Origin: a virus
Taxonomy: Duplodnaviria; Caudoviricetes
IMG/VR virus record: IMGVR_UViG_3300023174_000037
DNA length: 64,000 nt
Strand: one strand, 5' to 3'
Positions 1 to 64,000 of this stretch are shown here, piece after piece; positions within the stretch are counted from its first letter, which is position 1, and every line of letters begins with the position of its first letter. The position numbers and the translations under genes were made by a program. The notes below the pieces were generated by a model that saw only the letters and a program-made list of their open reading frames with translations, had not been told where the DNA came from and ran no database searches.

Positions 1-205
1 CCGCTCCAATTTTTTGTGCAACTTTACGAGCAATGTCATGTAAACGTATAACCAGATATTCGATATCAAAATCCATTGTGTCGGCTCCTTGTTTTAAAAA
101 TTTTTCTAGTTTTCTTGTTCGGGCTTCTTCATCGTGCTGGGCCATATACTGCTCAATGATTTCTTTGTTGTTGTGAATATAATTCCAACGCTGTTGAGTA
201 TTCAT
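1..205 (-). CDS. hypothetical protein, partial (runs off the window start)
   Basis: ATG at 205-203 overlaps the TGA of the upstream gene (TGATG coupling); frame open to base 1 (MNTQQRWNYIHNNKEIIEQY...). Not in the ORF track. Confidence 0.6.
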   Translation of the reverse strand, partial: MNTQQRWNYIHNNKEIIEQYMAQHDEEARTRKLEKFLKQGADTMDFDIEYLVIRLHDIARKVAQKIGA

Positions 206-486
206 CAATCTCTCCTGGCATCTTCTTTGCCGTCTGCACGAGCAATACGGTCTGTATCAGGTTTCAATCCCAGAGCATTGCTGACAATGGTATCAATGCG
301 AATAACATCGTGATTCATGGTTTTTACGCGATTGTCTAAAGCTGTGATAATGCCGGCCATGCCTTTGACTGCTGACAAAACGCCAGCTAACAACAGTTTG
401 ATTGTGAGATATACAAAGTAGCCACCGGCGAGTGCGGCAGCAATCGGAAAACCCAGATCTCCGATGATCTTAAATGCTTCATTCAT
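205..486 (-). CDS. small hypothetical membrane protein
   Basis: 93 aa; N-terminal hydrophobic segment GFPIAAALAGGYFVYLTIKLLLAGVLSAV; SD AAGGAG; TAAATA box at 521-526. Confidence 0.75.
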   Translation of the reverse strand: MNEAFKIIGDLGFPIAAALAGGYFVYLTIKLLLAGVLSAVKGMAGIITALDNRVKTMNHDVIRIDTIVSNALGLKPDTDRIARADGKEDARRD

Positions 487-607
487 ACCAGCTCCTTTTA
501 GAGTCTTATTATTATACAGATATTTAGTTTATATGGTCATATTAAGGTAAACGGCGTATATTACTCCTAAATGTTACGCCGCCGCCAAACCGGCTTTAAA
601 TACACAT

Positions 608-1399
608 ATGAAATTTGCATTTGATTTAATTTCAGATTTACACGTTGAAACTTGGCCCGACTTTGATTGGACCGGGCAAGCCACGGCTCCTTATTGCGTA
701 GTAACCGGCGATGTTGCCCGTGACAGAGACGTGTTGATCAGCACACTAACACACCTTGGAAAATGCTATCCGGGCGGAGTGTTTTATATCGACGGCAATG
801 AAGAACACAAAGATTACTACGAAGATCTAGGCGAAAGCTATCGTGATTTGTATCACCGAGTAAGTCAAATTAAAAACGTAGTTTATCTTCAAGACAATGT
901 GGTCATTGTCAATGGCGTGGCCATACTAGGAACCAATGGCTGGTGGACATATGATTTTGATCCGTGTATGAGTGTGGATCAAAGCGTTATGCATATTCAA
1001 CAGCATTTTCATATTAGTAATTCTGCGGCTACTAGTATAACCGGCATAGCTTATCATGATGCGGCTTACTTGATCAAGAGTGTGCAAAAACTACAAAAAC
1101 ACAGTGACGTAAAAGCAATAGTTTTAGTCAGCCATACTGTTCCGGCGCCGTGGATAATCGCGCATGATCTAGATCTGGTAGATACTTGGAGATTTAATGG
1201 TATGGGAAATACTCATATTGCCAGATCCATTGAAGAAGATACCGAAAACAAAATTAAAACATGGTGTTTTGGACACTATCATCGACCCGTAGACCAACAA
1301 CTGGGCGGAATACAATATCTAAGTAATCCCAGAGGACGAGGAAATACTCCATGGCATCAATCCACGTTCTATCCTCGACGCATAGAGATTGACGTTTAG
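608..1399 (+). CDS. calcineurin-like metallophosphoesterase
   Basis: Motifs SDLH, GD, GNEEH, SH and GHYH; 263 aa; TAAATA at 597-602. Confidence 0.85.
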   Translation: MKFAFDLISDLHVETWPDFDWTGQATAPYCVVTGDVARDRDVLISTLTHLGKCYPGGVFYIDGNEEHKDYYEDLGESYRDLYHRVSQIKNVVYLQDNVVIVNGVAILGTNGWWTYDFDPCMSVDQSVMHIQQHFHISNSAATSITGIAYHDAAYLIKSVQKLQKHSDVKAIVLVSHTVPAPWIIAHDLDLVDTWRFNGMGNTHIARSIEEDTENKIKTWCFGHYHRPVDQQLGGIQYLSNPRGRGNTPWHQSTFYPRRIEIDV

Positions 1400-1704
1400 A
1401 CTGTCTCGGGTTCTAGTTTGATTTGCAACGGATAGTTGTTGTTGCGGGCTTGAACAGTTACTTCAATGCCTTTTTGTTCAGCTATTTCATACGGTAATAC
1501 CGCAACCACTGCACTGCCTTCTTGGTGAATATCAATAGTGATCTTCTCAGCAGTTTCTGTATTGTAATTGAATGAGTCAATCAAGGTCTCAATTACAAAT
1601 TCCATAGGTGTAGCATTGTCATTTAGATAAATCAGCTTGAACATGGGTGGTTCTGTGAGTCCCACATTAACTTGTGTTTTTGTTATTGTTCCAATTTGTG
1701 ACAT
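1396..1704 (-). CDS. clpS: ATP-dependent Clp protease adaptor ClpS
   Basis: PPMFKLIYLNDNATPMEFVIETL...IHQEGSAVV...AEQK...YPL matches the ClpS pattern; start moved to MSQIG (1704) behind an AAAGGA SD. Confidence 0.9.
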   Translation of the reverse strand: MSQIGTITKTQVNVGLTEPPMFKLIYLNDNATPMEFVIETLIDSFNYNTETAEKITIDIHQEGSAVVAVLPYEIAEQKGIEVTVQARNNNYPLQIKLEPETV

Positions 1705-1766
1705 CTCAGATCCTTTAAAGGTAGCAGTAGAGAGCACATGCCCTCTACTGTATTTACTATATTATA

Positions 1767-2213
1767 TTACTTCTTGTAGGTAATAGCAATAGTTTTAGGC
1801 TTCATTGCTTCAGGAATCTGACGTTCCAAGCTAACAGTAAGAATACCGTCTCGGCTAGTAGCATCAGTTACTTCAACATAATCAGCCAATGTAAATGTGC
1901 GAATAAAACGTCGGGCACTGATGCCTTGATATTCATATGCATATCCTTCGGGCAGATCAGTAGTTTCCTTTTCACCGGTAATAACCAATTGTCCGTCGTT
2001 TACATTAACTGTAACTTCACCTTGTGTAAAACCAGCAACAGCCACTTGAATTTCGTAGGTGCTCTCGCCTGTTTTTACAATATTGTAAGGTGGGTAGTTA
2101 GTTGTTGAGGAAGCCGCAGTATCAATTTGATGCATCATACGATCAAATAATCGGTCTACACCAATTGAGTTGCGATAGAATGGATTGAGATCCAGAGTTG
2201 TGATTTTTGTCAT
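1767..2213 (-). CDS. hsp20: small heat shock protein, Hsp20/IbpA family
   Basis: IGVDRLFD, NYPPYNI, VAVAGF, YQGISARRF, DGILTV; start moved to MTKIT (2213) behind AAAGGAGAA. Confidence 0.95.
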   Translation of the reverse strand: MTKITTLDLNPFYRNSIGVDRLFDRMMHQIDTAASSTTNYPPYNIVKTGESTYEIQVAVAGFTQGEVTVNVNDGQLVITGEKETTDLPEGYAYEYQGISARRFIRTFTLADYVEVTDATSRDGILTVSLERQIPEAMKPKTIAITYKK

Positions 2214-2247
2214 TGTTTTCTCCTTTGTTAAGCAAGTGACATATACA

Positions 2248-2285
2248 GTAGACCCGACCATCGGCATCTACATAGTATATTTATA
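2248..2285 (-). promoter_or_regulatory. T4 late-type promoter TATAAATA followed by a 5'-UTR hairpin of hsp20
   Basis: TATAAATA at 2285-2278; stem GTAGA-TG-CCGA/TGG/TCGG-G-TCTAC at 2271-2248. Confidence 0.65.
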
Positions 2286-2291
2286 ACACAT

Positions 2292-2516
2292 TTACCACCG
2301 TCTGTCAACAAGTCGATACTCAAATTGGCTGTTCCAAGTTGTGGCAAACACAGTATAGAAACGGTCTTGATCAAAGGCCAATCTATGTGTATATTTTATT
2401 GTTTTTTGTGTGTAAGGAATGTTGTAGCGAGTCGCCCAATCAACTATATCAAGGCGTATAAGATTTAAAACAAACCCATAACTTTCGTCCTGAGGCAATG
2501 CAAATTCTACAAACAC
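2292..2516 (-). CDS. hypothetical protein
   Basis: GTG at 2516 directly after the rpsU stop; the longer track start (2642) would overlap rpsU out of frame. Confidence 0.55.
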   Translation of the reverse strand: MFVEFALPQDESYGFVLNLIRLDIVDWATRYNIPYTQKTIKYTHRLAFDQDRFYTVFATTWNSQFEYRLVDRRW

Positions 2517-2517
2517 A

Positions 2518-2739
2518 TTAGTAGAGTTTTTTTGGAAGTTGTTGGTCGCGCAGTTTTTTGCGCCAGCGGGCACGGGCCGCACCTTTTTTGCGTTTACGCT
2601 CAGTGGTGGGTTTTTCGTAGGTTTCTCGTGATCGTAGTTCATCCAAGAGTCCAGACTCTTGTATCTTTTTCTTGAACTTGCGTAGAGCTTTTTCTAAGTG
2701 TCCGTCAACTACTCGGACTGATTTTTTAAACTCTTTCAC
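2518..2739 (-). CDS. rpsU: 30S ribosomal protein bS21
   Basis: [18 protein letters not shown]...[23 protein letters not shown] matches the S21 signature; 73 aa, basic. Confidence 0.93.
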
Positions 2740-3935
2740 AAATTTTCCTGTATTAGTGTCATAGGAGTATTTACCTGGGTTTTATTGATTGTGACCTGCA
2801 GGATAGATTGCTTACGATACCTGGGCAAATCAAACATGTGAGGTAGCAATACTCGCTCTAATTCGCTGTGTAGTCCTCTGGCACCGGTTCGAGTTTGCAG
2901 TGTGCGTTCAGCAATAATATCTAAACTTTCAGGATCAAATTCCAATGCCACATCGTCTTGGTTAAACAACCATTTGTATTGTTCTACAAAATTGCCTTTT
3001 ACTTCAGTTAATATGTTGACCAACTGTTGTTTGGTCAGGTCATGTAAATTTACATAACTGTTAAACCTACCTACAAATTCAGGAATCATTCCATACTTGA
3101 CCAAGTCATCTGGTGTAGCAGGTTGAGTGCCTGGTTGATTTTTAGAACCAATGGTTGCACCAAAGCCCATGGCGGTTCCTTGCACTCGATTTTGTATGAC
3201 ACGGTCTAATCCCACAAATGCGCCACTGGCAACAAACAAAATGTTTGTAGTATCAATTTCGACCATTTCTGAACTGCTGGTTTTTTTAGTGCCATGTGCT
3301 GAGATTCTACATTTGGTTCCTTCGACTAGTTTAAGTAGAGCTTGCTGGACACCCTCGCCCGATACATCTCGGCTTACGGTGGCACTTTCACTCTTGCGAG
3401 CAATTTTGTCAATTTCATCCAAAAACACAATGCCACGTTGGCATCGTTCTACATCACCATCTGCGGCGGTGTATAAACGAGCAATCATGCTTTCTACATC
3501 ATCCCCTACATAGCCGGCTTCAGTCAAGCAAGTAGCATCGGCAATAACAAATGGCACATTGAGATACTGAGCAACAGTTCGTGCCATCAGTGTTTTACCT
3601 GTGCCAGTAGGGCCAATCATGAGTATGTTAGATTTAACAATAGTCGAGTCTGCACGACTAATGCGTTTGTAGTGATTAGCAATGGCCACACCAAGTATAA
3701 TTTTAGCTTCGTCCTGACCCACCACATGTTGATCAAGATAATCTCTCACATCCTTGGGGTCTATAACTGTGGGTGATTTTGAATTTGTTTGTGCAGCGGG
3801 TGCGGTGTCTTTAAGTAGGCCGTCACAAAGATCTACACATTCATTACATATGGCCACTTTGTGACTTACAATCAATTTACCAACACGATCTTTGTGCTTG
3901 TCGCAAAAACTGCAATGCTCAATAGCCAGGCTCAT
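2736..3935 (-). CDS. clpX: ATP-dependent Clp protease ATPase subunit ClpX
   Basis: N-terminal zinc domain CSFC...ICNECVDLC, Walker [13 protein letters not shown] pore loop, Walker [27 protein letters not shown]. Confidence 0.95.
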
Positions 3936-3936
3936 G

Positions 3937-5682
3937 TTATTCTTTCTTTTCTAATCTTTTTTCAATGCTTTCCCGTTCAGCATCACTCAGTAACTCTGGA
4001 TCATATTCACCAGTGCTGATTTTTTCGATAAGGTGATCGATGTATGCTTCATCATAAAGATATTGGTCACTTAATTTTTTATCTACTTCGATCCAATTGG
4101 TGCCGTTGAATTTATACAAAGTGCTTGGCAATTGATCTACTCTCAGGAACATGTCGCCTTTGGCGGAGCTGCCGGGAAAGCTGGTTCCAAACCCACGCAT
4201 CTCTCCTGTGGCAGACTTGGGCGCATTGTCAGCAGACAATCCCAAATCAAATTGATCCATTGGGCCGGCATTGGCCCAAGTGCCGTCGGGTTGAGGTACC
4301 CACAGATTGCCATCCGTTTCTGATTGCTTGAGCTCTTCTTGTTGTGTGTTAACTGGTAAAGATTCTATATATCTTTCTACTGCATGGTTGGCATCTACAC
4401 TACCTGGGTCAAATGCTTTATGATGCATACGTTTACCATCGATATCAACATAATCGTTGTTGCCAACTGCCTTTATTGCAGGAGGTTGTGCAATGGTTTC
4501 TTCTTTGGCTGTTTGTGCAATTACTTCTTCTTTGGCTGTTTGTTTGGCCTGTGCAAACTCTTCTACTTCAATTTCGTTATCGGGGTAGACAACTTGTGGT
4601 GTTTTGGGCCACATCCAACCGGGTGTGTGTGGCTCCTCGGTTTGTCGAAACAATTCCGTTTTGGTAATTAACTCTCCAGTTGGCAAATCTTTATCTGCCA
4701 ACTCTCGTAGTTGTTTTAGTTGTTCTTCTGTTAGCGGACCATCATCAGCTTCATACTTGGGTTCGTCTTTGATACCAAGGTCCTGCATTGTTTCTGTTAA
4801 CTCTTGCTCAATTCGTTTGTGGGCTTCTTCGTCAGTTTCTTCTCGCTTCTGATCCCAAAAACGAGCTCGTTTTTTAGCACGGTCAAACCACTCGCTCACT
4901 GATTTGTTTTTAGGCTTGGGTTCTTCGCCGTGTGCCCAGCGGATACTTTGTTGTGCGGCTAGAATTAGGACCAAGGCCAATGGGTCAAACACAGCAACGA
5001 TAATTACAATCATCCATACCACTGCTTTTTCTAATATGTTAGCGTCAGGATTATCATCGTAAATTAATTTGGCAATATATTTGATCGGTCCAACCTCGGC
5101 TTCAACTTTACGCACTTCTGCGGCAATAGGAGCCCGTAGGTCATTTAGTTTGACAATTTCTGTTTGTGCCCGAGCTATTTCACCTTGTAAGTTACCACGC
5201 TCACGAGCCTGAGCACGACGAATTGCTGTGGCCTTATCTGCACCTTTTTCGTCGTTACTACGACTCATTGTTTGATCAACTGCGGCATCCATTTGTTGTA
5301 AAGCTCGCCGAGCCGATTCAATATTGTCTTTTTGAATCTTAATTTTTTCGTCATAGATGGCAATCTTGCCTTGAACATCTCCTGACACTAGGTTTTGATC
5401 ATTGTGGGCTTTACTTAGGAATCCAAAGATTCCCATGCTGGTGATCAACATCAACACCACCACCGCCGGCAATAGATACAGTTTAAATGTAAGGCTGGCC
5501 CTTTCCCAGTTGTTCTTTAACCATACCGCGGCAACTACTTTGCCCAGTTCCAGGCTACCGCCCATGATCAAGATTGGAATTATAGCACCAGAAAAGATTG
5601 CAGCCAGGCCGGTTATACTATAGTAAGCGGCAACCACTTCTATCAATAAGGCTACAAATAAGGTAAAATATCCAAAGAGCAT
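3937..5682 (-). CDS. membrane-anchored coiled-coil protein of unknown function
   Basis: Several N-terminal hydrophobic helices, a long heptad-rich region, a further TM segment and an acidic C-terminal half; TAAATA box at 5690-5695. Confidence 0.75.
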   Translation of the reverse strand: MLFGYFTLFVALLIEVVAAYYSITGLAAIFSGAIIPILIMGGSLELGKVVAAVWLKNNWERASLTFKLYLLPAVVVLMLITSMGIFGFLSKAHNDQNLVSGDVQGKIAIYDEKIKIQKDNIESARRALQQMDAAVDQTMSRSNDEKGADKATAIRRAQARERGNLQGEIARAQTEIVKLNDLRAPIAAEVRKVEAEVGPIKYIAKLIYDDNPDANILEKAVVWMIVIIVAVFDPLALVLILAAQQSIRWAHGEEPKPKNKSVSEWFDRAKKRARFWDQKREETDEEAHKRIEQELTETMQDLGIKDEPKYEADDGPLTEEQLKQLRELADKDLPTGELITKTELFRQTEEPHTPGWMWPKTPQVVYPDNEIEVEEFAQAKQTAKEEVIAQTAKEETIAQPPAIKAVGNNDYVDIDGKRMHHKAFDPGSVDANHAVERYIESLPVNTQQEELKQSETDGNLWVPQPDGTWANAGPMDQFDLGLSADNAPKSATGEMRGFGTSFPGSSAKGDMFLRVDQLPSTLYKFNGTNWIEVDKKLSDQYLYDEAYIDHLIEKISTGEYDPELLSDAERESIEKRLEKKE

Positions 5683-5692
5683 AGTCTAATAT

Positions 5693-5923
5693 TTATTGTT
5701 TTTTTCCAGGCCACGTCTTGGTTAACAAGTTAAATTCACGTTCGTTTGTGACCATTCTATTTTCTAAATGGTCTAAACGACGTTGTAGGTTAACTGTGCG
5801 GATTAATAGAATAACCAAGGCTACAATGACCACAGTAAAGGTTAATCCCCAACCAGCAATAATACCATAGGTCCATAACCAGAGACTGTCGATTGTATTG
5901 GTTAACAGTGTTATTGGATTCAT
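5693..5923 (-). CDS. small membrane protein
   Basis: 76 aa, one long TM segment followed by a short coiled coil. Confidence 0.65.
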   Translation of the reverse strand: MNPITLLTNTIDSLWLWTYGIIAGWGLTFTVVIVALVILLIRTVNLQRRLDHLENRMVTNEREFNLLTKTWPGKKQ

Positions 5924-6126
5924 TCAGGCTGGCCGCCGGTGCATGACCCGCCCGAAAACCAAAGTTCTTCGGCCTGTTCTCTATACTGTGCCAGATCATA
6001 CTCGTCCTTTTTGGCACGGTATGCTTCTTCTGTAAGACCGTGCCAACCGATGCATTTGCCTGTTGGACTACGGCCGCAACCACACCGGCCAAATTCTTCA
6101 AGATTTTCTTTGACCCTTACTTGCAT
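5920..6126 (-). CDS. CDGSH-like 2Fe-2S/zinc-finger small protein
   Basis: CGCGRSPTGKCIGWH keeps the C-x-C-x2-S-x4-C-x-G-x-H ligand pattern of CDGSH domains, with slightly shorter spacing. Confidence 0.6.
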   Translation of the reverse strand: MQVRVKENLEEFGRCGCGRSPTGKCIGWHGLTEEAYRAKKDEYDLAQYREQAEELWFSGGSCTGGQPE

Positions 6127-6127
6127 A

Positions 6128-6823
6128 TTATTTTCTATCGCCGAATAATTGTAACAGGTTTAAGAACAGGTTGATAAAGTCCATATACAGAGTCAATGCG
6201 CCTGTGACCTCTACTGAATCACTGGTGTCAACACTGACCATTTCGCGAATCTGTTGTGTGTCGTATGCAGTTAGTCCCAGGAAGATGATGATTGCCAAGG
6301 CACTGATTGCCATCTGCATCACGGTACTGCCAATAAAGATATTGACAATGCTGGCAATAACAATGGCAATTAATCCAACAAACATAAACTTGCCCATGCT
6401 GTCTAGGCTACGTTTGGTAAAATAACCATAACCACTCATTACTGCAAACAGGATAGCCGCCCCCATGAATGCTGACACAATCGATCCCATGGTAAACACA
6501 GCAAAGATCATTGAAAAGCTCAAGCCCATCAATGCCGCAAATCCATGTAGACATAGCTGAGCCACACCTTTGCTGGGATTGTTGTTTAACACATAACTAA
6601 TACCAAAGATTGCGGCCAAGGGTGCAAAGATCACAATCCACTTTAACACACCTGTGAAAAAGAAAGCCAGTAACTCTGGTGTAGTGCCCACCCAGTAACT
6701 GACCAACATGGATACAATCACTGCCAGACTCATGTGTCCGTAAACACGGCCCATGGCTGAATTGATTTCTCCTGCTGTGCGGTAATTTAATACGCCGCCA
6801 TCTGTGTAATTTGTTCCGAACAT
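6128..6823 (-). CDS. Bax inhibitor-1/YccA (TMBIM) family membrane protein
   Basis: About 7 TM helices; LTAYDTQQI and ALTLYMDFINLFLNLLQLFG are characteristic C-terminal motifs. Confidence 0.9.
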   Translation of the reverse strand: MFGTNYTDGGVLNYRTAGEINSAMGRVYGHMSLAVIVSMLVSYWVGTTPELLAFFFTGVLKWIVIFAPLAAIFGISYVLNNNPSKGVAQLCLHGFAALMGLSFSMIFAVFTMGSIVSAFMGAAILFAVMSGYGYFTKRSLDSMGKFMFVGLIAIVIASIVNIFIGSTVMQMAISALAIIIFLGLTAYDTQQIREMVSVDTSDSVEVTGALTLYMDFINLFLNLLQLFGDRK

Positions 6824-6854
6824 TTTAATCTCCTTAATTTAATCAACTGACTTT

Positions 6855-8039
6855 TTACTTCTCTGACATGGATTCCACAATACGATCCATGGCAATTGCA
6901 GGATCCCACTCTTGACAATACTTAGCACGATTGGCACGACCTTCTTTGGTGTCTGGATCATAATCAATCCATTCAAATTCGGTACCATCACACTCTGGGC
7001 AATGGCTGTTGTAGTCGTCATCTTCGCGCATGTTGCTACGCATACCAGTCCAACCGCATTTTTTATCACTGCACTGTGCATCTGGTGGCTCCGGTGGTTG
7101 ATTGACCCACGATCCAGTATCCCAATTATACCCCGACCAGGAAACAACTTCTCCAGTGATTGGTTTAAACTGTCCGTATTCCCATTCACCAAACTCAACA
7201 CCGTTCCAGTATGCTGAACCATAGGTTGTACCAAAGTGTCGCCAGGTGCAACTGTAATATCCTGGAATTGTGGGTTTGACTTTGTTAAACTTAAATGTCT
7301 CAGATCGTTCCCAGGTACTCGGACTTGTGCCGTGTTCAGGGTGGCCCCAATCTTTTTCTTCAGGACTATAAGTTTCCCAAGTATTGCTGTCTTGAACTAG
7401 ATACATTCCAAAGTCCGAACTCTTGCCATCCGTGCTGCCACCAAAGTTATCAATGTCTTCGCCATCGTAGGTCACACTATTAATTAGTTCTTCGCCGTCA
7501 ATTTCATCGTAACCCAATGTTAACTTGGTAATATCAAATGGTTGTGTAAGTTCAATTTCGCCTTCGAAGAATGTGCCTTTTTCGTTGCTGCATCCAACAA
7601 ACACTACAGTGCCCGGTTTTTCTTGACCAATCCACACTTCATCATTGCAGGACCAATCCGGTTCGCCATCGCATCCGCCACCCACAATTGCATCCAATGA
7701 TTTTTCATACACTACATTACCATTTTCATCTTCAATTTGAATAGTGCCAGCATTACGACTAACTCCATTGGTGTGTGCTAGATTGTCGCATTCATACCAT
7801 GATCCAGGAGGAAATGGCAACATGTCCAAGTCAAGATCCATTTCGTCTTGCACAGTGTCTTCGTCGCTCCATGCAATTTCTGACAAGTCAACTTGGTGTT
7901 CCATACAGTAGTTCCACACTTCACGATCTACTGTGCCCATGACTTTTTCCCCACCGTAGCCCCACATGCTGATTTTGTAGGTGCGTGGTGTAAATTTTAG
8001 TGTGTCAATAAGTTGTTTTTTTTCTTCCTGCGTTGCCAT
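6855..8039 (-). CDS. acidic hypothetical protein with a C-terminal zinc-ribbon-like motif
   Basis: 394 aa; CSDKKCGW...HCPECDG near the C-terminus; SD AAGGAG. Confidence 0.7.
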   Translation of the reverse strand: MATQEEKKQLIDTLKFTPRTYKISMWGYGGEKVMGTVDREVWNYCMEHQVDLSEIAWSDEDTVQDEMDLDLDMLPFPPGSWYECDNLAHTNGVSRNAGTIQIEDENGNVVYEKSLDAIVGGGCDGEPDWSCNDEVWIGQEKPGTVVFVGCSNEKGTFFEGEIELTQPFDITKLTLGYDEIDGEELINSVTYDGEDIDNFGGSTDGKSSDFGMYLVQDSNTWETYSPEEKDWGHPEHGTSPSTWERSETFKFNKVKPTIPGYYSCTWRHFGTTYGSAYWNGVEFGEWEYGQFKPITGEVVSWSGYNWDTGSWVNQPPEPPDAQCSDKKCGWTGMRSNMREDDDYNSHCPECDGTEFEWIDYDPDTKEGRANRAKYCQEWDPAIAMDRIVESMSEK

Positions 8040-8040
8040 G

Positions 8041-8154
8041 TTACTCCTTATCTAAAAATTCAATTACCTTGCTAATAGTCCATGCTAACAATATGGCCAG
8101 CAATATAGTTATTATTGCTTCAATAAACCAAGGCTCGTTGAGCCAATCCGTCAT
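8041..8154 (-). CDS. 37-aa single-TM microprotein
   Basis: MTDWLNEPWFIEAIITILLAILLAWTISKVIEFLDKE; start overlaps the upstream TGA and the ORF fills the gap exactly. Confidence 0.55.
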   Translation of the reverse strand: MTDWLNEPWFIEAIITILLAILLAWTISKVIEFLDKE

Positions 8155-8453
8155 ACTTGCACAATCCTTGTCACATTGGCAACACGGAATGATCGCCATT
8201 CTGATTTGTCCACACACCAAACACTTAGCGTTTCGGGTTTGTAAAGTCGAGTTTCATGAAACTCTTTGAGGGGTTGTGGTGGTAACAAACTGCTGTCTAA
8301 CGTGCAAGGCATAGTGCGTAGTTCACCGTTGACCTTGGTAAATGTGATTTCGTAAACGCCGTTGTGCAACAGATTACGAATTTCTCGATTGCGTGAATCT
8401 AAATCCTCTGTAACAGTATCGTATACAATTTCCATATCAAGCTGCCTTTTCAA
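8151..8453 (-). CDS. WYL_2/Sm-like SH3 beta-barrel phage protein
   Basis: ITFTKVNGELRTMPCTL...VWCVDKSEWRSFRVANV pattern. Confidence 0.65.
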   Translation of the reverse strand: MKRQLDMEIVYDTVTEDLDSRNREIRNLLHNGVYEITFTKVNGELRTMPCTLDSSLLPPQPLKEFHETRLYKPETLSVWCVDKSEWRSFRVANVTRIVQV

Positions 8454-8718
8454 AAATAGTTGACCAAGTTTTTAACTTCTCACGTTTGGCTTCTGCGGCA
8501 CGTTCGATACCAGACCAACTTACAATATCTAAATCCTGCAAGATATCAATCATGGCATATAGGTCGCCAATCTCATCTTCTAAGTGCTCGCGATTGGTTT
8601 TGTTCTTGCCAGGTTTGGCATTGTCCATACCAAAGCGGCGGATTTTGCTCACAGCCTGAATTACTTCAGCACATTCCTCTTGGAGGATATCCATTGCTTC
8701 ACTTGTGGTCTTGTTCAT
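8437..8718 (-). CDS. MazG-like NTP pyrophosphohydrolase
   Basis: ILQEECAEVIQAVSK and LEDEIGDL acidic helical motifs. Confidence 0.75.
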   Translation of the reverse strand: MNKTTSEAMDILQEECAEVIQAVSKIRRFGMDNAKPGKNKTNREHLEDEIGDLYAMIDILQDLDIVSWSGIERAAEAKREKLKTWSTIFEKAA

Positions 8719-8721
8719 GTG

Positions 8722-8817
8722 TTATCTTCGATTGTCAAAAAATATAAAAACTGCGGTCAATGCTAGAGCCAACGGCAAGTTAACAAAAGCCAATATAACT
8801 ACCAATAGCCAATGCAT
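8722..8817 (-). CDS. 31-aa hydrophobic microprotein
   Basis: MHWLLVVILAFVNLPLALALTAVFIFFDNRR; ATG overlaps the ligase stop (TAATG). Confidence 0.5.
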   Translation of the reverse strand: MHWLLVVILAFVNLPLALALTAVFIFFDNRR

Positions 8818-10196
8818 TATAATTTCTCACCGGCTTCAAATCCACGGAATCGAACAAATCGAGGAAATCTCAAACTGTATGATCCGTCTTGGTTTTGCGT
8901 AACTGCGTCAGCTTCAACTTCAATAACATCACCAAGTAACTGATCTCTTGCCAGCCAATACTCATCACGATTAGCATCAGACAAACCGCTACCAACATTA
9001 ACACGTATATTTCGATCATTGTCGACTCCTTCACAAATTATAGCACCCAAGCGGCCAAGATTGCGACCAGTGCCTTCTTCAAAACCAACTATATTGAGAT
9101 CTACTGTTATAGTAGGTTTCCATTTCATCCAAAAAGTGCTACGGCGACACTCGTATGGAGCATCGAGACTCTTGATCATGATACCTTCAAATCCTAAAGC
9201 CACTGCATCCTTGGCATACCGATTCATAATATCATGTCCTTCGGCCATACCCAGGTCTACAGTAATACCATCCATGATACGAACACAGTCAGTTGATTCA
9301 AATACACTACGGTATTCTTCTAGTATAGCCAAACGTTTATGTTGTTGGGCATTCCAAAAACCGCGTTCAAAGTCCACCAGTGGTACAACATCAAACACAC
9401 TGTAGGTCATGCCATCAGTTTTGACATCAGTCTTGCGTTGTGCCTGTTTCATTAGGGCTTGGAAACTCTCACCAATGATCTCGCCATCTAGCACAAATCC
9501 ATGCGGTGCAGATTGAAATAGTTTGGCAAATTTGTTTTTGATATCTTCGATCGCTTCCACAATCTGAGGGAAGTTATCAAACGGTTTACCATTACGGCTG
9601 TATAGATTAACTGTGGTCTTGGTCACAACTGCCAGCACACGCACACCATCTAGCTTTTGCTCAATACGTTTTTGACCAGTCATTTTGGCTGTGTGTTTTT
9701 CGCTGTCGGTGGCCAATTGGCAAGTAAACACAGGAATCTTCCATTCGGTATTGCCCAGCACTTTGTTAAGAGTTTTTTCACTGATGCCGCAACGTAGATC
9801 TTTGATAATAACTCTGCGACATAGGCCATTCCACTCCGCACTGTCAAACTGCTCACTCATAAATTCAATGGCAGTTTTGGCATTGTGCCCAGTAAGACTT
9901 CTAGTGCGTAGACCTTCCAACATGGCCCAGAACTTTGGCCACGGATTAGACTTACCGTCAAGCCCTTTGGTCTCAGGAACTTTTTTTACGCCAAACACAT
10001 AATAGGGGTTGTAGGCCTGAAAGCAGTTGAACAAGAAACATTGAGCATTTGATGACCCTAGCTTACTGGCCATCAATGCTTTTTCAATTACTGATTCTTT
10101 GTGTAAACGGCTGTCGCTTGATTCTAGGTCTCTGATCCAGTCTGCGGCCACTTTGATCTCATTAAATTGATCACTAGAAAAATTTATAGTGTTCAT
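8817..10196 (-). CDS. ATP-dependent DNA ligase
   Basis: EQKLDGVR adenylation motif, VLDGEI, FDVV, EGIMIK, WMKWK and a C-terminal OB fold ending SLRFPRF. Confidence 0.95.
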   Translation of the reverse strand: MNTINFSSDQFNEIKVAADWIRDLESSDSRLHKESVIEKALMASKLGSSNAQCFLFNCFQAYNPYYVFGVKKVPETKGLDGKSNPWPKFWAMLEGLRTRSLTGHNAKTAIEFMSEQFDSAEWNGLCRRVIIKDLRCGISEKTLNKVLGNTEWKIPVFTCQLATDSEKHTAKMTGQKRIEQKLDGVRVLAVVTKTTVNLYSRNGKPFDNFPQIVEAIEDIKNKFAKLFQSAPHGFVLDGEIIGESFQALMKQAQRKTDVKTDGMTYSVFDVVPLVDFERGFWNAQQHKRLAILEEYRSVFESTDCVRIMDGITVDLGMAEGHDIMNRYAKDAVALGFEGIMIKSLDAPYECRRSTFWMKWKPTITVDLNIVGFEEGTGRNLGRLGAIICEGVDNDRNIRVNVGSGLSDANRDEYWLARDQLLGDVIEVEADAVTQNQDGSYSLRFPRFVRFRGFEAGEKL

Positions 10197-10200
10197 GTAT

Positions 10201-10662
10201 TTACTCTGTTTTGTTAGATGCTAATTTACACACCAAAAGAAACTGATCGTACGCTTGTCGCACACTTGCATGTTGCATCAATTTATCAGCTTCTGCTTGC
10301 ATGGCCTTGACGCCTGCTTCTGCACAATCACGAATACATAAACCAGACAATGTGGCAAGTTCAGATCCAAATTCTTTGGCCAACTTTTCCCATGCTTTCT
10401 TTTGTCCCAACGTGATAGGAGTTTGTTGTGGACGTAATTCACTTGCCTTACGCATCACTTCGCAGATCGCTTCTTCTGCATACCGGCCGGCTGCAATCAT
10501 CGGAGCCAGAGCAGGGTCAATGCAAAAACGACGACTACTACCTCCGGGATAGCACATAACCAAGTGATTGCCCTTTGGAAAGCTATCCAAATAGTCGCTG
10601 TCATATTCTGCAACTGGAACATATCTACGACCTTTCTTTTCATAGTAAATCTTTTGGGTCAT
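10201..10662 (-). CDS. hypothetical protein
   Basis: 153-aa ORF tiling between its neighbours. Confidence 0.7.
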   Translation of the reverse strand: MTQKIYYEKKGRRYVPVAEYDSDYLDSFPKGNHLVMCYPGGSSRRFCIDPALAPMIAAGRYAEEAICEVMRKASELRPQQTPITLGQKKAWEKLAKEFGSELATLSGLCIRDCAEAGVKAMQAEADKLMQHASVRQAYDQFLLVCKLASNKTE

Positions 10663-10674
10663 TGCTAATTCAAA

Positions 10675-11388
10675 TTAGTTAGTAATGGTAATTTGTCCAA
10701 TTACAGCACCTGGCTTTTTCAAGGCTTCTGCACGACGAGCTTTATACTCTTCATTTTCTACTGGCAACAGATTAAGAGTAGTAGGTGTACCATCGGGTTG
10801 AATTACACTGACTGGTCGAGACGGTTGTGAAGGCACTGGTGTAACTTCAACACCGTTTTGTTCACGTGCCATTTCGTCGAGCTCTTTAAATGCTTCTTTG
10901 GCACTACGTTTAGTATTCTTGTTTGCATTGCCATTAAGTGACAAGGCAACCAGCACATAGGTACGAATACGATTGCCTTCAGCCACGTGTTTCATCTCTA
11001 CCGTTTCTACACCAGAGATATCTACGTCAGCACACATACTACGGACGGCCATTTCACTTGACTCTGTGCCGGCATCACCGTTGTCTGCACGATACAGTTT
11101 GGTCTGGCTACGCACTTTGCCGCCTGCGCTGGTACAAATCTTACTATATGCAATAGTCTTGGCCTTGATGTCAGCAAATCCAAAATCACTACTGGTAGCA
11201 GTTCCATTTTCAAACACATAGCCAGGAGCCTTGGGCAGTTTGCTCATCCATTCGGGGGCTTCTTTAATAGCCGCGGCCATTCGCGAAGCTTGTGGTGCTC
11301 CACTATTCTGAAGTTGTGCAGTGTTGTTGGTTGTGCCACAAGCAGTCAACATACCTGCTATTGCTGTTACTATCAATAATTTTTTCAT
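10675..11388 (-). CDS. lipoprotein, LPP20-like
   Basis: Signal peptide with lipobox LTAC; APEWM...GTATSSDFGFADIKAK...VRSQT resembles the LPP20 family. Confidence 0.7.
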   Translation of the reverse strand: MKKLLIVTAIAGMLTACGTTNNTAQLQNSGAPQASRMAAAIKEAPEWMSKLPKAPGYVFENGTATSSDFGFADIKAKTIAYSKICTSAGGKVRSQTKLYRADNGDAGTESSEMAVRSMCADVDISGVETVEMKHVAEGNRIRTYVLVALSLNGNANKNTKRSAKEAFKELDEMAREQNGVEVTPVPSQPSRPVSVIQPDGTPTTLNLLPVENEEYKARRAEALKKPGAVIGQITITN

Positions 11389-11422
11389 TCAATCACCTTT
11401 AAGGTTTGGTTACAATAACAAT

Positions 11423-11451
11423 ACTATACTACAAAGACTACCATTTGTCAA
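11423..11451 (-). promoter_or_regulatory. sigma70-type promoter
   Basis: TTGACA-17 nt-TATAGT upstream of the lipoprotein gene. Confidence 0.75.
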
Positions 11452-12025
11452 CCACTTGCCATTCGTTGTCGTGTATCTGACAAATAATGCCCTGCTGATG
11501 TCGAAGATCATTGGCTCGAACTATGGGTTCAGCAAACCAACGGCAGGTAGCATTATGATAAACAAATCGTTTTGGAAAATGTGGATGTGGTTTTACTTCA
11601 CTTTCTAATACCTTATCGCCCACTTCAACCTTGCGTATTTTGGGCAAGGTCTGGTCCGTGCATACCATATTCTGTTCCAACGACAAGGTCTTTCCATCAG
11701 CACGACTTAATATTTGAGTGCGTCCTTGATCCATTGCTCCTTTACAAAGCAAGGCCTCGCTTAGAGTTTTTGGCCCAACACTTTCACCTTCGGCTGTGAT
11801 CCATTCTCCATTTACCTGCGCTCTAAAATTCACTATACACTTGTTTTGTGTGGCCGAGATTGGCACCACCCAAGGTTTCACATCGGCTATGCTGGTAATT
11901 TTTATGGCTGTTTGATTGGTCATTGCTGACCTAACATAGCAATCTGCCTGTGCCTGTGCATTGGCCGATACGGCCATAGTCAATACAATTATCGGTTTGC
12001 GCCACATGCTGATCTCAATCCCCAT
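11438..12025 (-). CDS. secreted hypothetical protein
   Basis: Signal peptide ending ANAQA; six Cys in the mature part. Confidence 0.7.
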   Translation of the reverse strand: MGIEISMWRKPIIVLTMAVSANAQAQADCYVRSAMTNQTAIKITSIADVKPWVVPISATQNKCIVNFRAQVNGEWITAEGESVGPKTLSEALLCKGAMDQGRTQILSRADGKTLSLEQNMVCTDQTLPKIRKVEVGDKVLESEVKPHPHFPKRFVYHNATCRWFAEPIVRANDLRHQQGIICQIHDNEWQVVDKW

Positions 12026-12270
12026 AGTGCATTTTTCAATTTGGTGTAGTAATCTCGACCTTGCTCAGTGACTGGCCGAGTTTGATGATACTGGTTATAT
12101 TCTCTAATTCTTTCTTCGAGGAACCGGCGTTGACTGTCGCCATACAGGCAATCTGCTTTGAACGTGTCCATTGCATAGTAAGGCAACACGGCTGGTGTTG
12201 TTACTGTAGGTGTTTGAGTAGCGCACCCACTTAACACAACTGCGCCGGCAAGAACAATTTGTTTAATCAT
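11989..12270 (-). CDS. small lipoprotein
   Basis: Start moved to MIKQIVLAGAVVLSGC (lipobox LSGC). Confidence 0.65.
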   Translation of the reverse strand: MIKQIVLAGAVVLSGCATQTPTVTTPAVLPYYAMDTFKADCLYGDSQRRFLEERIREYNQYHQTRPVTEQGRDYYTKLKNALWGLRSACGANR

Positions 12271-12427
12271 TTTTCTGTTGGTGACGATATTCACGTTTAA
12301 GCCAAAATTTATACTTGGAAAAATATTCTTTAGCAGGGTAACGCACCGGCTGACCATAAGACTCAAGTTCATCCTTGTGCTCAAACCACTTTTCATTACA
12401 CCAATGTCGAAAAGAACCTGTTTTCAT
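12263..12427 (-). CDS. 54-aa hypothetical protein
   Basis: MKTGSFRHWCNEKWFEHKDELESYG...; start overlaps the upstream stop; below the track cutoff. Confidence 0.6.
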   Translation of the reverse strand: MKTGSFRHWCNEKWFEHKDELESYGQPVRYPAKEYFSKYKFWLKREYRHQQKND

Positions 12428-12624
12428 TTCTTTTCCATGATGTGTTTGATCACCACAGATGCTTCTGGAAAACCTTCTTTTTCTTTTCGGGCAACTGCCT
12501 CATCTATCATATCTAACTGTATGTCATGCAGGCCGGACACAAAAGTAAAGATTTGATCAGGCTTCATTGTGTAGCGAATGCTATATAAAGGTTTGCTGTT
12601 ATTAGGATTATAACTAAAGTTCAT
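12424..12624 (-). CDS. hypothetical protein
   Basis: 66 aa; TAATG coupling with the upstream ORF. Confidence 0.6.
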   Translation of the reverse strand: MNFSYNPNNSKPLYSIRYTMKPDQIFTFVSGLHDIQLDMIDEAVARKEKEGFPEASVVIKHIMEKK

Positions 12625-12776
12625 TACGCTGTTGCCTCGTCACAGTCACGGGCAAAAATACGAACTACATCTTCAAGGGTCACATAGTCTTTAAAGTAAA
12701 TGTAAGTGTCTTGAATGCTACGACCTTGGTCTTGCCAATCCATAATTTCAATTTCAATGTCTTTAAAAAAACCCAT
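12624..12776 (-). CDS. 50-aa hypothetical early protein
   Basis: MGFFKDIEIEIMDWQDQGRS...; SD AGGAG; sigma70 promoter directly upstream. Confidence 0.65.
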   Translation of the reverse strand: MGFFKDIEIEIMDWQDQGRSIQDTYIYFKDYVTLEDVVRIFARDCDEATA

Positions 12777-12801
12777 TTGCGACTCCTATGTTGTAGTTTA
12801 T

Positions 12802-12830
12802 ATTATATTAAAGTCTGCGAATTTTGTCAA
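12802..12830 (-). promoter_or_regulatory. sigma70-type promoter
   Basis: Exact TTGACA-17 nt-TATAAT. Confidence 0.85.
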
Positions 12831-13053
12831 TCAGCTTGTCAGCTTCTACAGTAGTTTCAATATCCATGCCCTTGCGGTATTGCTCTACCAATTCCATACG
12901 CATCATTTCTACAATACCTTCGCACTCGATCCGTTCGCGTTTGGGCAAGGTAGCAATGAACCGCTCCACATCGTTCCACTCTTCGATGCTCCACATGATG
13001 TCGGCCAACACTCGCTGGCGTTGGTTTAAACCGTCAAGTTTAATTTCAGACAT
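12808..13053 (-). CDS. hypothetical early protein
   Basis: Start MSEIK behind a GGAG SD. Confidence 0.65.
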   Translation of the reverse strand: MSEIKLDGLNQRQRVLADIMWSIEEWNDVERFIATLPKRERIECEGIVEMMRMELVEQYRKGMDIETTVEADKLIDKIRRL

Positions 13054-13054
13054 G

Positions 13055-13282
13055 TTATGCTCCAATCAATTCTTTTGCAATGGCCTGAGCCACTTTGGCC
13101 TTGCGGGTTTGGCGCTCATTATACGCCATCAACTGTTCTTGGAACTCAGTCCGGATCATCATGTCCAGGTAATCAGCACGGTCATTGTATCGTGCTACCA
13201 ATTCTTTAGCCAGTTGGTAAAGTGACTCATTGTTCAACAATGCAATCTCTACTGCCAACCCTTCGATGTGCTTACTTGCCAT
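13055..13282 (-). CDS. hypothetical early protein
   Basis: 75 aa, helical; TAATG coupling. Confidence 0.65.
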   Translation of the reverse strand: MASKHIEGLAVEIALLNNESLYQLAKELVARYNDRADYLDMMIRTEFQEQLMAYNERQTRKAKVAQAIAKELIGA

Positions 13283-13614
13283 TATGCGGCCTCCAACAAT
13301 TTTAATTCTGTGGTGCGATACTTGATCTCGCCATCATACTCGAGCTGACTTTGCTCAAAGTCTGTAAGGTAGTCGTCGGACTCAACTGACCAACCCAAAA
13401 TGTATTCGCGGAAACCTTCGTTGTCACACTCAATTTGACCGCGGAGAGCTTGAACCAGCTCGGCCAGAGCTTCTGGATTGCGTAGATGTGAGCCCAACGA
13501 ATATGAGTAATCATTGCCGCCCTTGAACTTCCAATACTGAGGGCACTCGCCTGCACCGTCCCAATCGTGAGCACCGTAGTTTTCCTGAATTTGGGTAGTA
13601 ATCATTAGCTTCAT
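13282..13614 (-). CDS. hypothetical early phage protein
   Basis: TQIQENYGAHDWDG..CPQYWKFKGG; SD AAGGAG; directly after a sigma70 promoter. Confidence 0.75.
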   Translation of the reverse strand: MKLMITTQIQENYGAHDWDGAGECPQYWKFKGGNDYSYSLGSHLRNPEALAELVQALRGQIECDNEGFREYILGWSVESDDYLTDFEQSQLEYDGEIKYRTTELKLLEAA

Positions 13615-13634
13615 TCTGGACTCCTTTTTAGTTT

Positions 13635-13676
13635 CTATACAAGTATTATAGCAAATTGGGCATTTTTGGTCAACCT
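13635..13676 (-). repeat. early promoter module, copy 1
   Basis: TTGACC-17-TATAAT; 41/42 identical to 13968-14009. Confidence 0.9.
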
Positions 13677-13947
13677 AGCTGTTTACTGTAGCAAACGGGC
13701 TAAAATCTTCAGTTTTTTGGTGTTGTTTTTCCGCAACAAAGTCGTAAGCATATTCGCCGGTGCTGAGTATTTTAGGAGTTATTTGAACACGGCCTACGCC
13801 ATAATTTTTACTCAACATGTGGAAAACCCGGCGAGCTTCTCGTTCGTTAATGCTACCTACGAATAAAGTGCCATTGCAAAATTCAGCTAGGTCATCTTGT
13901 TTAAGAGTGTTGGCTACTTGATTTAAAACAACTGATTCAAATCCCAT
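13675..13947 (-). CDS. hypothetical early protein
   Basis: Start MGFES behind AAGGAG; lies between two promoter repeats. Confidence 0.65.
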   Translation of the reverse strand: MGFESVVLNQVANTLKQDDLAEFCNGTLFVGSINEREARRVFHMLSKNYGVGRVQITPKILSTGEYAYDFVAEKQHQKTEDFSPFATVNS

Positions 13948-13967
13948 CGTCTGCTCCTTTATTTTCA

Positions 13968-14009
13968 CTATACAAGTATTATAGCAAATTGGGCATTTTG
14001 GGTCAACCT
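13968..14009 (-). repeat. early promoter module, copy 2
   Basis: TTGACC-17-TATAAT; 41/42 identical to copy 1. Confidence 0.9.
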
Positions 14010-14222
14010 TTTGGTTGTGGCGTTTTTACAACAAAAAACCCGGGATTTTACCCCCAGGTTTCTTGATATTTTTTTAACGCTAATTGTCTAGCTAGCCATA
14101 ATCTAAATTTTACATAGTCTGATAAATCATCTTCAATGACTTTACCAAATGCTTCTGCTCGTCGATTACGGCCATATGTGACCTCATCATCTAAGATGAG
14201 ATCACTGTCGTCTAATCCAAAA

Positions 14223-14453
14223 TTACTTCGCTGGAGTAGCGGCTTTTGCGTCTGCTTTAGCTGGCTCTTTCTTTGCAGGCTCACTTTTTGCAGGCTTCTT
14301 TTCGTCCTTTTTAGCTTCTGCCTTGGCTGGTGCTGGAGCAGATGCTGTTGCGGCCGGTGCTGCTGGCTTGGCTTCTTCTTTCTTAGCGGCAGGTGCCTGT
14401 GCGAAAGCGGATACTGCAAACAATGATGCGATTACAAGTGCGATTGATTTCAT
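14223..14453 (-). CDS. secreted Ala/Lys/Pro-rich low-complexity protein
   Basis: Signal peptide ending AFA, then PAAKKEEAKPAA-type repeats; SD AAGGA. Confidence 0.75.
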   Translation of the reverse strand: MKSIALVIASLFAVSAFAQAPAAKKEEAKPAAPAATASAPAPAKAEAKKDEKKPAKSEPAKKEPAKADAKAATPAK

Positions 14454-14468
14454 GGTATTTCCTTTTGG

Positions 14469-14771
14469 TTAGTTTGAAACAAGAACCAGTCTGTAGCAAT
14501 TACAGTTAGCATCAAGGATAGTTTCATAATGATATCCGTTTGGTGCCTGAGACTGATATATGTTAGGCGGCGGTTGCTGTATTACCACGGTCTGCGGTCT
14601 GGTGATCACATACCCTACTACGCCTCCTATCACAAGCGGGGCAACCCATCCGTAAAGATTGGAATGACCATGACGATGGTGGTGTGGATAGTAATGATTT
14701 GGATTCGCTTGACTTACCCCACTTACCAGTGTCAGACTCGCAAGAATTAAAGTTTGCAGTAGTTTGTTCAT
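14469..14771 (-). CDS. secreted His/Pro-rich small protein
   Basis: Signal peptide ending SQA, HHHRHGH, Gly-rich hydrophobic segment, C-terminal CNC; SD AGGAGG. Confidence 0.7.
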   Translation of the reverse strand: MNKLLQTLILASLTLVSGVSQANPNHYYPHHHRHGHSNLYGWVAPLVIGGVVGYVITRPQTVVIQQPPPNIYQSQAPNGYHYETILDANCNCYRLVLVSN

Positions 14772-14839
14772 ACATAATGCCTCCTAGCATACTATAATAA
14801 CGCCTAGGAACCGCAGTTAGTTGACACGTTTTGGTAAAA

Positions 14840-15826
14840 TTAAATAATCTTTTGGCCAGCTGCCTGAGCCACTGTGTATTGAGTAGTGCCCAAATCAGCT
14901 CGAGGTTCTGGATATTGATCGCTGATTGTGATGTCAGTCTGCATACCGGCCAAATTTAATCGATCTTGATTGCGAGATTCACGCATGGTGCTTATTATGG
15001 CTTGTCCACCTTGGGTATCAGTATTGGCTATGCTTTGTAACACATAAGCAGGGCCGCCCTCAACTACTTCCAATCCAGTTGACGCCAAATTGTAGACCAA
15101 ACTCCATGCCTGTTGCCCAGGAAGTAAATTGGCAAAATCTACACTGGCTAGTGCTAAATTGATATCCTGCGTTTGCAATTGATTGCATATGGTGTTGAAA
15201 TTAGCAGTGGTGTTGGCCACGTCGGTGAGATTAGCAGCAACAATGGTTCCCACGGTAGATACCATAGCTGGATTAAGGCCGCCGCTGAATGCATTGGCTA
15301 TGCTGGCGTTGGCTGTATTAGCTGGACCGTAAGTGCCTGCTCCAGGAAGACCTACAGGAATAGTGGTGTACCAGTCGCCTGGTGACATTGGATCTTCTGC
15401 GGTGTAGGTGCCCGCAATTGTGGTTTCCATCACAGTGTAAACGCCATTGCTGACGTTAGTTAGAGAATTAAAATCTCCAGACGAGGTCATATTGCCCAAG
15501 ATATTTGCAGTATTAGATATTTCACCAATGATATTGTAGCCTACAACACTGCCAATGACATCAGTCAACAGCAATAACCCTTGTGGACCAGATCCTGTGG
15601 CCAATGTTTCAGTAAAGTATGCTGTAACGTTGGCCGGTAATGGCCCGGTTAAATTATTAATATCATCAAGGCCAACGTTACTTTCCAATCCTTCTGTGGC
15701 TGCAGCTAACCCTGGAAGTTCGGTGTCAAAGATATTTTTAACCTGTTGCAGGCCGGCCTGCAACGCTTTACTAGCCAAGGCTTGGTCAGCTGGAATTATT
15801 TGTCGTAGTTGGCTGTAGGTGCTCAT
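14840..15826 (-). CDS. putative virion structural protein
   Basis: 328 aa, T/N/A/G-rich; in the same operon as PAAR. Confidence 0.65.
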   Translation of the reverse strand: MSTYSQLRQIIPADQALASKALQAGLQQVKNIFDTELPGLAAATEGLESNVGLDDINNLTGPLPANVTAYFTETLATGSGPQGLLLLTDVIGSVVGYNIIGEISNTANILGNMTSSGDFNSLTNVSNGVYTVMETTIAGTYTAEDPMSPGDWYTTIPVGLPGAGTYGPANTANASIANAFSGGLNPAMVSTVGTIVAANLTDVANTTANFNTICNQLQTQDINLALASVDFANLLPGQQAWSLVYNLASTGLEVVEGGPAYVLQSIANTDTQGGQAIISTMRESRNQDRLNLAGMQTDITISDQYPEPRADLGTTQYTVAQAAGQKII

Positions 15827-16791
15827 AATTGCGTTGGCATATTCTGTAAAGGATTACCGGTCAATGGTGCCAATACACTGGCAGGCAATTCTGTTTCTAA
15901 TCGACTGTTGACTGCACCAGCTGTGTTGATATAGATTCCACGTAGTCCATTGGCAGTAGGAGCAGTTAATGTATTGTAACTTCTTGGAAAGATTTTTACA
16001 GGATTTAACAAATCAGCCATGGTCACAAGGCCTGGAGTGGTTATGCGTAACAACTGTAATATCTGTTGCAGTTCAGTGCCAGTGATTTGTGTCATTGCTA
16101 TATAGATAAGACGTTGTTGTTGATCTGTAAAATCTGTGTTTTCAGGATCAGCTATAGCTGATTCAGGTATGCCAACATTTAACAATGCTGTGTTTAATGC
16201 TGGGGTTGTGTTGGTTACTGCGGCCAGCTGTCGCAACACTGCTGCCGGACTACCTATGCTGTTTAAATTGTTTAGGTCAATTAAAAATCCCAGCTGTGCT
16301 AAATCGGCTCCAAACGCAGCAAATGCCTGAGTGATTGAACTGACGCCGCCAGTTGATAAATTATCCTGTGATGTAAATCCTGTGGTGTTGGTAGGAGAGT
16401 TGGCGTTTATTGTGGTCTTGATCAGTTGATTGGTCTGACTAACAAAGGCCTGGGCCGAGTTAAATATCTGTTCAAATTTTCCAATATCACCATTGCCCAA
16501 TAGGTCGTTGTTAAAAGTAGTGATAGTGGATGTTAGTGTGGCATTTCCTAAATTGCTTTGATATGCAGAGGGGACAGCATCAGTCAATGCCGGAAACGTG
16601 TTGGCCACAATATTTTGATCAACATAACCTGACGCGGCTATGGCCAAAAATCTTTCAACCACTGTGGTCGAAGTATAACTTGAGATTGCATTTGTAAGAT
16701 CTGCATTGGCATCAATAGGGTATCCACCAACATTGCCCAAGATGCCTGCACCAGCAATAAGATTTACACTACTTAAGGTTCCGGTAGCCAT
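15823..16791 (-). CDS. putative virion structural protein
   Basis: 322 aa, T/N/A-rich; coupled to the PAAR gene. Confidence 0.65.
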   Translation of the reverse strand: MATGTLSSVNLIAGAGILGNVGGYPIDANADLTNAISSYTSTTVVERFLAIAASGYVDQNIVANTFPALTDAVPSAYQSNLGNATLTSTITTFNNDLLGNGDIGKFEQIFNSAQAFVSQTNQLIKTTINANSPTNTTGFTSQDNLSTGGVSSITQAFAAFGADLAQLGFLIDLNNLNSIGSPAAVLRQLAAVTNTTPALNTALLNVGIPESAIADPENTDFTDQQQRLIYIAMTQITGTELQQILQLLRITTPGLVTMADLLNPVKIFPRSYNTLTAPTANGLRGIYINTAGAVNSRLETELPASVLAPLTGNPLQNMPTQL

Positions 16792-17090
16792 TATAATGCC
16801 TTGACATTAGGGCTGCCCATCATGCGTTTATGTGAAAGGCAACTGTCTTTGCCGCCATCTAACACCAATGGTTGGCCATTGGCAAACACAGTTGAAGCTG
16901 TTCCAGCAACAGCAATTACACCAACACAGTGTATGGGAAATTTAGGATTACATCCTATGTGAGGAGTAAACGGTGTAAATGGAATTGCGGCAGGACGACC
17001 GTTGATCAACACATTGTTGTGGCCTGGGCCTACAGCAATGCCGCCGCCCGAACTTGGATCTCCTACACGTTGAACACCTTTACCCGGCAT
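16791..17090 (-). CDS. PAAR-motif spike tip protein (T4 gp5.4-like)
   Basis: VQRVGD, NVLINGRPAA, H/C metal ligands, TVFANGQP, GSPNV. Confidence 0.85.
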   Translation of the reverse strand: MPGKGVQRVGDPSSGGGIAVGPGHNNVLINGRPAAIPFTPFTPHIGCNPKFPIHCVGVIAVAGTASTVFANGQPLVLDGGKDSCLSHKRMMGSPNVKAL

Positions 17091-17094
17091 TGTA

Positions 17095-17397
17095 TTATCC
17101 CATTATAATTGATGGTTTACGCACTGCTTTGATACCAGTGGTTGCCTCTAAGTAATGATCACAAACTTCGTCTCGAGTTTGACAGATCATTGCTATTGCT
17201 GTTTTATTTATAGTCACATCTTCCTTGGGATTACCAGTAAACACGGTAAAAATTAATTGTATACCTTTTTCTGTGGGCACAGCACTAAGTGGCTGTGAAA
17301 CAATGTAACCATCATTGGTAATCTCAATGATTTTTCCAACCAATTCATCAGCATTAGTTAATTTAAATGTGTAAACTTTGTCTTTTTCTACTATCAT
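17095..17397 (-). CDS. hypothetical protein, possible Sm-like fold
   Basis: VYTFKLTNADELVGKI...IVSQPL beta-rich pattern. Confidence 0.65.
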   Translation of the reverse strand: MIVEKDKVYTFKLTNADELVGKIIEITNDGYIVSQPLSAVPTEKGIQLIFTVFTGNPKEDVTINKTAIAMICQTRDEVCDHYLEATTGIKAVRKPSIIMG

Positions 17398-17398
17398 G

Positions 17399-17623
17399 TT
17401 ATCCTTGTAAGTGTTGGCGCAATTCTGTAAATCCGCCTACTAATTTATCGTCTAAAAATATCTGTGGTAAGGTTCTTGCATTAGGCACTGCTTCCAATAA
17501 CTGATCTTTAGTCCAATTTTTGTTAATATTGCGCTCTTCAAACTCAATACCTTTTTGTTTTAATAGCCCTTTTGCTTGAACACAATATGGGCAGGAGTCT
17601 TTGCTCCATACAACTGCTTTCAT
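17399..17623 (-). CDS. glutaredoxin
   Basis: CPYC active site, TLPQIF, VGGF; next to NrdAB. Confidence 0.93.
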   Translation of the reverse strand: MKAVVWSKDSCPYCVQAKGLLKQKGIEFEERNINKNWTKDQLLEAVPNARTLPQIFLDDKLVGGFTELRQHLQG

Positions 17624-17639
17624 CGTTTTCTCCTTGATA

Positions 17640-18740
17640 TTATAAATTAGGTAATGCTTCATAGTCGAGGTTATCGCTCATTACGCCAATGACATAATTA
17701 GTTGACTCTGACTCTTGTAGTGCTGTTTGTTTATTGCTGGTGTTGACGTGTTTGTTAAACCACGGAATAGGAGTTGTCTTGGGTGCGGCTGTTTGATACT
17801 TGATACCCACTTCTTTGAGTGCGCCAACTGCGGTGTAATCAACAAAGTCTTTAAGGATGTTGGCGTTAAGACCAATCACAGGCCCTTTGTTAAACAAATA
17901 GTCTGCCCATTGTTTTTCTTCACGAATAACATCCATATACAAACTATATACTTCTGCTTCGCATTCTGCCTTGGCTTCAGCAAATCTAGGATCTTCTTTG
18001 ACCACTTGATTGATCATCCAAGCTGTCCAATCCTTGTGTAAGATTTCGTCTTGTAGGATCAGACTGATAATGTTGCCATTGCCAATAAAGATACGATTCT
18101 CAACCATTGCCAAACTTGTAGCAAAGCTGACCATGAAGCGGAAGGCTTCTAAGGCATAGCTGGCATGTAAGGCTAACCAGATGGCCCGGACATGTTCTTT
18201 CTCGGTTACCTTTTCGCCTAGTTCTTTACGACAGTTAACTAAATGGAGAGCATCATAATAGTTGCCTACACTACTAGCCATATCTACAATTTCTTTGGTA
18301 TCGTGGATTGTGTTGAATGCATCTTTGGGCACGTTGTAAATGTTACGGATGATGTGACTGTAACTGCGACTATGGATATTGGTCTCAAAGAAGCCCCAGT
18401 TGAACATGAGTGATTCAAGTTCAGGGATTGAGCACACAGGTGTAAACACTTGCGTAGGTCCACGTCCTTGCAAACTGTCCAATGCAGTTTGACGTAGCAA
18501 GTTGCTGGTGAAGATGTGACGCACTGTGTCGCTAGCTTCTTTAAAGTCGTTGGCGTCTTTGGTAAGACTGATTTCTTCTGGTACCCAAAAGAAGCCACGT
18601 GCTTCGGCTTCGAACTTGGTCAGCTTGTTATACTTTACTTCTTCAAAGCGTTGAATAGTAACAGGCCCTGCTGGATCCAAGAACATCTTGCGATGTAAGT
18701 AATCAGTTTTTGTTTTTAAATTGTATTGTGCTTGACTCAT
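17640..18740 (-). CDS. nrdB: ribonucleotide reductase class Ia beta subunit
   Basis: FFWVPEEI, LDSLQG, ETNIHSRSY (radical Tyr), EAFRF, QDEILH, C-terminal LQESESTNY. Confidence 0.95.
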   Translation of the reverse strand: MSQAQYNLKTKTDYLHRKMFLDPAGPVTIQRFEEVKYNKLTKFEAEARGFFWVPEEISLTKDANDFKEASDTVRHIFTSNLLRQTALDSLQGRGPTQVFTPVCSIPELESLMFNWGFFETNIHSRSYSHIIRNIYNVPKDAFNTIHDTKEIVDMASSVGNYYDALHLVNCRKELGEKVTEKEHVRAIWLALHASYALEAFRFMVSFATSLAMVENRIFIGNGNIISLILQDEILHKDWTAWMINQVVKEDPRFAEAKAECEAEVYSLYMDVIREEKQWADYLFNKGPVIGLNANILKDFVDYTAVGALKEVGIKYQTAAPKTTPIPWFNKHVNTSNKQTALQESESTNYVIGVMSDNLDYEALPNL

Positions 18741-18750
18741 TTTTTTCTCT

Positions 18751-21069
18751 TTATAATTTACATGCTTCGCAATCTTCTTGATCGTCAAAGTCTATTGCTT
18801 CTAATGCAGCTTCTTTAGGTTCGTCTTGACCTTTACTACCCTGTTTATTAATCAGGCTGTAGTAAAAAGTCTTGAGCCCCCAACGGTGTGCCAGCATTAA
18901 GTTTCGAGCAATCAATGTGGTTGGAACTTTGCGATCGGCAAAGTGCGCAGGATTGTAAAATGTGTTGGTTGAAATACTTTGATCTACATAAGCGGCAATT
19001 ACACTGGCTGTCTTGATATACCCTTCACAATTTTTTTGTTCCCACATGAGTTGATACTTGTTCTTTAATTTATTGTATTCTGGTGCCACTTGAATCAAAC
19101 TACCAGCTTTGCTTTCTTTCACGGTGATTAGACTCATGGGCATTTCAATACCGTTGGTTGAATTAATAACCACACTACTTGATTCAACCGGAGCCACTGC
19201 CATCAATGTTGCGTTACGCACACCGTGAACTTTCATCTTTTCACGCAGTGTTTCCCAATCTAATTCAGGTTTAAAGTTTGCAAGCTCGTCTACTGCTTTT
19301 GCGCGAAGTTCCCAAGGAAACACGCCTTGGCCATAACGTGTGAGTCCTGAATGACTGCATGGACCACGTTCTTTGGCCAACTCCACCGTGGCTTCTGTCA
19401 AGTAGTAGGCTTGATGTTCCATCCAACTTTTAACTTCTTGTAGCGAATCTTTTTCGCCATATAACAGACCACGCTTGGCATGCCAGTAGGCCAAGTTGGT
19501 AATGCCAATTCCCAATGGGCTAATTTCCTGATTGCTCAACTGACTTTGAATACTTAGAAAGTCTTGATAGTCAAGTATGTTGCATAGGCTACGCTGTAAA
19601 ATTCTGCAAGCACGGCGCATGTCTTCTGGATTACGGAATGCACCCCAGTTGATCGATCCCAGTGTGCAAAGAGCAATGCGGCCTTCTGGGTCGTCTAATC
19701 GATCAAATGATTTGGTTGGAAGTAAAATTTCACAGCACAAATTACTTTGATAGATGGTGTGATACTCAGGATCAAATGGACCTTGATTCATTACATTGTC
19801 AATGAACACAAGATAAATTCGGCCAGTGTCTGTGCGTTCTTTTAAGATACCGCCCTTGAACACATCCTCCGCGGCCATGGTCTTGGTACGTAGATCTCGG
19901 CGCTTTTCATACTTGACATAAAGCTGTTCAAACTTTGCTGTGTCTTTGTAAAATGCTTCGTACAGGTCAGGTACTTCGTTTGGATCAAAGAATGTTATGT
20001 TTTCTTTGTTTTTAAATCGTCTCCAGAAGAGAGCACTAAGCACAACCCCATAATCCATATGACGGACTCGGGTTTCCTCTGTTCCTTGATTGTTCTTGAG
20101 CACAATGAGATCATCAAACTGATAATGCCAAATAGGATAAAATACAGTAGCACTTGCATTACGAATACCTCCTTGACTACAACTACGCAAATCTCCAAAC
20201 CATTTCTTTAAGAACGGAACCATGCCAGTGTGCATGACTTCGCCACCACGAATAGGAGCACCTAGTGGACGCAAGCGGCCAATCTCCAAACCAATGCCAG
20301 CACGTTTGGCGGCATACTTGGCCATCATCTCTCCAGAAGCAAATATGCTATCCAGATTGTCGTCACTGCGGATAAGCACACAACTAGAAAACTGCCTAGT
20401 AGGAGTGCCAAGGCCAGCCAGCACAGGTGTAGCAAGAGTAAACAAACCATCGGATGCCGCATTATAATATTCTTTAATGTAACGCATTCTTGCAGTATTC
20501 GGTTCTTCTCTGTGAAACACTGTAGCCGCTGCAACAATATATCTAATTTGGGGAGTTTCATAAATTTCCTTTGTCGCACGATTGCGTACCAAATATTTCT
20601 CTATCAACTGCTCAATCGCCGCATAGCTGTAAAGCTCGTCTTTGTCGTGGTCCAGCATGTCGTTCATGCGGTTCCAATCTTCTTCAGTATACCACTCAAG
20701 AAGTTCCTTGGTATATAGACCTGTGGCTACATTCTTTTTTACAATTTCATAAAGATGTGGAGGTTCGTATGTTCCGTATACATCTTTTCGCAACATACTC
20801 AAGCGTTGCTTGCCTGCCACGTATTGATAGTTAGTATGTCCAACATCTGGGTTTGATTCAACATCAATTAAATCCACAATGGCTCGCAACGTGATGCCGT
20901 CAATTTCTTGTGTGGTGATCCCATCATAAAAATGCAATTGTGCCTTGATTTCTATCATGCTCTGACTTACGTCAGCGATTCCTTGGCAAACTTTAGCAAC
21001 CTGCGCCTGCCATTTATCAATTTGCAGTGGTTCTTTTAGTCCGCTTCTTTTAACTACGCTTATCTGCAT
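18751..21069 (-). CDS. nrdA: ribonucleotide reductase class Ia alpha subunit with ATP cone
   Basis: VVKRSG ATP cone, FSSCVL, SNLCCEI, ALCTLG, KTFYY, C-terminal CEAC; 772 aa, no intein-sized insertion. Confidence 0.96.
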   Translation of the reverse strand: MQISVVKRSGLKEPLQIDKWQAQVAKVCQGIADVSQSMIEIKAQLHFYDGITTQEIDGITLRAIVDLIDVESNPDVGHTNYQYVAGKQRLSMLRKDVYGTYEPPHLYEIVKKNVATGLYTKELLEWYTEEDWNRMNDMLDHDKDELYSYAAIEQLIEKYLVRNRATKEIYETPQIRYIVAAATVFHREEPNTARMRYIKEYYNAASDGLFTLATPVLAGLGTPTRQFSSCVLIRSDDNLDSIFASGEMMAKYAAKRAGIGLEIGRLRPLGAPIRGGEVMHTGMVPFLKKWFGDLRSCSQGGIRNASATVFYPIWHYQFDDLIVLKNNQGTEETRVRHMDYGVVLSALFWRRFKNKENITFFDPNEVPDLYEAFYKDTAKFEQLYVKYEKRRDLRTKTMAAEDVFKGGILKERTDTGRIYLVFIDNVMNQGPFDPEYHTIYQSNLCCEILLPTKSFDRLDDPEGRIALCTLGSINWGAFRNPEDMRRACRILQRSLCNILDYQDFLSIQSQLSNQEISPLGIGITNLAYWHAKRGLLYGEKDSLQEVKSWMEHQAYYLTEATVELAKERGPCSHSGLTRYGQGVFPWELRAKAVDELANFKPELDWETLREKMKVHGVRNATLMAVAPVESSSVVINSTNGIEMPMSLITVKESKAGSLIQVAPEYNKLKNKYQLMWEQKNCEGYIKTASVIAAYVDQSISTNTFYNPAHFADRKVPTTLIARNLMLAHRWGLKTFYYSLINKQGSKGQDEPKEAALEAIDFDDQEDCEACKL

Positions 21070-21095
21070 CTTTTAACTTTCGTGTTCTAATTTTA

Positions 21096-21509
21096 CTACG
21101 TAACTTGGGTTTTTTTAAACCTGCGAGTGGTTTTAACTTTGGGTTTGTTATTTACGATTGAATCTTTGTTCCAATTAAGTATATATTTTTCTTTTGCTAC
21201 TAGGACTAAATTACTGCCATCATCAGCCAAAACCAGCTCTGCGTCCGCCATATCCGCACGTTCCAGTAGACTTATAGTATACAGGATTCCAAGAGATCTT
21301 GCAAGATCACAATAGACATTATCACTTAAAAGTTGCCAGGGATCTGGCCAATCTGCTTGGTCGTCCCAGTGTAGGTAATATGGTTGCCAAGGGGTGTTGA
21401 ACCACCATTGATTAATGGCAGTTAATGCATTTTCTAAATCAAGAGATTGGCAACGACTGCGTAGCTCAACCCAGGCTTGCAATCTGCTATCAAAAGTTAC
21501 TGGCCACAT
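21096..21509 (-). CDS. hypothetical protein
   Basis: 137 aa, Trp-rich, contains CDLARSLGILYT. Confidence 0.7.
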   Translation of the reverse strand: MWPVTFDSRLQAWVELRSRCQSLDLENALTAINQWWFNTPWQPYYLHWDDQADWPDPWQLLSDNVYCDLARSLGILYTISLLERADMADAELVLADDGSNLVLVAKEKYILNWNKDSIVNNKPKVKTTRRFKKTQVT

Positions 21510-21513
21510 TGAA

Positions 21514-23088
21514 TCAGGCTAGGTAATTGATAGAATAATTAATTATCCCGTTTATGCCGGTGTCGGTTGCATTGTATACTACACTCAATTCATCGCCTGT
21601 TTGACTAACTGATAAAGTTATGCCAGTGTCACCATTTTGAACATAATCGTCTGACATGGTCGGTCCTGTGGAGTCTGAAGCAACAATCATAGTGCCAACA
21701 CGATACAAGTCATTGCGTGTAATTTTATAATTGAGTTCAAATGCGGTGGCTTGAAGAGTCGATACTACTGCAACTTCGTTGGTATCATCATTGGCCAGTT
21801 GAGTTTGAGATCCACTTTGTCTTATGTAAGTTCCTGTGGCTATTACAATCTGCGAACCATTAGTAGTGGCTACTTGGTTAGCAGGCACGGCCAACGATAT
21901 TCTAGGATAGTCAGCGGCTGAGGCATCACTGCGTTCAAATAAATCACTGACGCTGACATTGTTGCTGTTGTTGAAAGTAATTACTGGAGAGGCCGCTGTA
22001 GATCCTGTAAACTCGTTGCCTACATCATAAAAAATATTTTGTGCTGATGCATTTAAATTAGAATAAGATCCAAAAATAATGCCTTCGGCATAAATGTTGT
22101 TAAACACATTGTTAGTAACACGTATGCCAGTGGGTGAAACAAATGCCGGAGCACCGGTTCCTAACAACACACCTTGATACAAGGTATCAAATACGGAATT
22201 TGAAACGATAACACCGCTGACTTCTTCATTGGTGTTGATTCCGTAAACAGTTCCACTAAGCCGGCATCCGTCAAACACTATTTGTTCGCATGAATAAGCA
22301 GCCGTTGTATTAAACTCCACACACTTTGTAGCATTGGCATTTGTGGTCAAGTCAGCTGTGGTCATAGGACCATTAAATCCTACATTTTGGAAACGACAGT
22401 TAGTGGCTTGTCCAAGTAAAAATACGCTGACTTCAGGATCAACCGTTTGAAATCCAAGGTTGGTAATAGTAATATGTTGCGGCGGTATTGTTCCGCCGGA
22501 ACCAATATTGGCACCTGTCTGTTGCAAGCTGTCAGCTGTTTGTGCTGCATATGAAGCACCCGAGGCCAATGAAATTATAGAATTGTCCAGGCCTTCACCA
22601 TACAAGGTAGCATAAGGAGGAATATTAATTGTACCAGTTACTTTGTATACTCCAGCAGGGAAAAATAGGCTACGACGGATTTGTGGATTAGTATCTCTGC
22701 AATACAATTGGTATAGGGCACGATTAATTGCTGCTGTGCAATCTGTAGAACCGTCACCTACTGCACCAAAATCCAATACACTGGCAAATTGATCAAGCCA
22801 CGACTGCAAACTTAAATCAATTGGCGTACCAGCAGTGGGACCAGTTTGCACTGTGTAACCAGCAGCCAGTCCTTTGTAAGTGTAGGTTGTGGAAAAATTT
22901 AAAATATCACTGAATTCTGTTAAAATTTCAGTGTTACCAATAATTGGGGCGCCTTCTTCTAAGGTACCGTTACCAATGTAAAGTTGACGTGTGTCTGTGC
23001 TCCAACCAAACTCTGCGCCTGCCAGTTGTGGTAGATTTTCTGCTAAACCTTTGCGGTTTGTAATTTGGGATATTTGAACAATGGCCAA
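21514..23088 (-). CDS. tail spike/fibre with a pectate-lyase-like beta-helix
   Basis: Mtd-N-like head (QITNRKG...LAGAEFGWSTDTRQLYIGNG), then SVLDFGAVGDGSTDCTAAINRAL...LFFPAGVYKV and beta-helix repeats; TAAATA at 23115-23120. Confidence 0.8.
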   Translation of the reverse strand: MAIVQISQITNRKGLAENLPQLAGAEFGWSTDTRQLYIGNGTLEEGAPIIGNTEILTEFSDILNFSTTYTYKGLAAGYTVQTGPTAGTPIDLSLQSWLDQFASVLDFGAVGDGSTDCTAAINRALYQLYCRDTNPQIRRSLFFPAGVYKVTGTINIPPYATLYGEGLDNSIISLASGASYAAQTADSLQQTGANIGSGGTIPPQHITITNLGFQTVDPEVSVFLLGQATNCRFQNVGFNGPMTTADLTTNANATKCVEFNTTAAYSCEQIVFDGCRLSGTVYGINTNEEVSGVIVSNSVFDTLYQGVLLGTGAPAFVSPTGIRVTNNVFNNIYAEGIIFGSYSNLNASAQNIFYDVGNEFTGSTAASPVITFNNSNNVSVSDLFERSDASAADYPRISLAVPANQVATTNGSQIVIATGTYIRQSGSQTQLANDDTNEVAVVSTLQATAFELNYKITRNDLYRVGTMIVASDSTGPTMSDDYVQNGDTGITLSVSQTGDELSVVYNATDTGINGIINYSINYLA

Positions 23089-23125
23089 TTTAGTCTTCCT
23101 TGAATTCTATTCAGTATTTAGCTGT

Positions 23126-23839
23126 TTAGGCCAGTAGGTAATACTGCTCTAGGCGGCGCCACCATTGGTCTGCCCAGTAGTCAAAATCCTCGGGTTTCAA
23201 TACAAATTCCTGGTAAACAGGACGGGCAAGTGGATTGCCCATGTCGTCTACAGGAGGTTTAACACACATTAGCACAACACCTTTGCGTATGTTTGTGCCG
23301 TAAACTTCGTTGTGAGCTAGAGCATAGGCCACTAGTTGTAATTTATAGTCAGTGATCCAAGATTCTTGCTTGGGCTTGTTGGTTTGTTTAAAGTCCAGAA
23401 TGCTTTCGTCTTTTTGATGTATGCCCACGCAGTCTGTGGTTCCAGCATACAGTTTAGGAAAATACAAAGGAATCTCTACACCCCAGAACTCATCAACATT
23501 TTTAAGTCCGTCTTCAATCACAGTTTGTGCCATAGCGTGACTTGCCCAACCAAATGGATTTGTTCCACGCTCTTTTAGTTCATTATTTTTTACATAATGT
23601 TCTAAGTAAGTATGCATACGTGTGCCACGATTAGCGGCTTCTGTAGTAATCTGCTGTGCTTTGGCATGCCCTACATTCTTGCGCCATTGCTCTAGTGCGG
23701 CTCGCGATTCGGCTGGTTTAGTTTTGTCCAGGATAGTTGTTACACTAGGAACCTTGGATCCGTCTGGTGTAGAATACAAGCGTTTGCCTTCTTCGCTTGT
23801 GCGGCTTAGTTCATGATAGTTAAATTTTGGATTATACAT
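23126..23839 (-). CDS. PD-(D/E)XK exonuclease
   Basis: PSVTTIL, RGTRMH, YAGTTDC, DFKQT, QLVAYA. Confidence 0.85.
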   Translation of the reverse strand: MYNPKFNYHELSRTSEEGKRLYSTPDGSKVPSVTTILDKTKPAESRAALEQWRKNVGHAKAQQITTEAANRGTRMHTYLEHYVKNNELKERGTNPFGWASHAMAQTVIEDGLKNVDEFWGVEIPLYFPKLYAGTTDCVGIHQKDESILDFKQTNKPKQESWITDYKLQLVAYALAHNEVYGTNIRKGVVLMCVKPPVDDMGNPLARPVYQEFVLKPEDFDYWADQWWRRLEQYYLLA

Positions 23840-24269
23840 CGATTTGTTCTACCTGGATTCCTGATTTTTCCAGAAACGTAATACCGCTAGCATCCCTATA
23901 AGCGTTCCTATATAGAACACTGCTAATACCACTTTGGTAGATAAGTTTAGCACAGTCCAAACATGGAGCATGGGTAATAAACATAGTAGCGCCCATACCA
24001 GATTCGTTAGATTTAGCAAGTTTTGCGATTGCATTTGTTTCAGCATGTAATACTTCCGGTTTGGTTTTTAGTATAATGTGAAATCCGTCTTCATCGTATG
24101 TTTGATCTTCGCAATCGTTATCCCAACCAGCCGGCATACCATTATAGCCAATAGAAATAATTCTATCATCCTTGACTACAATAGCGCCAACATGTAGGCG
24201 GCGAGCATGACTTAGTTCTGCAAATGTTTCTGCGGTTTTTATGTATGCTTGTTTAAGTTTGTCTTTCAA
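23832..24269 (-). CDS. dCMP deaminase
   Basis: VGAIVV, IGYNG, HAETNA and PCLDC zinc motifs. Confidence 0.92.
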
Positions 24270-24586
24270 ATTCTAAAACTTTCTCCGCATCCACAACGGT
24301 CTCGTTCAAGAGGATTATTAAATTCAAAGCCTTCGTTAAGGCCGTGACGCACATAGTCTACTTCGACACCATTTAGGTATGCCGAACTTTTAGGATCAAC
24401 TACCACAACAAATCCATCTTGTTCAACTGTGATGTCTTCGGAGTTAATGTTATCAACATATTCTAACACATAAGCAAGTCCACTGCAACCTGTGGTTCTT
24501 ACACCAAGCCGAATGCCTACGCCTTGCCCACGACGAGTCAAATTGGATTTAATTTTTTTAGAAGCAATCTCAGTAACAGATATCAT
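24266..24586 (-). CDS. iscA: Fe-S cluster carrier IscA
   Basis: TTGCSGLAY and CGCGESF; three conserved Cys. Confidence 0.93.
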
Positions 24587-24963
24587 CAGTGTTTCTTACG
24601 ATAGTCTTCAATTGCAGCTTTTATAGCATCTTCTGCAAGTATGCTACAATGTATTTTAACCGGTGGTAAGGCAAGTTCTCCAGCAATATCCGAATTCTTA
24701 ATCGTTCCTGCTTCGTCAAGCGTTTTTCCTTTAACCCACTCGGTGACAAGACTTGAACTGGCGATTGCTGATCCACATCCGTATGTTTTAAATTTGGCAT
24801 CAGTTATTACTCCTTCATTATTTACTTTGATTTGAAGTTTCATAACGTCACCACAGGCAGGTGCGCCAACCATACCGGTTCCTACTGAATCGTCACCTTT
24901 TTCAAAGCTACCCACATTGCGTGGATTTTCGTAGTGATCTATTACTTTTTCTGAATATGCCAT
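24586..24963 (-). CDS. iscU: Fe-S cluster scaffold IscU
   Basis: [34 protein letters not shown]. Confidence 0.96.
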
Positions 24964-25024
24964 TTGTTTCTCCTATTTTACATTATAACATGTAACTGTT
25001 GTATTTACAACCTTTTTGAACGTA

Positions 25025-25927
25025 TTATACGACTGGTTCTAGGGTGTATTGTTTTTTGGCTTGATTTTTGGTAACTGCAAACAACCTATTTTTATATTCT
25101 AAACTTTCTGGGCAAAATTTACACATGGTCAATTGCTCATCGATTGTGGCTAAAAATTCCGCACCACGTTCCGAATACTCGTAAGGCGATAGCGGTCGAT
25201 AGGAATTTAAAATAACTCTATCTTCGTCTGAAATATCAAATCCGTGCTGTTGATCAAACTCTGGAAATAGTGCAGCTGGTCCGCATTTATACAGCCGGCC
25301 TTTGATCATGTGATAGTTTTTATGTATGCGAAATCCGCAACTGTTGTGTGCCACATGAGGTCTACTGTTGTGTAGTGTAAACTTGCCCGTGGCATCTCGT
25401 TGAATAGCACTGTCGTAAAAATCATATTGTATCCACAGTGGTATGGCAACCTTGTTTTCGTCTATCCATGTAATGTCAGACCCAAACAAGTTACGAGGAT
25501 CGTTTTTTTCTAATTTTGTAATTGCACCTTGAAGAAACTTGTGAACTTCAGCTTCAAATTCATCAATGGTATTAGGATTGTGCCAGCTGATACCCATCCA
25601 GTTACCATTGACCCGTAAGGCTTCGTAAAGTCCCTTTACATTGTTTAGGCGTGTGCCGTTTGATAGTATCTGCACATTTCTTTTGAATATGCGATTGATT
25701 CCATAAACCCAATCAAGTATGTCCGGATTCAGCAACGGTTCGCCACCTAATATCACTATCTTGTCAACGTCAACATATTCGGCCCATTTTTCATAATCGG
25801 CTTCGTAGTCACTCCATCGTTGCCATCCAGCAAATGAATAGTTGTTAAAACGGTTACAACCTTCGCAGGTTAGATTGCAGACGTTAGTTATATAGAACTC
25901 AAGTTTTGAGAATAGGTGTTTTTTCAT
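25025..25927 (-). CDS. radical SAM enzyme
   Basis: CNLTCEGC, LGGEPLL; C-terminal Cys cluster (CGF...YKCG...CKFC). Confidence 0.9.
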   Translation of the reverse strand: MKKHLFSKLEFYITNVCNLTCEGCNRFNNYSFAGWQRWSDYEADYEKWAEYVDVDKIVILGGEPLLNPDILDWVYGINRIFKRNVQILSNGTRLNNVKGLYEALRVNGNWMGISWHNPNTIDEFEAEVHKFLQGAITKLEKNDPRNLFGSDITWIDENKVAIPLWIQYDFYDSAIQRDATGKFTLHNSRPHVAHNSCGFRIHKNYHMIKGRLYKCGPAALFPEFDQQHGFDISDEDRVILNSYRPLSPYEYSERGAEFLATIDEQLTMCKFCPESLEYKNRLFAVTKNQAKKQYTLEPVV

Positions 25928-25984
25928 AGTATAGGAAGCACCACCCGATGATTAAGTGATGTTAGATATTTACGACTAATGTGT

Positions 25985-26320
25985 TTACTGGCGACGTTTT
26001 AATGCCGCTTTGGCATTGCTGTCTACTACTGCTCTGGCTTGGTCTACACTCATGCCAGTTTCGGCTTCAGTATTGCCTTTGAAACGAACTACACCAGTGT
26101 TGGGTTCCAGTGGTTCTAATATATTACTTAGGGGTTCTTGACTGATCAAATCACCCAGATTTTCAGGAGTAACGTTGACTCCTAGACTTTTGGCCGCATC
26201 AATAAAGGCCTGTTGACTAATTTGTTTTTTGGCACTTTCATCTTCACTACGCCCAAGCAAAAACTGGCTTAATGCAGCCAGTCGTTGTGTGTTGGGATCT
26301 GCAACTTCGCGGATTAACAT
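25985..26320 (-). CDS. hypothetical protein, putative virion component
   Basis: MLIREV N-terminus; late-type box upstream of the operon. Confidence 0.65.
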   Translation of the reverse strand: MLIREVADPNTQRLAALSQFLLGRSEDESAKKQISQQAFIDAAKSLGVNVTPENLGDLISQEPLSNILEPLEPNTGVVRFKGNTEAETGMSVDQARAVVDSNAKAALKRRQ

Positions 26321-27168
26321 TATCTACGTTCGCGACCCAGGCCAGCAGGTTCAACGTTGGCATCCATCTCAGCGTCAATGTCTTCTTCGCCATCAGGTGT
26401 AGGAAGTTCAGCATCAATATCAATTTGTTCTTGACCTGGAGCAACACCCATATCATCACCAGGAACTTGCGGTGCTTGTCCGGTAACTACACCAAGTGCA
26501 GCTTCTAATTGTTGTTTAGCACCGCTTAGGTTTTGTAACAGCCCGCTTAATGCAGCACTGGCATCGCCGTTGAATTGAGTAGCTTGATCAACTCCAACTT
26601 CGTTCTTGATTTGGTCAATCAATGCAGGTAAATCTTTGAATTGCATGGCACTGACTTGTTCACTCATTTTTTGAACTTGATCAACCATGTCTTGTGCAGC
26701 CAACACCACTTGAGCTTGTTGAATTTCAGAGGCTTCACGCAAACGACGAGCGCGGCGGCCTTCTGCCATTGGGTTATTTGCTTGTTGCAAAATTTGATTT
26801 TTTTGTTGTGTTAACTCTTGAATTTGTTTTGTAATTGCAGCGGCTTGATCTTGTGCCTGTTTTTTCCTTGCGGCCATGTCCATTGCCATGTTGGCTGGAT
26901 TTGTTGCCGGAGCAGTACCGGGTGCTGTTGCAGCGGCGGCCAAGGCCTGTTCCATCATGACCAATTTTAAATATGCAGGATCACGTTCACTGCTGTGAAA
27001 AGCTGTGGTTCTACGATGTTCAGCAATTAACTTGCGAACACTCTTAAGCATGTTATGTGCTTGGCTTTTTGAAACAGTGTTAAAATTAACACGGTCACCA
27101 AAATAGCTTTCAAAAACCTTAGCGGCTTGTTGTTTCGGATTGGCTACGGCCAGTTCTTGCAGTTTCAT
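26320..27168 (-). CDS. helical coiled-coil protein, putative virion component
   Basis: 282 aa, Q/A-rich; TAAATA at 27192-27197; SD GAGGA. Confidence 0.7.
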   Translation of the reverse strand: MKLQELAVANPKQQAAKVFESYFGDRVNFNTVSKSQAHNMLKSVRKLIAEHRRTTAFHSSERDPAYLKLVMMEQALAAAATAPGTAPATNPANMAMDMAARKKQAQDQAAAITKQIQELTQQKNQILQQANNPMAEGRRARRLREASEIQQAQVVLAAQDMVDQVQKMSEQVSAMQFKDLPALIDQIKNEVGVDQATQFNGDASAALSGLLQNLSGAKQQLEAALGVVTGQAPQVPGDDMGVAPGQEQIDIDAELPTPDGEEDIDAEMDANVEPAGLGRERR

Positions 27169-27613
27169 TATGGAATCCTCGTTGTTGAATATATTTAGCC
27201 CAGTTTACGTATTTGGTTAACTGATTTTCCAGCACTTTTTTCTGTATAATCTTGCTTTCTAGCTTGGTTAGTATAATTTCACGTAAATCAGGATTTTGGC
27301 TACGATCACCAATGGCAGCTCTTGTATTAATATCATTTTTAAGTGCTGTTAATTTATTATCAGTTCTTAGTATTTCACGGGATGTATTGTAATCACGATT
27401 TTTATCGGCAATGCACCAGCTGAGTGCTGTGCGTGTGCTGCTAAAAACTCCTACTTCTGTAATGCCACAAACGACTTGATAACCACGTGATTTGGGTTGT
27501 ATTTTATAGTGCTCAAATACTTCGTAACCATCCTCACTTTGCCAGATTAAATTGGGTGCAATGCTTTTAAATTCCTGGCGGAACATGCGTTCAAACTCTT
27601 GGTCGGATTTCAT
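27119..27613 (-). CDS. hypothetical protein
   Basis: 164 aa; 50-nt 3' overlap with the next gene. Confidence 0.65.
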   Translation of the reverse strand: MKSDQEFERMFRQEFKSIAPNLIWQSEDGYEVFEHYKIQPKSRGYQVVCGITEVGVFSSTRTALSWCIADKNRDYNTSREILRTDNKLTALKNDINTRAAIGDRSQNPDLREIILTKLESKIIQKKVLENQLTKYVNWAKYIQQRGFHNETARTGRSQSETTSR

Positions 27614-27873
27614 TTTAAAACGTAGTGTGATATAAGATAAATGGTTGAAGCAAATAAAAATCCAATAATGCCAACTCCCCAGCCAATTAATCTATCAGTA
27701 TTTTTTTCACTCATTTTGCTTACACTGGCTTTGACCTCAGCAACCATTTCGCAGAGATGTGCAATATTCACACTCATAGCGGTCATTTTATCTTCTAACG
27801 CATTGTAGCGTTCAGCACACAATTCCACGTGTGCTTCAAGACTTTTCTTTTCAATATCAGTTGGCTCAACCAT
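27610..27873 (-). CDS. coiled-coil protein with a C-terminal TM helix
   Basis: Heptad region then WGVGIIGFLFASTIYLI; TAAATA at 27891-27896. Confidence 0.65.
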   Translation of the reverse strand: MVEPTDIEKKSLEAHVELCAERYNALEDKMTAMSVNIAHLCEMVAEVKASVSKMSEKNTDRLIGWGVGIIGFLFASTIYLISHYVLK

Positions 27874-27885
27874 TTGTAATCTCCA

Positions 27886-28314
27886 TCATGTATTTATGGA
27901 AATAGGCACGAACCAAATATTCTGTCTAGGGCCGCTGGTTATTAACACTGTGTCAATATCCGGGTCATTGTCAAGTTCACGCAACATGGGCACACCTTCA
28001 GCATCAGCACGTAGCACTGATACTGGATCTGATTCAGGACCGTAAATGCCGTCTGTTTCGGTTTCAAATTCAAACATCCAACGTGTGCCGGTTTGATCTG
28101 ATATGGGATCGGTTAGGTCAAATAATTGAGTGCGAAGACTTAAAATTTGTGTAAGTGTTTCCCAATTACGTTGTTGATTGCGACTACGATTCCACAGCTC
28201 TTCATTGTGTATCAACTGTCCAGCACGATCATGAAATGGCATGCGGCTTTGTTTACAATGTCCAGTTACTCCGGTGGCTGTGATATCAAACAGGGTTTGA
28301 CAAGCAAATTTCAT
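27886..28314 (-). CDS. hypothetical protein
   Basis: 142-aa ORF, coupled to the upstream gene. Confidence 0.7.
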   Translation of the reverse strand: MKFACQTLFDITATGVTGHCKQSRMPFHDRAGQLIHNEELWNRSRNQQRNWETLTQILSLRTQLFDLTDPISDQTGTRWMFEFETETDGIYGPESDPVSVLRADAEGVPMLRELDNDPDIDTVLITSGPRQNIWFVPISINT

Positions 28315-28565
28315 TCGGCTTTCCTGCTTAATTCGTAAAGTATTTCTACTTGTTCACACAAATGATTAAGCTCGCTATTGTCTCTGCGAGCTTGAAAAAT
28401 TTCTACCCAACGTTTTGAACTTTCCAAGTCTTTGAGCTCTTGTTGTAAGTTAGGATCTTGCCAATGCAGTTCTCTTTTGGTAGCACCGGGGCTACGAGCA
28501 TAGACTGTGCGACCACCGTCTGGACTTTCAAATACTGTAAGCTCTGTAATTTTGCTGACCATCAT
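28311..28565 (-). CDS. hypothetical protein
   Basis: VFESPDGGRTVYAR motif; TAAATA at 28573-28578. Confidence 0.7.
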   Translation of the reverse strand: MMVSKITELTVFESPDGGRTVYARSPGATKRELHWQDPNLQQELKDLESSKRWVEIFQARRDNSELNHLCEQVEILYELSRKAE

Positions 28566-28611
28566 GATAGAGTATTTAAGTTATTATTGCAAGACCAGTA
28601 TTAAAGTCAAC

Positions 28612-28635
28612 AAAAAGCACCCGAAGGTGCTTTTT
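28612..28635. terminator. Rho-independent terminator, bidirectional
   Basis: AAAAAGCACC-CGAA-GGTGCTTTTT; UUCG loop on the minus strand. Confidence 0.85.
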
Positions 28636-28637
28636 AA

Positions 28638-28865
28638 TTACGCCTGGTCTACAAACTTCTTGAGTTCCTCGGCCTTGCTTACAATATCCGTGCTAGACGG
28701 AAAATCAGGTAAGGTTGGATAAGGCAGTGTTCCGCGATTGGCGTCATTTAGTTTTGAATGATATTCATCACTCATTGCTTGACGTTTTTGGAAGATTGGC
28801 GTTACGAGGATTTCGTTAGCCATTTTAAGAAGTTCGAGACGGATCTCGTAAGGTGTTTTGCTCAT
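28638..28865 (-). CDS. small hypothetical phage protein
   Basis: MSKTPYEIRLELLKMA...KAEELKKFVD; SD AGGAGA; own leader and terminator. Confidence 0.75.
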   Translation of the reverse strand: MSKTPYEIRLELLKMANEILVTPIFQKRQAMSDEYHSKLNDANRGTLPYPTLPDFPSSTDIVSKAEELKKFVDQA

Positions 28866-28965
28866 GTTATTCTCCTGTGTAATGTGTGTGTTATCAAGTC
28901 CCGCCCTATGCAGGACAAGATTGCTACACGAGCAAGATTACTTATACTTGTAAAATCCGGTCAAT

Positions 28966-28988
28966 AAAAAACCCGCCGAAGCGGGTTT
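28966..28988 (-). terminator. Rho-independent terminator
   Basis: Minus strand AAACCCGC-TTCG-GCGGGT-TTTTT. Confidence 0.85.
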
Positions 28989-29007
28989 GATATAATCAAA
29001 AAATTGA

Positions 29008-29388
29008 TTAGGTTGACAATTTGAAACCAGCGTTTGTGCATGAGTTCAACTGGTAACCAGTGGCTACAATGTTCGCAGCAGCCAAGAATGTTGTGGCATC
29101 ATAGGCACCTACTGGAAACACACCAAAACTCAATACTGTGCCATCAATTTGATACATAGCAACTGTGCTTGTTTGTTGAATTGCTTGAATAACGTTAGAC
29201 ACGTATTCGTTTACACCTTGTTGTGATACAACTGTGGTGTTAGCAACTACACGGAAAAAGTCCAATTTTGGACCAGCAAAGTTAACAGGTTGTCCTGCTG
29301 TAGATGCTGATGGGCTAACTGGGCCATTCAATACGTCTGTTGCAAATACTGGTTGGGCATCACCCGAACTAATAGTAATATAAGCCAT
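29008..29388 (-). CDS. putative abundant virion structural protein
   Basis: 126 aa; TATAAATA at 29430-29437, SD AAGGAGA and a downstream terminator. Confidence 0.7.
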   Translation of the reverse strand: MAYITISSGDAQPVFATDVLNGPVSPSASTAGQPVNFAGPKLDFFRVVANTTVVSQQGVNEYVSNVIQAIQQTSTVAMYQIDGTVLSFGVFPVGAYDATTFLAAANIVATGYQLNSCTNAGFKLST

Positions 29389-29451
29389 TTTTAAATCTCC
29401 TTAGTATATGGACTGTGAAGTCCTACTTTTATTTATACCTTTTGGCGAAAA

Positions 29452-31383
29452 TTAGGAGTTAGGCACTGATTCTGGGTTGTTTATTTGACGATTTGCCGCG
29501 GTAAATCCACCAGCAAGACGATTCACAGCCTTGGCCATACCGGCTCCTGTGGCCATTACCCAACCCTCTTGTCCAGGATGTTGTAGATCCAACTGATTTA
29601 AAATATCCATCTTGATGTCGTGTAGTAATCCCCATGCAGTAAATGCTGCGGCCATACCGGCTAAGTTACTACGTGGACTTTGCAAATATTCTACAATGTT
29701 TTTAAACTTCTTGGGTGTAACACGTTGTTGTAACCACGGACCAAAATCAGCCAACAAGTTATCAAATCCGGTGCCAACTCTACTGTTGATATAATCTATA
29801 CATAGCTTGGGCAAGTCAGTAATTTGTAGCGCACGAAGTTCAGCAGGATTAAACAATTGATCAATCGCAGCACCTTGACTGCTGTAAACTGTTCTAAGTT
29901 GTTGTGTTAATTCTTTGTTCGGGCGCACATTTTCTTTGGCATACACTGGCTCTAATAATAGCAATCCAGGAACTGTTTTAAATTTAACGTTGCCAATGGG
30001 CTCTTTGGCAGCGCCAGGTTCGGCATATCTGGTGTGCATGGCAATGCCAACTTCACTATCACCAATACGCTTGCCCACATCACTGTTGGCTGGAATTTTG
30101 TATTCTATGGTGTTGGGTGTAAACACATAATTGCCGGCCTGTAATGGCGGAGTGTCCATATACAACAAATCGCCTTGCACAAAGCCTCTATAGTTTGTTG
30201 GCACTGCGGCATCTAACATGCTCCATAGTCGATTGTATATTGGTGCAAGATCTTGAACTCGAGTAGCAGGTTTGCCCAACGCAGCTGCATCAGCATCTCT
30301 AGCGGCCAGATGTTGTGTAACTTGCTTAGGACTTGTAAACAAGCCATTGTAGCCTTTGGCTGTGAATCCCGACACGTCGGTCAGTATAAATGTTCCATTA
30401 GCATCACGGCCAAATATTAAGGCTGGCTTACCATCCCACTTGACTGTGGTAGTTTTACCAGTGTCAGCCGCAGTCTGCTTGACAATGTCCATGGCTTTTT
30501 TAATACCCGAACTGCCATTGCGGAACACATAGTCTTCCAAGTGCTCGATGCCTTTGGCACGGCCACCTTGCACTTCAGCTTCAACAATTACCTGCATGCC
30601 TTGATTGACAATACGGTCACGTAGTCGTGCCAGGAAGTTTACTTCTGTATATCCAGTAACTGGAGGAAGCTCTGTGCTTTCCATAAATGGCAAGCCTTCA
30701 CGTTCCATGTGCGCTCGAAAGTCTGCTAATTTAGCATCACGACCTGGATCTGTGCTGAGGGATTGCAGTATGCTTTCAACTGACGCCAGGTCTTGCCGTG
30801 TGGCTGTTTTGTTCAACAACATCTTGGCCACAGCATCTGGATCATCAGTGATAATCTCATTGGTGTTACGATCGGCAATGCCGGCAATTTGATTCAATTT
30901 ATATCCCATACTTTTGGCTATGCTGTTCATTAACACATTACGTTCACGTCCTTTATACTTGGACTCAGCTGGCACAGCACCTAAAACAAATTTTGACCAT
31001 GGTACATTTTTCAACAACATAAAGTCTGTTTGAACATATCCCTTGGCAGGATTGCCAACGATGGGTGTAAGAAAATGCACCGCTGTGCCAGACTTTTTAA
31101 CATAGTCTTCGGGTTTGAATCCGTGACTAGCAGCCCACTGTTTAAGTCTGGCTTCCAATTGTTCTTTGGTAACTGTATTGGCATCTACTGCAATGTCCAA
31201 GTCACCCGACGTGTCTTTGATGCCAGTTGATCCTAATGTATTACTTTGTAAATCTAATCCAGGCAACAGTTCCTCCAACCAGGCCAAAGTAGGCTTAACA
31301 TCAGTCTGATTAATACGCTGAGTTACGGCCTGGCCTTTGCTGTTTTTGAATACGTTACCGCCTTCTCGTAAAGATTGTATCAT
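29452..31383 (-). CDS. Pol-beta-like nucleotidyltransferase fused to a ligase-like (DUF6267-like) domain
   Basis: N-terminal LGSTGIKDTSGDLDIAVD; C-terminal IEHLED, TVKWDGKPALIFG, VQGDLLY, FTPNTIEY. Confidence 0.7.
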   Translation of the reverse strand: MIQSLREGGNVFKNSKGQAVTQRINQTDVKPTLAWLEELLPGLDLQSNTLGSTGIKDTSGDLDIAVDANTVTKEQLEARLKQWAASHGFKPEDYVKKSGTAVHFLTPIVGNPAKGYVQTDFMLLKNVPWSKFVLGAVPAESKYKGRERNVLMNSIAKSMGYKLNQIAGIADRNTNEIITDDPDAVAKMLLNKTATRQDLASVESILQSLSTDPGRDAKLADFRAHMEREGLPFMESTELPPVTGYTEVNFLARLRDRIVNQGMQVIVEAEVQGGRAKGIEHLEDYVFRNGSSGIKKAMDIVKQTAADTGKTTTVKWDGKPALIFGRDANGTFILTDVSGFTAKGYNGLFTSPKQVTQHLAARDADAAALGKPATRVQDLAPIYNRLWSMLDAAVPTNYRGFVQGDLLYMDTPPLQAGNYVFTPNTIEYKIPANSDVGKRIGDSEVGIAMHTRYAEPGAAKEPIGNVKFKTVPGLLLLEPVYAKENVRPNKELTQQLRTVYSSQGAAIDQLFNPAELRALQITDLPKLCIDYINSRVGTGFDNLLADFGPWLQQRVTPKKFKNIVEYLQSPRSNLAGMAAAFTAWGLLHDIKMDILNQLDLQHPGQEGWVMATGAGMAKAVNRLAGGFTAANRQINNPESVPNS

Positions 31384-32813
31384 GGTAATCCTAATGTTGT
31401 TTTAATGTCGTATGCGCCAGTGGGATCTTTGGCCATGTCCTTAAGAGCATCGATTTGTTTAGGATTCAGTACCGCTGATAACGGAGTAACTGATGCGGTT
31501 TGACGCTGCTTGGGATTGTTTTGCTGTTGTATAGACTTTTGCTTGGCAGACAGTTGTTGCATGGCCTGTCCTACAGTTAAAAAATATTGTTCTACTGCTG
31601 CTATGTTGTCATTGGGATTTTGTTGCGTTGTTACAATCTGACTCAAGGCTTGATTCAGTGTGCGACTCATGCCGGGAATTTTTTCCACATCAGCAAGACC
31701 AAGTCCAGACGATTTATCAGCAACTTTTGATGCCGCCCAGGTTTTAAAGTTTTGAGCATATCTACTTTGTAGCGGAGGAGGTGCCTTGATTCCTGCTGGT
31801 TTGGCTGTTACCGAAGGAGACACTGCTCCACCTACAGCAGGCTTGGCACCAGGCAGATCTGAAAATGCTTCATTGGTTACACCACGCTGTTTGGCATCAG
31901 CGGCTGCTATTTGTTGTTGTAGTTTTGCATATTCATCTGCGGTCGGTTTACCTGCAACTGGTTTACTAATTTTAGTTGTGGGTGTTAACCATTTTGGTGC
32001 TGGCTTGGTCGCTGTAGTTGTTGCTGGAGCGGCTACAGATGTTGTCTTTGGATTGGCCGCGTGGAATTGACCAGTTGGCATTTGTGTTATGGTTCCACCG
32101 GTGCTTGATTTAGACTTGTTGGCACCGCTCAACTGTTGAGCCATTTGTCCAAATGCATTTTGACCAGGTGCAACTGCACCTTGGGCACGAGCTGTGCGTT
32201 TACGTATGGCATTAGGAGTTTGACTGACTACGCCAGGTTGTTTTCCACCAGTGCGTGGTTTTGCTACCGCTGGTGTTGTATTAACAGGTGCTGGTGTTGT
32301 TGGGTTTGCCGCTACTGTTGGTGGTGCAGTAGTTGGTTGTGGTGATCCTGTAGCGGCCATAGGATTTGGAACACCAGCTGGTGCGTTGGTTTTTACATTC
32401 TTGTATGCAGGACCGTAACCGGGTTTTGTTGCTTGTGGCGTTACCGGAGTTGTTGGGGTGGCAACTGGCGCTGTTGCAGGTTTAGTAGTTGCTGACGGTT
32501 GTGCCTGTGCTACTGGTGTTTGTGACGACGGTCTAGGTTGACGTGACCATTCGCTGGCTAAATTTTTTGCCCAGGCTGTCAAGTCCGTTGTGGTCGATGC
32601 AGCTTTTTCAGACTGACGCGGGCCTACCAGACTGGTATAGTATTTGTCTCTGGCATTGTTGTATGCACCTGTGCTGGTCAACGAGCCAGGTTCCTTCATA
32701 AGGTATTTGGCTTTTTCAATCGGTGCTTTGACAGCATTTTTAAGATCCGACCCTACGGTTTTGAGCATGGTGCCCAGACCTTCTTGTATCAGTGTTATTT
32801 CATGAATTTGCAT
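31380..32813 (-). CDS. Pro/Thr/Ala/Gln-rich low-complexity protein
   Basis: 477 aa; N-terminus MQIHEITLIQEG. Confidence 0.65.
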   Translation of the reverse strand: MQIHEITLIQEGLGTMLKTVGSDLKNAVKAPIEKAKYLMKEPGSLTSTGAYNNARDKYYTSLVGPRQSEKAASTTTDLTAWAKNLASEWSRQPRPSSQTPVAQAQPSATTKPATAPVATPTTPVTPQATKPGYGPAYKNVKTNAPAGVPNPMAATGSPQPTTAPPTVAANPTTPAPVNTTPAVAKPRTGGKQPGVVSQTPNAIRKRTARAQGAVAPGQNAFGQMAQQLSGANKSKSSTGGTITQMPTGQFHAANPKTTSVAAPATTTATKPAPKWLTPTTKISKPVAGKPTADEYAKLQQQIAAADAKQRGVTNEAFSDLPGAKPAVGGAVSPSVTAKPAGIKAPPPLQSRYAQNFKTWAASKVADKSSGLGLADVEKIPGMSRTLNQALSQIVTTQQNPNDNIAAVEQYFLTVGQAMQQLSAKQKSIQQQNNPKQRQTASVTPLSAVLNPKQIDALKDMAKDPTGAYDIKTTLGLP

Positions 32814-33048
32814 CAGTGCGTCTCACAGTGCGGGTAAATTTCCCTGGATCACGCTGGTTGATAGCATTGATCAATTTACGCTGTAAGTTTTGAGCATCTT
32901 CAGCCGTATAACTAGCGTCGATCTGCTCTAACAAGCGTATAGCACTGGCGATCACATTAGATGCGCGGTTTTCAATCACATGGCGCTGATCGCGCTCGAT
33001 ATACATTGAGTCTAATTCTTCTAATAAACTGCGAGTTTTCTTTTGCAT
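32800..33048 (-). CDS. hypothetical protein
   Basis: 82 aa, helical; TAAATA at 33070-33075. Confidence 0.7.
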   Translation of the reverse strand: MQKKTRSLLEELDSMYIERDQRHVIENRASNVIASAIRLLEQIDASYTAEDAQNLQRKLINAINQRDPGKFTRTVRRTDANS

Positions 33049-33072
33049 TTTGGGCCAGGACCTTTTTAATAT

Positions 33073-34200
33073 TTACCAGAATTTAGAATAAAGGTCTACT
33101 AATTCTGGAAATACTTTTTCAAAAGATTCGTTTCTTAAGGCATCAAATTTCTTTATTTCTGCCAGCATAGCTTGTATTGCAACAGGATTTTCTTTCCAAT
33201 TTGTCGGTATCAGTTCATGCTGATCAGTTTGTTTAATTAATTTTACATATTCTGCCGACATGTTTTGTAGACTAAAATCTCCAAAAGCCAAGTGTTTAGT
33301 GTGGTTAACAATGTCTCCTTCTCTATTTGTTGTAAAATTTGATTCAATCCATGTTTTAAGTTCGGTTGAGTATAATAGATTAAAAATGTTGACTGTTTCT
33401 TCTATAACAAACATTACATTTCCGGGTAAAGTTTTTCGTAAATTTAATACATTATCGACCACCTGATCCCATTTTGCTGGCCACCGTTGATATTCAAATC
33501 TATCACCTACTCCATCTAAACTTATATGTAACTTCACTAGGTGAAATTTTTCAATAATATCAAAGTTTTTAGGAAGTATTGGTTGAGTTCCATTGGTTTG
33601 AAAACACAGGGTTAATTGTTGTTTGGCATTAGGAACATTATTGCCTAGCCATTCTGCTACATCCCAATATTCTTGACCCAGTAATGTTTCGCCGCCACAA
33701 AATACCAATTGCCGTAAATTAGAAAGATCAAGTTTGGATAAAGATTCAATAACTTTGTGTTTTTTTCGTGGCGTTGTTACGGGTTGATCCCATAATCCAT
33801 GTTCTTTAAGATGTCGTTGCCAATAGGTGCTGTTATGAGTTCCGCAAATTCTACAGGCCAAATTACAACTAATATCAAACATGAGATCAATGCGTGACGG
33901 TCCTGTTGTATCATATTGTCCAAAAATATTTAGGCCTTCATTCATTCCAGTTCTAAAACTGACCTCATTTGAGGATTCTAATCTTTCACAATTTGAACAA
34001 CCAGAGTCCCATATATTTTTTTTATTGGTTTCTCTAAGTGTTTGTAATTTTTTATTCCGCCAAAAATTATGATCAATTTCCACAGGAAAAACATCATTAC
34101 GCAAACAACAATGTCTTATTATAGCTTGATTGTCAACATTGGTTGCCTTGAAATCAATATTCAACCCGCCATGTATCATTGAACAATAAAGATTGGTCAT
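33073..34200 (-). CDS. radical SAM enzyme with an N-terminal twitch/SPASM-like domain
   Basis: YC...HCC...CSNC, then CNLACRIC and GGETLL. Confidence 0.88.
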   Translation of the reverse strand: MTNLYCSMIHGGLNIDFKATNVDNQAIIRHCCLRNDVFPVEIDHNFWRNKKLQTLRETNKKNIWDSGCSNCERLESSNEVSFRTGMNEGLNIFGQYDTTGPSRIDLMFDISCNLACRICGTHNSTYWQRHLKEHGLWDQPVTTPRKKHKVIESLSKLDLSNLRQLVFCGGETLLGQEYWDVAEWLGNNVPNAKQQLTLCFQTNGTQPILPKNFDIIEKFHLVKLHISLDGVGDRFEYQRWPAKWDQVVDNVLNLRKTLPGNVMFVIEETVNIFNLLYSTELKTWIESNFTTNREGDIVNHTKHLAFGDFSLQNMSAEYVKLIKQTDQHELIPTNWKENPVAIQAMLAEIKKFDALRNESFEKVFPELVDLYSKFW

Positions 34201-35600
34201 GATTGTTTAATTTGTCCCAGTAGCTGTTTTAGTTTGGCACTTTGCACATCAGCAGTGACTTTGCTGATTTCTCCGGTATCAGCATCAACCGTTTCTTTAC
34301 TGACCATTGTGCTTTTTGCTTTGATGCTGTCAAGTAAATTACCCTTGGCAAAAGAATTAACTGGGCCAGCATCTTCGCCTGGGTCGGTGATACGCATGGT
34401 TTCAATGTTGTAGTCCAAATCAATCTTCATGCCTACACCCGTACTACTACGACTCTTCATACATTGAATTTGATACTTGCCACGTTCTTTCATGGCACGG
34501 CTGGTAAAGATACCAAACACGTTGTCAGCCGTATTAATTTTAGAGATACCACCTGAAATATGACTGTGATCAAATTCAATTTCTTCCACAGCCGATCGAT
34601 TCAACTGCGAAGCGGTTACAAACAACACATTGAGTTCTTTGGCCAAGTTACGCAATTCCTCTGAAACATACTTGTCCTTAACAAACAAATCGTTTGGGCT
34701 AACTTTGGCGCTAACCGGCATCAACAAGTCCAAGTAATCACACATGACAAAATCTATCTTGATACCTGTTTGCACTTGCACTTCTTTGATGTAACTACGG
34801 ATATCGTTGATGTTGCTTTGTGCTGGCAGGGCCTTGATACGATACTGTCCAGTTTTCTTTGAAACCAACTTAACTTTGAGTGTTGCTTGGTCAATGTCCT
34901 TGCGGATCTCCTTGGTGCTCATTCCGGCCAGCATGGCATCAGTTCTTAGGGCACACAGTTCTTCACTAAGTTCTAAACTGATATACACACCACTGAGTCC
35001 AGCCTGTAGCCAACTCAATGCTATGTTCATCATAACAAGACTTTTACCCGAACCAGATCCGCCGGCAAAGATATTGAGTTCTCCACGACTGAATCCACCA
35101 TACAAGATCTTGTCCATCTGTGGCCAACCTGTGCTTACTTGTCCGCCCGAGTTGAAGTATTTGTTAATGCGAGCACTAGGATCACTAAAGTAATCCGTAC
35201 CCATGTCTTTAGTAAGTGATATTTGTACCGCATCTTTGATTAATTTCTCTACAGGGTCATACTCGCCTTTTTCTAACAGGTCTGCACTCTTTAGAATTGC
35301 TCGTTCTAATTCTTGCCTACGAGTAAAGCCTTCAAACTCATCCATGAACCACTCAAAGTGTCCTTCGTTTAAGTCTGGAATGACATTGAGTTTAACGCCG
35401 GTGCTGGCACTGATCTGTTCTACAGTAGGCAGTGTCTTGTGTTGGTCGCTATGTTCAGCAATAAACTTGGCTGCGGGCCTCAAACTTCTATCAAAGTTTT
35501 CTGGGTTGTAAATGTTTTGAACGCGAACATAACTTTCTGCGTCTTGCAACATCATTTCTAAGAATAAGCGTTGGACATCAAGTCCGTAATCTTTTAACAA
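34197..35600 (-). CDS. replicative DnaB-like helicase (gp41-like)
   Basis: AGGSGSGKS, SLELSEE, CDYLDL, TASQLNR, KSRSSTG. Confidence 0.93.
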   Translation of the reverse strand: MLKDYGLDVQRLFLEMMLQDAESYVRVQNIYNPENFDRSLRPAAKFIAEHSDQHKTLPTVEQISASTGVKLNVIPDLNEGHFEWFMDEFEGFTRRQELERAILKSADLLEKGEYDPVEKLIKDAVQISLTKDMGTDYFSDPSARINKYFNSGGQVSTGWPQMDKILYGGFSRGELNIFAGGSGSGKSLVMMNIALSWLQAGLSGVYISLELSEELCALRTDAMLAGMSTKEIRKDIDQATLKVKLVSKKTGQYRIKALPAQSNINDIRSYIKEVQVQTGIKIDFVMCDYLDLLMPVSAKVSPNDLFVKDKYVSEELRNLAKELNVLFVTASQLNRSAVEEIEFDHSHISGGISKINTADNVFGIFTSRAMKERGKYQIQCMKSRSSTGVGMKIDLDYNIETMRITDPGEDAGPVNSFAKGNLLDSIKAKSTMVSKETVDADTGEISKVTADVQSAKLKQLLGQIKQS

Positions 35601-36540
35601 GTTGTTTTTTCCTTAGTTCTATTTTAATTTTACTGGTTTCCTTGGCCTGCATAATAGTTATCAATGCGGCCAATCTACCCAAACGAATTACAGCGTCATT
35701 TACATCCTTGACACCTTTTGGCCACTCGGGCATACTAACTGCCCAACCTAGTTCTACAGCACGATCTACCAGTTTCATTCCAGCTTCGTCTTGATCCGGA
35801 ACAACAATAACGTCACGTCCTAGACTGCGTATTAATCTCGCCTGTGCATCATTAATCTCTGCGTGTAACACAGCCAGTCCATTGATACTGAGTGCGTCAA
35901 ACACACCTTCTACTACAATTGCTGATTGCCAGTTGGACTTTTGCAAATCTGTACCAAACACATATCCTGGTTGTATGTCTTGAATATATCTAGGAGTACG
36001 ATCGTCAAAAAAACGTGTAGTGTGTCCGACCACTTGATTATTGTGTGTAAACGGAATTACAACACCGCGACGCGGCATTGTTTTATACAAGAATGGATAG
36101 TCTAGTGGAACACATCTCTTTTGTAAATATTCTTTAGCAAGTTCATTCAATGGTTGTGTGTCGGCTGGTAAGTCTCGATCTTCAAATTCAATTGACTGCA
36201 ATTTTTGTATTATGTCTTGACGCTCGCCGAGCAAGCCTTCGATGCTCTTATGTTTTAAACTTTCAAGATTGATACGCTCAATTTCTTCTTGTGGCACATT
36301 CATCCACTCTAATAGTCGACGAGCTTTGAATGTTAGATTACGTCCCAATACAAAACTGGCAGTATATCCACAATTAAAACAGTGATAACTCCAAGAACCA
36401 TCTGCTGTGGGTTTGATCCCACCACGCGATCTTTTGTCCTGTGTGTCACCGCGATGAATGCAACAGGGTGCGTTGAAACTTATCCAACCCGAAGCTGTTT
36501 GTTTTCTTTTAATCGGAAGAAAAGAAATCACATCAATCAT
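35578..36540 (-). CDS. DNA primase (gp61-like)
   Basis: Zinc finger PCC...CFNC; TOPRIM VVEGVFDA and PDQDEAG. Confidence 0.88.
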   Translation of the reverse strand: MIDVISFLPIKRKQTASGWISFNAPCCIHRGDTQDKRSRGGIKPTADGSWSYHCFNCGYTASFVLGRNLTFKARRLLEWMNVPQEEIERINLESLKHKSIEGLLGERQDIIQKLQSIEFEDRDLPADTQPLNELAKEYLQKRCVPLDYPFLYKTMPRRGVVIPFTHNNQVVGHTTRFFDDRTPRYIQDIQPGYVFGTDLQKSNWQSAIVVEGVFDALSINGLAVLHAEINDAQARLIRSLGRDVIVVPDQDEAGMKLVDRAVELGWAVSMPEWPKGVKDVNDAVIRLGRLAALITIMQAKETSKIKIELRKKQLVKRLRT

Positions 36541-36587
36541 GCTACAATTATAGCAGATTTATTTACACACCGCAAGAGAGTTTGGTG

Positions 36588-37733
36588 TTATCTATAAAGA
36601 AGGTCAACTACGTAGCCTGTGCTGATTATGACTGCAGCACCAGTTTGATTAGGATTATTTGGATAGATACCTGCACCCATGCCTGCGTTGGGCAAATACC
36701 AATAACCCGAACCACCGTTGGTTACTTCAACTCCGGTAACTATGCCGTCCGACACCGTGGCCACTGCTGTGGCACCGGCACCGTCGCCAATGAAGTTAAT
36801 GTGTGGCGGTGCCAAATACCCACTACCGCCATTGGTAATAGTAACACTGGTCACTACACCATTTTCGGTGGTTGCATAACCAATAGCCGGAGTTCCAGGC
36901 TGTGTTGGCACAGCAAATATACTGTTGTTAAAACATAAACGCAGTATTGGATGCCAGCCCACAATGTTCATATAGATAGTACGAGTTTCATTGTAGTAGG
37001 TAGTTGATTCGGTTACATTATAAAAAATACTCTCATAGTTTGCTGCGGCCTGAGCTTTGATTGTGCCGGTATATCCTACCAAGGTCATTTGTATGGTGGT
37101 AACGGCATTGGTAGGCTCAATAAAACTGCTGTAAAATTCTGTGTTGGCAAAACTATTCCAGTAGTTGCCACCATTGGGATTGCCCATCCAATAAGTGCCC
37201 GGACTATAACTGCCCCAGGCTGTGCCATCTAAACTGGCTTGAGCACTTAATTTAGTTGTAGGAATTGTTAACGGAGCACTGGGCACATGTTGTGGCAATA
37301 TGCTGTCTACAATAGTAGCCGGGGCTCGTGCGCCTGCTTGTGCATTGGTAAACACAGCTTCTGTCAAATTGCCACTGACACGTTGGATGCTGTAACTGGC
37401 CGGCTGTGCCAATACTTCCAATAGATCTGCACTGGTCAATGTAACTTTTGCACGACCTGTAGCAGCATTGAGCACGACCATTGGTTTCTCAATCAAGATC
37501 CGATCACCGTCGGTGCTGATAGCACGAAACAGGAAGCTACTTCCTGTGATGTTGACAGGTTTTTCCTGCTGGTTGATGAACTCAAACAACAGCACATTGT
37601 CAACGCCTTTGTTTATGGTTAGTTGTTTTGCATACACGGGATCGTACCTATAGATAAAAGTTTCGCCTGCACCTGTATCCATGAGTAACACTCGAGTAAT
37701 TTGCTGATAGATATAGGCTTGGGTGGAATACAT
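36588..37733 (-). CDS. virion structural protein with a BppU-N-like domain
   Basis: INKGVDNVLLFEF...GRAKVTLTSADL; two VT(I/V)TNGGSGY repeats; TAAATA at 37740-37745. Confidence 0.65.
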   Translation of the reverse strand: MYSTQAYIYQQITRVLLMDTGAGETFIYRYDPVYAKQLTINKGVDNVLLFEFINQQEKPVNITGSSFLFRAISTDGDRILIEKPMVVLNAATGRAKVTLTSADLLEVLAQPASYSIQRVSGNLTEAVFTNAQAGARAPATIVDSILPQHVPSAPLTIPTTKLSAQASLDGTAWGSYSPGTYWMGNPNGGNYWNSFANTEFYSSFIEPTNAVTTIQMTLVGYTGTIKAQAAANYESIFYNVTESTTYYNETRTIYMNIVGWHPILRLCFNNSIFAVPTQPGTPAIGYATTENGVVTSVTITNGGSGYLAPPHINFIGDGAGATAVATVSDGIVTGVEVTNGGSGYWYLPNAGMGAGIYPNNPNQTGAAVIISTGYVVDLLYR

Positions 37734-37793
37734 ACAATATATTTAGCTCCTTTGCTAGACCTGGGCAAAATGGTCTGGTAAATATCCGTAGAC

Positions 37794-38171
37794 ATGACAA
37801 ACGATTTCTTTGAAAAATTAGCTGAAAAATACCCATTTATCACCTTGTGTGTCTATGCCTCAACGGAATATGTAGGCATTATACAAAATCAAGATGACGC
37901 AATAACCACTATCTATGATTTTGGTGCTATAGCAAATGCGGATCTAAAACGTCATTTTTTAGAGTTGGCCAATATTTGGTGGTGGGAAAGTAATCGTAGT
38001 GTTCCAATCAACATATTTCTCAAAGGCGAATGGGATCTCTTTAGACCCTACCTTAAAACTTTCACCAACAAAGATCTAGAAATATTGCATGGCCCAGTTT
38101 GCAGTCTAAGTGAAATGAGCCGCAAAAAATCTAAACGCAAATCAATTACTCTTGTCAGGCGTGTCGAGTAA
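37794..38171 (+). CDS. hypothetical protein
   Basis: 125 aa; TAAATA at 37779-37784; converges on and overlaps the mini-DnaE 3' end by 30 nt. Confidence 0.75.
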   Translation: MTNDFFEKLAEKYPFITLCVYASTEYVGIIQNQDDAITTIYDFGAIANADLKRHFLELANIWWWESNRSVPINIFLKGEWDLFRPYLKTFTNKDLEILHGPVCSLSEMSRKKSKRKSITLVRRVE

Positions 38172-38726
38172 ATTCATATGTAAGGCCACTAAAGCTGCAT
38201 AGCCAATTGCATGTGCGTGTTTGAACACAAATCCCTTAGAGTCGTTGCCGTCCCACACAGAATCAAACACTTCAGTCCAAGGCCGATTTTGTAAATGTGC
38301 TTTTCCTGGACGAATAATACTGATAAATGCAGCCATTCTTGGGATTGAATCCGGACGCATTGACTTTAGTAAATCTATATAGTTTCCTACGTGAACAAGT
38401 TGTTGGGTCCATTCTGTATCAGTCCATAAACGTTCCCACGGTGGTTCTTTTGCTAACATTTTTTGATACTGTTCCGGACTTTTGATCAACTGATACACTG
38501 ACATGTTCAACAGATCAATTTTAAAATAACCCAACTGTTCAGCAGTTTCGTAGTCTATAGCGGCACAAGCATTAACAGGATCATACGGAATATCTGTAAC
38601 GTAAACACCCGAGTTGTGTCTACGCACTTGGCCCTGATGCAGCTGACGTGCTGGTGTGGCACGAATTAACCTTAATAGTTGATCTCTATCGGCTAGGTCA
38701 ATGTCAATGTCTGCGCTCATTACCAA
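38142..38726 (-). CDS. miniature DNA polymerase III alpha (DnaE)-like protein
   Basis: DIDID, HNSGVYV, LGYFKIDLL, IIRPG and FKHAHAIGYA match DnaE motifs in order; probable start 38720 (TAATG coupling). Confidence 0.75.
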   Translation of the reverse strand: MVMSADIDIDLADRDQLLRLIRATPARQLHQGQVRRHNSGVYVTDIPYDPVNACAAIDYETAEQLGYFKIDLLNMSVYQLIKSPEQYQKMLAKEPPWERLWTDTEWTQQLVHVGNYIDLLKSMRPDSIPRMAAFISIIRPGKAHLQNRPWTEVFDSVWDGNDSKGFVFKHAHAIGYAALVALHMNLLDTPDKSN

Positions 38727-39394
38727 CCTGCTTTTGTTAATATATCTCTAGCATACTCTTGATCTGCTGGATAATCTTGAAACTTCTTCATCCAAAAGTC
38801 TGCGTCAATGTATGGCCACACCATGGCTATTTGTGTGGCGTCTAGTTCACTCAAAAACTTCTGTCCAGATTCACTGTTGTAAATAATCCAAGGACTAATA
38901 CGGCCCGCAGTCACAGCATACACCATAGCGTTGGTGTTGCCATAGCGTAAACAATCCTCTGCTGGATGTCCTGACTTTTCTGCCCAATCAATACCAAACT
39001 CCATGGCGCGGGCCAGTGCATCATTTATATTTTCCACACGCAAGTAGTCAGTTAGATATTCTGTGTATACAGTATCCTTGCACCAATGGTCAATTTTTTT
39101 ATTTTGTTTCAATACCCATTCAGTAAAACGTGCTGGATTGATAGCTTTGACGCTGACACAATAACGACCAAACTTTACAAAAGCTCGATAGTAAGGACTT
39201 TCGCAAAAATCGTCATAGGTTTTTAGCTTTGCGCTGCCTTGTGTTAGTTCATAAAACTTGATGTATGAATGAAATCCAAGACGCACACCTGCTTCATCTC
39301 GTTCCATGCGGCGACGTCGCGGTTCACAACTATGCACCGCAAGACTGCTTTCCTTTATAAAATCCTTTTTACAATACTGACAGGTATACTTCAT
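38720..39394 (-). CDS. hypothetical protein with an N-terminal zinc finger
   Basis: YTCQYCKKDFIKESSLAVHSC, a C2H2/C2HC-like pattern. Confidence 0.75.
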   Translation of the reverse strand: MKYTCQYCKKDFIKESSLAVHSCEPRRRRMERDEAGVRLGFHSYIKFYELTQGSAKLKTYDDFCESPYYRAFVKFGRYCVSVKAINPARFTEWVLKQNKKIDHWCKDTVYTEYLTDYLRVENINDALARAMEFGIDWAEKSGHPAEDCLRYGNTNAMVYAVTAGRISPWIIYNSESGQKFLSELDATQIAMVWPYIDADFWMKKFQDYPADQEYARDILTKAGW

Positions 39395-39840
39395 TTCTTT
39401 GTTTCTTGCCCTGAAGCTTTTAAATATTCATCAATGTCTTTTTTAGTATTGATCTCGGCCATCAACTCCAGTTCATCATCCTTGAGATGCGGATACAGTT
39501 CGGCCAATTGTTTTCGTATGCTTCCGGCACCGGGTTCTTTTTTCTTAGGAGCAATCCACTGATGTCGCTGAGTGCCTAGTCCTGGGCTCACAGTTGTGGC
39601 ACACAGCCATTGTAGTTTTGGATGTCGATTGATATTGAAGAAATGTTTATTGAGTCGCTCATTTGTGGCAATCAAGTAAAACTCTTGCAGATCTCGACTG
39701 CCTTGCACACTTGACCCATATCGGATCATCAAGAAGTTGCTGAACTTTTTGCGTTCTTCTGGTGTTAGGCTGTTGTAAAACTCTCGATCCTTACGATCAA
39801 ATACAGCCATTTCATTGTTGATACTAAGTTTATCGCTCAT
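39391..39840 (-). CDS. probable clamp loader small subunit (gp62-like)
   Basis: FLMIRYGS...NERLNK...LQW...HQWIAPKKK resembles gp62-family patterns from memory; replication-cluster context. Confidence 0.5.
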   Translation of the reverse strand: MSDKLSINNEMAVFDRKDREFYNSLTPEERKKFSNFLMIRYGSSVQGSRDLQEFYLIATNERLNKHFFNINRHPKLQWLCATTVSPGLGTQRHQWIAPKKKEPGAGSIRKQLAELYPHLKDDELELMAEINTKKDIDEYLKASGQETKK

Positions 39841-40012
39841 TGGTTTTGATCAATTGATATATCATTATAACACGTTCCAGGGCTTCTTGTAAAGTGAGAT
39901 TGTTTTTGGCCATTCTGCGTATTTCTCTCCACATTTGATCTTCCATAATGTGATCGCGTAAAGGCCTGCCATCACTTGTTCGTGGATCTACATAATCCAT
40001 TGCTATTACCAC
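39830..40012 (-). CDS. hypothetical protein
   Basis: 60 aa, fills the gap; start uncertain. Confidence 0.55.
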   Translation of the reverse strand: MVIAMDYVDPRTSDGRPLRDHIMEDQMWREIRRMAKNNLTLQEALERVIMIYQLIKTNER

Positions 40013-40506
40013 GCCAAGTTATAGTTTACCACTTCACAGTTGCGACTGATATCTTTGACAAAATACACACACTCGGGTTCGGCGCCATCGCTGATCGGAA
40101 CACACAACATTTGACCATTTTTTAACTTAGGAGCATACCAACTTACTTCTTGATAGATGTCAATGATTTCAATGTCTGGAAAGCTGGGTCTGAAACTACT
40201 GAGTGGATTGAATTGAAATGCTTTGAATCCACGATCGTTTATACTGGTCAACGGCAACACTTCAAGGTCGCCAACGTCTGGCTCGCCTATTAGAATCTGC
40301 CAGTCCACTGGCATACGAATTCTGTGCGAACCTATGCGTAGGACCAACGCAGGTGCTGTGAAACTTTCCAAGAAGATTAACGGAATATAGTGATAGTCTG
40401 GGTCTTTAGGATCGCTATTATCAAAAATAGCAAAACGCATGTCATCTACTTCTTCTGGAAGATGGTCTAGATCAAATGGTTCATTGTCAAGTGTTAGTAT
40501 TCTCAT
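40006..40506 (-). CDS. hypothetical protein, possible degenerate Hint fold
   Basis: 166 aa, beta-rich; TTGCAC-16-TATAAT at 40540-40513. Confidence 0.75.
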   Translation of the reverse strand: MRILTLDNEPFDLDHLPEEVDDMRFAIFDNSDPKDPDYHYIPLIFLESFTAPALVLRIGSHRIRMPVDWQILIGEPDVGDLEVLPLTSINDRGFKAFQFNPLSSFRPSFPDIEIIDIYQEVSWYAPKLKNGQMLCVPISDGAEPECVYFVKDISRNCEVVNYNLAW

Positions 40507-40543
40507 AAGTGTATTATAACATAGTTTACTACAAGTGCAACCT

Positions 40544-42004
40544 TTATTTCCATTCTAGTTTCTCTTGTGTAAATGGATAGTTGGCTTCTTTGTAAAACTG
40601 TTTGCGCTTGGTCAAATGGCGCTTGGCAAATTTACAAGTGCTGGTTACATCCCAGATCTGGACGTGGTCTTTGTCTTCCGCTTTTCTAATGCCGCGCCCA
40701 ATTGATTGTATAACGCGGACAAAGCTCTTTCCGGGCTCAACAAGAACCAAATTAAAAATCCTAGGCAAATTAATACCCACAGCGGCCACACCATAAGTCG
40801 CCACAATAATCTTGCCAGTGCTGGTGGCAACTTCATCATATTCATCTTGTCTATCCTTTGCTTTGGTCGCACCTGAAACAAACACTGCCAGGTCACCTAG
40901 TAACTCTACTAGGGCATGACCCCCAGCTACACGATCTACCAACACCAGTGTATTGCCTGTGGCGTTGACCTGAGCAATCAATTGAGCTATTGTTTTTAAT
41001 CTGTCGGGTTCTTCTAACAGAAACTTTAGTTCACTTTGATAGTTGGCGAACTCTGCATGGTCAACCAACTGCACAATGTTCACATGACACTGTGCCAACA
41101 CGCCTTGGCTTTGTAGCTCACTGGCGGTGAGTTTGCCAATAACTGGACCAAGACTACACTTGAGTGCCTGGAACTCAAATGGTTCTTTAGGGATGGTTCC
41201 AGTAAGTCCCCACCGAATAGGCACACGGCTCATTACGCCTGTCAGTAAACTTTTTAATGCGTCGGCTTTGGCCATATGCACTTCATCAACAATAACACAT
41301 ACAACATCTTCAAGAAACTCACCTATAGTGCAATCGCCTACACCGTTCTTTGTGTTTTTAAGTAAGACATTTAGACTTTGCCAAGTGCAAATAGTATGCT
41401 GTCGACCCCATTCTTTACGATCGCCAAAGTAAACACCCACATCCTGTTGCATATTGATGTAGTCTTTTTCTGTCTGCGTTACTAGACTCTTGTTAGGAAC
41501 AATAACAATGGTCCTACCATAAGGTGCCACTGCATTTGATAGTGCGGCTGTGATAACTGTCTTGCCTGCGCCTGTGGCAATCTCTTGTATGCATTGTGGG
41601 TCCGCTAAAAAGTTGTTGATGATCTCAACTTGATAGTCACGCAACACCATTGGTTGCCCTTCTAACGGGTGTCCTTTTCCCCAGGCAATGTGATTAAATG
41701 ATTGCTCAGTGACCGGTTCAAACTCGAACGTGGTAGAATAGTCTCGTTGATCATCAAGTTCGATGTCATAGTTGAACTTTTCAAGAATAGGAATGATCTC
41801 TGGCAACAGGTTTACATAAGTGCTACCGCCCAGTTGGAAATAACTGACCTTGCCGTCCCAACGGCCAAGTCTAACTGCTGGAAGATATCTGGCACCTGGT
41901 ACATCATATTTAAATGCCGTGACCAATGCACGACGAGCATCAAGCTCGAGACCTTCTATTTTGATATTGACTTCATCACGGATTATAATTTTGGCTGTTC
42001 GCAT
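40544..42004 (-). CDS. uvsW: UvsW-like SF2 DNA helicase
   Basis: LRDYQ, ATGAGKT, VDEVH, GLTGT, VGINLP, QSIGRGIR. Confidence 0.85.
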   Translation of the reverse strand: MRTAKIIIRDEVNIKIEGLELDARRALVTAFKYDVPGARYLPAVRLGRWDGKVSYFQLGGSTYVNLLPEIIPILEKFNYDIELDDQRDYSTTFEFEPVTEQSFNHIAWGKGHPLEGQPMVLRDYQVEIINNFLADPQCIQEIATGAGKTVITAALSNAVAPYGRTIVIVPNKSLVTQTEKDYINMQQDVGVYFGDRKEWGRQHTICTWQSLNVLLKNTKNGVGDCTIGEFLEDVVCVIVDEVHMAKADALKSLLTGVMSRVPIRWGLTGTIPKEPFEFQALKCSLGPVIGKLTASELQSQGVLAQCHVNIVQLVDHAEFANYQSELKFLLEEPDRLKTIAQLIAQVNATGNTLVLVDRVAGGHALVELLGDLAVFVSGATKAKDRQDEYDEVATSTGKIIVATYGVAAVGINLPRIFNLVLVEPGKSFVRVIQSIGRGIRKAEDKDHVQIWDVTSTCKFAKRHLTKRKQFYKEANYPFTQEKLEWK

Positions 42005-42038
42005 TGTGCTAGTATAGCATACTTATTATAACAAAGTC

Positions 42039-42096
42039 AAAAAAACAGGTATCTTTTTACAGATACCTGTCAAAAATGGGCAGTTTGCACTGCCCA
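42039..42096 (-). terminator. two tandem Rho-independent terminators
   Basis: Stems ACAGGTATCT/AGATACCTGT (42045-42070) and TGGGCAGT/ACTGCCCA (42077-42096), each followed by a U-run on the minus strand. Confidence 0.8.
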
Positions 42097-42108
42097 GGAG
42101 CTACCATA

Positions 42109-43134
42109 TTAACTGTTCTTCATACAGGTGCTAGCGGCCAATGCCTTCCAGTTATCACCTGATACTTTGGTCAAGTCTGCAATCTTCAATGCCATACGCA
42201 GGCTCATTTCACGCAGGCGACTTTGATTGGCATCCATAAAATTAATGATCTCATCGCCTTGCTCCGGCGTAAAATCGTAGTCTGCGAACAACTCACCTTT
42301 GAGGTAAATCTGCTTGATACGCAAGAAGCGATCACGCATGGTGTTGAGCGTAAGATCCAGGAAGTGACAACGACTCTGCAAGGCTTCCAAGTGGTCTTGC
42401 AACTTCTTGCTCTTGAGGTTGCTGAACTGTAGGTTGGTAATAAAGATGCACGAACCTTTGAAGTCAAACATGTCTGGAACACCTTCACGGCGCAACATGG
42501 CACTATCACTGTTCCAGTAGATGCGGCGTTTCTTACCCGAGTCCAATGCGGCTTTGAGAATGTTCAAGCTCAAGTCGTCTTGGAACACTGAGTCACAGTC
42601 ATCAAACACCAGGACGTTGTTCTTGTCTGAATGTTTGTATAGAGTGCAATACAGACCAATTGGAGTCATTGCGCCTTTGATCACTTCGTACTTGACTCGA
42701 CGACCACTCAACTGATCAAACAAGCCACTATGCTCCAACTGTTTTTCTACACCATAACTCTTGCCTACACCAGGAGGGCCAACCACAATCATTGCACGGA
42801 CGTCACCAGCAATAGTGGCCTTGGTCATTTGATCAAGGATGTCAAAACGTTCGCCAATACGGGCAATAACTTCTTCATCAGTCTCTACTGGTGCCTTGGC
42901 ATGAGTCTGGGCAACAGGAGCCACAGCGGTAGCACCAGAAGTAAACTCTACATCTTCGATGCTGTTTACACGGATACGAACTACATCTGGTGTATCTTCA
43001 CCAAAGTAGCCTTCTGCATTTACTGTCACATAGCCTCCTTTGGCTCCAGTTTGGTAACCCTTTACTAGGTTAAAGGTCACATTGTTTACGGGTTGATTAC
43101 GATACGATCCGTGTTTTACAAGAATTGTAGACAT
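42109..43134 (-). CDS. AAA+ ATPase of unknown function
   Basis: GPPGVGKS, VFDDCD, FITN, ALQSR; SD AAGGAG. Confidence 0.85.
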   Translation of the reverse strand: MSTILVKHGSYRNQPVNNVTFNLVKGYQTGAKGGYVTVNAEGYFGEDTPDVVRIRVNSIEDVEFTSGATAVAPVAQTHAKAPVETDEEVIARIGERFDILDQMTKATIAGDVRAMIVVGPPGVGKSYGVEKQLEHSGLFDQLSGRRVKYEVIKGAMTPIGLYCTLYKHSDKNNVLVFDDCDSVFQDDLSLNILKAALDSGKKRRIYWNSDSAMLRREGVPDMFDFKGSCIFITNLQFSNLKSKKLQDHLEALQSRCHFLDLTLNTMRDRFLRIKQIYLKGELFADYDFTPEQGDEIINFMDANQSRLREMSLRMALKIADLTKVSGDNWKALAASTCMKNS

Positions 43135-43170
43135 TTTTTAGCTCCTTAACTATGTTGTTAATATGTGTAT

Positions 43171-43199
43171 ATTATACGCGAAATGGATTTAATGGTCAA
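43171..43199 (-). promoter_or_regulatory. sigma70-type promoter
   Basis: TTGACC-17-TATAAT. Confidence 0.85.
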
Positions 43200-43204
43200 C
43201 CGGC

Positions 43205-43360
43205 TTAAACGCCACAGGCTTCAAGGAATCGAGCCTGGTTGAACCTAGGATTAGTAGTCTGTGCTACCTTACAGAATGCCTCGGCTGTGATGCGGGCTGA
43301 CTTACGATCTGACATTTGGCTAATTTCTTTAGCCATTGCTATAAAGTGTTTTTTAGTCAT
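43205..43360 (-). CDS. 51-aa early protein
   Basis: MTKKHFIAMAKEI...NPRFNQARFLEACGV; SD AGGAG; not in the track. Confidence 0.7.
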   Translation of the reverse strand: MTKKHFIAMAKEISQMSDRKSARITAEAFCKVAQTTNPRFNQARFLEACGV

Positions 43361-43381
43361 TTCTGCTCCTGTTTTGTTAGT

Positions 43382-43422
43382 CTATACAAGTATTATAGCA
43401 AATGGGCAATTTCTGGTCAACC
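43382..43422 (-). repeat. early promoter module, copy 3
   Basis: TTGACC-17-TATAAT; 37/41 identical to 13635-13675. Confidence 0.85.
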
Positions 43423-43474
43423 ATAAAAAAACCCTCCAAAATGAAGGGTTTTTGTAGGTAAGTGTTCACTAACT

Positions 43475-43960
43475 TTAATCGTCTAATAATCCTGGAACAG
43501 ACACAGTAATATCATGTTCAAATATTGATCCAGGTTCCACTGTCCACTGCCAGGTTCCTTTTCCTATTAGTCGATCTGCTTTTTGTTTTTTGCCATTAAT
43601 AGTTACTTCGTCACCGCGGGGGTCAGCAATACCAGCAGGATCTATTTCAACAACATCTACATATTCATCCGGTCCGATACTATAAGAAATTGCTCCCATA
43701 TTAAGTTCAGCGTAATTCGCTACAATTTGCCCAAATCTTACTGCAGATTTATCCACAGTGATTACCATGTGTTTAGTTCCTATAAAATCCATTGGAATTT
43801 CAAATGTGAATATAGTTGGCGCATGGTCAAAATGTTGATTGTGTTGTGTCATTTCAACTAGGTTGACGCTACCAGAAAATACTGTTTCCCCATCTAACAC
43901 AGCGGTAAGTTCAGCTTGCCCTGTGCCCCAACCTAATACTTTTACTGTTCTAGTTGTCAT
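43475..43960 (-). CDS. hypothetical protein
   Basis: 161 aa, beta-rich; SD AAAGGA. Confidence 0.7.
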   Translation of the reverse strand: MTTRTVKVLGWGTGQAELTAVLDGETVFSGSVNLVEMTQHNQHFDHAPTIFTFEIPMDFIGTKHMVITVDKSAVRFGQIVANYAELNMGAISYSIGPDEYVDVVEIDPAGIADPRGDEVTINGKKQKADRLIGKGTWQWTVEPGSIFEHDITVSVPGLLDD

Positions 43961-43986
43961 TGATTATCCTTTGTTTAATATTTGTG

Positions 43987-44748
43987 TTACTTACGTTCAA
44001 TATCTTCTTCGACGCAATTATTACCGTATTGTATTTCTACAATTTTTAACGGATGATCAGTTTCATTACATAACTGATGCCATTCATTACAATTGATATG
44101 TATATGAGTGTGCGGACCAAATTTGCCCAATAACTCTGCATCACTTTTTCTATTTATACCATAAACTGTAGCTGTGCCTTCGGCAACGTGCCAGTGTTCA
44201 GCGCGATCTTGATGACGTTGCATACTAAGTTGTTGGCCTGGCAATACTGTAAGTTCTTTAACTTTGGTGCCAGGCACATCATGCAATACTCGATAATATC
44301 CCCACGGGCGTTCAGTTTTAGGTGATTTCCATTCTTCTAAAATCCAACTACTGCTATTGGCTTTATTAAACCCACCAACGCCGAAAGCAAATTGCAAGTT
44401 GTTGTCATCGACGTCCATTTCTGGAATATTTGCTTGTGTGCGGTCGCCACCATTGGCAAAGATAATTTTATCATTAGGATAATGTGCTCGAACTTGCTGT
44501 AGCAAATGGCAAGCGGTTCCATCGTCATCGTCAAACGTATACACTTCGTCCACCGAGGACAAATTGTTTAGGACACACAGGCGTTCATTCCAGGGCATAA
44601 ATGCACGGCCTTTTTTACGGGCCAGCCACTCATCGCTATTGATGCCTACGATTAACAGGTCGCCCAACAAGCGGGCTTCTTTTATCATCCGGATATGGCC
44701 AGAATGTATTGGGTCAAACCCACCGCTTACTACCACTATTTTTTTCAT
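43987..44748 (-). CDS. cytidylyltransferase (HIGH-type) fused to a mannose-6-phosphate isomerase-like cupin
   Basis: SGGFDPIHSGH...GINSD...KKG; C-terminal RPWGYY...LSMQRHQDRAEHW; TATAAATA at 44754-44761. Confidence 0.88.
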   Translation of the reverse strand: MKKIVVVSGGFDPIHSGHIRMIKEARLLGDLLIVGINSDEWLARKKGRAFMPWNERLCVLNNLSSVDEVYTFDDDDGTACHLLQQVRAHYPNDKIIFANGGDRTQANIPEMDVDDNNLQFAFGVGGFNKANSSSWILEEWKSPKTERPWGYYRVLHDVPGTKVKELTVLPGQQLSMQRHQDRAEHWHVAEGTATVYGINRKSDAELLGKFGPHTHIHINCNEWHQLCNETDHPLKIVEIQYGNNCVEEDIERK

Positions 44749-44766
44749 GCAAATATTTATAGCCCG

Positions 44767-45516
44767 TTAAACGGCCATGCTTAATAAACTACCGTCAATC
44801 CAAGGAACGACTAAATCCTGTTGTCTCAGAGCACTGTGGGCATAAATGCTTTTTACAGCAGACTGGGGCAACAGATTCTGTTCTACCAGTGTGTGCCAAC
44901 TGATGTCTTGTGGATTTTGCGGAGGTTGACTACTTTTGTAAACCACTGCATGTATCCATGGCTCTGTAAGTGTTTGTTTAAAAAACCCAGCGCCGCAGTC
45001 CCATCCGGCTGTGGCCAACATATACATAAGACTGACCATGGTGTGATGATAGTAGTGCCCATTGGGCAACACATACGAAAGTTGTCGACGATGTATTTGT
45101 TGAGTCACTGGCACAGTTAGTGATAACATGCCGCCTGGGCTAGCAATATGCCACCAATTACTCAGTGTTTGTATTGGATTGATGGCACACTGAAACGCAT
45201 CGTGGCACCATAACACATCAAACCCATCAGCTGGGGCAGTTATTTTATTTTCAAAATTAACTTGCTGATATGTTATGTTTTCGTACCTAGCAGCAACTGA
45301 CAAGTTTTCATGTAGGTCAACACCATGACATTCAATGTTTAACGGTTGATGATCATCTTCTCGGGTTGTTCGTGTGGCCCACCAAACTAAATCATCGCCG
45401 TGTCCGCATCCAAGATCAACTACGGTGCGTAAACTGAACATAAAATCATCATGCTCAAATAATTGATTCAGCGTTTCAAGACTATGCTGATGGCTATGTC
45501 CCGGCTGTGTAAACAT
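44767..45516 (-). CDS. class I SAM-dependent methyltransferase
   Basis: VVDLGCGHG, FDVLWCHD, PGGML. Confidence 0.85.
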   Translation of the reverse strand: MFTQPGHSHQHSLETLNQLFEHDDFMFSLRTVVDLGCGHGDDLVWWATRTTREDDHQPLNIECHGVDLHENLSVAARYENITYQQVNFENKITAPADGFDVLWCHDAFQCAINPIQTLSNWWHIASPGGMLSLTVPVTQQIHRRQLSYVLPNGHYYHHTMVSLMYMLATAGWDCGAGFFKQTLTEPWIHAVVYKSSQPPQNPQDISWHTLVEQNLLPQSAVKSIYAHSALRQQDLVVPWIDGSLLSMAV

Positions 45517-45968
45517 TATACCTGCACATCCTCCATACCAGCGGCCCGTAATCTTACAATATGACCGAGCATAAAGTTTTTACTTTCCATTCCTTTAAGA
45601 ATGCCCAAAAATCGATTACGTAGCAATGCAACTTCATTGATCAACGTTTCAAATTCAATAACTTCGTCTTCACCATCAACATACTTTTCAGCGTCACGGC
45701 TGGTCAATGCTCGAGCATAGCCTTCAAGATATTTTTGAAAATGTTTGCGGCGTATTTTACGTAACTGTATATTGAGGTAGTTCAATACCGCTTCAATTTC
45801 TTGCAACTGGTTAAACCTGTGTTCTGTAATCCCTGGCAAAGCTGTAATATTTTTTTCAATAAGTCCGCCAACTCGACAGTCACGTTTGGCTTCATCAAGT
45901 TCTTGTTCATAATGAGTAATAAAATCAGGTATATTACTTAGATCAGCTACAACTTTGCTATACCACAT
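45516..45968 (-). CDS. uvsY: recombination mediator UvsY-like
   Basis: YLEGYARALTSRDAEKYVDGEDEV...KNFMLGHIVRLRAAG; located near recA. Confidence 0.75.
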   Translation of the reverse strand: MWYSKVVADLSNIPDFITHYEQELDEAKRDCRVGGLIEKNITALPGITEHRFNQLQEIEAVLNYLNIQLRKIRRKHFQKYLEGYARALTSRDAEKYVDGEDEVIEFETLINEVALLRNRFLGILKGMESKNFMLGHIVRLRAAGMEDVQV

Positions 45969-46231
45969 TAATTTTCCCAGTCCTCGTCTTCGTCGTAATC
46001 CTCGTCTTCGGCTTCAACTTCTTCTTCCTCAATTTCATCGTGATCTCTGAGGTAACTGGTTAATGCTTTTTTAACGTCACCATCACTTTTGAAAACTGCT
46101 TTGATCTCATCAGCACCAACATCGTTGTCAATTAATACCGATACCAATGTTTCGGCTGCTTCGTCACGATCTACTGTGTTAACATACCTTTTAAGCTCTG
46201 ACCAAATTTCGTTTGCTAATTCAACTGTCAT
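45968..46231 (-). CDS. acidic hypothetical protein
   Basis: 87 aa with a D/E-rich tail. Confidence 0.7.
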   Translation of the reverse strand: MTVELANEIWSELKRYVNTVDRDEAAETLVSVLIDNDVGADEIKAVFKSDGDVKKALTSYLRDHDEIEEEEVEAEDEDYDEDEDWEN

Positions 46232-46233
46232 TA

Positions 46234-47292
46234 TTATTCCTCCGTTGCTGTTTCTTCAGTGGTTACTGTTTCTTTTTGATTTTTAAAATCTAACATTACT
46301 TGATCTAAACATCCGCCTTCGTTACTTTCCCAAGCCTTGCGGAACTGTTTAATTATCTCACCTTCGCTGGTGACAAACATTAAGCGATTTCCATCTTTTT
46401 TAAGAATGCCTTTTTTCTCTGCTAGATCAGTTAATCCACTGTAAGGGTTCATACCTGTTTCGTACGGAATCTTAACCTGCATGCCTTCAAATGGTTTTGC
46501 GTAACGAGTTTTCATTACTTTACAGCCAGCGCGGATACCCATGACTTCACTAATCTTATTGCCATCCTCGTCTTCTTTAAGCTTCATTTTCTTCATGGCA
46601 ACCACAATGCTAGACGCATAGATAAATCCTTGACCACCGGAGATCTTGTCATCTGGGTCAAACATATCCTGACTGGCGTAAGTATGATTCGTACAAACCA
46701 TACCTACATTATAGCCGCCAAACATATTGACTGAATTGCGAACCAGTGCTGTCAATGCTTTAGGCTTGCGACCCATGTCGCCTTTCATGTCGCCTGCTTC
46801 AAACTGATTCACGTCAGTTGGAGTAAGCAACATACCCAACGAGTCAATAACCCACAACACCTTCATGCGCTCGCCATCCGGTAATGCTTTGTAATCAATC
46901 ATAAATGTTGAAATAGCTTTGGCTACATCGTCAATCATGCTCATGTTTAATTTAAGTAACTTGTCCGGGCCGGTGTCTACGCCAAGTGCATGAAGCCATG
47001 TTTCATCCAGGGCGTTTTCTGTATCAACTAGGATAACAAAAATACCTTGCTCTTGTGCATTTTTAACAATGTTGCCACTGCAAATGTAACTTTTACCTGC
47101 ACCGGATTCGCCGGCAAATACTGTAATCTTACCCAGTGGAATACCGCGATTAAAATCTCCGCTGATAAGATAATTCAAGGCAAAGTTGCCTGTTGAGATC
47201 CAGTCAGTTGGATCGTTAAATCCAATGCTTAGGCCTTCAATGCTTTTGGTGATGTCCTTACGGAACTTGCTGATGTCAAATGGTTTTGCCAT
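46234..47292 (-). CDS. uvsX: RecA/UvsX recombinase
   Basis: GESGAGKS, DTENA, VIDSLG, NHTY, SGG...YASS. Confidence 0.93.
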   Translation of the reverse strand: MAKPFDISKFRKDITKSIEGLSIGFNDPTDWISTGNFALNYLISGDFNRGIPLGKITVFAGESGAGKSYICSGNIVKNAQEQGIFVILVDTENALDETWLHALGVDTGPDKLLKLNMSMIDDVAKAISTFMIDYKALPDGERMKVLWVIDSLGMLLTPTDVNQFEAGDMKGDMGRKPKALTALVRNSVNMFGGYNVGMVCTNHTYASQDMFDPDDKISGGQGFIYASSIVVAMKKMKLKEDEDGNKISEVMGIRAGCKVMKTRYAKPFEGMQVKIPYETGMNPYSGLTDLAEKKGILKKDGNRLMFVTSEGEIIKQFRKAWESNEGGCLDQVMLDFKNQKETVTTEETATEE

Positions 47293-47294
47293 GA

Positions 47295-48449
47295 TTACTT
47301 TCCTTCTTTAAGTTTGTATAATTCTGTAAAAATTTTACTGCTGTCTACTCCGCGCCTCTGATCCATTACGGCTAATTGTTCAAAAGAATTTGACAAATTC
47401 TTTTCAATTGGTTGTCTTATGTAGTGTAACATATTTCGATAACTATCTTCAAGTAGATATCCTGGATTCTCGTTGATTTTTGATTCCAATTTTAACTTTA
47501 ACAAGTGTAACACATTTTCTGGTAAATTCCTAATGTTTAGGTAATCAGGAGTTAGTAGTGCTCCGATGATAAAACTATTATTATGAAATCCTAGGCCTTT
47601 AAGGTAATCCACATACCCAAATACACTATTGTAATTTAACAAAAACCATAACATATTAAAACTTATCTTATGATCAAGTTGTCTAATTGTGTTCAAATTA
47701 TCTAAAAAATCCTGCCATCGGCCTCCAAAGCGTATGTATTCAAATTCATCTTCTATGGTTTCTGCACTCACAGTCCAGTGAACATTTTTAAAACTGCATA
47801 CAGCATCAAACACTCCGGTATCGACTTTGCTAAGATTAGTGTTTATCCTGAGATTAACATCGGGATTTAATTCTTTGAGTAGTTCTAAATTTTCCTTCAT
47901 CAACAATGGTTCACCGCCGGCTAGATACACATGCTTAAGATTTTTAGCGTGTCGGTAAAGATATTCTCTAAAATCTTTCTGTTGTTGTTCTGTTGGTGTC
48001 GCCCTAATAACATTTAATTCGCTGGCCCACTTACTACTGAAATCTGGGCCACAATAAACACAGGCAAAATTACACAAATTGGTCCATCGTACATCAATGG
48101 TTTGTAAATCAAAATTGTTAGGTCGGTAAGTATCCAGTGGTGTTTTTTTAAATTCTCTTATATAAAAAATTCTATCACTGATAATATCAAAACCTTCTTT
48201 ACCGTGTTCTAGATTGTAACAAGTGTGACAGCCGGCAGCTGGTTGATTATTAATTATATTAGTTTGTTTAGTGACATTAACAGGTCCTAACAGTATTTCT
48301 TCAATGGTGTTGTCTTTGATATTACCCAATCCACCAGTTGTAAAATCACTACGAATACAATTTTTTACTTTGCCATCAAAGTTATACATTAGTCCTGTCC
48401 ACGGCATAGGACAAAAATGTTTATTTGTTAGAATATCTTTTGGATTCAT
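47295..48449 (-). CDS. radical SAM enzyme with an N-terminal twitch/SPASM-like domain
   Basis: FCPMPW...NC...CHTC, then CNFACVYC and GGEPLL. Confidence 0.9.
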   Translation of the reverse strand: MNPKDILTNKHFCPMPWTGLMYNFDGKVKNCIRSDFTTGGLGNIKDNTIEEILLGPVNVTKQTNIINNQPAAGCHTCYNLEHGKEGFDIISDRIFYIREFKKTPLDTYRPNNFDLQTIDVRWTNLCNFACVYCGPDFSSKWASELNVIRATPTEQQQKDFREYLYRHAKNLKHVYLAGGEPLLMKENLELLKELNPDVNLRINTNLSKVDTGVFDAVCSFKNVHWTVSAETIEDEFEYIRFGGRWQDFLDNLNTIRQLDHKISFNMLWFLLNYNSVFGYVDYLKGLGFHNNSFIIGALLTPDYLNIRNLPENVLHLLKLKLESKINENPGYLLEDSYRNMLHYIRQPIEKNLSNSFEQLAVMDQRRGVDSSKIFTELYKLKEGK

Positions 48450-48991
48450 TGATTCATTGGTCCTAATGATATTTCTGGAATTGATAAATTATTATTCTTG
48501 GCCATGTCGAATAAATTTAACAATGTTCTAGCCCAGTTGTTGACATCAGCAGCTGGTGGCGTTGTTTTGTCAGGGCTAGTAGCAATGTTGCCAGGACGAA
48601 CTATAGTAATTTTTACTTTAAGTTTACGATGTCGTATTTGCCGCACTGCTTCTTCTAAAGTAACTTTTTGCAAACGGTAATGATCCATGCTTAGATCAGT
48701 CAACGACGACACTGGTTCTTGTGTCATCATAGTTGAAATTACTATGATATGCTTTTTAGTTCCCTGCCAACGATTGGACATTTCAAACAACAACTCAGTT
48801 TGTGCATATCCGGCTTGTGCGTTGTTGACAAAAACATCGCAAGGTTCAATTTGATCACAAATTTTAGGAGTGTTGCGAATATTGTTGCCTTCACGCTGAC
48901 TAAGGCCAACTACTTCGTTGCCGCCGAGAACATATTCTTTAGCAAGAGCTTGTCCTATGCCTGCGGTGTGTCCGGTAATTGCTATTTTCAT
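48446..48991 (-). CDS. short-chain dehydrogenase/reductase
   Basis: ITGHTAGIG, VNNA, YxxxK (YRLQK), RPG. Confidence 0.85.
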   Translation of the reverse strand: MKIAITGHTAGIGQALAKEYVLGGNEVVGLSQREGNNIRNTPKICDQIEPCDVFVNNAQAGYAQTELLFEMSNRWQGTKKHIIVISTMMTQEPVSSLTDLSMDHYRLQKVTLEEAVRQIRHRKLKVKITIVRPGNIATSPDKTTPPAADVNNWARTLLNLFDMAKNNNLSIPEISLGPMNQ

Positions 48992-49863
48992 GATATGCCT
49001 CTTAGTTGTTTTTGTTTTGCTATATATTCATCTCTAGCACGAACATCAGTATTATCAACACTTAACTCAAAAGGCATTTTTAAGTAAGCGTAACTATGAT
49101 CAATGTTGTGTTCTCGAGCAAACTGTTGAATATTTGGCAGGTCGTCTACATTCAGTATACTAACTGTTGTCCATAAATTCAATGTTACTGGCATTGTTTT
49201 GTATGTCATTAAATTACGATAAAAATCTTGCCATGGTATTGGCCAACGCACAAAATCATGAACTGCTCCAATACCATCACAACTCACTGTGACAGTGACT
49301 TCGATGCCACAATTGGCTATGTCGACCAGCTCAGTCAATATTGTGCTACAATTTGTATTAAGTCGCAGTGTTTTAAGGTTAGGTGGTAAATTTTTTAATA
49401 GTTTCTTGTAATTTTTACTGTAACTGGGTTCGCCACCGTTAATATCCAGATGCACGATTCGTTCTTGTGGTAGGCGCCAGAATTGATCTGTGTTATTGAT
49501 TATAGGAAATCCAGGACCCGTTAAACTTCCTATTCTGGTGCTTAAATTTTGATTACAAGTTTGGCAAGCGGCATTACATAAATTATCTAATACACCACCA
49601 ACTTGCAGGTAATCTCTCTGTGCAGTTTGCTCATCCACTGCTGTTGCATATACTCTTATGCTGTCAGGTTCGGTTTCTTGACATCTGACACATTCTTTGG
49701 GCCAGCGGTCAAACTTCATTAACTCTTTTGTATTTGCTAACCAAGAACTTGCCTCCATATCTGCCAATGAAGCATATTGTGGAGGATTGACCATGTGTCC
49801 ACAGCGACTAACTGTGCCATTGGGATTAAAACGAACAAAATGGTCTAGTCTAGGACAATACAT
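48988..49863 (-). CDS. radical SAM enzyme with an N-terminal twitch-like domain
   Basis: YCP...RC...CVRC, then CNAACQTC and GGEPS. Confidence 0.88.
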   Translation of the reverse strand: MYCPRLDHFVRFNPNGTVSRCGHMVNPPQYASLADMEASSWLANTKELMKFDRWPKECVRCQETEPDSIRVYATAVDEQTAQRDYLQVGGVLDNLCNAACQTCNQNLSTRIGSLTGPGFPIINNTDQFWRLPQERIVHLDINGGEPSYSKNYKKLLKNLPPNLKTLRLNTNCSTILTELVDIANCGIEVTVTVSCDGIGAVHDFVRWPIPWQDFYRNLMTYKTMPVTLNLWTTVSILNVDDLPNIQQFAREHNIDHSYAYLKMPFELSVDNTDVRARDEYIAKQKQLRGIS

Positions 49864-50509
49864 AAGTTGGATTTAAAATTTGTTGTGAGTATTCAATTAC
49901 ATATTCGTATGCCGCGGGATCAATGGTTTTAACCTGTTGCAATAGTTGTTTAAATGTTAGTGATTGTCCTATGCATTTAAATATTGCTGTGTCTATCCGT
50001 TGATACATTTCATTATTTTTTATTGATGAAATTTTTTCTATCAATGCCGAATCGGGTCGAGGAACTCCGTCGGGTTTTATATTTTTTCCAGTAATTTCTT
50101 CAATGGCTGACATTGGTAATAAGTTTAGTGTTGCATTCAAACTCAAATATCTTGCTAAATTTAGTAGCCAAACAAACTGTGAAGCATAATGGCGATCCAA
50201 CGATATATAATTTAAACCAAACCATTCTACTGTATTTTTATCAAGACCCGGGTTATCTCTAAGTGTATGTTGTATAAATGTATTGATCCCAGAAAGTAAT
50301 CGGTCCTCAGGATTTCGTATGATTACATCGATACTGCTTATTTTTTGAATCTGTTCATTGATGTGAATTCGTTGAGGGTCTGTTGTTCTAGACACATTAA
50401 TACTACTGTGCCCATTTTTAAAAATAACATAGACATACCGCTGCAAGGATATGATTTCTCTTACCTCACAGCGGTCTGGGAACAACATGCGATCTAAATG
50501 CGATAACAT
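49850..50509 (-). CDS. sulfotransferase-family-like protein
   Basis: IFKNGHSS (5'-PSB-like), IRNPEDRLLSG (3'-PB-like), DRHYASQ. Confidence 0.6.
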   Translation of the reverse strand: MLSHLDRMLFPDRCEVREIISLQRYVYVIFKNGHSSINVSRTTDPQRIHINEQIQKISSIDVIIRNPEDRLLSGINTFIQHTLRDNPGLDKNTVEWFGLNYISLDRHYASQFVWLLNLARYLSLNATLNLLPMSAIEEITGKNIKPDGVPRPDSALIEKISSIKNNEMYQRIDTAIFKCIGQSLTFKQLLQQVKTIDPAAYEYVIEYSQQILNPTYVLS

Positions 50510-50512
50510 TTA

Positions 50513-51499
50513 TTACGCTTTTTGACGGGCCCTAATCATTGCCAAGATGTCTTGTGCCTTGTCGCTAGAAGCTGGTTTAGCCACTACCGGAGCAGTTGCC
50601 ACTAGTGGCTCTTCGTCGTCAAAGTCACTAGATGCTGACGGTGCTGGAGCCGCTGTTGCTGTTGGTGCTGGAGCACTTTCGGCAACAGTAGCACTAGAAC
50701 CTGCAGGAGCATTAACACCTGCTGGGCGGAAATACTGACCCCAACGTTCTGTATCATAGCTTTGGCCATCAACACTTGCTTCAAACATTTCTTTGATGAC
50801 TTTGAGCTCAACTTCGCCTGGTTTCTTGGGCATAAATGTGCTCAAGTCAAACAAGCCATGTTTCTCAATTGCAGCTTGTTCAGCTTCGGTCAGTGCTGTT
50901 TCTTTACGAGCCCACTTGCTACCATTGTAGTCAGCAAAACCACCTTTGCTACCTTTGCTGATACGGAAGTCCAGGCCACGTAGATAGTCAGTTGGCAATT
51001 CTTCCAACTCTGGATCCATCAACGCACCTTTGATAGTGGTAAAGATTTGAGGACCAATGATGAATCTACGAATTGGATTCTCTGGGGTTTTGTCATCGCC
51101 AAGTGGGTTCTCACGCACAAAGCCTTGGAAAATGTAACTGCGTTTTTTCCAATACTTACGACCCATTTCTTCAAGGCTCTTGTCCTTAAACCAAGTGCGA
51201 ACTTCAGTAAGCACTGGACAAGTTTCTTGCCACATTTCCACGCATGGAACTTGGACGTATACTTGTTTGGATTCCATTTCACCTTTGACGCCATTGAATG
51301 GCAAACGAATCATTGCTCGTTCTTGCCAAAAGAATGTGTTCTTGGTGTTGCCGTCTGGAAGGAATCGGAGTGTTGCGGAAGCGCCTTCTTCCATGTTCCA
51401 GTGTGGGTAAATTGCATTATCGCCACCTGTGGAATTGCCGCCTTGTTTGTTACCTTCTGATTGTGCGAGTCTCGCACGGATGTCTGCTAAAGATGCCAT
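50513..51499 (-). CDS. single-stranded DNA-binding protein (gp32-like)
   Basis: LRFLP, PCVEMW...CPV, YWKKRSY, GLDFRISK, YNGSKW; acidic/Ala-rich tail. Confidence 0.88.
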   Translation of the reverse strand: MASLADIRARLAQSEGNKQGGNSTGGDNAIYPHWNMEEGASATLRFLPDGNTKNTFFWQERAMIRLPFNGVKGEMESKQVYVQVPCVEMWQETCPVLTEVRTWFKDKSLEEMGRKYWKKRSYIFQGFVRENPLGDDKTPENPIRRFIIGPQIFTTIKGALMDPELEELPTDYLRGLDFRISKGSKGGFADYNGSKWARKETALTEAEQAAIEKHGLFDLSTFMPKKPGEVELKVIKEMFEASVDGQSYDTERWGQYFRPAGVNAPAGSSATVAESAPAPTATAAPAPSASSDFDDEEPLVATAPVVAKPASSDKAQDILAMIRARQKA

Positions 51500-51504
51500 A
51501 GTTA

Positions 51505-51635
51505 GTTGCCTTTCAAAGTTGTTTACTATGTTGCCTATCTAAAAATTTAGATCGAGTTGCCTGTGATGCTAATGTAAAAAGCGCATACACTAGGGTTAGT
51601 ATATACGCTTTATTTCTTAGCGTCAAGTGTATTTA
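51505..51635 (-). promoter_or_regulatory. SSB leader with tandem late and sigma70 promoters, a 15-bp hairpin and three AGGCAAC repeats
   Basis: TAAATA 51635-51630; TTGACG-17-TATACT 51626-51598; stem 51578-51611; GTTGCCT on the plus strand at 51505, 51530 and 51556. Confidence 0.75.
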
Positions 51636-51660
51636 TGACGCGGTTGTTCTAATTGCTAAA

Positions 51661-54600
51661 TTACTTCTTCATTCCTGAAAGTTCTTTGAGCCGGTCCAAA
51701 AAGCTGGTATCTTTGTCTACTGCTTGCATTTTACCAGAATGTCCATACTGCCCGGCCAAAGACGAACGACTTTCTTTAGTGGCTGAATCTGGATGTGGCT
51801 TGCCGTGGGCACGTTGATAGAAATCAAATTCGGCTTTGCGATCCTTTTGTTCAATATCTTTGCGAGTTAACGGTGCTTGGCCTTGTTTGTTACGTTGAAT
51901 AGTTGGCCGTTCGTAATCTCTAGGATTTTTAGGATCAATTGCTTCATCGGTGGTACCACCGCCTATCGCATCACCAATAGAATTGCCTATTGATGCTCCA
52001 CGAATTGCTCCAGCTGGGCCGCCTACTAATGCTCCGCCAATTCCACCAAGTGCGGCACCTACTAAACCTTCGTCGGTTTGTTCTTGATTTTCTCCCAAAA
52101 TTGCGTCAATAAGTTTTTTGCCACCGTATAACAGAGCTAGTAATAATCCAATCGGTATTGCATACTTCACTGCGGCTGATGCTAAGTCTCCAATAGTTTT
52201 TCCGTCAACTGCGGTGCCTACGGCTTTGGTAATTGCCTCAGCGGCCGATCCAATGTCGTGATATACTTCGCCTACTCCGGTACCTAGACTGTTCGCCAAG
52301 TCTGTGATACCTTGGTAAGCACCAACTCCAACACCGATTGGCACTGCATTTTTGGCGGCTATCTCTGCACCTTGTTTGGCCACTTGACCAACTGCTTGTG
52401 CACCTTGTTTGGCCACTTGACCAACTACCGGAGCCGCAGATTTAGCTGCCTGTCCGGCTACTTGTGCTCCTTGCCCGGCCATTTTACCTATTGCCGGGCC
52501 AATTTTTGATAGTAACGGCATTAATGCTCTGGCACCAGCGGCTAGAGCTGGGCCAATGAATTCATTTAATTGTTCATCTTCATGAATTCCGGCGGCTTTT
52601 TTCATTTTGATTAATTCGTCATCTTCGTCTGTTTCTTTCCTACCAGCCGATGATACCGCGTTCATTGCAGATCCAGCAATAGTAACTGGCGCTCCTACAA
52701 CATCACCAACAACTTCGCCAGCGCCTTTGGCAAAATCTTTTACAATGCCCTCGTCGGTTTCTTGTTCACCAACAAGGCCGCTTAAGGCGCTGCCAATTGA
52801 GCTACCAATACCATCTAGCGCACCAGATCCTGCGGCATACCCTAGTGCGCCGCCAGCCAACGCCGGAACAATAGGATTGATACTATCGTCATCTTCTTCA
52901 TCGTCTTTTTCAACTAACGCAGATCCGCCCTTGGTGAGGTGTTGACCTAATCCAGCACCAACGATGCCGCCAAGTGGTCCGCCTAACATTGTACCAATTG
53001 CTCCGCCGCCTAGTGTGCCAAGAATGCCTTCATCAGTTTCTTCTTCGCCTACCAATGGAATACTTAAAGATTTTCCGCCACCACCTAGGCCTTGTGCTAC
53101 TGGATCTAATAGTTTTTTAACAATTTGACCGGTTGAATTTTCTTTGTTTTCTTCCATACCGGCATGATCGTATTCGGGTGCTGGGCGTTGTTTAGCCGGC
53201 ACACCAGCAATTTTTAATATACCTGATAACGAGTCTTGATATTCGTCGGCATAGTCGCCCACACTTTCACGTTCCATTCCGTAGTCCTCATCTGGAATGC
53301 CTGGACTACGACCACCATAACCACTAATGCCTAAGTCTGCACCAAAACGATCAGCTACCCATTCATATGGGTCTCCGTCGCGGGCTTTTTTAGTACCATA
53401 TGGCATGTCGTCAAAGTAATAGTCATACAGGGCATTGTGCAGTTCGTCACTGACTTCGCCTGTTTCTTCAAAGTCCTTGACATCACGTTTGAATGTATTG
53501 AGGATGTGTTGGAATGTAGAACCTGTGCTGTCGGTAAGAACACTTTCATTCATTGGTTCAAGATCAGCAGGATTAGTTGCTTCAGGAGGATTCATTTCAG
53601 CAGTAGGATCAATTTGCAATTGGTCTAATACCGTACGCACTTCGGGCCAATCACTGAGTTCTTGCAAGCGATCCATGATCACTTGACGTGCATCAGCATT
53701 GGCATCACGATCAGCTAATTCTTCTAACTGATCAAACAACTGATCGTCGCCAACAAGTCCATACAATTGTTCAGTGACATTGGTAGCATCAGCGCCCACT
53801 GGTAAATCTTTACTTAGAAGCTCGATTAGTTTATCTTGCTTCTCTGGAGTATCTGGCAATGACCAGGTTCCTTCTGTTAGGCGCTCTGCCCAAGCTTCAA
53901 ATATATTGGCTTCTTTCATTGCTGTTCCTTGTTGTTGTATTTTGGCCAGCAAAGGTAATGCTGACTCAATTCTTGTGTCAATGCTTTGCTTGACAAAAAG
54001 ATTTTTTAAACTTTCAATCACTACGTCTTGCTCTGAAATCTCAGCCGGACTCCATGATTCAAAATATGTTGCGTATCCAGTCCGGGTACCAAGCCCTTTG
54101 AGACTGCGTTGCAAGTTTGCTTGATACTCTTGAACTTGTTCTAATAATTGCTGTGTATCGCCTTCGAAAATTTGTCCTTGATTGGCTCTGCGGAAACGAC
54201 TCAATACATTTAGCTCTGTGACCATTTCGGCAATGTGATTGCCTCTGGCATCGTAAGGACGTCCACCTTGACGCACATGCTCCAACATGGCACGTCCGCC
54301 AGTTAGGCTCTTAAATGGTAACTTGTAACGTTCACTGTCGGCTGTTTCAATAAACAGGCTTTCGATATAACGGAAACGGGCATCACCCTCAGCAATGTTT
54401 TTCTTATGACGAATCATCAGTCGAGCTTCAGTGGCGGCGCCGCTCCAGCTAGTTGTCCGATTACCAGTCCATGATTCAAACAGGCCTTCTTTGATAGCCG
54501 CTTGCCCTTGCATACTGTAACGCAAACGATTTAAGTTTTTGATACCAAACGTCATGAAGTTTCTCACGGCAAAATTTTTCAACTGTTCTAAGAAACTGAA

Positions 54601-54855
54601 CCAGTCGTTTTTGTCGTCACCTTCCATGGTACGTCCCACATTGTCTGAGCAATAAACTTCAAGGTCGTTGTCATCGCCCAGCATGATTACCACTGTGCCA
54701 TAATCTTTGCCCGAGTGGGCAACAAAGTCAAAACTGTATATTTCAGTTTCTGCAGGGTCGGATGCAGGTTTACCAGAACTGTCCAGCATTTCTGGGTCAA
54801 AATCTCTACTGACCAGTAGATCAAATAATTTACGAGCGGGTGTGATATCTGCCAT
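51661..54855 (-). CDS. large putative internal head protein with glycine-zipper modules
   Basis: 1064 aa; five TDE(G/D/A) motifs separating Gly-rich hydrophobic modules; TAAATA at 54863-54868. Confidence 0.7.
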   Translation of the reverse strand: MADITPARKLFDLLVSRDFDPEMLDSSGKPASDPAETEIYSFDFVAHSGKDYGTVVIMLGDDNDLEVYCSDNVGRTMEGDDKNDWFSFLEQLKNFAVRNFMTFGIKNLNRLRYSMQGQAAIKEGLFESWTGNRTTSWSGAATEARLMIRHKKNIAEGDARFRYIESLFIETADSERYKLPFKSLTGGRAMLEHVRQGGRPYDARGNHIAEMVTELNVLSRFRRANQGQIFEGDTQQLLEQVQEYQANLQRSLKGLGTRTGYATYFESWSPAEISEQDVVIESLKNLFVKQSIDTRIESALPLLAKIQQQGTAMKEANIFEAWAERLTEGTWSLPDTPEKQDKLIELLSKDLPVGADATNVTEQLYGLVGDDQLFDQLEELADRDANADARQVIMDRLQELSDWPEVRTVLDQLQIDPTAEMNPPEATNPADLEPMNESVLTDSTGSTFQHILNTFKRDVKDFEETGEVSDELHNALYDYYFDDMPYGTKKARDGDPYEWVADRFGADLGISGYGGRSPGIPDEDYGMERESVGDYADEYQDSLSGILKIAGVPAKQRPAPEYDHAGMEENKENSTGQIVKKLLDPVAQGLGGGGKSLSIPLVGEEETDEGILGTLGGGAIGTMLGGPLGGIVGAGLGQHLTKGGSALVEKDDEEDDDSINPIVPALAGGALGYAAGSGALDGIGSSIGSALSGLVGEQETDEGIVKDFAKGAGEVVGDVVGAPVTIAGSAMNAVSSAGRKETDEDDELIKMKKAAGIHEDEQLNEFIGPALAAGARALMPLLSKIGPAIGKMAGQGAQVAGQAAKSAAPVVGQVAKQGAQAVGQVAKQGAEIAAKNAVPIGVGVGAYQGITDLANSLGTGVGEVYHDIGSAAEAITKAVGTAVDGKTIGDLASAAVKYAIPIGLLLALLYGGKKLIDAILGENQEQTDEGLVGAALGGIGGALVGGPAGAIRGASIGNSIGDAIGGGTTDEAIDPKNPRDYERPTIQRNKQGQAPLTRKDIEQKDRKAEFDFYQRAHGKPHPDSATKESRSSLAGQYGHSGKMQAVDKDTSFLDRLKELSGMKK

Positions 54856-54865
54856 AGTAGTGTAT

Positions 54866-56431
54866 TTAGCGCCTTACGCTGATGAACGGCATAGGAGGAA
54901 TTATATTATCTCCGTGGTCTCTTAGCTGGGTATCGATGCTGTTATCATAGGTTTGTAACAGTTGTAGCATACGCACCGTCAGCACTGTGGCCATTACTAG
55001 GTCGTCAGTTTCACCTATTTTGGCCGCATAACTTACACCGGCAGCCACAAAGGTTTTAAGCTCGCTGACCATGCTTGCACTACGTATTTTCATGCGACCG
55101 GATTCAATCAAGGTTTTTAATTTGTTACAGGCCGCCAGCTTGGGTTTATTTGTAGTATTAAATCCTTTGCGGTATCGTCTATTTCCACCCGAGTGTGGAT
55201 CGCTTAAAAAGTAGCCTTGTATGTTTTCTTCGCCATATTCATCGATACTGATCAAGGCAGCTTCACCAATGGTATTGTTTTCTATACTAAAATATATTCG
55301 TTGTGGGTCTTTGACTGTTTCGTTTATGTGAGCACAGATGCTGGCCAATATACGAACCTGTTCAGGTATGGGTGTTCTGTTATGACGCCATTCGGCCACT
55401 TGTTCTGTGGTTTCTGCTTCAAATATTTGTATAGCGGCTGCATCCCCACCCGTGCCTAAGCTAGGATCAAGACCAATCACATAGGTACGTCCTGCTCGGG
55501 GTCGTTGATACCATCGAACTTGTCCAGTTTTATACAAGGGTTCATGTCCTTGTAGATCAATAAGTTTAGCAGGAGCAATCAAGGTTTCATCATTGATGAT
55601 GAATTCACAACCCATTTCTCGACGGAAACGATCTTCACCTAACTGTGCTCGCTGTTCGCTGGCCCACTTTTCATCACGATCTGGATGTTCATTCCAGTAG
55701 CTACGATAACTCTTAAATCCATTGATGCCAACGTCAGTAGGATTGCCAAATTCGTCCTCGCACTTGAGAGCACCTTTCCAAAGCAGGGCAAACTGATCTT
55801 CGTCTGAGTTCGGAGTGCTAGTGATAATTGCCTTACCACCAGTGGCCAACGTAGGACTGATACTAGTCCAGAACTCTTTGGCAATGCCAGGGCGCACGAA
55901 CGCAAACTCGTCACAGTATAGTAAGGATATACTCATACCGCGTCCGGTATTTTCTGTTGTGGTGGTCGAAACTATGCGACTTCCGTTTTCAAAGTCTAGA
56001 TTGCCTTTGTTGTAACTGGTAACACCGGCACGTATATGATCTGGGCACAACTCGTACGCATAGCGAATACGTTGCATGATTTCTTGTGAGCCGGTGTATT
56101 TGTGTGCGGCAATAAGGATTGTGCTGTCAGGGCGAAACATGGCCACCCATAACAGATATCCAGCGGCACTGGTTGATTTACCAGTTTGTCGAGGCATCAT
56201 ACTGATACTGAATCGATAGTTGTGGTAAGTGTCTATCAGTCGCTTTTGATAGTCAAACGGATGATACAGCATCTTGCCCTTGACCGGATGCTGTATATGG
56301 AAGAAGTTGTCCATAAAGTATTGTGGCCCAGTAACAGGGTCAGCGCATTTTACAAACTCCTCCAACTGTTGATCCGTGAAGGCTGTCTTCTTGTATGGTG
56401 TTTTAACTAAAGTTGATTCGGTTTGGCTCAT
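54866..56431 (-). CDS. terminase large subunit (gp17-like)
   Basis: PRQTGKS, YCDEFAF, ITSTPN, IGLDPS, DDLVMA. Confidence 0.95.
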   Translation of the reverse strand: MSQTESTLVKTPYKKTAFTDQQLEEFVKCADPVTGPQYFMDNFFHIQHPVKGKMLYHPFDYQKRLIDTYHNYRFSISMMPRQTGKSTSAAGYLLWVAMFRPDSTILIAAHKYTGSQEIMQRIRYAYELCPDHIRAGVTSYNKGNLDFENGSRIVSTTTTENTGRGMSISLLYCDEFAFVRPGIAKEFWTSISPTLATGGKAIITSTPNSDEDQFALLWKGALKCEDEFGNPTDVGINGFKSYRSYWNEHPDRDEKWASEQRAQLGEDRFRREMGCEFIINDETLIAPAKLIDLQGHEPLYKTGQVRWYQRPRAGRTYVIGLDPSLGTGGDAAAIQIFEAETTEQVAEWRHNRTPIPEQVRILASICAHINETVKDPQRIYFSIENNTIGEAALISIDEYGEENIQGYFLSDPHSGGNRRYRKGFNTTNKPKLAACNKLKTLIESGRMKIRSASMVSELKTFVAAGVSYAAKIGETDDLVMATVLTVRMLQLLQTYDNSIDTQLRDHGDNIIPPMPFISVRR

Positions 56432-57549
56432 AATATACTTGCTAGCTCAGGCCATAATTGTTCAAAGCGACCTATCATACTAGAATGATATTTACTTTCA
56501 ATTTCAGCAATGTGATTTATAAATTCTGGTAAGACATTGTTATTGGCCTGCTGATGTCGGGATTCGGTCTCTTGTAAGAAGTTACGTTGGGCATGATCCA
56601 AATTGTGATTACTCAATACTTTTTGTAATTCTTTAAGAGCCAACTGTCTAACATCAGGTCCAAGTTGTAAGGGATCTAAATAGGCTGGATGATACAGGCT
56701 TTGCCAATGCACAGGCACATTGGCATCATGTGCCCAAGAAATCAATTCAGATAGTCTAGTAGCATTGTAAATGTTGTAAAGCGGATGTATGCCTAATCTA
56801 TGTCCTGAGCAGGCCTGTATTGCTTTGATGTTGCGTTCAATTTGATTCCATGTACCGCCATAGCGCACATATTCAAATCTATCGCCTGTGTTGTCAATGC
56901 TGATGTTCCAACCAACACGCTGACGTTCGGCCAGTTTGGCAAATATTTTGTTAGTGCTCAAGTCTACCCCAAGGTTGGTTATAACGTCAACTTGGCAATC
57001 CACAGGAATTGCATCCAACAAGCGTTCGTTTTCTTTCAGCAACAGGGGTTCGCCACCAATTAGAGCCACTTTCTTAATGTGGGCTTGATGCTGTTCAAGA
57101 TAGTCGCATACCTGGTCTGAGTAGGGTCTAGTGCCCGACTGCACTGATAACTGTTTTAAACTGGCCCACTGACTGCTGCTGTGTTCATTGCAATAGTTAC
57201 AGCTGAAATTGCAAGTGGTGTTCCAGCGTATATCAATCAGCACCGGATGATGTTCTGTATCTGTGGCTTGGCCGGCATCAAAGCCAGGATTTATTCTGTT
57301 GTGCCAATCACGTTCGCTACGACCATAACGCTCGGCCTGCACACAATTGTGGCAATACTGGGCATGTGGGCGGCCTTCACGCAGGGTTTGTCTGACTTCT
57401 TGTAGGGCAGAGCCGTGTAGAATCTCCTCAATAGTTTGGCTGTTTAAGTTGCCCAACATATTAGGATCACCTGCACAACAGGTTTTGACACTGCCTTGTG
57501 GATTGATGTGCAAGCCCCTCCATGGAGCTGCACACAAGAAGTTGCTCAT
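56428..57549 (-). CDS. radical SAM enzyme with an N-terminal twitch/SPASM-like domain
   Basis: LCAAPWRGLHINPQGSVKTCC...CHNC, then CNFSCNYC and GGEPLL. Confidence 0.9.
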   Translation of the reverse strand: MSNFLCAAPWRGLHINPQGSVKTCCAGDPNMLGNLNSQTIEEILHGSALQEVRQTLREGRPHAQYCHNCVQAERYGRSERDWHNRINPGFDAGQATDTEHHPVLIDIRWNTTCNFSCNYCNEHSSSQWASLKQLSVQSGTRPYSDQVCDYLEQHQAHIKKVALIGGEPLLLKENERLLDAIPVDCQVDVITNLGVDLSTNKIFAKLAERQRVGWNISIDNTGDRFEYVRYGGTWNQIERNIKAIQACSGHRLGIHPLYNIYNATRLSELISWAHDANVPVHWQSLYHPAYLDPLQLGPDVRQLALKELQKVLSNHNLDHAQRNFLQETESRHQQANNNVLPEFINHIAEIESKYHSSMIGRFEQLWPELASIL

Positions 57550-57571
57550 ACTGTAATTATGAGCGTCGGAG

Positions 57572-58282
57572 CTACTGCCCTAAATTAAACTGCATTCCAG
57601 TTGCTTGCTCTACTACAGCTATTGGCACTTGATACTTGGGTAAATCTGCCACAGGAAGTGGCGCATTTGGCATCAAGTATGCTTGAACATTACGACTATT
57701 CTTTTCAATAATAATTTTATACAGGCGTGTTGGAATGCCTAAGCCGTTGCCCACAACAGGATGTCCAGTATCAAATATACCGCCAGAAATAATGTAAAAA
57801 TCTGTGCCAGGAGCAGTTGCCCAGGTACGTTCCCAGGTTTCTAACTGTTTCCAAATGCCGCGGTTATTGTTGGCCACTTGTGCCACCATGTTGCTTAAGA
57901 AGAAACTCTCACTCATGATAGCATCGTTCTGTGTGTTGTTGCCAGCAGGTGCCATATGACCACGGTCATGTGTGCGGCCTACAGTAGCATAGTCAGCCAA
58001 TGTAGCACTGCATTCGGGAGTTACAGCTGGGTCTGGGCGGAAGTTGTCTTTGCGTTTGGCAGGACCGGTCATTGCGGCTACTGTTAAATGTTCAAACACT
58101 GCCACCGGTGCCTTGACACTACACCTATGGATCACAGCATAGTTTGTATGGCAAATTTCTTGATCACCTGGTTGAGGTTGATAATGCGGTGTGCCGTTGA
58201 CTGTAAACTGTGGGCATTGCTGATTGATTTGTGCCAGAGCCGCAAGTGGAACAAAGAGCAATACTAATAATAACTTTTTCAT
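57572..58282 (-). CDS. secreted DNA/RNA non-specific endonuclease (NucA type)
   Basis: Signal peptide MKKLLLVLLFVPLAALA; DRGH active site, SNMVAQ, NRGIWKQLE. Confidence 0.92.
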   Translation of the reverse strand: MKKLLLVLLFVPLAALAQINQQCPQFTVNGTPHYQPQPGDQEICHTNYAVIHRCSVKAPVAVFEHLTVAAMTGPAKRKDNFRPDPAVTPECSATLADYATVGRTHDRGHMAPAGNNTQNDAIMSESFFLSNMVAQVANNNRGIWKQLETWERTWATAPGTDFYIISGGIFDTGHPVVGNGLGIPTRLYKIIIEKNSRNVQAYLMPNAPLPVADLPKYQVPIAVVEQATGMQFNLGQ

Positions 58283-58665
58283 CTTGGATAGCCTTTGAAT
58301 GCCTTTACAGGGCTAGCTGTGTCCACAAACGCCGGCTCTACACTTTTAGCTGTGCTTACTAGATCCTTGCCGCCGGGTGTATCGGTCATAGACAAAGCCT
58401 GATCAATAATGGGTTCAATGCTGGCATTCATGCCAATCACAACGCCGTGTTCGCCAAATGCTGTTTGGGCCGTCCATTCAGGCATGTCTTTGGTCAAGCC
58501 ATCAGTTCCGGCATCACTTCTTGCACGAGCCATGGCCACTCCAAAACGATAATTTTTGTAAGGATCGGCTGCACTGAGCCCGGGAATCACAAAGGTATAA
58601 CGCATTGGCTCAGCAATTTCCGCTGGCAATTCACGTTGTTCTGTGATAAACTCACGAGCTCTCAT
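58279..58665 (-). CDS. putative internal head protein, paralog 1
   Basis: Begins MRAREFITE, ends SPVKAFKGYPR. Confidence 0.7.
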   Translation of the reverse strand: MRAREFITEQRELPAEIAEPMRYTFVIPGLSAADPYKNYRFGVAMARARSDAGTDGLTKDMPEWTAQTAFGEHGVVIGMNASIEPIIDQALSMTDTPGGKDLVSTAKSVEPAFVDTASPVKAFKGYPR

Positions 58666-59036
58666 CTTGGATACCCTTTGAATGCCTTTACAGGACTGTT
58701 GGTATAAGTTGAGTCTAATTCTTGACTGTCATTGTCACCATGATTCAGATCATAAGCCTCGCTGCCAGTAGCTTGCAATGCCTGCTTCAGCATAGCCGCT
58801 TCTTCGTCTGTGTAAGGGTGCGCTGTGTTGTAACGTCCAGCCCAACTTTCTGTGTCTAGATCCAATGGCTTTCCTGATCCATCAGCACGGGCCACTGCCA
58901 TCATCACACGATTTAATTCGTAGGTACGATCATACCCGCCAATGTCACGAAACTTGGTAAGTCCTCGAGTTCCAGCTTGACGACGGTTGCCAATCTTGCC
59001 AACATGTTTCTCTATTAGAAACTCTGAGGCTCGCAT
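58662..59036 (-). CDS. putative internal head protein, paralog 2
   Basis: Begins MRASEFLIE, ends SPVKAFKGYPR. Confidence 0.7.
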   Translation of the reverse strand: MRASEFLIEKHVGKIGNRRQAGTRGLTKFRDIGGYDRTYELNRVMMAVARADGSGKPLDLDTESWAGRYNTAHPYTDEEAAMLKQALQATGSEAYDLNHGDNDSQELDSTYTNSPVKAFKGYPR

Positions 59037-59038
59037 GA

Positions 59039-59521
59039 TTAACTGCCTTCGACTGCTGAGCTTGCTGTGCCAAGTTCTCTTGCGGTAAAATTACTACCAG
59101 TAATAGTTAATTTATTGCCGGCGCCCACATAAACTTGTTGGCGATTGTTAGCAGCCACTTGCACGTTGGCACTGTATAAGTTGCCTTGGTTGCCTGTGGT
59201 CAATGTGTATGAGCCGGTGCTGTTTGCTGTTGCATTGGCACTCATAACAAGGCTTTGGCCGTTGACTGCACTGATCACGGTGACTGTGTTGGCAACACCA
59301 GTGCCGGTTACAAATGTAGATCCAATCAATACTTGACTGGCGTTTGTTGAAATCATAACATTGCTAGCGGTTGTTACTGTACCAAGAATACCCACAGTAG
59401 GATTGCCTGCTTGCATGACATAGGTGTTGTAAGTTACAGCAGTATTACCTGTGACAATTTCGCATTTATCAGTATACCATACTGCATTTGATACTGCGGT
59501 GTAAACGTTTGCTTGAGCCAT
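59039..59521 (-). CDS. putative virion structural protein
   Basis: T/N/V/A-rich beta protein; start MAQAN. Confidence 0.65.
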   Translation of the reverse strand: MAQANVYTAVSNAVWYTDKCEIVTGNTAVTYNTYVMQAGNPTVGILGTVTTASNVMISTNASQVLIGSTFVTGTGVANTVTVISAVNGQSLVMSANATANSTGSYTLTTGNQGNLYSANVQVAANNRQQVYVGAGNKLTITGSNFTARELGTASSAVEGS

Positions 59522-59526
59522 TTTTA

Positions 59527-61650
59527 TTACCCTTTGTAATTTTGCCAAGTCTTGAACAAACTACGTTCAAGTGCAATTGACTCTTCCATACTGGCCTGCC
59601 GGCGCAATTGACTAGCAACAACCGGAACTGTTGTTTGTCCAGTTGACTTAGAACCATTCAATCCGCCCGAGTAAGTGCGGAGGTTAGGATCTGCATCTAA
59701 TGTTTCTGTGTTGGTTGGCCAGTCTGGTGCATTTTCATCAACAACTTCTGCACAACCACATGGACTACCACCGCATGATGGGCAAGGCTTAGGAATTTGA
59801 TTGTCAAGGCCGGCTAATTTTAACAACATCATTAACTTGGCTGCATCTTCGCCGTCGGCTTGTATAGTAATTCCTGGCTCCATGTTACCGTCGCCACATT
59901 CTTGCATCTTGGACTCGATAGAAATGCTTTCGTTTAGAGCCTGCGTGAATTGTCGGTTGTAGTTTTCGTAAACACCTTTGCCAAAAGTCATACCACCCTT
60001 GCTTGACTTGCCACTTGCAGTTGCAGTAGCTACGCTACCAGACACGGTTGTTTCGTCAACTTTTTCTTCTTTCTTATCGTCTTTCTTTTCTTTACGATCT
60101 TTCTTGTCATCGTACTCAATGTCTTTGGTAACTTTCTTGCCGGCCTTTTCAGCTCGGTTGTCGTCTTTACCTTTGTGACCTTCGTCGTATTCGATATCTT
60201 TGGCTACTTTCTTGCCGGCTTTCTCTGCCTTGGTATCTTCTTTGTCAGTAGACTCTTCATCCACTGCTGTTTTGCCTTTGGACATTACCTTGATTACTTT
60301 GGCAGCTTTTCTAGCCGCAGGAGCAAGTTTATCAAAGAATTCGCGCTTACCAGCTTCAACTTTTTGTTCGTCAAGTTCTGGTTCCATACCTTGTTCTGCA
60401 CCACGCTCGTGTGATGAAATAATGTAATCACTTACACTGGTCATCATGCCTTTGATCTGGCCAATTTTTTCAATTACCCAAGTTGGTAAATTTTCTGCGT
60501 CTCGTAAATGCTGTTCAAGTTTTTCTGCATGACGAATAACAGTGTGCAAAGAATCTTTGGTCATGTCGCCTTCTTGATCATACTCGCTGGGATTGTATCC
60601 TTCACTGCTCATGTTGCTAGGACGAGTCATCATAACGCCGTCGCTGTCGAGCCCTTCTTTGGTTTTTTCTTTCTTGACACGCTTGCCGTCAACAGCTTTG
60701 TATTTGTGACTGCCTTTGGTTACACGCTCTTCATCTTTTGATCTAGCAGATGGCGGACGTCCTTTTTTCTTAGGACCGTCGGATACCGCAGCTTTTTTCT
60801 TGTTCTTTAAGTTGCCATGCTCATCATAGTCATCGTCATTGCCGGTGTCGTCACGGTCACTACGATAGCCGTACTTTTTGTGACGGTTGCGTTCGCTTTC
60901 ACTGTCGGTATTGCTACCTTTCATTGAACCTTGTGCGCCTTTTAGCAATCTCATATCCAATTCTTTAAGTGGCAACTCTTTGCCGCCTACACGAATCTTC
61001 TCACCTTTTTGTATACCATCACGCTTGGCATCCACTACAGCTTTGCTAAATGCATTGCCTTCGTCAGTCATGCCCTGACTCTCGTCATACTTGTCGTACC
61101 GGTTGCGAATGTTGCTCATGGTCTTAGCACTGGCATTCTCACGACCAGCCTTTTGCAAGGCTTTCATACCCGCATCACCGTATTTCTTTTTGCCAATGGC
61201 TGCTTGAAATGCTGATTCTTCCATGTTGTTACATTCACATGGTGAGCAATCACAAGCAGGACACATGCCTTCTTCGAGATTGCTGGTATCTTTAAATGTC
61301 TTGTCGCCTAATTTAAAACTGCCACCTTTTGGTGTTTTGGCCAATGCACCAGTAAATGCATTACCTTCTTCCATGTCGCCTTCTTCAACTTGACCTTTGG
61401 CTCGCATCTTTGCCAACTGTGCGCCGGCAATACGGGCACCTTTTTCACCACCGCCTGTTTTCTTGGCCAACGCTGCAAAACCTGTAGTAGCATTGTTGTG
61501 CTTGCCTAGGTCACGCTCATTAAGTGCTTGTGCCAATGAACCCTTCTTGGGTGTCTGAGGAACAGCAGCCGAATGCTCTGCAAGATGTTGAGCATCTTGC
61601 TTGTCAGCCAGTTGAGCCAATCGTTTGTTTAGGTCGTAAAAAAATGTCAT
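59527..61650 (-). CDS. Lys/Glu-rich putative internal head protein
   Basis: Many x-x-E-(G/S) motifs; duplicated AEKAGKKV(A/T)KDIEYD; start MTFFY behind AGAGGA. Confidence 0.7.
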   Translation of the reverse strand: MTFFYDLNKRLAQLADKQDAQHLAEHSAAVPQTPKKGSLAQALNERDLGKHNNATTGFAALAKKTGGGEKGARIAGAQLAKMRAKGQVEEGDMEEGNAFTGALAKTPKGGSFKLGDKTFKDTSNLEEGMCPACDCSPCECNNMEESAFQAAIGKKKYGDAGMKALQKAGRENASAKTMSNIRNRYDKYDESQGMTDEGNAFSKAVVDAKRDGIQKGEKIRVGGKELPLKELDMRLLKGAQGSMKGSNTDSESERNRHKKYGYRSDRDDTGNDDDYDEHGNLKNKKKAAVSDGPKKKGRPPSARSKDEERVTKGSHKYKAVDGKRVKKEKTKEGLDSDGVMMTRPSNMSSEGYNPSEYDQEGDMTKDSLHTVIRHAEKLEQHLRDAENLPTWVIEKIGQIKGMMTSVSDYIISSHERGAEQGMEPELDEQKVEAGKREFFDKLAPAARKAAKVIKVMSKGKTAVDEESTDKEDTKAEKAGKKVAKDIEYDEGHKGKDDNRAEKAGKKVTKDIEYDDKKDRKEKKDDKKEEKVDETTVSGSVATATASGKSSKGGMTFGKGVYENYNRQFTQALNESISIESKMQECGDGNMEPGITIQADGEDAAKLMMLLKLAGLDNQIPKPCPSCGGSPCGCAEVVDENAPDWPTNTETLDADPNLRTYSGGLNGSKSTGQTTVPVVASQLRRQASMEESIALERSLFKTWQNYKG

Positions 61651-61654
61651 TGTA

Positions 61655-62263
61655 TTATCCTCTTGGGTTGGCACCAGTTGCTGGACGTGGTGGGCGTTTT
61701 ATTTTAGTCATTGGACTTGTGTTGTCCATTGGAAAATCGTTTGTTGTTTTTGCAGGGGGTGTCTTGCCACCGGCCACAGTAAAGTCACTACGATATGCGT
61801 TCTTCAATACAGCATGTTTATTGTATGGAGCACTGTAATCTTTAATCAGAGCTTTTTGTTCTGCATCGGGTGCAGGGTAATCTGTGTCCGTCAATAGGTT
61901 TTTATTTTCAGCTTCTACTCGTTCACGCTCACTATCCATACCATCTTCGTGTGGCACAGTCAACATGATAATACGATTTGGATCTAAGAACAACAGCTGA
62001 GCAATTTCTTTGATCTGCGGCTCAATTGCTGGATATCGAAATTCTACATCCATGCTGGTCACGCTGTCGTTGCTGTGCTTAGGAAAATCAGCCGGTTTAA
62101 GCTGTACCGGAGTAGTCCGTGGCTTGGTGATTTTTACAACATCAAACTGTTTGAGTCGTTCTTCCAACTGTTTGATAAAATCAGGTGCAACATCACCTAC
62201 AATTTTAATTCTGTAATTGTAAGTTCTTTCGCTTTCTGCGAGGTATTGTTGAAAATTTTTCAT
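61655..62263 (-). CDS. putative head-associated protein
   Basis: N-terminus MKNFQQYLAE; TAAATA at 62282-62287. Confidence 0.7.
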   Translation of the reverse strand: MKNFQQYLAESERTYNYRIKIVGDVAPDFIKQLEERLKQFDVVKITKPRTTPVQLKPADFPKHSNDSVTSMDVEFRYPAIEPQIKEIAQLLFLDPNRIIMLTVPHEDGMDSERERVEAENKNLLTDTDYPAPDAEQKALIKDYSAPYNKHAVLKNAYRSDFTVAGGKTPPAKTTNDFPMDNTSPMTKIKRPPRPATGANPRG

Positions 62264-62284
62264 CTTAGTATCCCTATATGATAT

Positions 62285-62773
62285 TTATGCTTTGATATTG
62301 TTTTGTGAGCTTGTGGCTATCAAGCGTTCAAGCAAATCATTGCGACTCAACACCTGCCCGTGTGCTGTAGGCATTGCTTCTTCGGGTGCATTACGCTGTT
62401 GGTCTTGATCCATTTTTAACTTTTTTAACTGCAAATCAACCATTTTTAACTTTTTGTTCAACTTGGTTGTTTTGGCTGTTAACGCATGTCCTAGCATACT
62501 GCTAGCCACAGCAAAGATTTCACTGGCATATCGGCTATCCACATTCATGCCCAAATCCATTAGATCATTGAATGTTTCTTGTGCTTTTGAAGCAAGTTCA
62601 TCAAGTTCTCGATCGCCGGTATCCAAGTCACGAACTGTGGGCAGGGCCGCATCAATTTTATCTATAGTGGCATCCAATTCGGCTATCTGAGTGCGTGTTT
62701 CTTCAGCTGTGGGATTGTCTTCAGCGGTTTCTGAAGGAGGGAAATCAAAAAGTTCTTCCAATTTTCTAGTCAT
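62285..62773 (-). CDS. probable terminase small subunit (gp16-like)
   Basis: Helical core with NVDSRYASEIFAVASSML and C-terminal SRNDLL, resembling gp16 from memory; adjacent to gp4. Confidence 0.5.
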   Translation of the reverse strand: MTRKLEELFDFPPSETAEDNPTAEETRTQIAELDATIDKIDAALPTVRDLDTGDRELDELASKAQETFNDLMDLGMNVDSRYASEIFAVASSMLGHALTAKTTKLNKKLKMVDLQLKKLKMDQDQQRNAPEEAMPTAHGQVLSRNDLLERLIATSSQNNIKA

Positions 62774-62802
62774 ACCATATTTACCGTCGGTATGTTAGTC
62801 TA

Positions 62803-63237
62803 TTATTTCTTGCCGCCTTGATGGTAAATCATGTCTTCGTTAATGACCCTGAATGTAAGCCCGTTGCGTTTGGCCCATTTAGTAGCAGCATCCCACTTGG
62901 CGTAGTTTAATGCCACCACAGCCCGGTCGCGATCCGATGCTCGGCTTTCAAGTAGACTTTGTTTCTTGGGCTTGATTTCAATCAGTTCAGCAATGGTGGT
63001 GTTGTTGCGCCCACGATAGGTCACTAAAAAATCTGGGATATAAACGCTTTGTTTGCCAGTGAGCGGATTACGATATGGTATACGAATACTTTCACTGGCC
63101 CATTGCAGCACGTTGTCATTGCTGTCCAAGAACATCATAAAAGTAAGTTCCCACCCAGATCTGTATTTAGGAGTTCCTTTGCCAACATACTTGGCTGCAT
63201 TCTTTACTGTGTATGGGCCTTGGCGGAAGTTTGGCAT
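62803..63237 (-). CDS. head completion nuclease (gp4-like, TnsA fold)
   Basis: KYVG...YRSGWE...WASE...IPY...YIPDF...EIKPKKQ...KWDAA. Confidence 0.92.
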   Translation of the reverse strand: MPNFRQGPYTVKNAAKYVGKGTPKYRSGWELTFMMFLDSNDNVLQWASESIRIPYRNPLTGKQSVYIPDFLVTYRGRNNTTIAELIEIKPKKQSLLESRASDRDRAVVALNYAKWDAATKWAKRNGLTFRVINEDMIYHQGGKK

Positions 63238-63239
63238 AG

Positions 63240-63605
63240 TTACGCCCTGACGTTTCTTGCTGTGTAAAAGTTAGGTGTAGATGGTGACAGCACACCCAAC
63301 AAAGTAGAAGGGCTACGTATGGTGTTGAGATAGTAGGCCATCAGTATGGTCACTTGCGGTTCACTGGATCCGTTTTCTTGAAATGTTTGTAACAAATCCA
63401 ACGCATTGGTATCGCTAAACTCTGCCACTCTAAATAAACTGCTGGTCATATTTTGTGCGGCAGCATCAGTCTTAAACACGCTTCTAAAGTAGCTCAATAC
63501 TGCATCAAACTCAGTGGCAGGTATGTTTGCATCATAATTGTAAAATTGATCAAAAATTCTAACAGTCTGATCAATTGAATAGTTAATAGCATTAACTGTG
63601 GTCAC
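63240..63605 (-). CDS. hypothetical protein, structural region
   Basis: 121-aa ORF. Confidence 0.7.
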   Translation of the reverse strand: MTTVNAINYSIDQTVRIFDQFYNYDANIPATEFDAVLSYFRSVFKTDAAAQNMTSSLFRVAEFSDTNALDLLQTFQENGSSEPQVTILMAYYLNTIRSPSTLLGVLSPSTPNFYTARNVRA

Positions 63606-63607
63606 GG

Positions 63608-64000
63608 TTAACCTCCTCCAGATATGCTGGGATTAAATCCGGGTGTTCTAGTTGACACTGGTGGTGTAGGAAAGAATATACCACCACTGCTGGTAGTCAC
63701 TGGTTGAGTAGGTATACCCAACGGCGAGCTCAACGGACTTGAACCTGCACCTCGAATTATTCCAGGCAATGCACCACGAATAGTATTGTTAACAGCCTGT
63801 TTAACATCTGCGTTGGCCACACTTCTAAGGTTGACGTTTTTAAATGTGTTGTATGCTGTTGCAGCTTTTTGTGTTGCACCAATCAATCCGCCAACTCCAC
63901 CACTTTGCAAATCTTGCACAATACCAATGCCAGCGTCAAGCAGGCCGCCTTGTCCTAACACAGTCTGTGTGCTGCCGGGTCTGGCCAATGAGCTTGGTAC
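63608..64000 (-). CDS. C-terminal part of a putative structural protein, partial
   Basis: Frame is open to the window end; the track start at 63988 is an internal TTG. Confidence 0.6.
   Translation of the reverse strand, partial: VPSSLARPGSTQTVLGQGGLLDAGIGIVQDLQSGGVGGLIGATQKAATAYNTFKNVNLRSVANADVKQAVNNTIRGALPGIIRGAGSSPLSSPLGIPTQPVTTSSGGIFFPTPPVSTRTPGFNPSISGGG

Follow-up and report, generated by a model that had tools for sequence, protein, structure and literature searches.

Five dispersed radical SAM genes and their neighbours

The window considered here, that is, the whole stretch of 64,000 nt that was analysed, belongs to an uncultured jumbo phage of fresh water with a T4-like build. It carries five intact radical SAM open reading frames on its minus strand (P0001 to P0005, hereafter P1 to P5; Table 1), all of them with the CxxxCxxC and GGE motifs, as the preliminary description had reported. 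In a motif scan of all window ORFs of at least 60 aa, CxxxCxxC was confined to these five genes and to one 69-aa antisense ORF, which we take to be spurious. The Pfam Radical_SAM model (PF04055, threshold 29.5 bits) scores 36–55 bits in all but P4, which falls below the threshold at 14.7 bits and nevertheless retains both motifs.

Table 1. Radical SAM genes of the window, with adjacent and partner genes, and the evidence for each assignment
Feature	Position	Strand	Evidence
Phage IscA, downstream of P0001	24266-24586	-	Fe-S_biosyn E 7.5e-19
Phage IscU, downstream of P0001	24586-24963	-	NifU_N E 4e-53
P0001, 300-aa radical SAM enzyme, core then C-terminal four-Cys twitch	25025..25927	-	Pfam Radical_SAM 43.8 bits
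P0002, N-terminal-twitch radical SAM enzyme	33073..34200	-	NF033640 180 bits; 4-nt overlap with end of DnaB gene
DnaB-like replicative helicase, upstream of P0002	34197..35600	-	DnaB_C E 4.8e-21; phrog_19 E 1.5e-71
RfaE-domain-II-like nucleotidyltransferase fused to mannose-6-P-isomerase-type cupin	43987..44748	-	TIGR02199 E 2.6e-21; TIGR01479 C-terminus E 3.9e-21; Pfam CTP_transf_like and MannoseP_isomer
Class I SAM methyltransferase	44767-45516	-	Methyltransf_31/12/23
UvsY-like mediator	45516-45968	-	phrog_231 E 1.7e-15
UvsX/RecA-type recombinase, downstream of P0003	46234..47292	-	RecA E 1.2e-14; phrog_97 E 2.8e-66
P0003, N-terminal-twitch radical SAM enzyme, 2 nt upstream of uvsX	47295..48449	-	NF033640 245 bits
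Mini-SDR, 181-aa minimal short-chain dehydrogenase/reductase, fixed partner of P0003	48446..48991	-	SDR matches
P0004, short 291-aa N-terminal-twitch radical SAM enzyme	48988..49863	-	NF033640 121.8 bits; all motifs
o219, 219-aa sulfotransferase-like protein, fixed partner of P0004	49850..50509	-	Atlas leads; conserved residues
gp32-type single-strand DNA-binding protein, first in the P4/P3 string	50513..51499	-	phrog_1192 E 3.6e-68
T4-type large terminase (TerL), downstream of P0005	54866..56431	-	Terminase_6N and 6C; phrog_36964 E 1.8e-116
P0005, N-terminal-twitch radical SAM enzyme	56428..57549	-	NF033640 228.7 bits; 4-nt overlap with terL start

The tight junctions of P2, P3 and P5 with the helicase, uvsX and terL genes are as described earlier (Table 1), and P1 is flanked by gaps of 57 and 61 nt. 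Such abutment to core genes is not special: of the 83 pairs of neighbouring genes in the window, 46 overlap or are separated by no more than 10 nt. Co-expression with core genes had been drawn solely from this packing, which is the rule throughout the genome and by itself says little; the linkage is better backed by a gene order conserved across the clade. The proposal of a diversified paralog family fits the four genes P2 to P5, which are old paralogs with 24–29% pairwise identity. In the phylogeny the five genes do not group together as recent copies, and P3 and P5 are sisters, each lineage having orthologs of its own among the relatives.

A twitch domain ahead of the radical SAM core

As had also been noticed, four of the five proteins (P2 to P5) carry a Cys domain ahead of the core (C13, C31, C74 and C77 in P3 numbering), followed in all four by C126, C130 and C133 of the core itself. 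This reversed layout, presented earlier as unusual, already defines a curated family, NCBIfam NF033640 (N_Twi_rSAM, 'twitch domain-containing radical SAM protein'), whose cut-off of 170 bits is exceeded over the full length by P3, P5 and P2. P4 remains below this cut-off (E 3.7e-35, profile positions 11–335 of 398) and is therefore filed as a shortened relative and not as a member: compared with typical NF033640 proteins it is shorter and lacks the C-terminal helical part, and it has intact orthologs in 80 loci, at 40–96% identity.

Profile alignment identifies the Cys domain at the N-terminus as a bona fide twitch in swapped order. Positions 6–84 of the NF033640-family profile align to residues 166–249 of BtrN, its C-terminal twitch (E 6e-9), with a counterpart for each of the four Cys, and positions 105–216 align to BtrN residues 7–113. 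Pfam SPASM is called in the N-terminal region of two of the four proteins (residues 6–77; in P5, residues 6–69), and the four auxiliary Cys are invariant or nearly so across 47 diverse NF033640 members. As only four conserved auxiliary Cys, and not the seven of the SPASM motif, are found in these 47 members and in the family of P1, the domain is a twitch and not a full SPASM domain. BtrN (2-deoxy-scyllo-inosamine dehydrogenase of butirosin biosynthesis; PDB 4M7S/4M7T), the founding twitch enzyme, differs from the phage N-twitch proteins in bearing the homologous domain last instead of first; similarity in the core is weak (12 bits), and the phage proteins have about 90 extra helical residues at the C-terminus. 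The auxiliary cluster of BtrN, which catalyzes a two-electron oxidation, has four Cys ligands, whereas that of MoaA has three and an open iron site, and the auxiliary cluster of the phage enzymes is predicted to be fully Cys-ligated, as in BtrN (PMC9012708).

NF033640 is very large: a single query reaches about 2,700 clusters (50% identity) with an E value of at most 1e-10. Lake jumbo phages have 8–13 copies over the cut-off per genome, and 14–16 matches at a looser threshold; cultivable carriers of the family include the KVP40/nt-1 group and RsoM2USA. The five dispersed genes are a subset of the full radical SAM complement of the phage, as related near-complete genomes carry 8–13, including a tandem array in two relatives of the same clade (G001 and G002) that have 8–13 NF033640 copies each. 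In contrast to these arrays of the same family, the window's five genes lie outside any array, scattered singly or in two-gene cassettes.

P1 has the BtrN/SpeY-type layout, core first and four-Cys twitch at the C-terminus, the order that is reversed in the four N-twitch proteins. Its family keeps C17, C21 and C24 in the core and C197, C215, C269 and C272 in the C-terminal part invariant. Over its full length, the AlphaFold2 model of P1 (pLDDT 88) most closely resembles SpeY, a twitch dehydrogenase (TM 0.63, E 9e-11), with MoaA well behind in second place at a TM of about 0.33; the top match of the PDB sequence-profile search is likewise SpeY (E 1.2e-5). SpeY (spectinomycin biosynthesis; PDB 7WZV/7WZX/7X0B) shares with P1 its length, domain order and four C-terminal Cys, at an identity of only 15–17%; P1 itself belongs to a phage-only family, fixed upstream of IscU-IscA.

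Conserved slots and fixed partners

Each of the five genes occupies a slot that is conserved across a large clade of freshwater jumbo phages, and this conservation, together with the tie of a SpeY-like enzyme to IscU-IscA, is new here. P2 follows DnaB, the order primase-DnaB-P2 being kept in 26 of 29 related loci, and P5 lies upstream of TerL in 79 of 80 (the TerL of the window is 53.6% identical to that of phage PA5oct). Among the 34 related loci having downstream sequence, P1 is followed by IscU in all and by IscA in 33. The remaining slot reads gp32, sulfotransferase-like gene and P4, 181-aa mini-SDR and P3, UvsX; gaps along this string, which gp32 opens, do not exceed 26 nt, and the pairs mini-SDR plus P3 and o219 plus P4 hold even where their order is swapped between gp32 and uvsX (loci L203–L208). 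The methyltransferase is kept in all five relatives with enough downstream DNA, and the RfaE-II/PMI-cupin fusion in only two of the five.

The mini-SDR scores far under the SDR family cut-offs and is about 70 residues below the usual length, and yet presents the classical SDR motif set: among 14 orthologs, TGxxxGIG (T6, G7, G11, I12, G13), NNAQ (N56, N57, A58, Q59), S86, Y105xxxK109 and PG (P133, G134) show no or almost no variation. For o219, no match was found in Pfam, PHROG, NCBIfam or PDB-profile searches; Atlas feature and structure leads, with no profile match behind them, point to Sulfotransfer_2, NKWYS and Sulfotransfer_1 clusters. Its invariant residues are K31, G33, R65, P67, R70 and S73, of which K31/G33 and R65/P67/R70/S73 presumably correspond to the PAPS-binding 5'-PSB and 3'-PB motifs.

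Possible substrates and chemistry

On what do these enzymes act? They are extremely improbable as borrowed host housekeeping enzymes, such as the NrdG activase, QueE, MoaA or a viperin-like nucleotide dehydratase. Weak partial matches to the corresponding models (viperin_w_prok 33–41, MoaA 31–34, NrdG2 about 30 and QueE 29–37 bits) lie in the CxxxCxxC/GGE region and span just about 90–170 core residues, the full-length match being NF033640. The best scores for NrdG, QueE, MoaA and viperin are 30, 37, 34 and 41 bits, against cut-offs of 131, 260, 284 and 180, respectively, so that the clustering with NrdG, QueE or MoaA that the preliminary description had named as refuting its proposal is not found; nor does the window show NrdD, queCDF or moa genes next to the five.

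The best explanation, to which we give a probability of about 0.5, is that the enzymes oxidise or tailor a sugar, cyclitol or nucleotide-sugar by radical chemistry. Domain composition, family membership, fold similarity and the conservation of gene order and partners are direct observations, from which the kind of chemistry and the substrate class are deduced. A sugar-type substrate is favoured over virion proteins or nucleotides because of the mini-SDR, sulfotransferase-like and methyltransferase partners, the likeness of P1 to SpeY and the BtrN-like twitch. The earlier claim that no substrate is identifiable therefore stands only in part: these partners and the SpeY/BtrN likeness narrow the class. 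Likewise, of the virion proteins, glycans or nucleotides proposed as targets, the sugar-type option is retained and the two others become less favoured. In addition, the core of P3 (AlphaFold2 model, pLDDT 95) has its best structural match in BlsE (Z 12.3), with MoaA and SkfB at about the same level; BlsE is a twitch enzyme that acts on a nucleoside sugar.

In this explanation all five are twitch-type enzymes, each with one [4Fe-4S] cluster that cleaves SAM and a second, auxiliary [4Fe-4S] cluster on four cysteines, the auxiliary domain having moved to the N-terminus in four enzymes and retained its usual C-terminal place in the fifth. The 5'-deoxyadenosyl radical would remove a hydrogen from the sugar, cyclitol or nucleotide-sugar, and, in the manner of the dehydrogenases BtrN and SpeY, the fully ligated auxiliary cluster would accept the second electron. 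A functional pairing of each enzyme with its fixed neighbour is proposed: the mini-SDR may re-reduce the keto product of P3, or reduce it with the opposite stereochemistry, and the sulfotransferase-like o219 may decorate the product of P4, with a methyltransferase and, in this phage, a putative sugar-phosphate nucleotidyltransferase/isomerase in the same gene string. The demand for so many Fe-S clusters would be covered by the phage's own IscU and IscA. Several points count against a sugar-type substrate: the core matches of the N-twitch enzymes are generic (SkfB is top in sequence, and Foldseek TM values are about 0.4), no glycosyltransferase adjoins any of the five genes, the sulfotransferase reading of o219 draws on language-model and structure leads and motif residues while profile searches gave no match, a literature search found no paper or experiment characterising NF033640, and the array of a Bdellovibrio-like MAG consists almost wholly of radical SAM genes, with no telling partners.

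The immediate neighbours of the five genes are DNA-metabolism and packaging genes, which fits the sugar-type reading poorly and could instead mean that the enzymes modify DNA or nucleotides, for example by tailoring a hypermodified base or a base-attached sugar, which would account for their placement. All five lie in DNA-metabolism strings conserved clade-wide (primase-DnaB-P2; gp32...P4, P3-UvsX-UvsY; P1-IscU-IscA-dCMP deaminase-PD-(D/E)XK nuclease; NS endonuclease-P5-TerL), and phage pathways of thymidine hypermodification are known to include radical SAM enzymes. We nevertheless consider this unlikely: tight packing and mixed gene order are general in this genome, the QueE, NrdG, MoaA and viperin models stay far under their cut-offs, NF033640 is expanded in Bdellovibrio-like bacteria, in arrays for which no link to DNA metabolism was found, and we know of no counterpart of the sulfotransferase-like partner in DNA modification.

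Most SPASM/twitch enzymes of known function modify proteins or peptides, and the five could similarly cross-link, epimerise or otherwise modify phage proteins, such as virion or head-internal ones. The best PDB sequence match of the core is the sactipeptide maturase SkfB (E 1.5e-14), whose twitch also aligns to the phage N-terminal domain, followed by TigE, and CteB, SuiB and anSME are among the top Foldseek matches. P5 lies within the packaging and structural block, and both the gene preceding P1 and the 82-aa gene that follows P2 have homologs in PHROGs annotated as virion structural proteins, the latter of which also counts against a sugar-type substrate; the 82-aa product has no Cys, and in many relatives an extra gene of about 1.1 kb intervenes. 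A maturase role is nonetheless doubtful. Pfam and NCBIfam scans, which a divergent recognition element could escape, gave no match to an RRE/PqqD-type recognition domain in any of the five, and the search for conserved co-occurring peptides suggested earlier turned up no conserved Cys-rich or leader-bearing small ORF beside them. Unlike the maturases SkfB, CteB, SuiB and anSME, the phage enzymes have neither a recognisable RRE nor an associated precursor peptide, and their domain order is reversed; they have one auxiliary cluster (four Cys), and the SPASM maturases, SkfB excepted, two. The strictly retained partners, moreover, are of small-molecule type (SDR, sulfotransferase-like, methyltransferase).

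The genomic placement could also be brought together with sugar chemistry if the enzymes and their partners owed their position in operons for replication, recombination and packaging to a substrate that is produced or used at those sites, be it a sugar on modified phage DNA that is tailored by radical chemistry, or an aminocyclitol-like small molecule packaged with the DNA. This combination appears to us a long shot; if true, it would represent a radical SAM chemistry so far undescribed for viruses. Sugar chemistry as favoured above would extend the phage repertoire to the tailoring of glycans or cyclitols by radical chemistry, and an action on DNA or virion proteins would be newer still. Some NF033640 copies in lake jumbo phages are placed as stably as terminase or helicase, and testable units are at hand (the mini-SDR with P3, the sulfotransferase-like protein with P4, the SpeY-like enzyme with IscU/IscA, and the orthogroup upstream of TerL), which are small, defined targets for enzymologists. 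Two further contexts of the family speak for sugar chemistry: the tandem array of G001 adjoins a NodU/CmcH-type carbamoyltransferase, and in another phage a GDP-mannose-dehydratase-type epimerase is encoded two genes downstream of an NF033640 member.

Radical SAM genes and their domain order

The window comes from an uncultured phage of T4-like build, and is 95% coding on a single strand, with 84 minus-strand ORFs. The five radical SAM genes recognized in the preliminary description, P0001 to P0005 (P1 to P5), are real and were accurately described: all are intact and carry both CxxxCxxC and GGE motifs, and a CxxxCxxC scan of all window ORFs of at least 60 aa yielded no other plausible gene. 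Four of the five pass the Pfam Radical_SAM threshold; P4 matches this profile weakly (14.7 bits), and matches the NCBIfam family NF033640 (N_Twi_rSAM) with an E-value of 3.7e-35.

Radical SAM genes, partner genes and core genes of the window
Feature	Coordinates	Strand	Length (aa)	Remark
P0001 (P1)	25025-25927	minus	300	radical SAM
P0002 (P2)	33073-34200	minus	375	radical SAM, N-twitch
P0003 (P3)	47295-48449	minus	384	radical SAM, N-twitch
P0004 (P4)	48988-49863	minus	291	radical SAM, N-twitch
P0005 (P5)	56428-57549	minus	373	radical SAM, N-twitch
Mini-SDR	48446-48991		181	all classical SDR motifs kept
o219	49850-50509		219	sulfotransferase-like (Atlas leads)
DnaB-type helicase	34197-35600
Toprim primase
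UvsY-like mediator	45516-45968
UvsX recombinase	46234-47292
gp32-type SSB	50513-51499
T4-type large terminase (TerL)	54866-56431
NS endonuclease

An auxiliary cysteine domain ahead of the core had been noted in four genes, and P2 to P5 indeed share four N-terminal cysteines, which do not vary across these paralogs and which, in a set of 47 diverse relatives, are either invariant or at least 90% conserved, while P1 has the ordinary domain order with four invariant C-terminal cysteines. A profile built for the family aligns to the twitch dehydrogenase BtrN in two pieces of swapped order: positions 6-84 match the BtrN twitch (166-249; E 6e-9) with all four cysteines aligned, and positions 105-216 match its core (7-113). 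The N-terminal of these two pieces also aligns with the C-terminal twitch of the sactipeptide maturase SkfB, and by these profile alignments the N-terminal domain of P2 to P5 is a twitch domain. SPASM/twitch domains are described as C-terminal extensions; BtrN, which carries out a two-electron oxidation, has four cysteine ligands on its auxiliary cluster, whereas MoaA has three and an open iron site (PMC9012708). With four cysteines, the phage enzymes thus resemble BtrN in this respect, although their twitch comes first and that of BtrN is C-terminal.

This reversed order is not a discovery, since it is already catalogued: NF033640, an uncharacterised family, has exactly the twitch-then-core layout, and its curated cut-off is passed by P2, P3 and P5, but not by P4. 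This is a large family, with 7,371 clusters (50% identity) at E <= 0.001 and 2,677 at E <= 1e-10, and our literature search found no paper on it, nor anything relevant on N-terminal twitch/SPASM families, phage or Bdellovibrio radical SAM expansions, or SpeY. Among cultivated phages, only distant members (about 24% identity in the P5 search) were found, in KVP40/nt-1-type Vibrio phages and RsoM2USA. Three Bdellovibrio-like MAGs harbor 5-14 copies each, with no informative partner genes found in the Bdellovibrio-like array, and a Legionellales-labelled MAG (L090/G009) harbors 12. The latter has an array resembling those of phages and a copy 45% identical to P3, and its contigs may be phage sequence binned with a bacterium. 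Several metagenomic proteins of 790-1106 aa (P0147, P0174, P0187, P0196, P0218, P0226 and P0240) contain two or three separate stretches matching P3, an arrangement suggestive of tandem fusions of family members.

Conserved positions and paralogy

The window phage has close relatives in freshwater metagenome contigs of up to 345 kb. Among 50,697 isolated phages, neither the nucleotide sequence of the region nor P3 (by tblastn) had a match, and the nearest isolate by TerL, the Pseudomonas jumbo phage PA5oct (53.6% identity), has no radical SAM gene before terL.

Gene order was checked by tblastn on related loci fetched from IMG/VR. In 79 of 80 loci, terL has a P5 ortholog (54-91% identity) shortly before it, often separated from it by one or two further genes (about 180-260 aa). 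The order primase-DnaB-P2 is kept in 26 of 29 loci, and two further loci have another family member (29% identity to P2) between primase and DnaB. About 70 loci share the order gp32-o219-P4-SDR-P3-UvsX, where SDR is a short-chain dehydrogenase/reductase; in the most distant group (L203-L208; P4 identity of 40-44%) it becomes gp32-SDR-P3-o219-P4-UvsX, and the mobile units are thus the pairs SDR+P3 and o219+P4. Finally, P1, at identities down to 46%, is followed by IscU in all 34 loci with downstream sequence and then by IscA in 33 of them, a few with an inserted gene ahead. New in the window is the finding that, in a widespread clade of lake phages, several lineages of the family are core-like genes that stay in place, keep fixed partners and sit between genes for replication, recombination and packaging, and also that a SpeY-like enzyme is tied to phage Fe-S assembly genes.

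The extra genes between P5 and terL (L024, L025, L030, L035, L040, L050) encode 246-259-aa proteins sharing the motif FNSxGFRxxEFD, together with proteins of 182-198 aa; two of these inserted proteins (L040, L050) had no Pfam match. In four other loci (L032, L034, L037, L061), the TerL match breaks off about 825-900 nt in, with about 1.7 kb to the start of the next conserved gene, suggestive of an insertion in terL (intein, intron or homing endonuclease).

The overlap or near-abutment with helicase, recA and terL, from which co-expression had been argued, is a weak indication of linkage, since in more than half of all adjacent gene pairs of the window the two genes overlap or are separated by at most 10 nt. 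In our scans, the late-promoter word TATAAATA, sigma-70-like sites and terminator-like sites were not more frequent than expected by chance, and no claim is therefore made on timing or transcription units. Short exact contigs of a lake metatranscriptome library (X14) cover P3, the SDR gene, P4, uvsX and neighbours, and none covers P5; as this run was picked using the same stretch, and RNA libraries can contain DNA, they give only a weak hint that P3, SDR and P4 are transcribed, and the lack of contigs elsewhere is given no weight.

The view of a diversified paralog family holds for the four N-twitch genes, which are old paralogs with pairwise identities of 24-29%. The maximum-likelihood tree, built from the window copies and those of three related phage genomes (G001, G002, G004) and one Bdellovibrio-like MAG, groups P5 with TerL-adjacent copies from three other genomes (support 100) and P3 with its own counterparts (96-100), P3 and P5 being sister to each other (95); P4 forms a pair with the counterpart from G004, and P2 forms a long isolated branch. 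G001 (320 kb) and G002 (332 kb) are nearly complete, and their P5 orthologs share 55-56% identity with P5. They carry 8-13 members above cut-off, about seven of which form a tandem array whose copies correspond one-to-one between the two genomes. The five genes of the window are a subset of the radical SAM complement of the phage. The G001 array adjoins a NodU/CmcH-type carbamoyltransferase and is preceded by a protein with a weak match to a tail-spike chaperone domain; none of the GT2 glycosyltransferase genes of the relatives adjoins an array.

The complement varies even among near relatives: a 345-kb ENA relative (L001) has, between methyltransferase and DEAD-box helicase, several small genes and an extra 507-aa radical SAM gene (16427-17950) that are absent from the window.

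Partner genes and predicted chemistry

P1 belongs to a large, phage-only family (1,613 homologs found). The best fold match to its AF2 model (pLDDT 88) is the twitch dehydrogenase SpeY, which aligns along the whole length (TM 0.63, E 9e-11); MoaA comes next, with a TM of about 0.33. SpeY is also the best PDB profile match of P1. Downstream of P1 lie IscU (E 4e-53) and IscA, and in this stretch (23832-24963) they are followed, with overlaps of 4 and 8 nt, by a dCMP/cytidine deaminase (145 aa, E 1.7e-21) and a PD-(D/E)XK nuclease (237 aa), thus uniting Fe-S assembly and nucleotide-metabolism genes in one string.

The mini-SDR beside P3 keeps TGxxxGIG, NNAQ, Ser86, Tyr105-x3-Lys109 and PG invariant in 14 orthologs (identity down to 47%). 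It is about 70 residues shorter than usual, the missing residues belonging to what is usually the substrate-binding part, and this length is conserved throughout the clade. A complex prediction with P3 scored 0.00, which speaks neither for nor against binding. Beside P4, o219 had no match in profile searches, including profile against PDB; the Atlas clusters closest to it in features and in structure are, among others, Sulfotransfer_2, NKWYS ('capsular polysaccharide synthesis') and Sulfotransfer_1, and its invariant residues K31/G33 and R65/P67/R70/S73 presumably fit two PAPS-binding motifs, which makes a putative sulfotransferase a lead. The same tightly packed string includes a class I methyltransferase (kept in five of five relatives) and an RfaE-domain-II-like nucleotidyltransferase fused to a PMI-type cupin (two of five).

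With a probability of about 0.5, the enzymes are predicted to oxidise a sugar, cyclitol or nucleotide-sugar, or to tailor it in a related way, by a radical-initiated reaction. This prediction draws on the auxiliary cluster, which is of BtrN type and fully ligated, on the resemblance of the P1 fold to SpeY, on the SDR, sulfotransferase-like and methyltransferase genes as fixed partners, on the carbamoyltransferase adjoining the array, and on the top structural match of the P3 core, BlsE, a twitch enzyme acting on a nucleoside sugar (Z 12.3, on a plateau). Foldseek (PDB, Swiss-Prot) and VIA-align searches with the P3 model returned generic radical SAM cores and no specific functional neighbour. 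The radical SAM enzymes would oxidise or tailor the sugar-type substrate by radical chemistry, the neighbouring partner enzymes would carry out the next step on the product, and the phage IscU/IscA would supply clusters.

Maturation of a protein or peptide would account for SkfB as best core match and for virion-protein homologs beside P1 and P2, but it appears unlikely, given a single auxiliary cluster and the absence of an RRE domain and of a precursor peptide. The genomic setting would suit a modification of DNA or nucleotides, a reading we hold to be similarly improbable, as the enzymes lack similarity to known ones of that type. Housekeeping roles (NrdG, QueE, MoaA, viperin) are excluded as far as curated cut-offs show; clustering with NrdG, QueE or MoaA, which the preliminary description had named as counting against its own proposal, was not found.

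Two genes match virion-structural PHROGs, namely an 82-aa gene after P2 (32800-33048; E 1.7e-16) and a 282-aa gene two genes upstream of P1 (26320-27168; E 4.4e-18), and both sit within strings of replication-type genes. A 524-aa protein (21514-23088) combines an Mtd_N-like N-terminus with a pectate-lyase/rhamnogalacturonase-type beta-helix, and is likely a tail spike or polysaccharide depolymerase. Another phage (L004-L006), with a family member 37% identical to P3, has three scattered radical SAM genes among rubrerythrin, peroxiredoxin, a SET-domain protein, a GDP-mannose-dehydratase-type epimerase, GTP cyclohydrolase I, IMP dehydrogenase and a queuosine-precursor transporter, and its oxidative-stress genes may protect Fe-S enzymes.

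Follow-up and report, generated by a model that had tools for sequence, protein, structure and literature searches.

A giant lake phage protein with a minimal family-X polymerase-like domain and a DUF6267 ligase-type domain: a candidate fill-and-seal repair enzyme

Introduction

PgVPolX from Phaeocystis globosa virus 16T is a family-X polymerase (PolX) fused to an NAD+-dependent DNA ligase, and it carries out base-excision repair in vitro with gap filling and nick sealing in concert (PMC5537341). In the same work, ASFV Pol X was called the only known PolX with a reduced architecture (PMC5537341). The RNA ligase DraRnl is linked to radiation resistance (PMC5397189), and for the cyanomyoviruses, which have no gp30 homologue, the question of how Okazaki fragments are sealed was raised in 2010 (PMC2984593).

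Here we describe a single protein of a giant uncultured lake phage that carries two nucleotidyl-transfer domains. Judging from their sequences, the two domains are of distinct types and both retain intact catalytic residues. The gene lies in a 64,000-nucleotide stretch of DNA, the whole of which is called the window below.

Results

A two-domain protein of an abundant phage family

A sequence-only reading of the window had described an ORF that starts MIQSLREG, and its placement was exact, with the minus-strand translation giving 643 residues and an N-terminus of MIQSLREGG. The features of the gene and its surroundings are collected in Table 1. The fusion has more than 3,800 full-length metagenomic homologues, and 1,474 representatives of 50%-identity clusters were matched at E <= 0.001, while DUF6267 is carried by 471 cultured-phage genomes. 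The DUF6267/fusion family is phage-only and very abundant. A literature search for DUF6267 found nothing.

Table 1. Features of the fusion gene and its neighbourhood in window coordinates
Feature	Coordinates	Strand	Basis or remark
Whole ORF (P0001), 643 aa	29452..31383	-	PolX-like domain, linker, DUF6267 domain
Leader MIQSLRE, residues 1-7, ending in [LI]-x-E just before conserved GGN[VI]FK	31363..31383	-	alignment
Palm and thumb, PolX-like domain, residues 8-230, short helical tail last	30694..31362	-	predicted structure
G51-S52 ... S59-G60-D61-L-D63, triphosphate- and metal-binding motif of Pol-beta palm	31195..31233	-	conservation
D120 (VQTDF), third catalytic Asp	31024..31026	-	conservation
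Linker, residues 231-275: variable PFMES..., then conserved helix FLARLRDRIVNQGM ending (L/I)xE (IVE)	30559..30693	-	alignment
DUF6267, residues 276-643, divergent covalent nucleotidyltransferase without OB domain	29455..30558	-	Pfam and predicted structure
K315-W-D317-G318, motif I, predicted nucleotidyl-accepting lysine	30430..30441	-	conservation
G404-D405-L-L-Y408, motif III-like strand	30160..30174	-	pattern and strand position only
Helical insertion, residues ~490-601, with invariant K591	29581..29916	-	model secondary structure
E606-G607-W-V609, motif IV-like (EG[YW]V)	29557..29568	-	E, G, V invariant 80/80
K618-A-V-N-R622, motif V-like strand (KxVxR)	29518..29532	-	K 79/80, R 80/80
Primase, upstream of fusion gene	35578..36540	-	conserved synteny
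DnaB-like helicase, upstream of fusion gene	34197..35600	-	conserved synteny
Terminator-like hairpin AAACCCGC-TTCG-GCGGGTTT with T run	28969..28988	-	consensus scan only, weak evidence

The N-terminal half is most likely a minimal family-X polymerase

The N-half carries a Pol-beta-type palm signature (GS...(S)GDxD and a third Asp). The G[GS]-x8-DxD pattern noted in the sequence-only reading is present as GSTGIKDTSGDLD at G51-D63, and the later Asp of QTDF is D120. That reading had made its case depend on the DxD being conserved; D63 does not vary in any of 88 diverse N-domain homologues, in which G51, G54, S59, G60, D61, D120, V117 and Q118 are each at least 90% conserved. D120 is also kept in Atu_ph07 gp65.

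Structure prediction followed by Foldseek had been proposed as a check on both halves. The predicted model of the N-half (pLDDT 93.8) retrieved PolX enzymes throughout its top 50 Foldseek matches (E 5e-5). By VIA, residues 13-203 align with residues 140-335 of Pol beta at Z 10.6 and an rmsd of 3.1 over 162 residues. In a wide VIA search the top nine matches were PolX enzymes with ~150-180 residues aligned, and ASFV Pol X aligned over 152/176 residues (Z 9.0, rmsd 3.2). In the case of TUTases, CD-NTases, OAS, PAP and CCA enzymes, only a palm of ~88 residues was aligned (Z 5-7.3), and non-PolX nucleotidyltransferases cover residues ~25-133 of the N-half only. A thumb subdomain follows the palm in the predicted structure. 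The 8-kDa (5'-phosphate binding/dRP lyase) and fingers (HhH) subdomains are absent, the palm beginning at about residue 8.

Sequence profiles gave little for this half. In a scan of residues 1-270 at E <= 10, neither Pfam DNA_pol_B_palm nor DNA_pol_B_thumb scored above its cut-off. The thumb, which was the one nucleotidyltransferase family returned, gave a weak match at residues 149-178 (E 0.06, 13.6 bits vs a cut-off of 25), and the RlaP model did not match at all. A profile search of the PDB with the N-half gave no match. Based on the model, the N-half is most likely a minimal family-X polymerase, which is more specific than a generic or CD-NTase/OAS-type nucleotidyltransferase. The Pol-beta assignment of the sequence-only reading is thus upheld in palm motif and fold and refined to PolX with a thumb. 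Its other proposal, a nucleotide-messenger enzyme, is disfavoured: since the N-half has a PolX palm and thumb, templated gap filling is favoured over messenger synthesis, and a CD-NTase or messenger-synthase identity was rejected on fold grounds, given the palm-only alignment and lower Z. The Pol-beta nucleotidyltransferases of polyvalent proteins (PMC5512222) were also considered and are of a different, minimal type.

The C-terminal half resembles ligases without an OB domain

The sequence-only reading had called this half DUF6267-like, and correctly: Pfam PF19782 matches residues 279-631 (E 3.5e-29, 102.7 bits vs a cut-off of 27) over model positions 4-371 of 376. No other Pfam family scored above its cut-off in the protein, so there is no LigA-type domain by this measure, and an NCBIfam search gave no match. 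Neither phmmer nor profile searches of the PDB returned anything relevant, the C-half profile matching no PDB ligase. Likewise, aligning the DUF6267 profile by hhalign with the canonical ligase encoded in the window gave no match.

The C-half was modelled at a pLDDT of 92.7. In Foldseek searches of PDB and Swiss-Prot its top rows were ligases, yet at non-significant E > 0.01, so the fold call is based on VIA-align and the uniformity of its hit list. In the wide VIA search, the top 28 of 48,161 PDB representatives were all ligases or capping enzymes (Z 5.0-7.5, 142-200 residues aligned). The best matches were RNA ligases, namely NgrRnl (Z 7.5), REL1 (7.0), Trl1 (6.7) and Rnl2 (6.5); the LigA adenylation domain ranked 50th at Z 4.3, and overall less than about 1.5 Z separates RNA from DNA ligases, a near tie. 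Considering the model, the C-half belongs to the lysine-nucleotidyl ligase/capping superfamily as a divergent member, by a remote match.

The TVKWDG string, taken earlier as motif I, is present, and K315, D317, G318, E606, G607 and R622 are invariant in all 80 C-domain homologues; KWDG is also kept in cyanophage MED4-213 and pelagiphage HTVC008M. The QGDLLY string, taken as motif III, is likewise there, with D405 kept in 78/80 homologues and GDLL[YF] in the cyanophage and pelagiphage proteins, and its assignment follows from pattern and strand position only. The candidates for motifs III, IIIa, IV and V, namely GDLLY (404-408), FxPN/Y428, EGWV (606-609) and KAVNR (618-622), are conserved, lie on strands and come in the correct order; the putative motif V reads KxVxR rather than KxK. 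An invariant HxED helix stands upstream of motif I. The insertion (helices 229-340 in model numbering) separates the first half of the nucleotidyltransferase fold from motifs IV and V. The OB domain with motif VI is absent, as the protein ends ~20 residues past motif V in the model.

Domain linkage and gene neighbourhood

Both domains are fused at 77 of 80 IMG/VR loci. Among 150 cluster representatives the order is N-C in 57 and C-N in 6, and in some genomes stand-alone N and C genes adjoin each other. Based on fusion in both orders and on adjacency, the polymerase-like and ligase-like halves are most likely functionally coupled. Of 67 extra segments, about 30 carry a fused adenylyltransferase of NMNAT/PPAT-like type with a HIGH motif, and in cyanophages an NMNAT-like adenylyltransferase is the gene adjacent to DUF6267. 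HAD/NT5C phosphatase domains are fused to some homologues, and ART-PolyVal, Amidoligase_2 or NT5C domains are occasional partners. The target protein itself has no NMNAT-like adenylyltransferase domain. A HIGH-motif match elsewhere in the window (43987..44748) proved to be a cytidylyltransferase with cupin, of sugar-nucleotide type, and was rejected as the NMNAT-like partner.

The fusion gene has primase and DnaB on one side and a conserved block of small ORFs on the other, and its synteny with primase and DnaB holds across 80 IMG/VR loci and a 38%-identical homologue. One small ORF of the conserved block matches a virion-structural PHROG. The late-type region suggested in the sequence-only reading is therefore borne out on this side, but not on the other, where primase and DnaB stand. 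The terminator-like hairpin lies past the next ORF (29008..29388), and the consensus scan found no comparable site between DnaB and the fusion gene; a promoter scan did no better than shuffled sequence (16 sites vs 18.4). The window also encodes a canonical ATP-dependent DNA ligase (8817..10196). In other genomes, Mre11/Rad50-like genes stand directly upstream of one homologue (L095), and further homologues adjoin terminase and portal genes. No recognised RNA-repair or tRNA genes were found among the neighbours with a family assignment.

Leader, linker and virion packaging

The leader is modelled with a pLDDT of about 62, and the residues around its end are conserved in the 88 homologues: position 5 is L or I in 81, E7 is kept in 83, and G8 and G9 in 84-86. 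Cleavage after the leader [LI]xE is putative. Since the [LI]xEGGNVFK motif is retained even where the N-domain is internal, it may have a structural role instead of marking a cleavage point. In the linker, which has low pLDDT in the models, (L/I)xE at the helix end was seen by eye in 10 of 12 diverse homologues. The linker ending in MES that the sequence-only reading pointed to does exist as PFMES (232-236); it varies among diverse homologues and is retained only in close (>80% identical) relatives. MES was rejected as a conserved cleavage site, considering its position in a variable, low-confidence linker.

Atu_ph07 gp65, a homologue of the N-half, belongs to a published virion proteome, in which 10 unique peptides covered 36.8% of it (PMC6102473 Table S5). 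Its computed MW of 32.16 kDa fits the published entry exactly, as do those of five neighbours, and its N-terminus, MGGRAF, has no leader. The Atu_ph07 virions were PEG-purified only, and a few replication proteins also appear in that proteome at low coverage (PMC6102473). A complete 344-kb relative encodes Peptidase_S77, the T4-type prohead protease. Packaging of the fusion, at which the sequence-only reading had guessed from short motifs, gains indirect support from gp65 in virions, the conserved [LI]xE-GG start and the relative's prohead protease, and by this analogy the protein may be packaged in the virion and delivered with the genome.

DUF6267 in cyanophages and pelagiphages

In five T4-like cyanophage and pelagiphage genomes, DUF6267 is the only ligase-fold gene found, and gp30 and all other tested ligase families were not found in cyanomyoviruses; the absence of PF09511 (Rnl1) is uninformative here, as its control search matched nothing anywhere. 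UvsX and gp41 are near DUF6267 in cyanophages and in one pelagiphage, and in HTVC008M a Zeta/AAA_33 P-loop kinase is encoded two genes downstream. The cyanophages carry the ligase-like half only, and their DUF6267 neighbours show no homology to those in the window. At ~300 aa, the short cyanophage versions lack about 100 aa, the missing stretch presumably being the helical insert.

Discussion

Based on two nucleotidyltransferase domains and the ligase-type fold of the C-half, the natural reading is that the protein first polymerises or tails and then ligates. The two-step end processing put forward in the sequence-only reading stands to that extent, whereas the tRNA/RNA target it named is a live rival but not the best fit, since the gene contexts are those of DNA replication and recombination. 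Relying on the predicted models, we hold at about even confidence that the protein is a bifunctional fill-and-seal repair enzyme, with DNA a likelier substrate than RNA, and that it is probably loaded into the capsid.

We infer the activities, substrate, cofactor, cleavage and packaging of the fusion protein as follows. The PolX half would extend a 3'-OH at a gap or break by one or a few nucleotides, through two-metal catalysis by D61, D63 and D120. The DUF6267 half would load AMP onto K315 and, once the AMP has been transferred to the 5'-phosphate, close the nick, with the helical insert substituting for the absent OB or DNA-binding domain and the flexible linker keeping product and substrate together. 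The substrate would be the phage's own DNA, in which host nucleases, or else replication and recombination, have left nicks, gaps or breaks. The polymerase half might insert ribonucleotides, which an RNA-ligase-like sealer would prefer (cf. LigD, Rnl5). The protein would enter the capsid and be delivered along with the genome, possibly after being cut behind [LI]xE sites.

Several observations do not sit easily with this scheme. Because of the canonical DNA ligase of the phage, DNA sealing by the fusion would be redundant. The lack of an OB domain and the best matches of the C-half (Rnl5, REL1, Trl1, Rnl2) are RNA-ligase features; the 8-kDa and fingers subdomains, which place other PolX enzymes on gaps, are missing; and no obvious function in DNA repair suggests itself for the recurrent NMNAT-like partner.

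An RNA-repair role, in which the nucleotidyltransferase would restore the nucleotides of a cleaved tRNA or RNA and the ligase domain would reseal it to counter anticodon nucleases, is rather unlikely in our judgement. It would be a fused analogue of the pairing of RlaP with an RNA ligase, and a Pol-beta nucleotidyltransferase with RNA ligases has already been proposed in jumbo phages (RlaP; PMC7824862). While the OB-less ligase domain with its RNA-ligase matches, the HAD/NT5C phosphatase fusions and the HTVC008M kinase, which resembles part of an end-healing set, agree with such a role, the structural scores of RNA and DNA ligases nearly tie, the RlaP model finds nothing even at the loosest threshold used (E <= 10), and the neighbourhoods hold DNA replication, recombination or virion genes. 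Furthermore, the PolX thumb reads the nascent base pair and is absent from RNA-tailing nucleotidyltransferases.

Lagging-strand maturation after primer removal, by a replication enzyme that is neither a repair nor a packaged protein and is co-expressed with primase and DnaB, appears improbable. The fusion gene does lie directly downstream of these genes on the same strand, in conserved synteny, with the first terminator-like site only at 28988..28969, and DUF6267 occurs in the gp41/UvsX cluster of cyanomyoviruses that have no gp30 or other tested ligase family (PMC2984593). However, this phage has a canonical DNA ligase, the N-half homologue is virion-associated in Atu_ph07, other homologues stand next to terminase and portal genes, and the cyanophages carry the ligase-like half alone, so that this role does not require a fusion. 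We regard as very improbable a role apart from nucleic acids, where the protein with an NMNAT-like partner would make or restore a nucleotide cofactor or signal (e.g. NAD-related) or nucleotidylate proteins in counter-defence. The fused or adjacent adenylyltransferases and the occasional ART-PolyVal, Amidoligase_2 and NT5C fusions are in line with it, but PolX palm and thumb and the ligase fold act on nucleic-acid ends in every characterised case, CD-NTase/OAS enzymes align to the palm only and with lower Z, and the target protein does not contain the adenylyltransferase domain.

A wider proposal, tentative and on the doubtful side, is that DUF6267 is a new class of OB-less polynucleotide ligase, that it is the DNA ligase 'missing' from T4-like cyanophages and pelagiphages, where its constant NMNAT-like partner may supply it with NAD+ or another adenylate donor, and that in giant phages it is fused with a second minimal-PolX lineage as a capsid-packed kit that mends the genome on entry. 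If true, a very abundant phage-only family gains a function, ASFV Pol X is no longer the sole minimal PolX, and the 2010 question of Okazaki-fragment sealing in cyanomyoviruses without gp30 becomes testable with a candidate that sits in the replication cluster. A virion-delivered polymerase-ligase would also be a new type of counter-measure against host nucleases that cut incoming DNA, and as reagents, small ligases without an OB domain and minimal polymerases have practical appeal too. A PolX-ligase fusion was already known in PgVPolX, and DUF6267 was a previously unexplained domain.

Among known systems, the RlaP type shares the concept that a Pol-beta-superfamily nucleotidyltransferase restores nucleotides before a ligase seals, but the phage N-half escapes the RlaP Pfam model and has a PolX thumb, and the ligase it is paired with is none of Rnl1, Rnl2 and RtcB. 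Bacterial LigD (ligase, polymerase, phosphoesterase) is also a polymerase-ligase fusion for break repair with lineage-variable domain order, whereas its polymerase is of archaeo-eukaryotic primase type and not PolX. LigD also has a canonical ligase that includes an OB domain, and Ku is its partner. The OB-less RNA ligases (Rnl5 NgrRnl/DraRnl, Rnl2 and kinetoplastid REL1), nick-sealing types among them, are the best matches of the C-half (Z 6.5-7.5, 170-180 residues) and have the KxDG lysine and an EGxV-type motif IV in common with DUF6267. There is no similarity at the sequence level, and DUF6267 alone has the ~110-residue helical insert before motifs IV/V, the HxED helix and KxVxR instead of KxK.

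ASFV Pol X (O174L) is the same reduced PolX without 8-kDa and fingers subdomains and partners the viral ligase in repair. In ASFV, however, polymerase and ligase are separate proteins, the latter a canonical ATP-dependent DNA ligase, whereas the phage protein is fused, and the sequence identity between ASFV Pol X and the phage N-half is only about 16%. Considering that ASFV Pol X was called the sole case (PMC5537341), the phage family would make up a second minimal-PolX lineage, and a far larger one. The closest precedent is PgVPolX, likewise one polypeptide of a large dsDNA virus in which a family-X polymerase precedes the ligase. While the phage protein is limited to palm and thumb, PgVPolX has a full Pol-beta core with the 8-kDa dRP-lyase; the PgVPolX ligase is of canonical LigA type with motifs I-VI, while the phage half is DUF6267, OB-less, with a helical insert and without detectable sequence similarity to LigA or ATP-ligase families. 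Unlike PgVPolX, the phage fusion also occurs in reverse order. The phage fusion looks like an independent, convergent counterpart of PgVPolX.

N-terminal half

The open reading frame (ORF) and all motif strings quoted in the sequence-only reading were confirmed in the translated protein. That reading had assigned the N-half (residues ~8-230) to the Pol-beta nucleotidyltransferases and had leaned on its DxD motif, which proved to be conserved: in an alignment of 88 N-half sequences, Asp63 was invariant and Gly51, Gly54, Ser59, Gly60, Asp61, His103 and Asp120 were at least 90% conserved. When the AlphaFold model of the N-half (pLDDT 93.8, pTM 0.87) was compared with PDB using Foldseek, the top 50 matches were all family-X polymerases (E from 5e-5, probability 1.0), including Thermus PolX, Pol lambda and Pol beta. 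In VIA-align, a structure alignment search, residues 13-203 superimposed on the palm and thumb of Pol beta (residues 140-335; Z 10.6, rmsd 3.1, ~162 residues), and the wide search of 48,161 PDB representatives, which is independent of Foldseek, returned PolX enzymes in all top nine positions. While TUTases, GLD-2, CD-NTases, OAS, PAP and CCA enzymes matched the ~88-residue palm only (Z 5-7.3), the presence of a thumb sets the N-half apart from tailing and messenger-making nucleotidyltransferases; a weak Pfam DNA_pol_B_thumb match (residues 149-178, E 0.06) agrees with the thumb. The earlier family and motif assignment is therefore kept but refined to a family-X polymerase, and the nucleotide-messenger synthase also proposed there is disfavoured on fold grounds.

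Ahead of the palm there is neither an 8-kDa nor a fingers subdomain. ASFV Pol X, the only known PolX without these two subdomains (PMC5537341), shares this reduction and aligned over 152 of its 176 residues (Z 9.0, rmsd 3.2). From its modelled fold, we regard the N-half as a minimal family-X polymerase consisting of palm and thumb.

Features of the fused protein, the window and related phage loci
Feature	Position	Strand	Description
Fused protein	29452..31383	(-)	643 aa; N-terminus MIQSLREGG
Pol-beta motif GSTGIKDTSGDLD	G51-D63		N-half
QTDF	D120		N-half
PFMES	residues 232-236		linker
Helix FLARLRDRIVNQGM	30592..30639; residues ~249-264	(-)	inter-domain
DUF6267 (PF19782)	residues 279-631		E 3.5e-29
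TVKWDG	K315		motif I (KWDG)
QGDLLY	D405		motif III-like (GDLLY)
Helical insert	residues ~490-601		~110 residues
EGWV			motif IV-like
KAVNR			motif V-like
477-aa ORF	31380..32813	(-)	stop overlaps start of fused protein (ATGA)
Small ORFs	26320..29388	(-)	126, 84, 142, 87, 164, 282 aa
ATP-dependent DNA ligase	8817..10196	(-)	canonical; phrog_114, E 1e-90
Radical-SAM/SPASM genes	25025..25927; 33073..34200; 47295..48449		and others
Cytidylyltransferase-like fusion	43987..44748	(-)	with mannose-6-phosphate isomerase/cupin C-terminal domain
Atu_ph07 gp66 (AUZ94878.1)	L001:2046-3020		begins ...LLEKLDGSFIKIGRDKKG
HTVC008M genes	L003:5706-8155		3' of DUF6267

C-terminal half

The C-half (residues 276-643) matches DUF6267, the family correctly named in the sequence-only reading. 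A second match of the protein is phrog_455, of unknown function, and NCBIfam and PDB sequence searches gave no match. Across 80 C-half homologues, Glu283, Asp284, Lys315, Asp317, Gly318, Tyr428, Gly437, His450, Lys591, Glu606, Gly607, Val609 and Arg622 were invariant, and Asp405 and Lys618 were kept in 78 and 79, respectively. Foldseek gave no significant match to the model (pLDDT 92.7; best E 0.012), and nearly all weak rows from PDB and Swiss-Prot were DNA or RNA ligases. The wide VIA-align search of the 48,161 chains listed only members of the covalent nucleotidyltransferase superfamily in its first 28 places, with about 142-200 residues aligned: NgrRnl (Rnl5; Z 7.5), REL1 (7.0), Trl1 (6.7), T4 Rnl2 (6.5), T4 Rnl1 (6.2), many DNA ligases (5.4-6.3) and, at rank 28, vaccinia capping enzyme (5.1). 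Considering that this list is uniform, we place the domain in the superfamily, the Z values themselves being modest.

The motifs, assigned by pattern and strand order, all recur in DUF6267 of cyanophage MED4-213 and pelagiphage HTVC008M. The helical insert precedes motifs IV and V, and an OB domain is absent. A C-half profile matched neither PDB nor the canonical ligase of the window. Judged by modelled fold and motifs only, the C-half is a remote ligase-superfamily domain, in keeping with the ligase fold expected earlier.

DUF6267 occurs in 471 phage records, nearly all from cyanomyoviruses, where it sits in the gp41/UvsX cluster. A 2010 review described cyanomyoviruses as being without gp30 and suggested that distant homologues, not yet identified, might exist (PMC2984593). 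ATP-ligase, NAD-ligase and Rnl2 family matches were absent from the genomes of MED4-213, HTVC008M, P-SSM4, S-CAM4 and S-RIM2, and DUF6267 is a concrete candidate for the cyanomyovirus ligase. Many cyanomyoviruses have a short form of ~300 aa (PSSM4_154 of P-SSM4; RW010709_174 of S-RIM2) compared with ~400 aa in MED4-213. Most of the helical insert is probably missing from this short form, and the gene after it is always an annotated 'cytidylyltransferase'.

Linkage of the two halves and their partners

Full-length homologues number more than 3,800 in metagenomes, and, with a threshold of E <= 0.001, an exhaustive representative search found 1,474 proteins. The best 150 cluster representatives divided into 57 N-C fusions, 6 C-N fusions, 48 C-halves alone and 39 N-halves alone. 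In two loci with split genes (L008, L009), the genes are adjacent and overlapping, and 77 of 80 IMG/VR loci (53-96% identity) carry the fusion, the other three being cut by contig ends. The two halves are functionally linked. The inter-domain helix, which lay outside both structure models, is retained by homologues that are about 40-60% identical.

A third partner recurs, namely an NMNAT/PPAT-like HIGH-motif adenylyltransferase (PGxFKPPHxGH ... SATxxR), whose best PDB match is MJ0541 NMNAT (E 3.5e-11) and which falls under NCBIfam family cut-offs. About 30 of 67 extra segments carry it as a fusion; as a gene it directly follows DUF6267 in MED4-213, P-SSM4, S-CAM4 and S-RIM2, and lies near it in HTVC008M. 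The cytidylyltransferase-like fusion in the window was rejected as this partner, being a sugar-nucleotide enzyme unrelated to that family. Fusions to NT5C/HAD phosphatase, DUF5661, Amidoligase_2 or ART-PolyVal are rarer. The HTVC008M genes encode a Zeta-toxin/AAA_33 P-loop kinase and a 596-aa protein (NMNAT-like domain and DUF5824), which could be an end-healing or nucleotide-kinase companion.

Genomic context

On the minus strand the order is primase, DnaB, radical SAM, an 82-aa ORF, the 477-aa ORF, the fused gene and a 126-aa ORF followed by a good terminator-like hairpin. This order is kept in the clade and in a 38%-identity homologue on a 344-kb contig, except for the radical-SAM gene and the 477-aa ORF, which occur in some relatives only. 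The 477-aa ORF is variable, rich in Pro, Thr and Ala, and without a family match; only 4 of the 80 related loci have it, which marks it as a variable insertion with conserved genes on either side. The small ORFs follow the fused gene in nearly all 80 loci; the 282-aa ORF has a virion-structural PHROG match (E 4e-18) and the other five have no family assignment. Elsewhere, Mre11/Rad50-like genes lie directly upstream of a homologue, terminase and portal genes adjoin others, and RecA/UvsX and gp41 are found nearby.

Many window genes share one strand, including large terminase subunit, ribonucleotide reductase, UvsX, helicase, primase, DnaB and several radical-SAM genes. The canonical ligase means that the phage has a conventional ligase besides the DUF6267 domain. 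Among relatives, one with a complete 344-kb genome encodes a T4-type prohead protease. An identical fused protein is present on a 513-kb contig, and lake and freshwater runs of several studies contained its DNA; in the same run search, no RNA runs carried the gene. The source is a T4-related giant freshwater phage. Radical-SAM/SPASM genes are unusually many in the window, which also has NifU, Fe-S assembly, ClpX/ClpS, Hsp20, Bax1-I, dCMP deaminase and non-specific endonuclease genes.

Virion packaging

T4-type prohead proteases such as T4 gp21 follow an (L/I)xE cleavage rule. The strongly conserved N-domain start, [LI]xE-GGN[VI]FK, fits this rule in its first part, and a second (L/I)xE lies ahead of the C-half in 10 of 12 diverse homologues inspected. 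The linker 'MES' singled out by the sequence-only reading was not conserved in diverse homologues. Since proteins with an internal N-domain keep the start motif too, its role may be structural.

In Atu_ph07, the stand-alone N-half homologue AUZ94877.1 (pairwise E 5e-16, profile E 2.9e-31) is encoded just beyond the primase/helicase and has a computed mass of 32.16 kDa. Five of its neighbours agree in mass, to two decimals, with gp63-gp69 in Table S5 (PMC6102473), which identifies AUZ94877.1 as gp65. Its N-terminus, MGGRAF, falls exactly at the predicted mature end. In the virion proteome, gp65 was represented by 10 unique peptides (36.8% coverage); the particles had been purified with PEG, and low-coverage signals of a few replication proteins were also present (PMC6102473). 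By analogy, the chances that the fused protein is packaged seem roughly even.

Directly upstream of the PolX-like gp65 gene and overlapping it lies gp66, which is not in the virion table. Its LLEKLDGSFIKIGRDKKG is similar to KWDGxPAxIFGRDxxG, the motif I region of DUF6267, and hhalign aligned that stretch alone (E 0.049). From this similarity, gp66 may be a ligase-like partner that has diverged further.

Proposed function and comparison with known systems

Our best reading is that of a fill-and-seal enzyme, in which the PolX half would extend a 3'-OH to fill a short gap, or do so at a break, and the DUF6267 half would be adenylylated at Lys315 and then seal. DNA is favoured as the substrate because of the thumb, the gene contexts and the precedent of PgVPolX, a giant-virus PolX-NAD+-ligase fusion that completes base-excision repair in vitro (PMC5537341). 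Of the two-step end processing and ligation proposed earlier, the polymerase and ligase-type folds stand, while its RNA or tRNA repair is less favoured than DNA. The sealing half does have several RNA-ligase-like features; no RNA-repair genes were recognised among the neighbours assignable to a family, and we consider RNA or tRNA repair unlikely. A coherent variant of fill-and-seal is that the polymerase would insert ribonucleotides and the ligase would seal the 3'-ribo nick, as established for LigD and Rnl5-type ligases (in part from PMC5397189).

A purely replicative role, for a gene in the same array as primase and DnaB, appears more doubtful still. It is improbable that the protein joins the NMNAT-like partner in small-molecule or cofactor chemistry; that partner is absent from both the protein and the window.

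Among known systems there are precedents for PolX fused to a ligase and for viral repair enzymes that are packaged. New here are what would be a second lineage of minimal PolX and an uncharacterised OB-less family of predicted ligases, joined in a phage-borne, very abundant fusion that exists in both domain orders.
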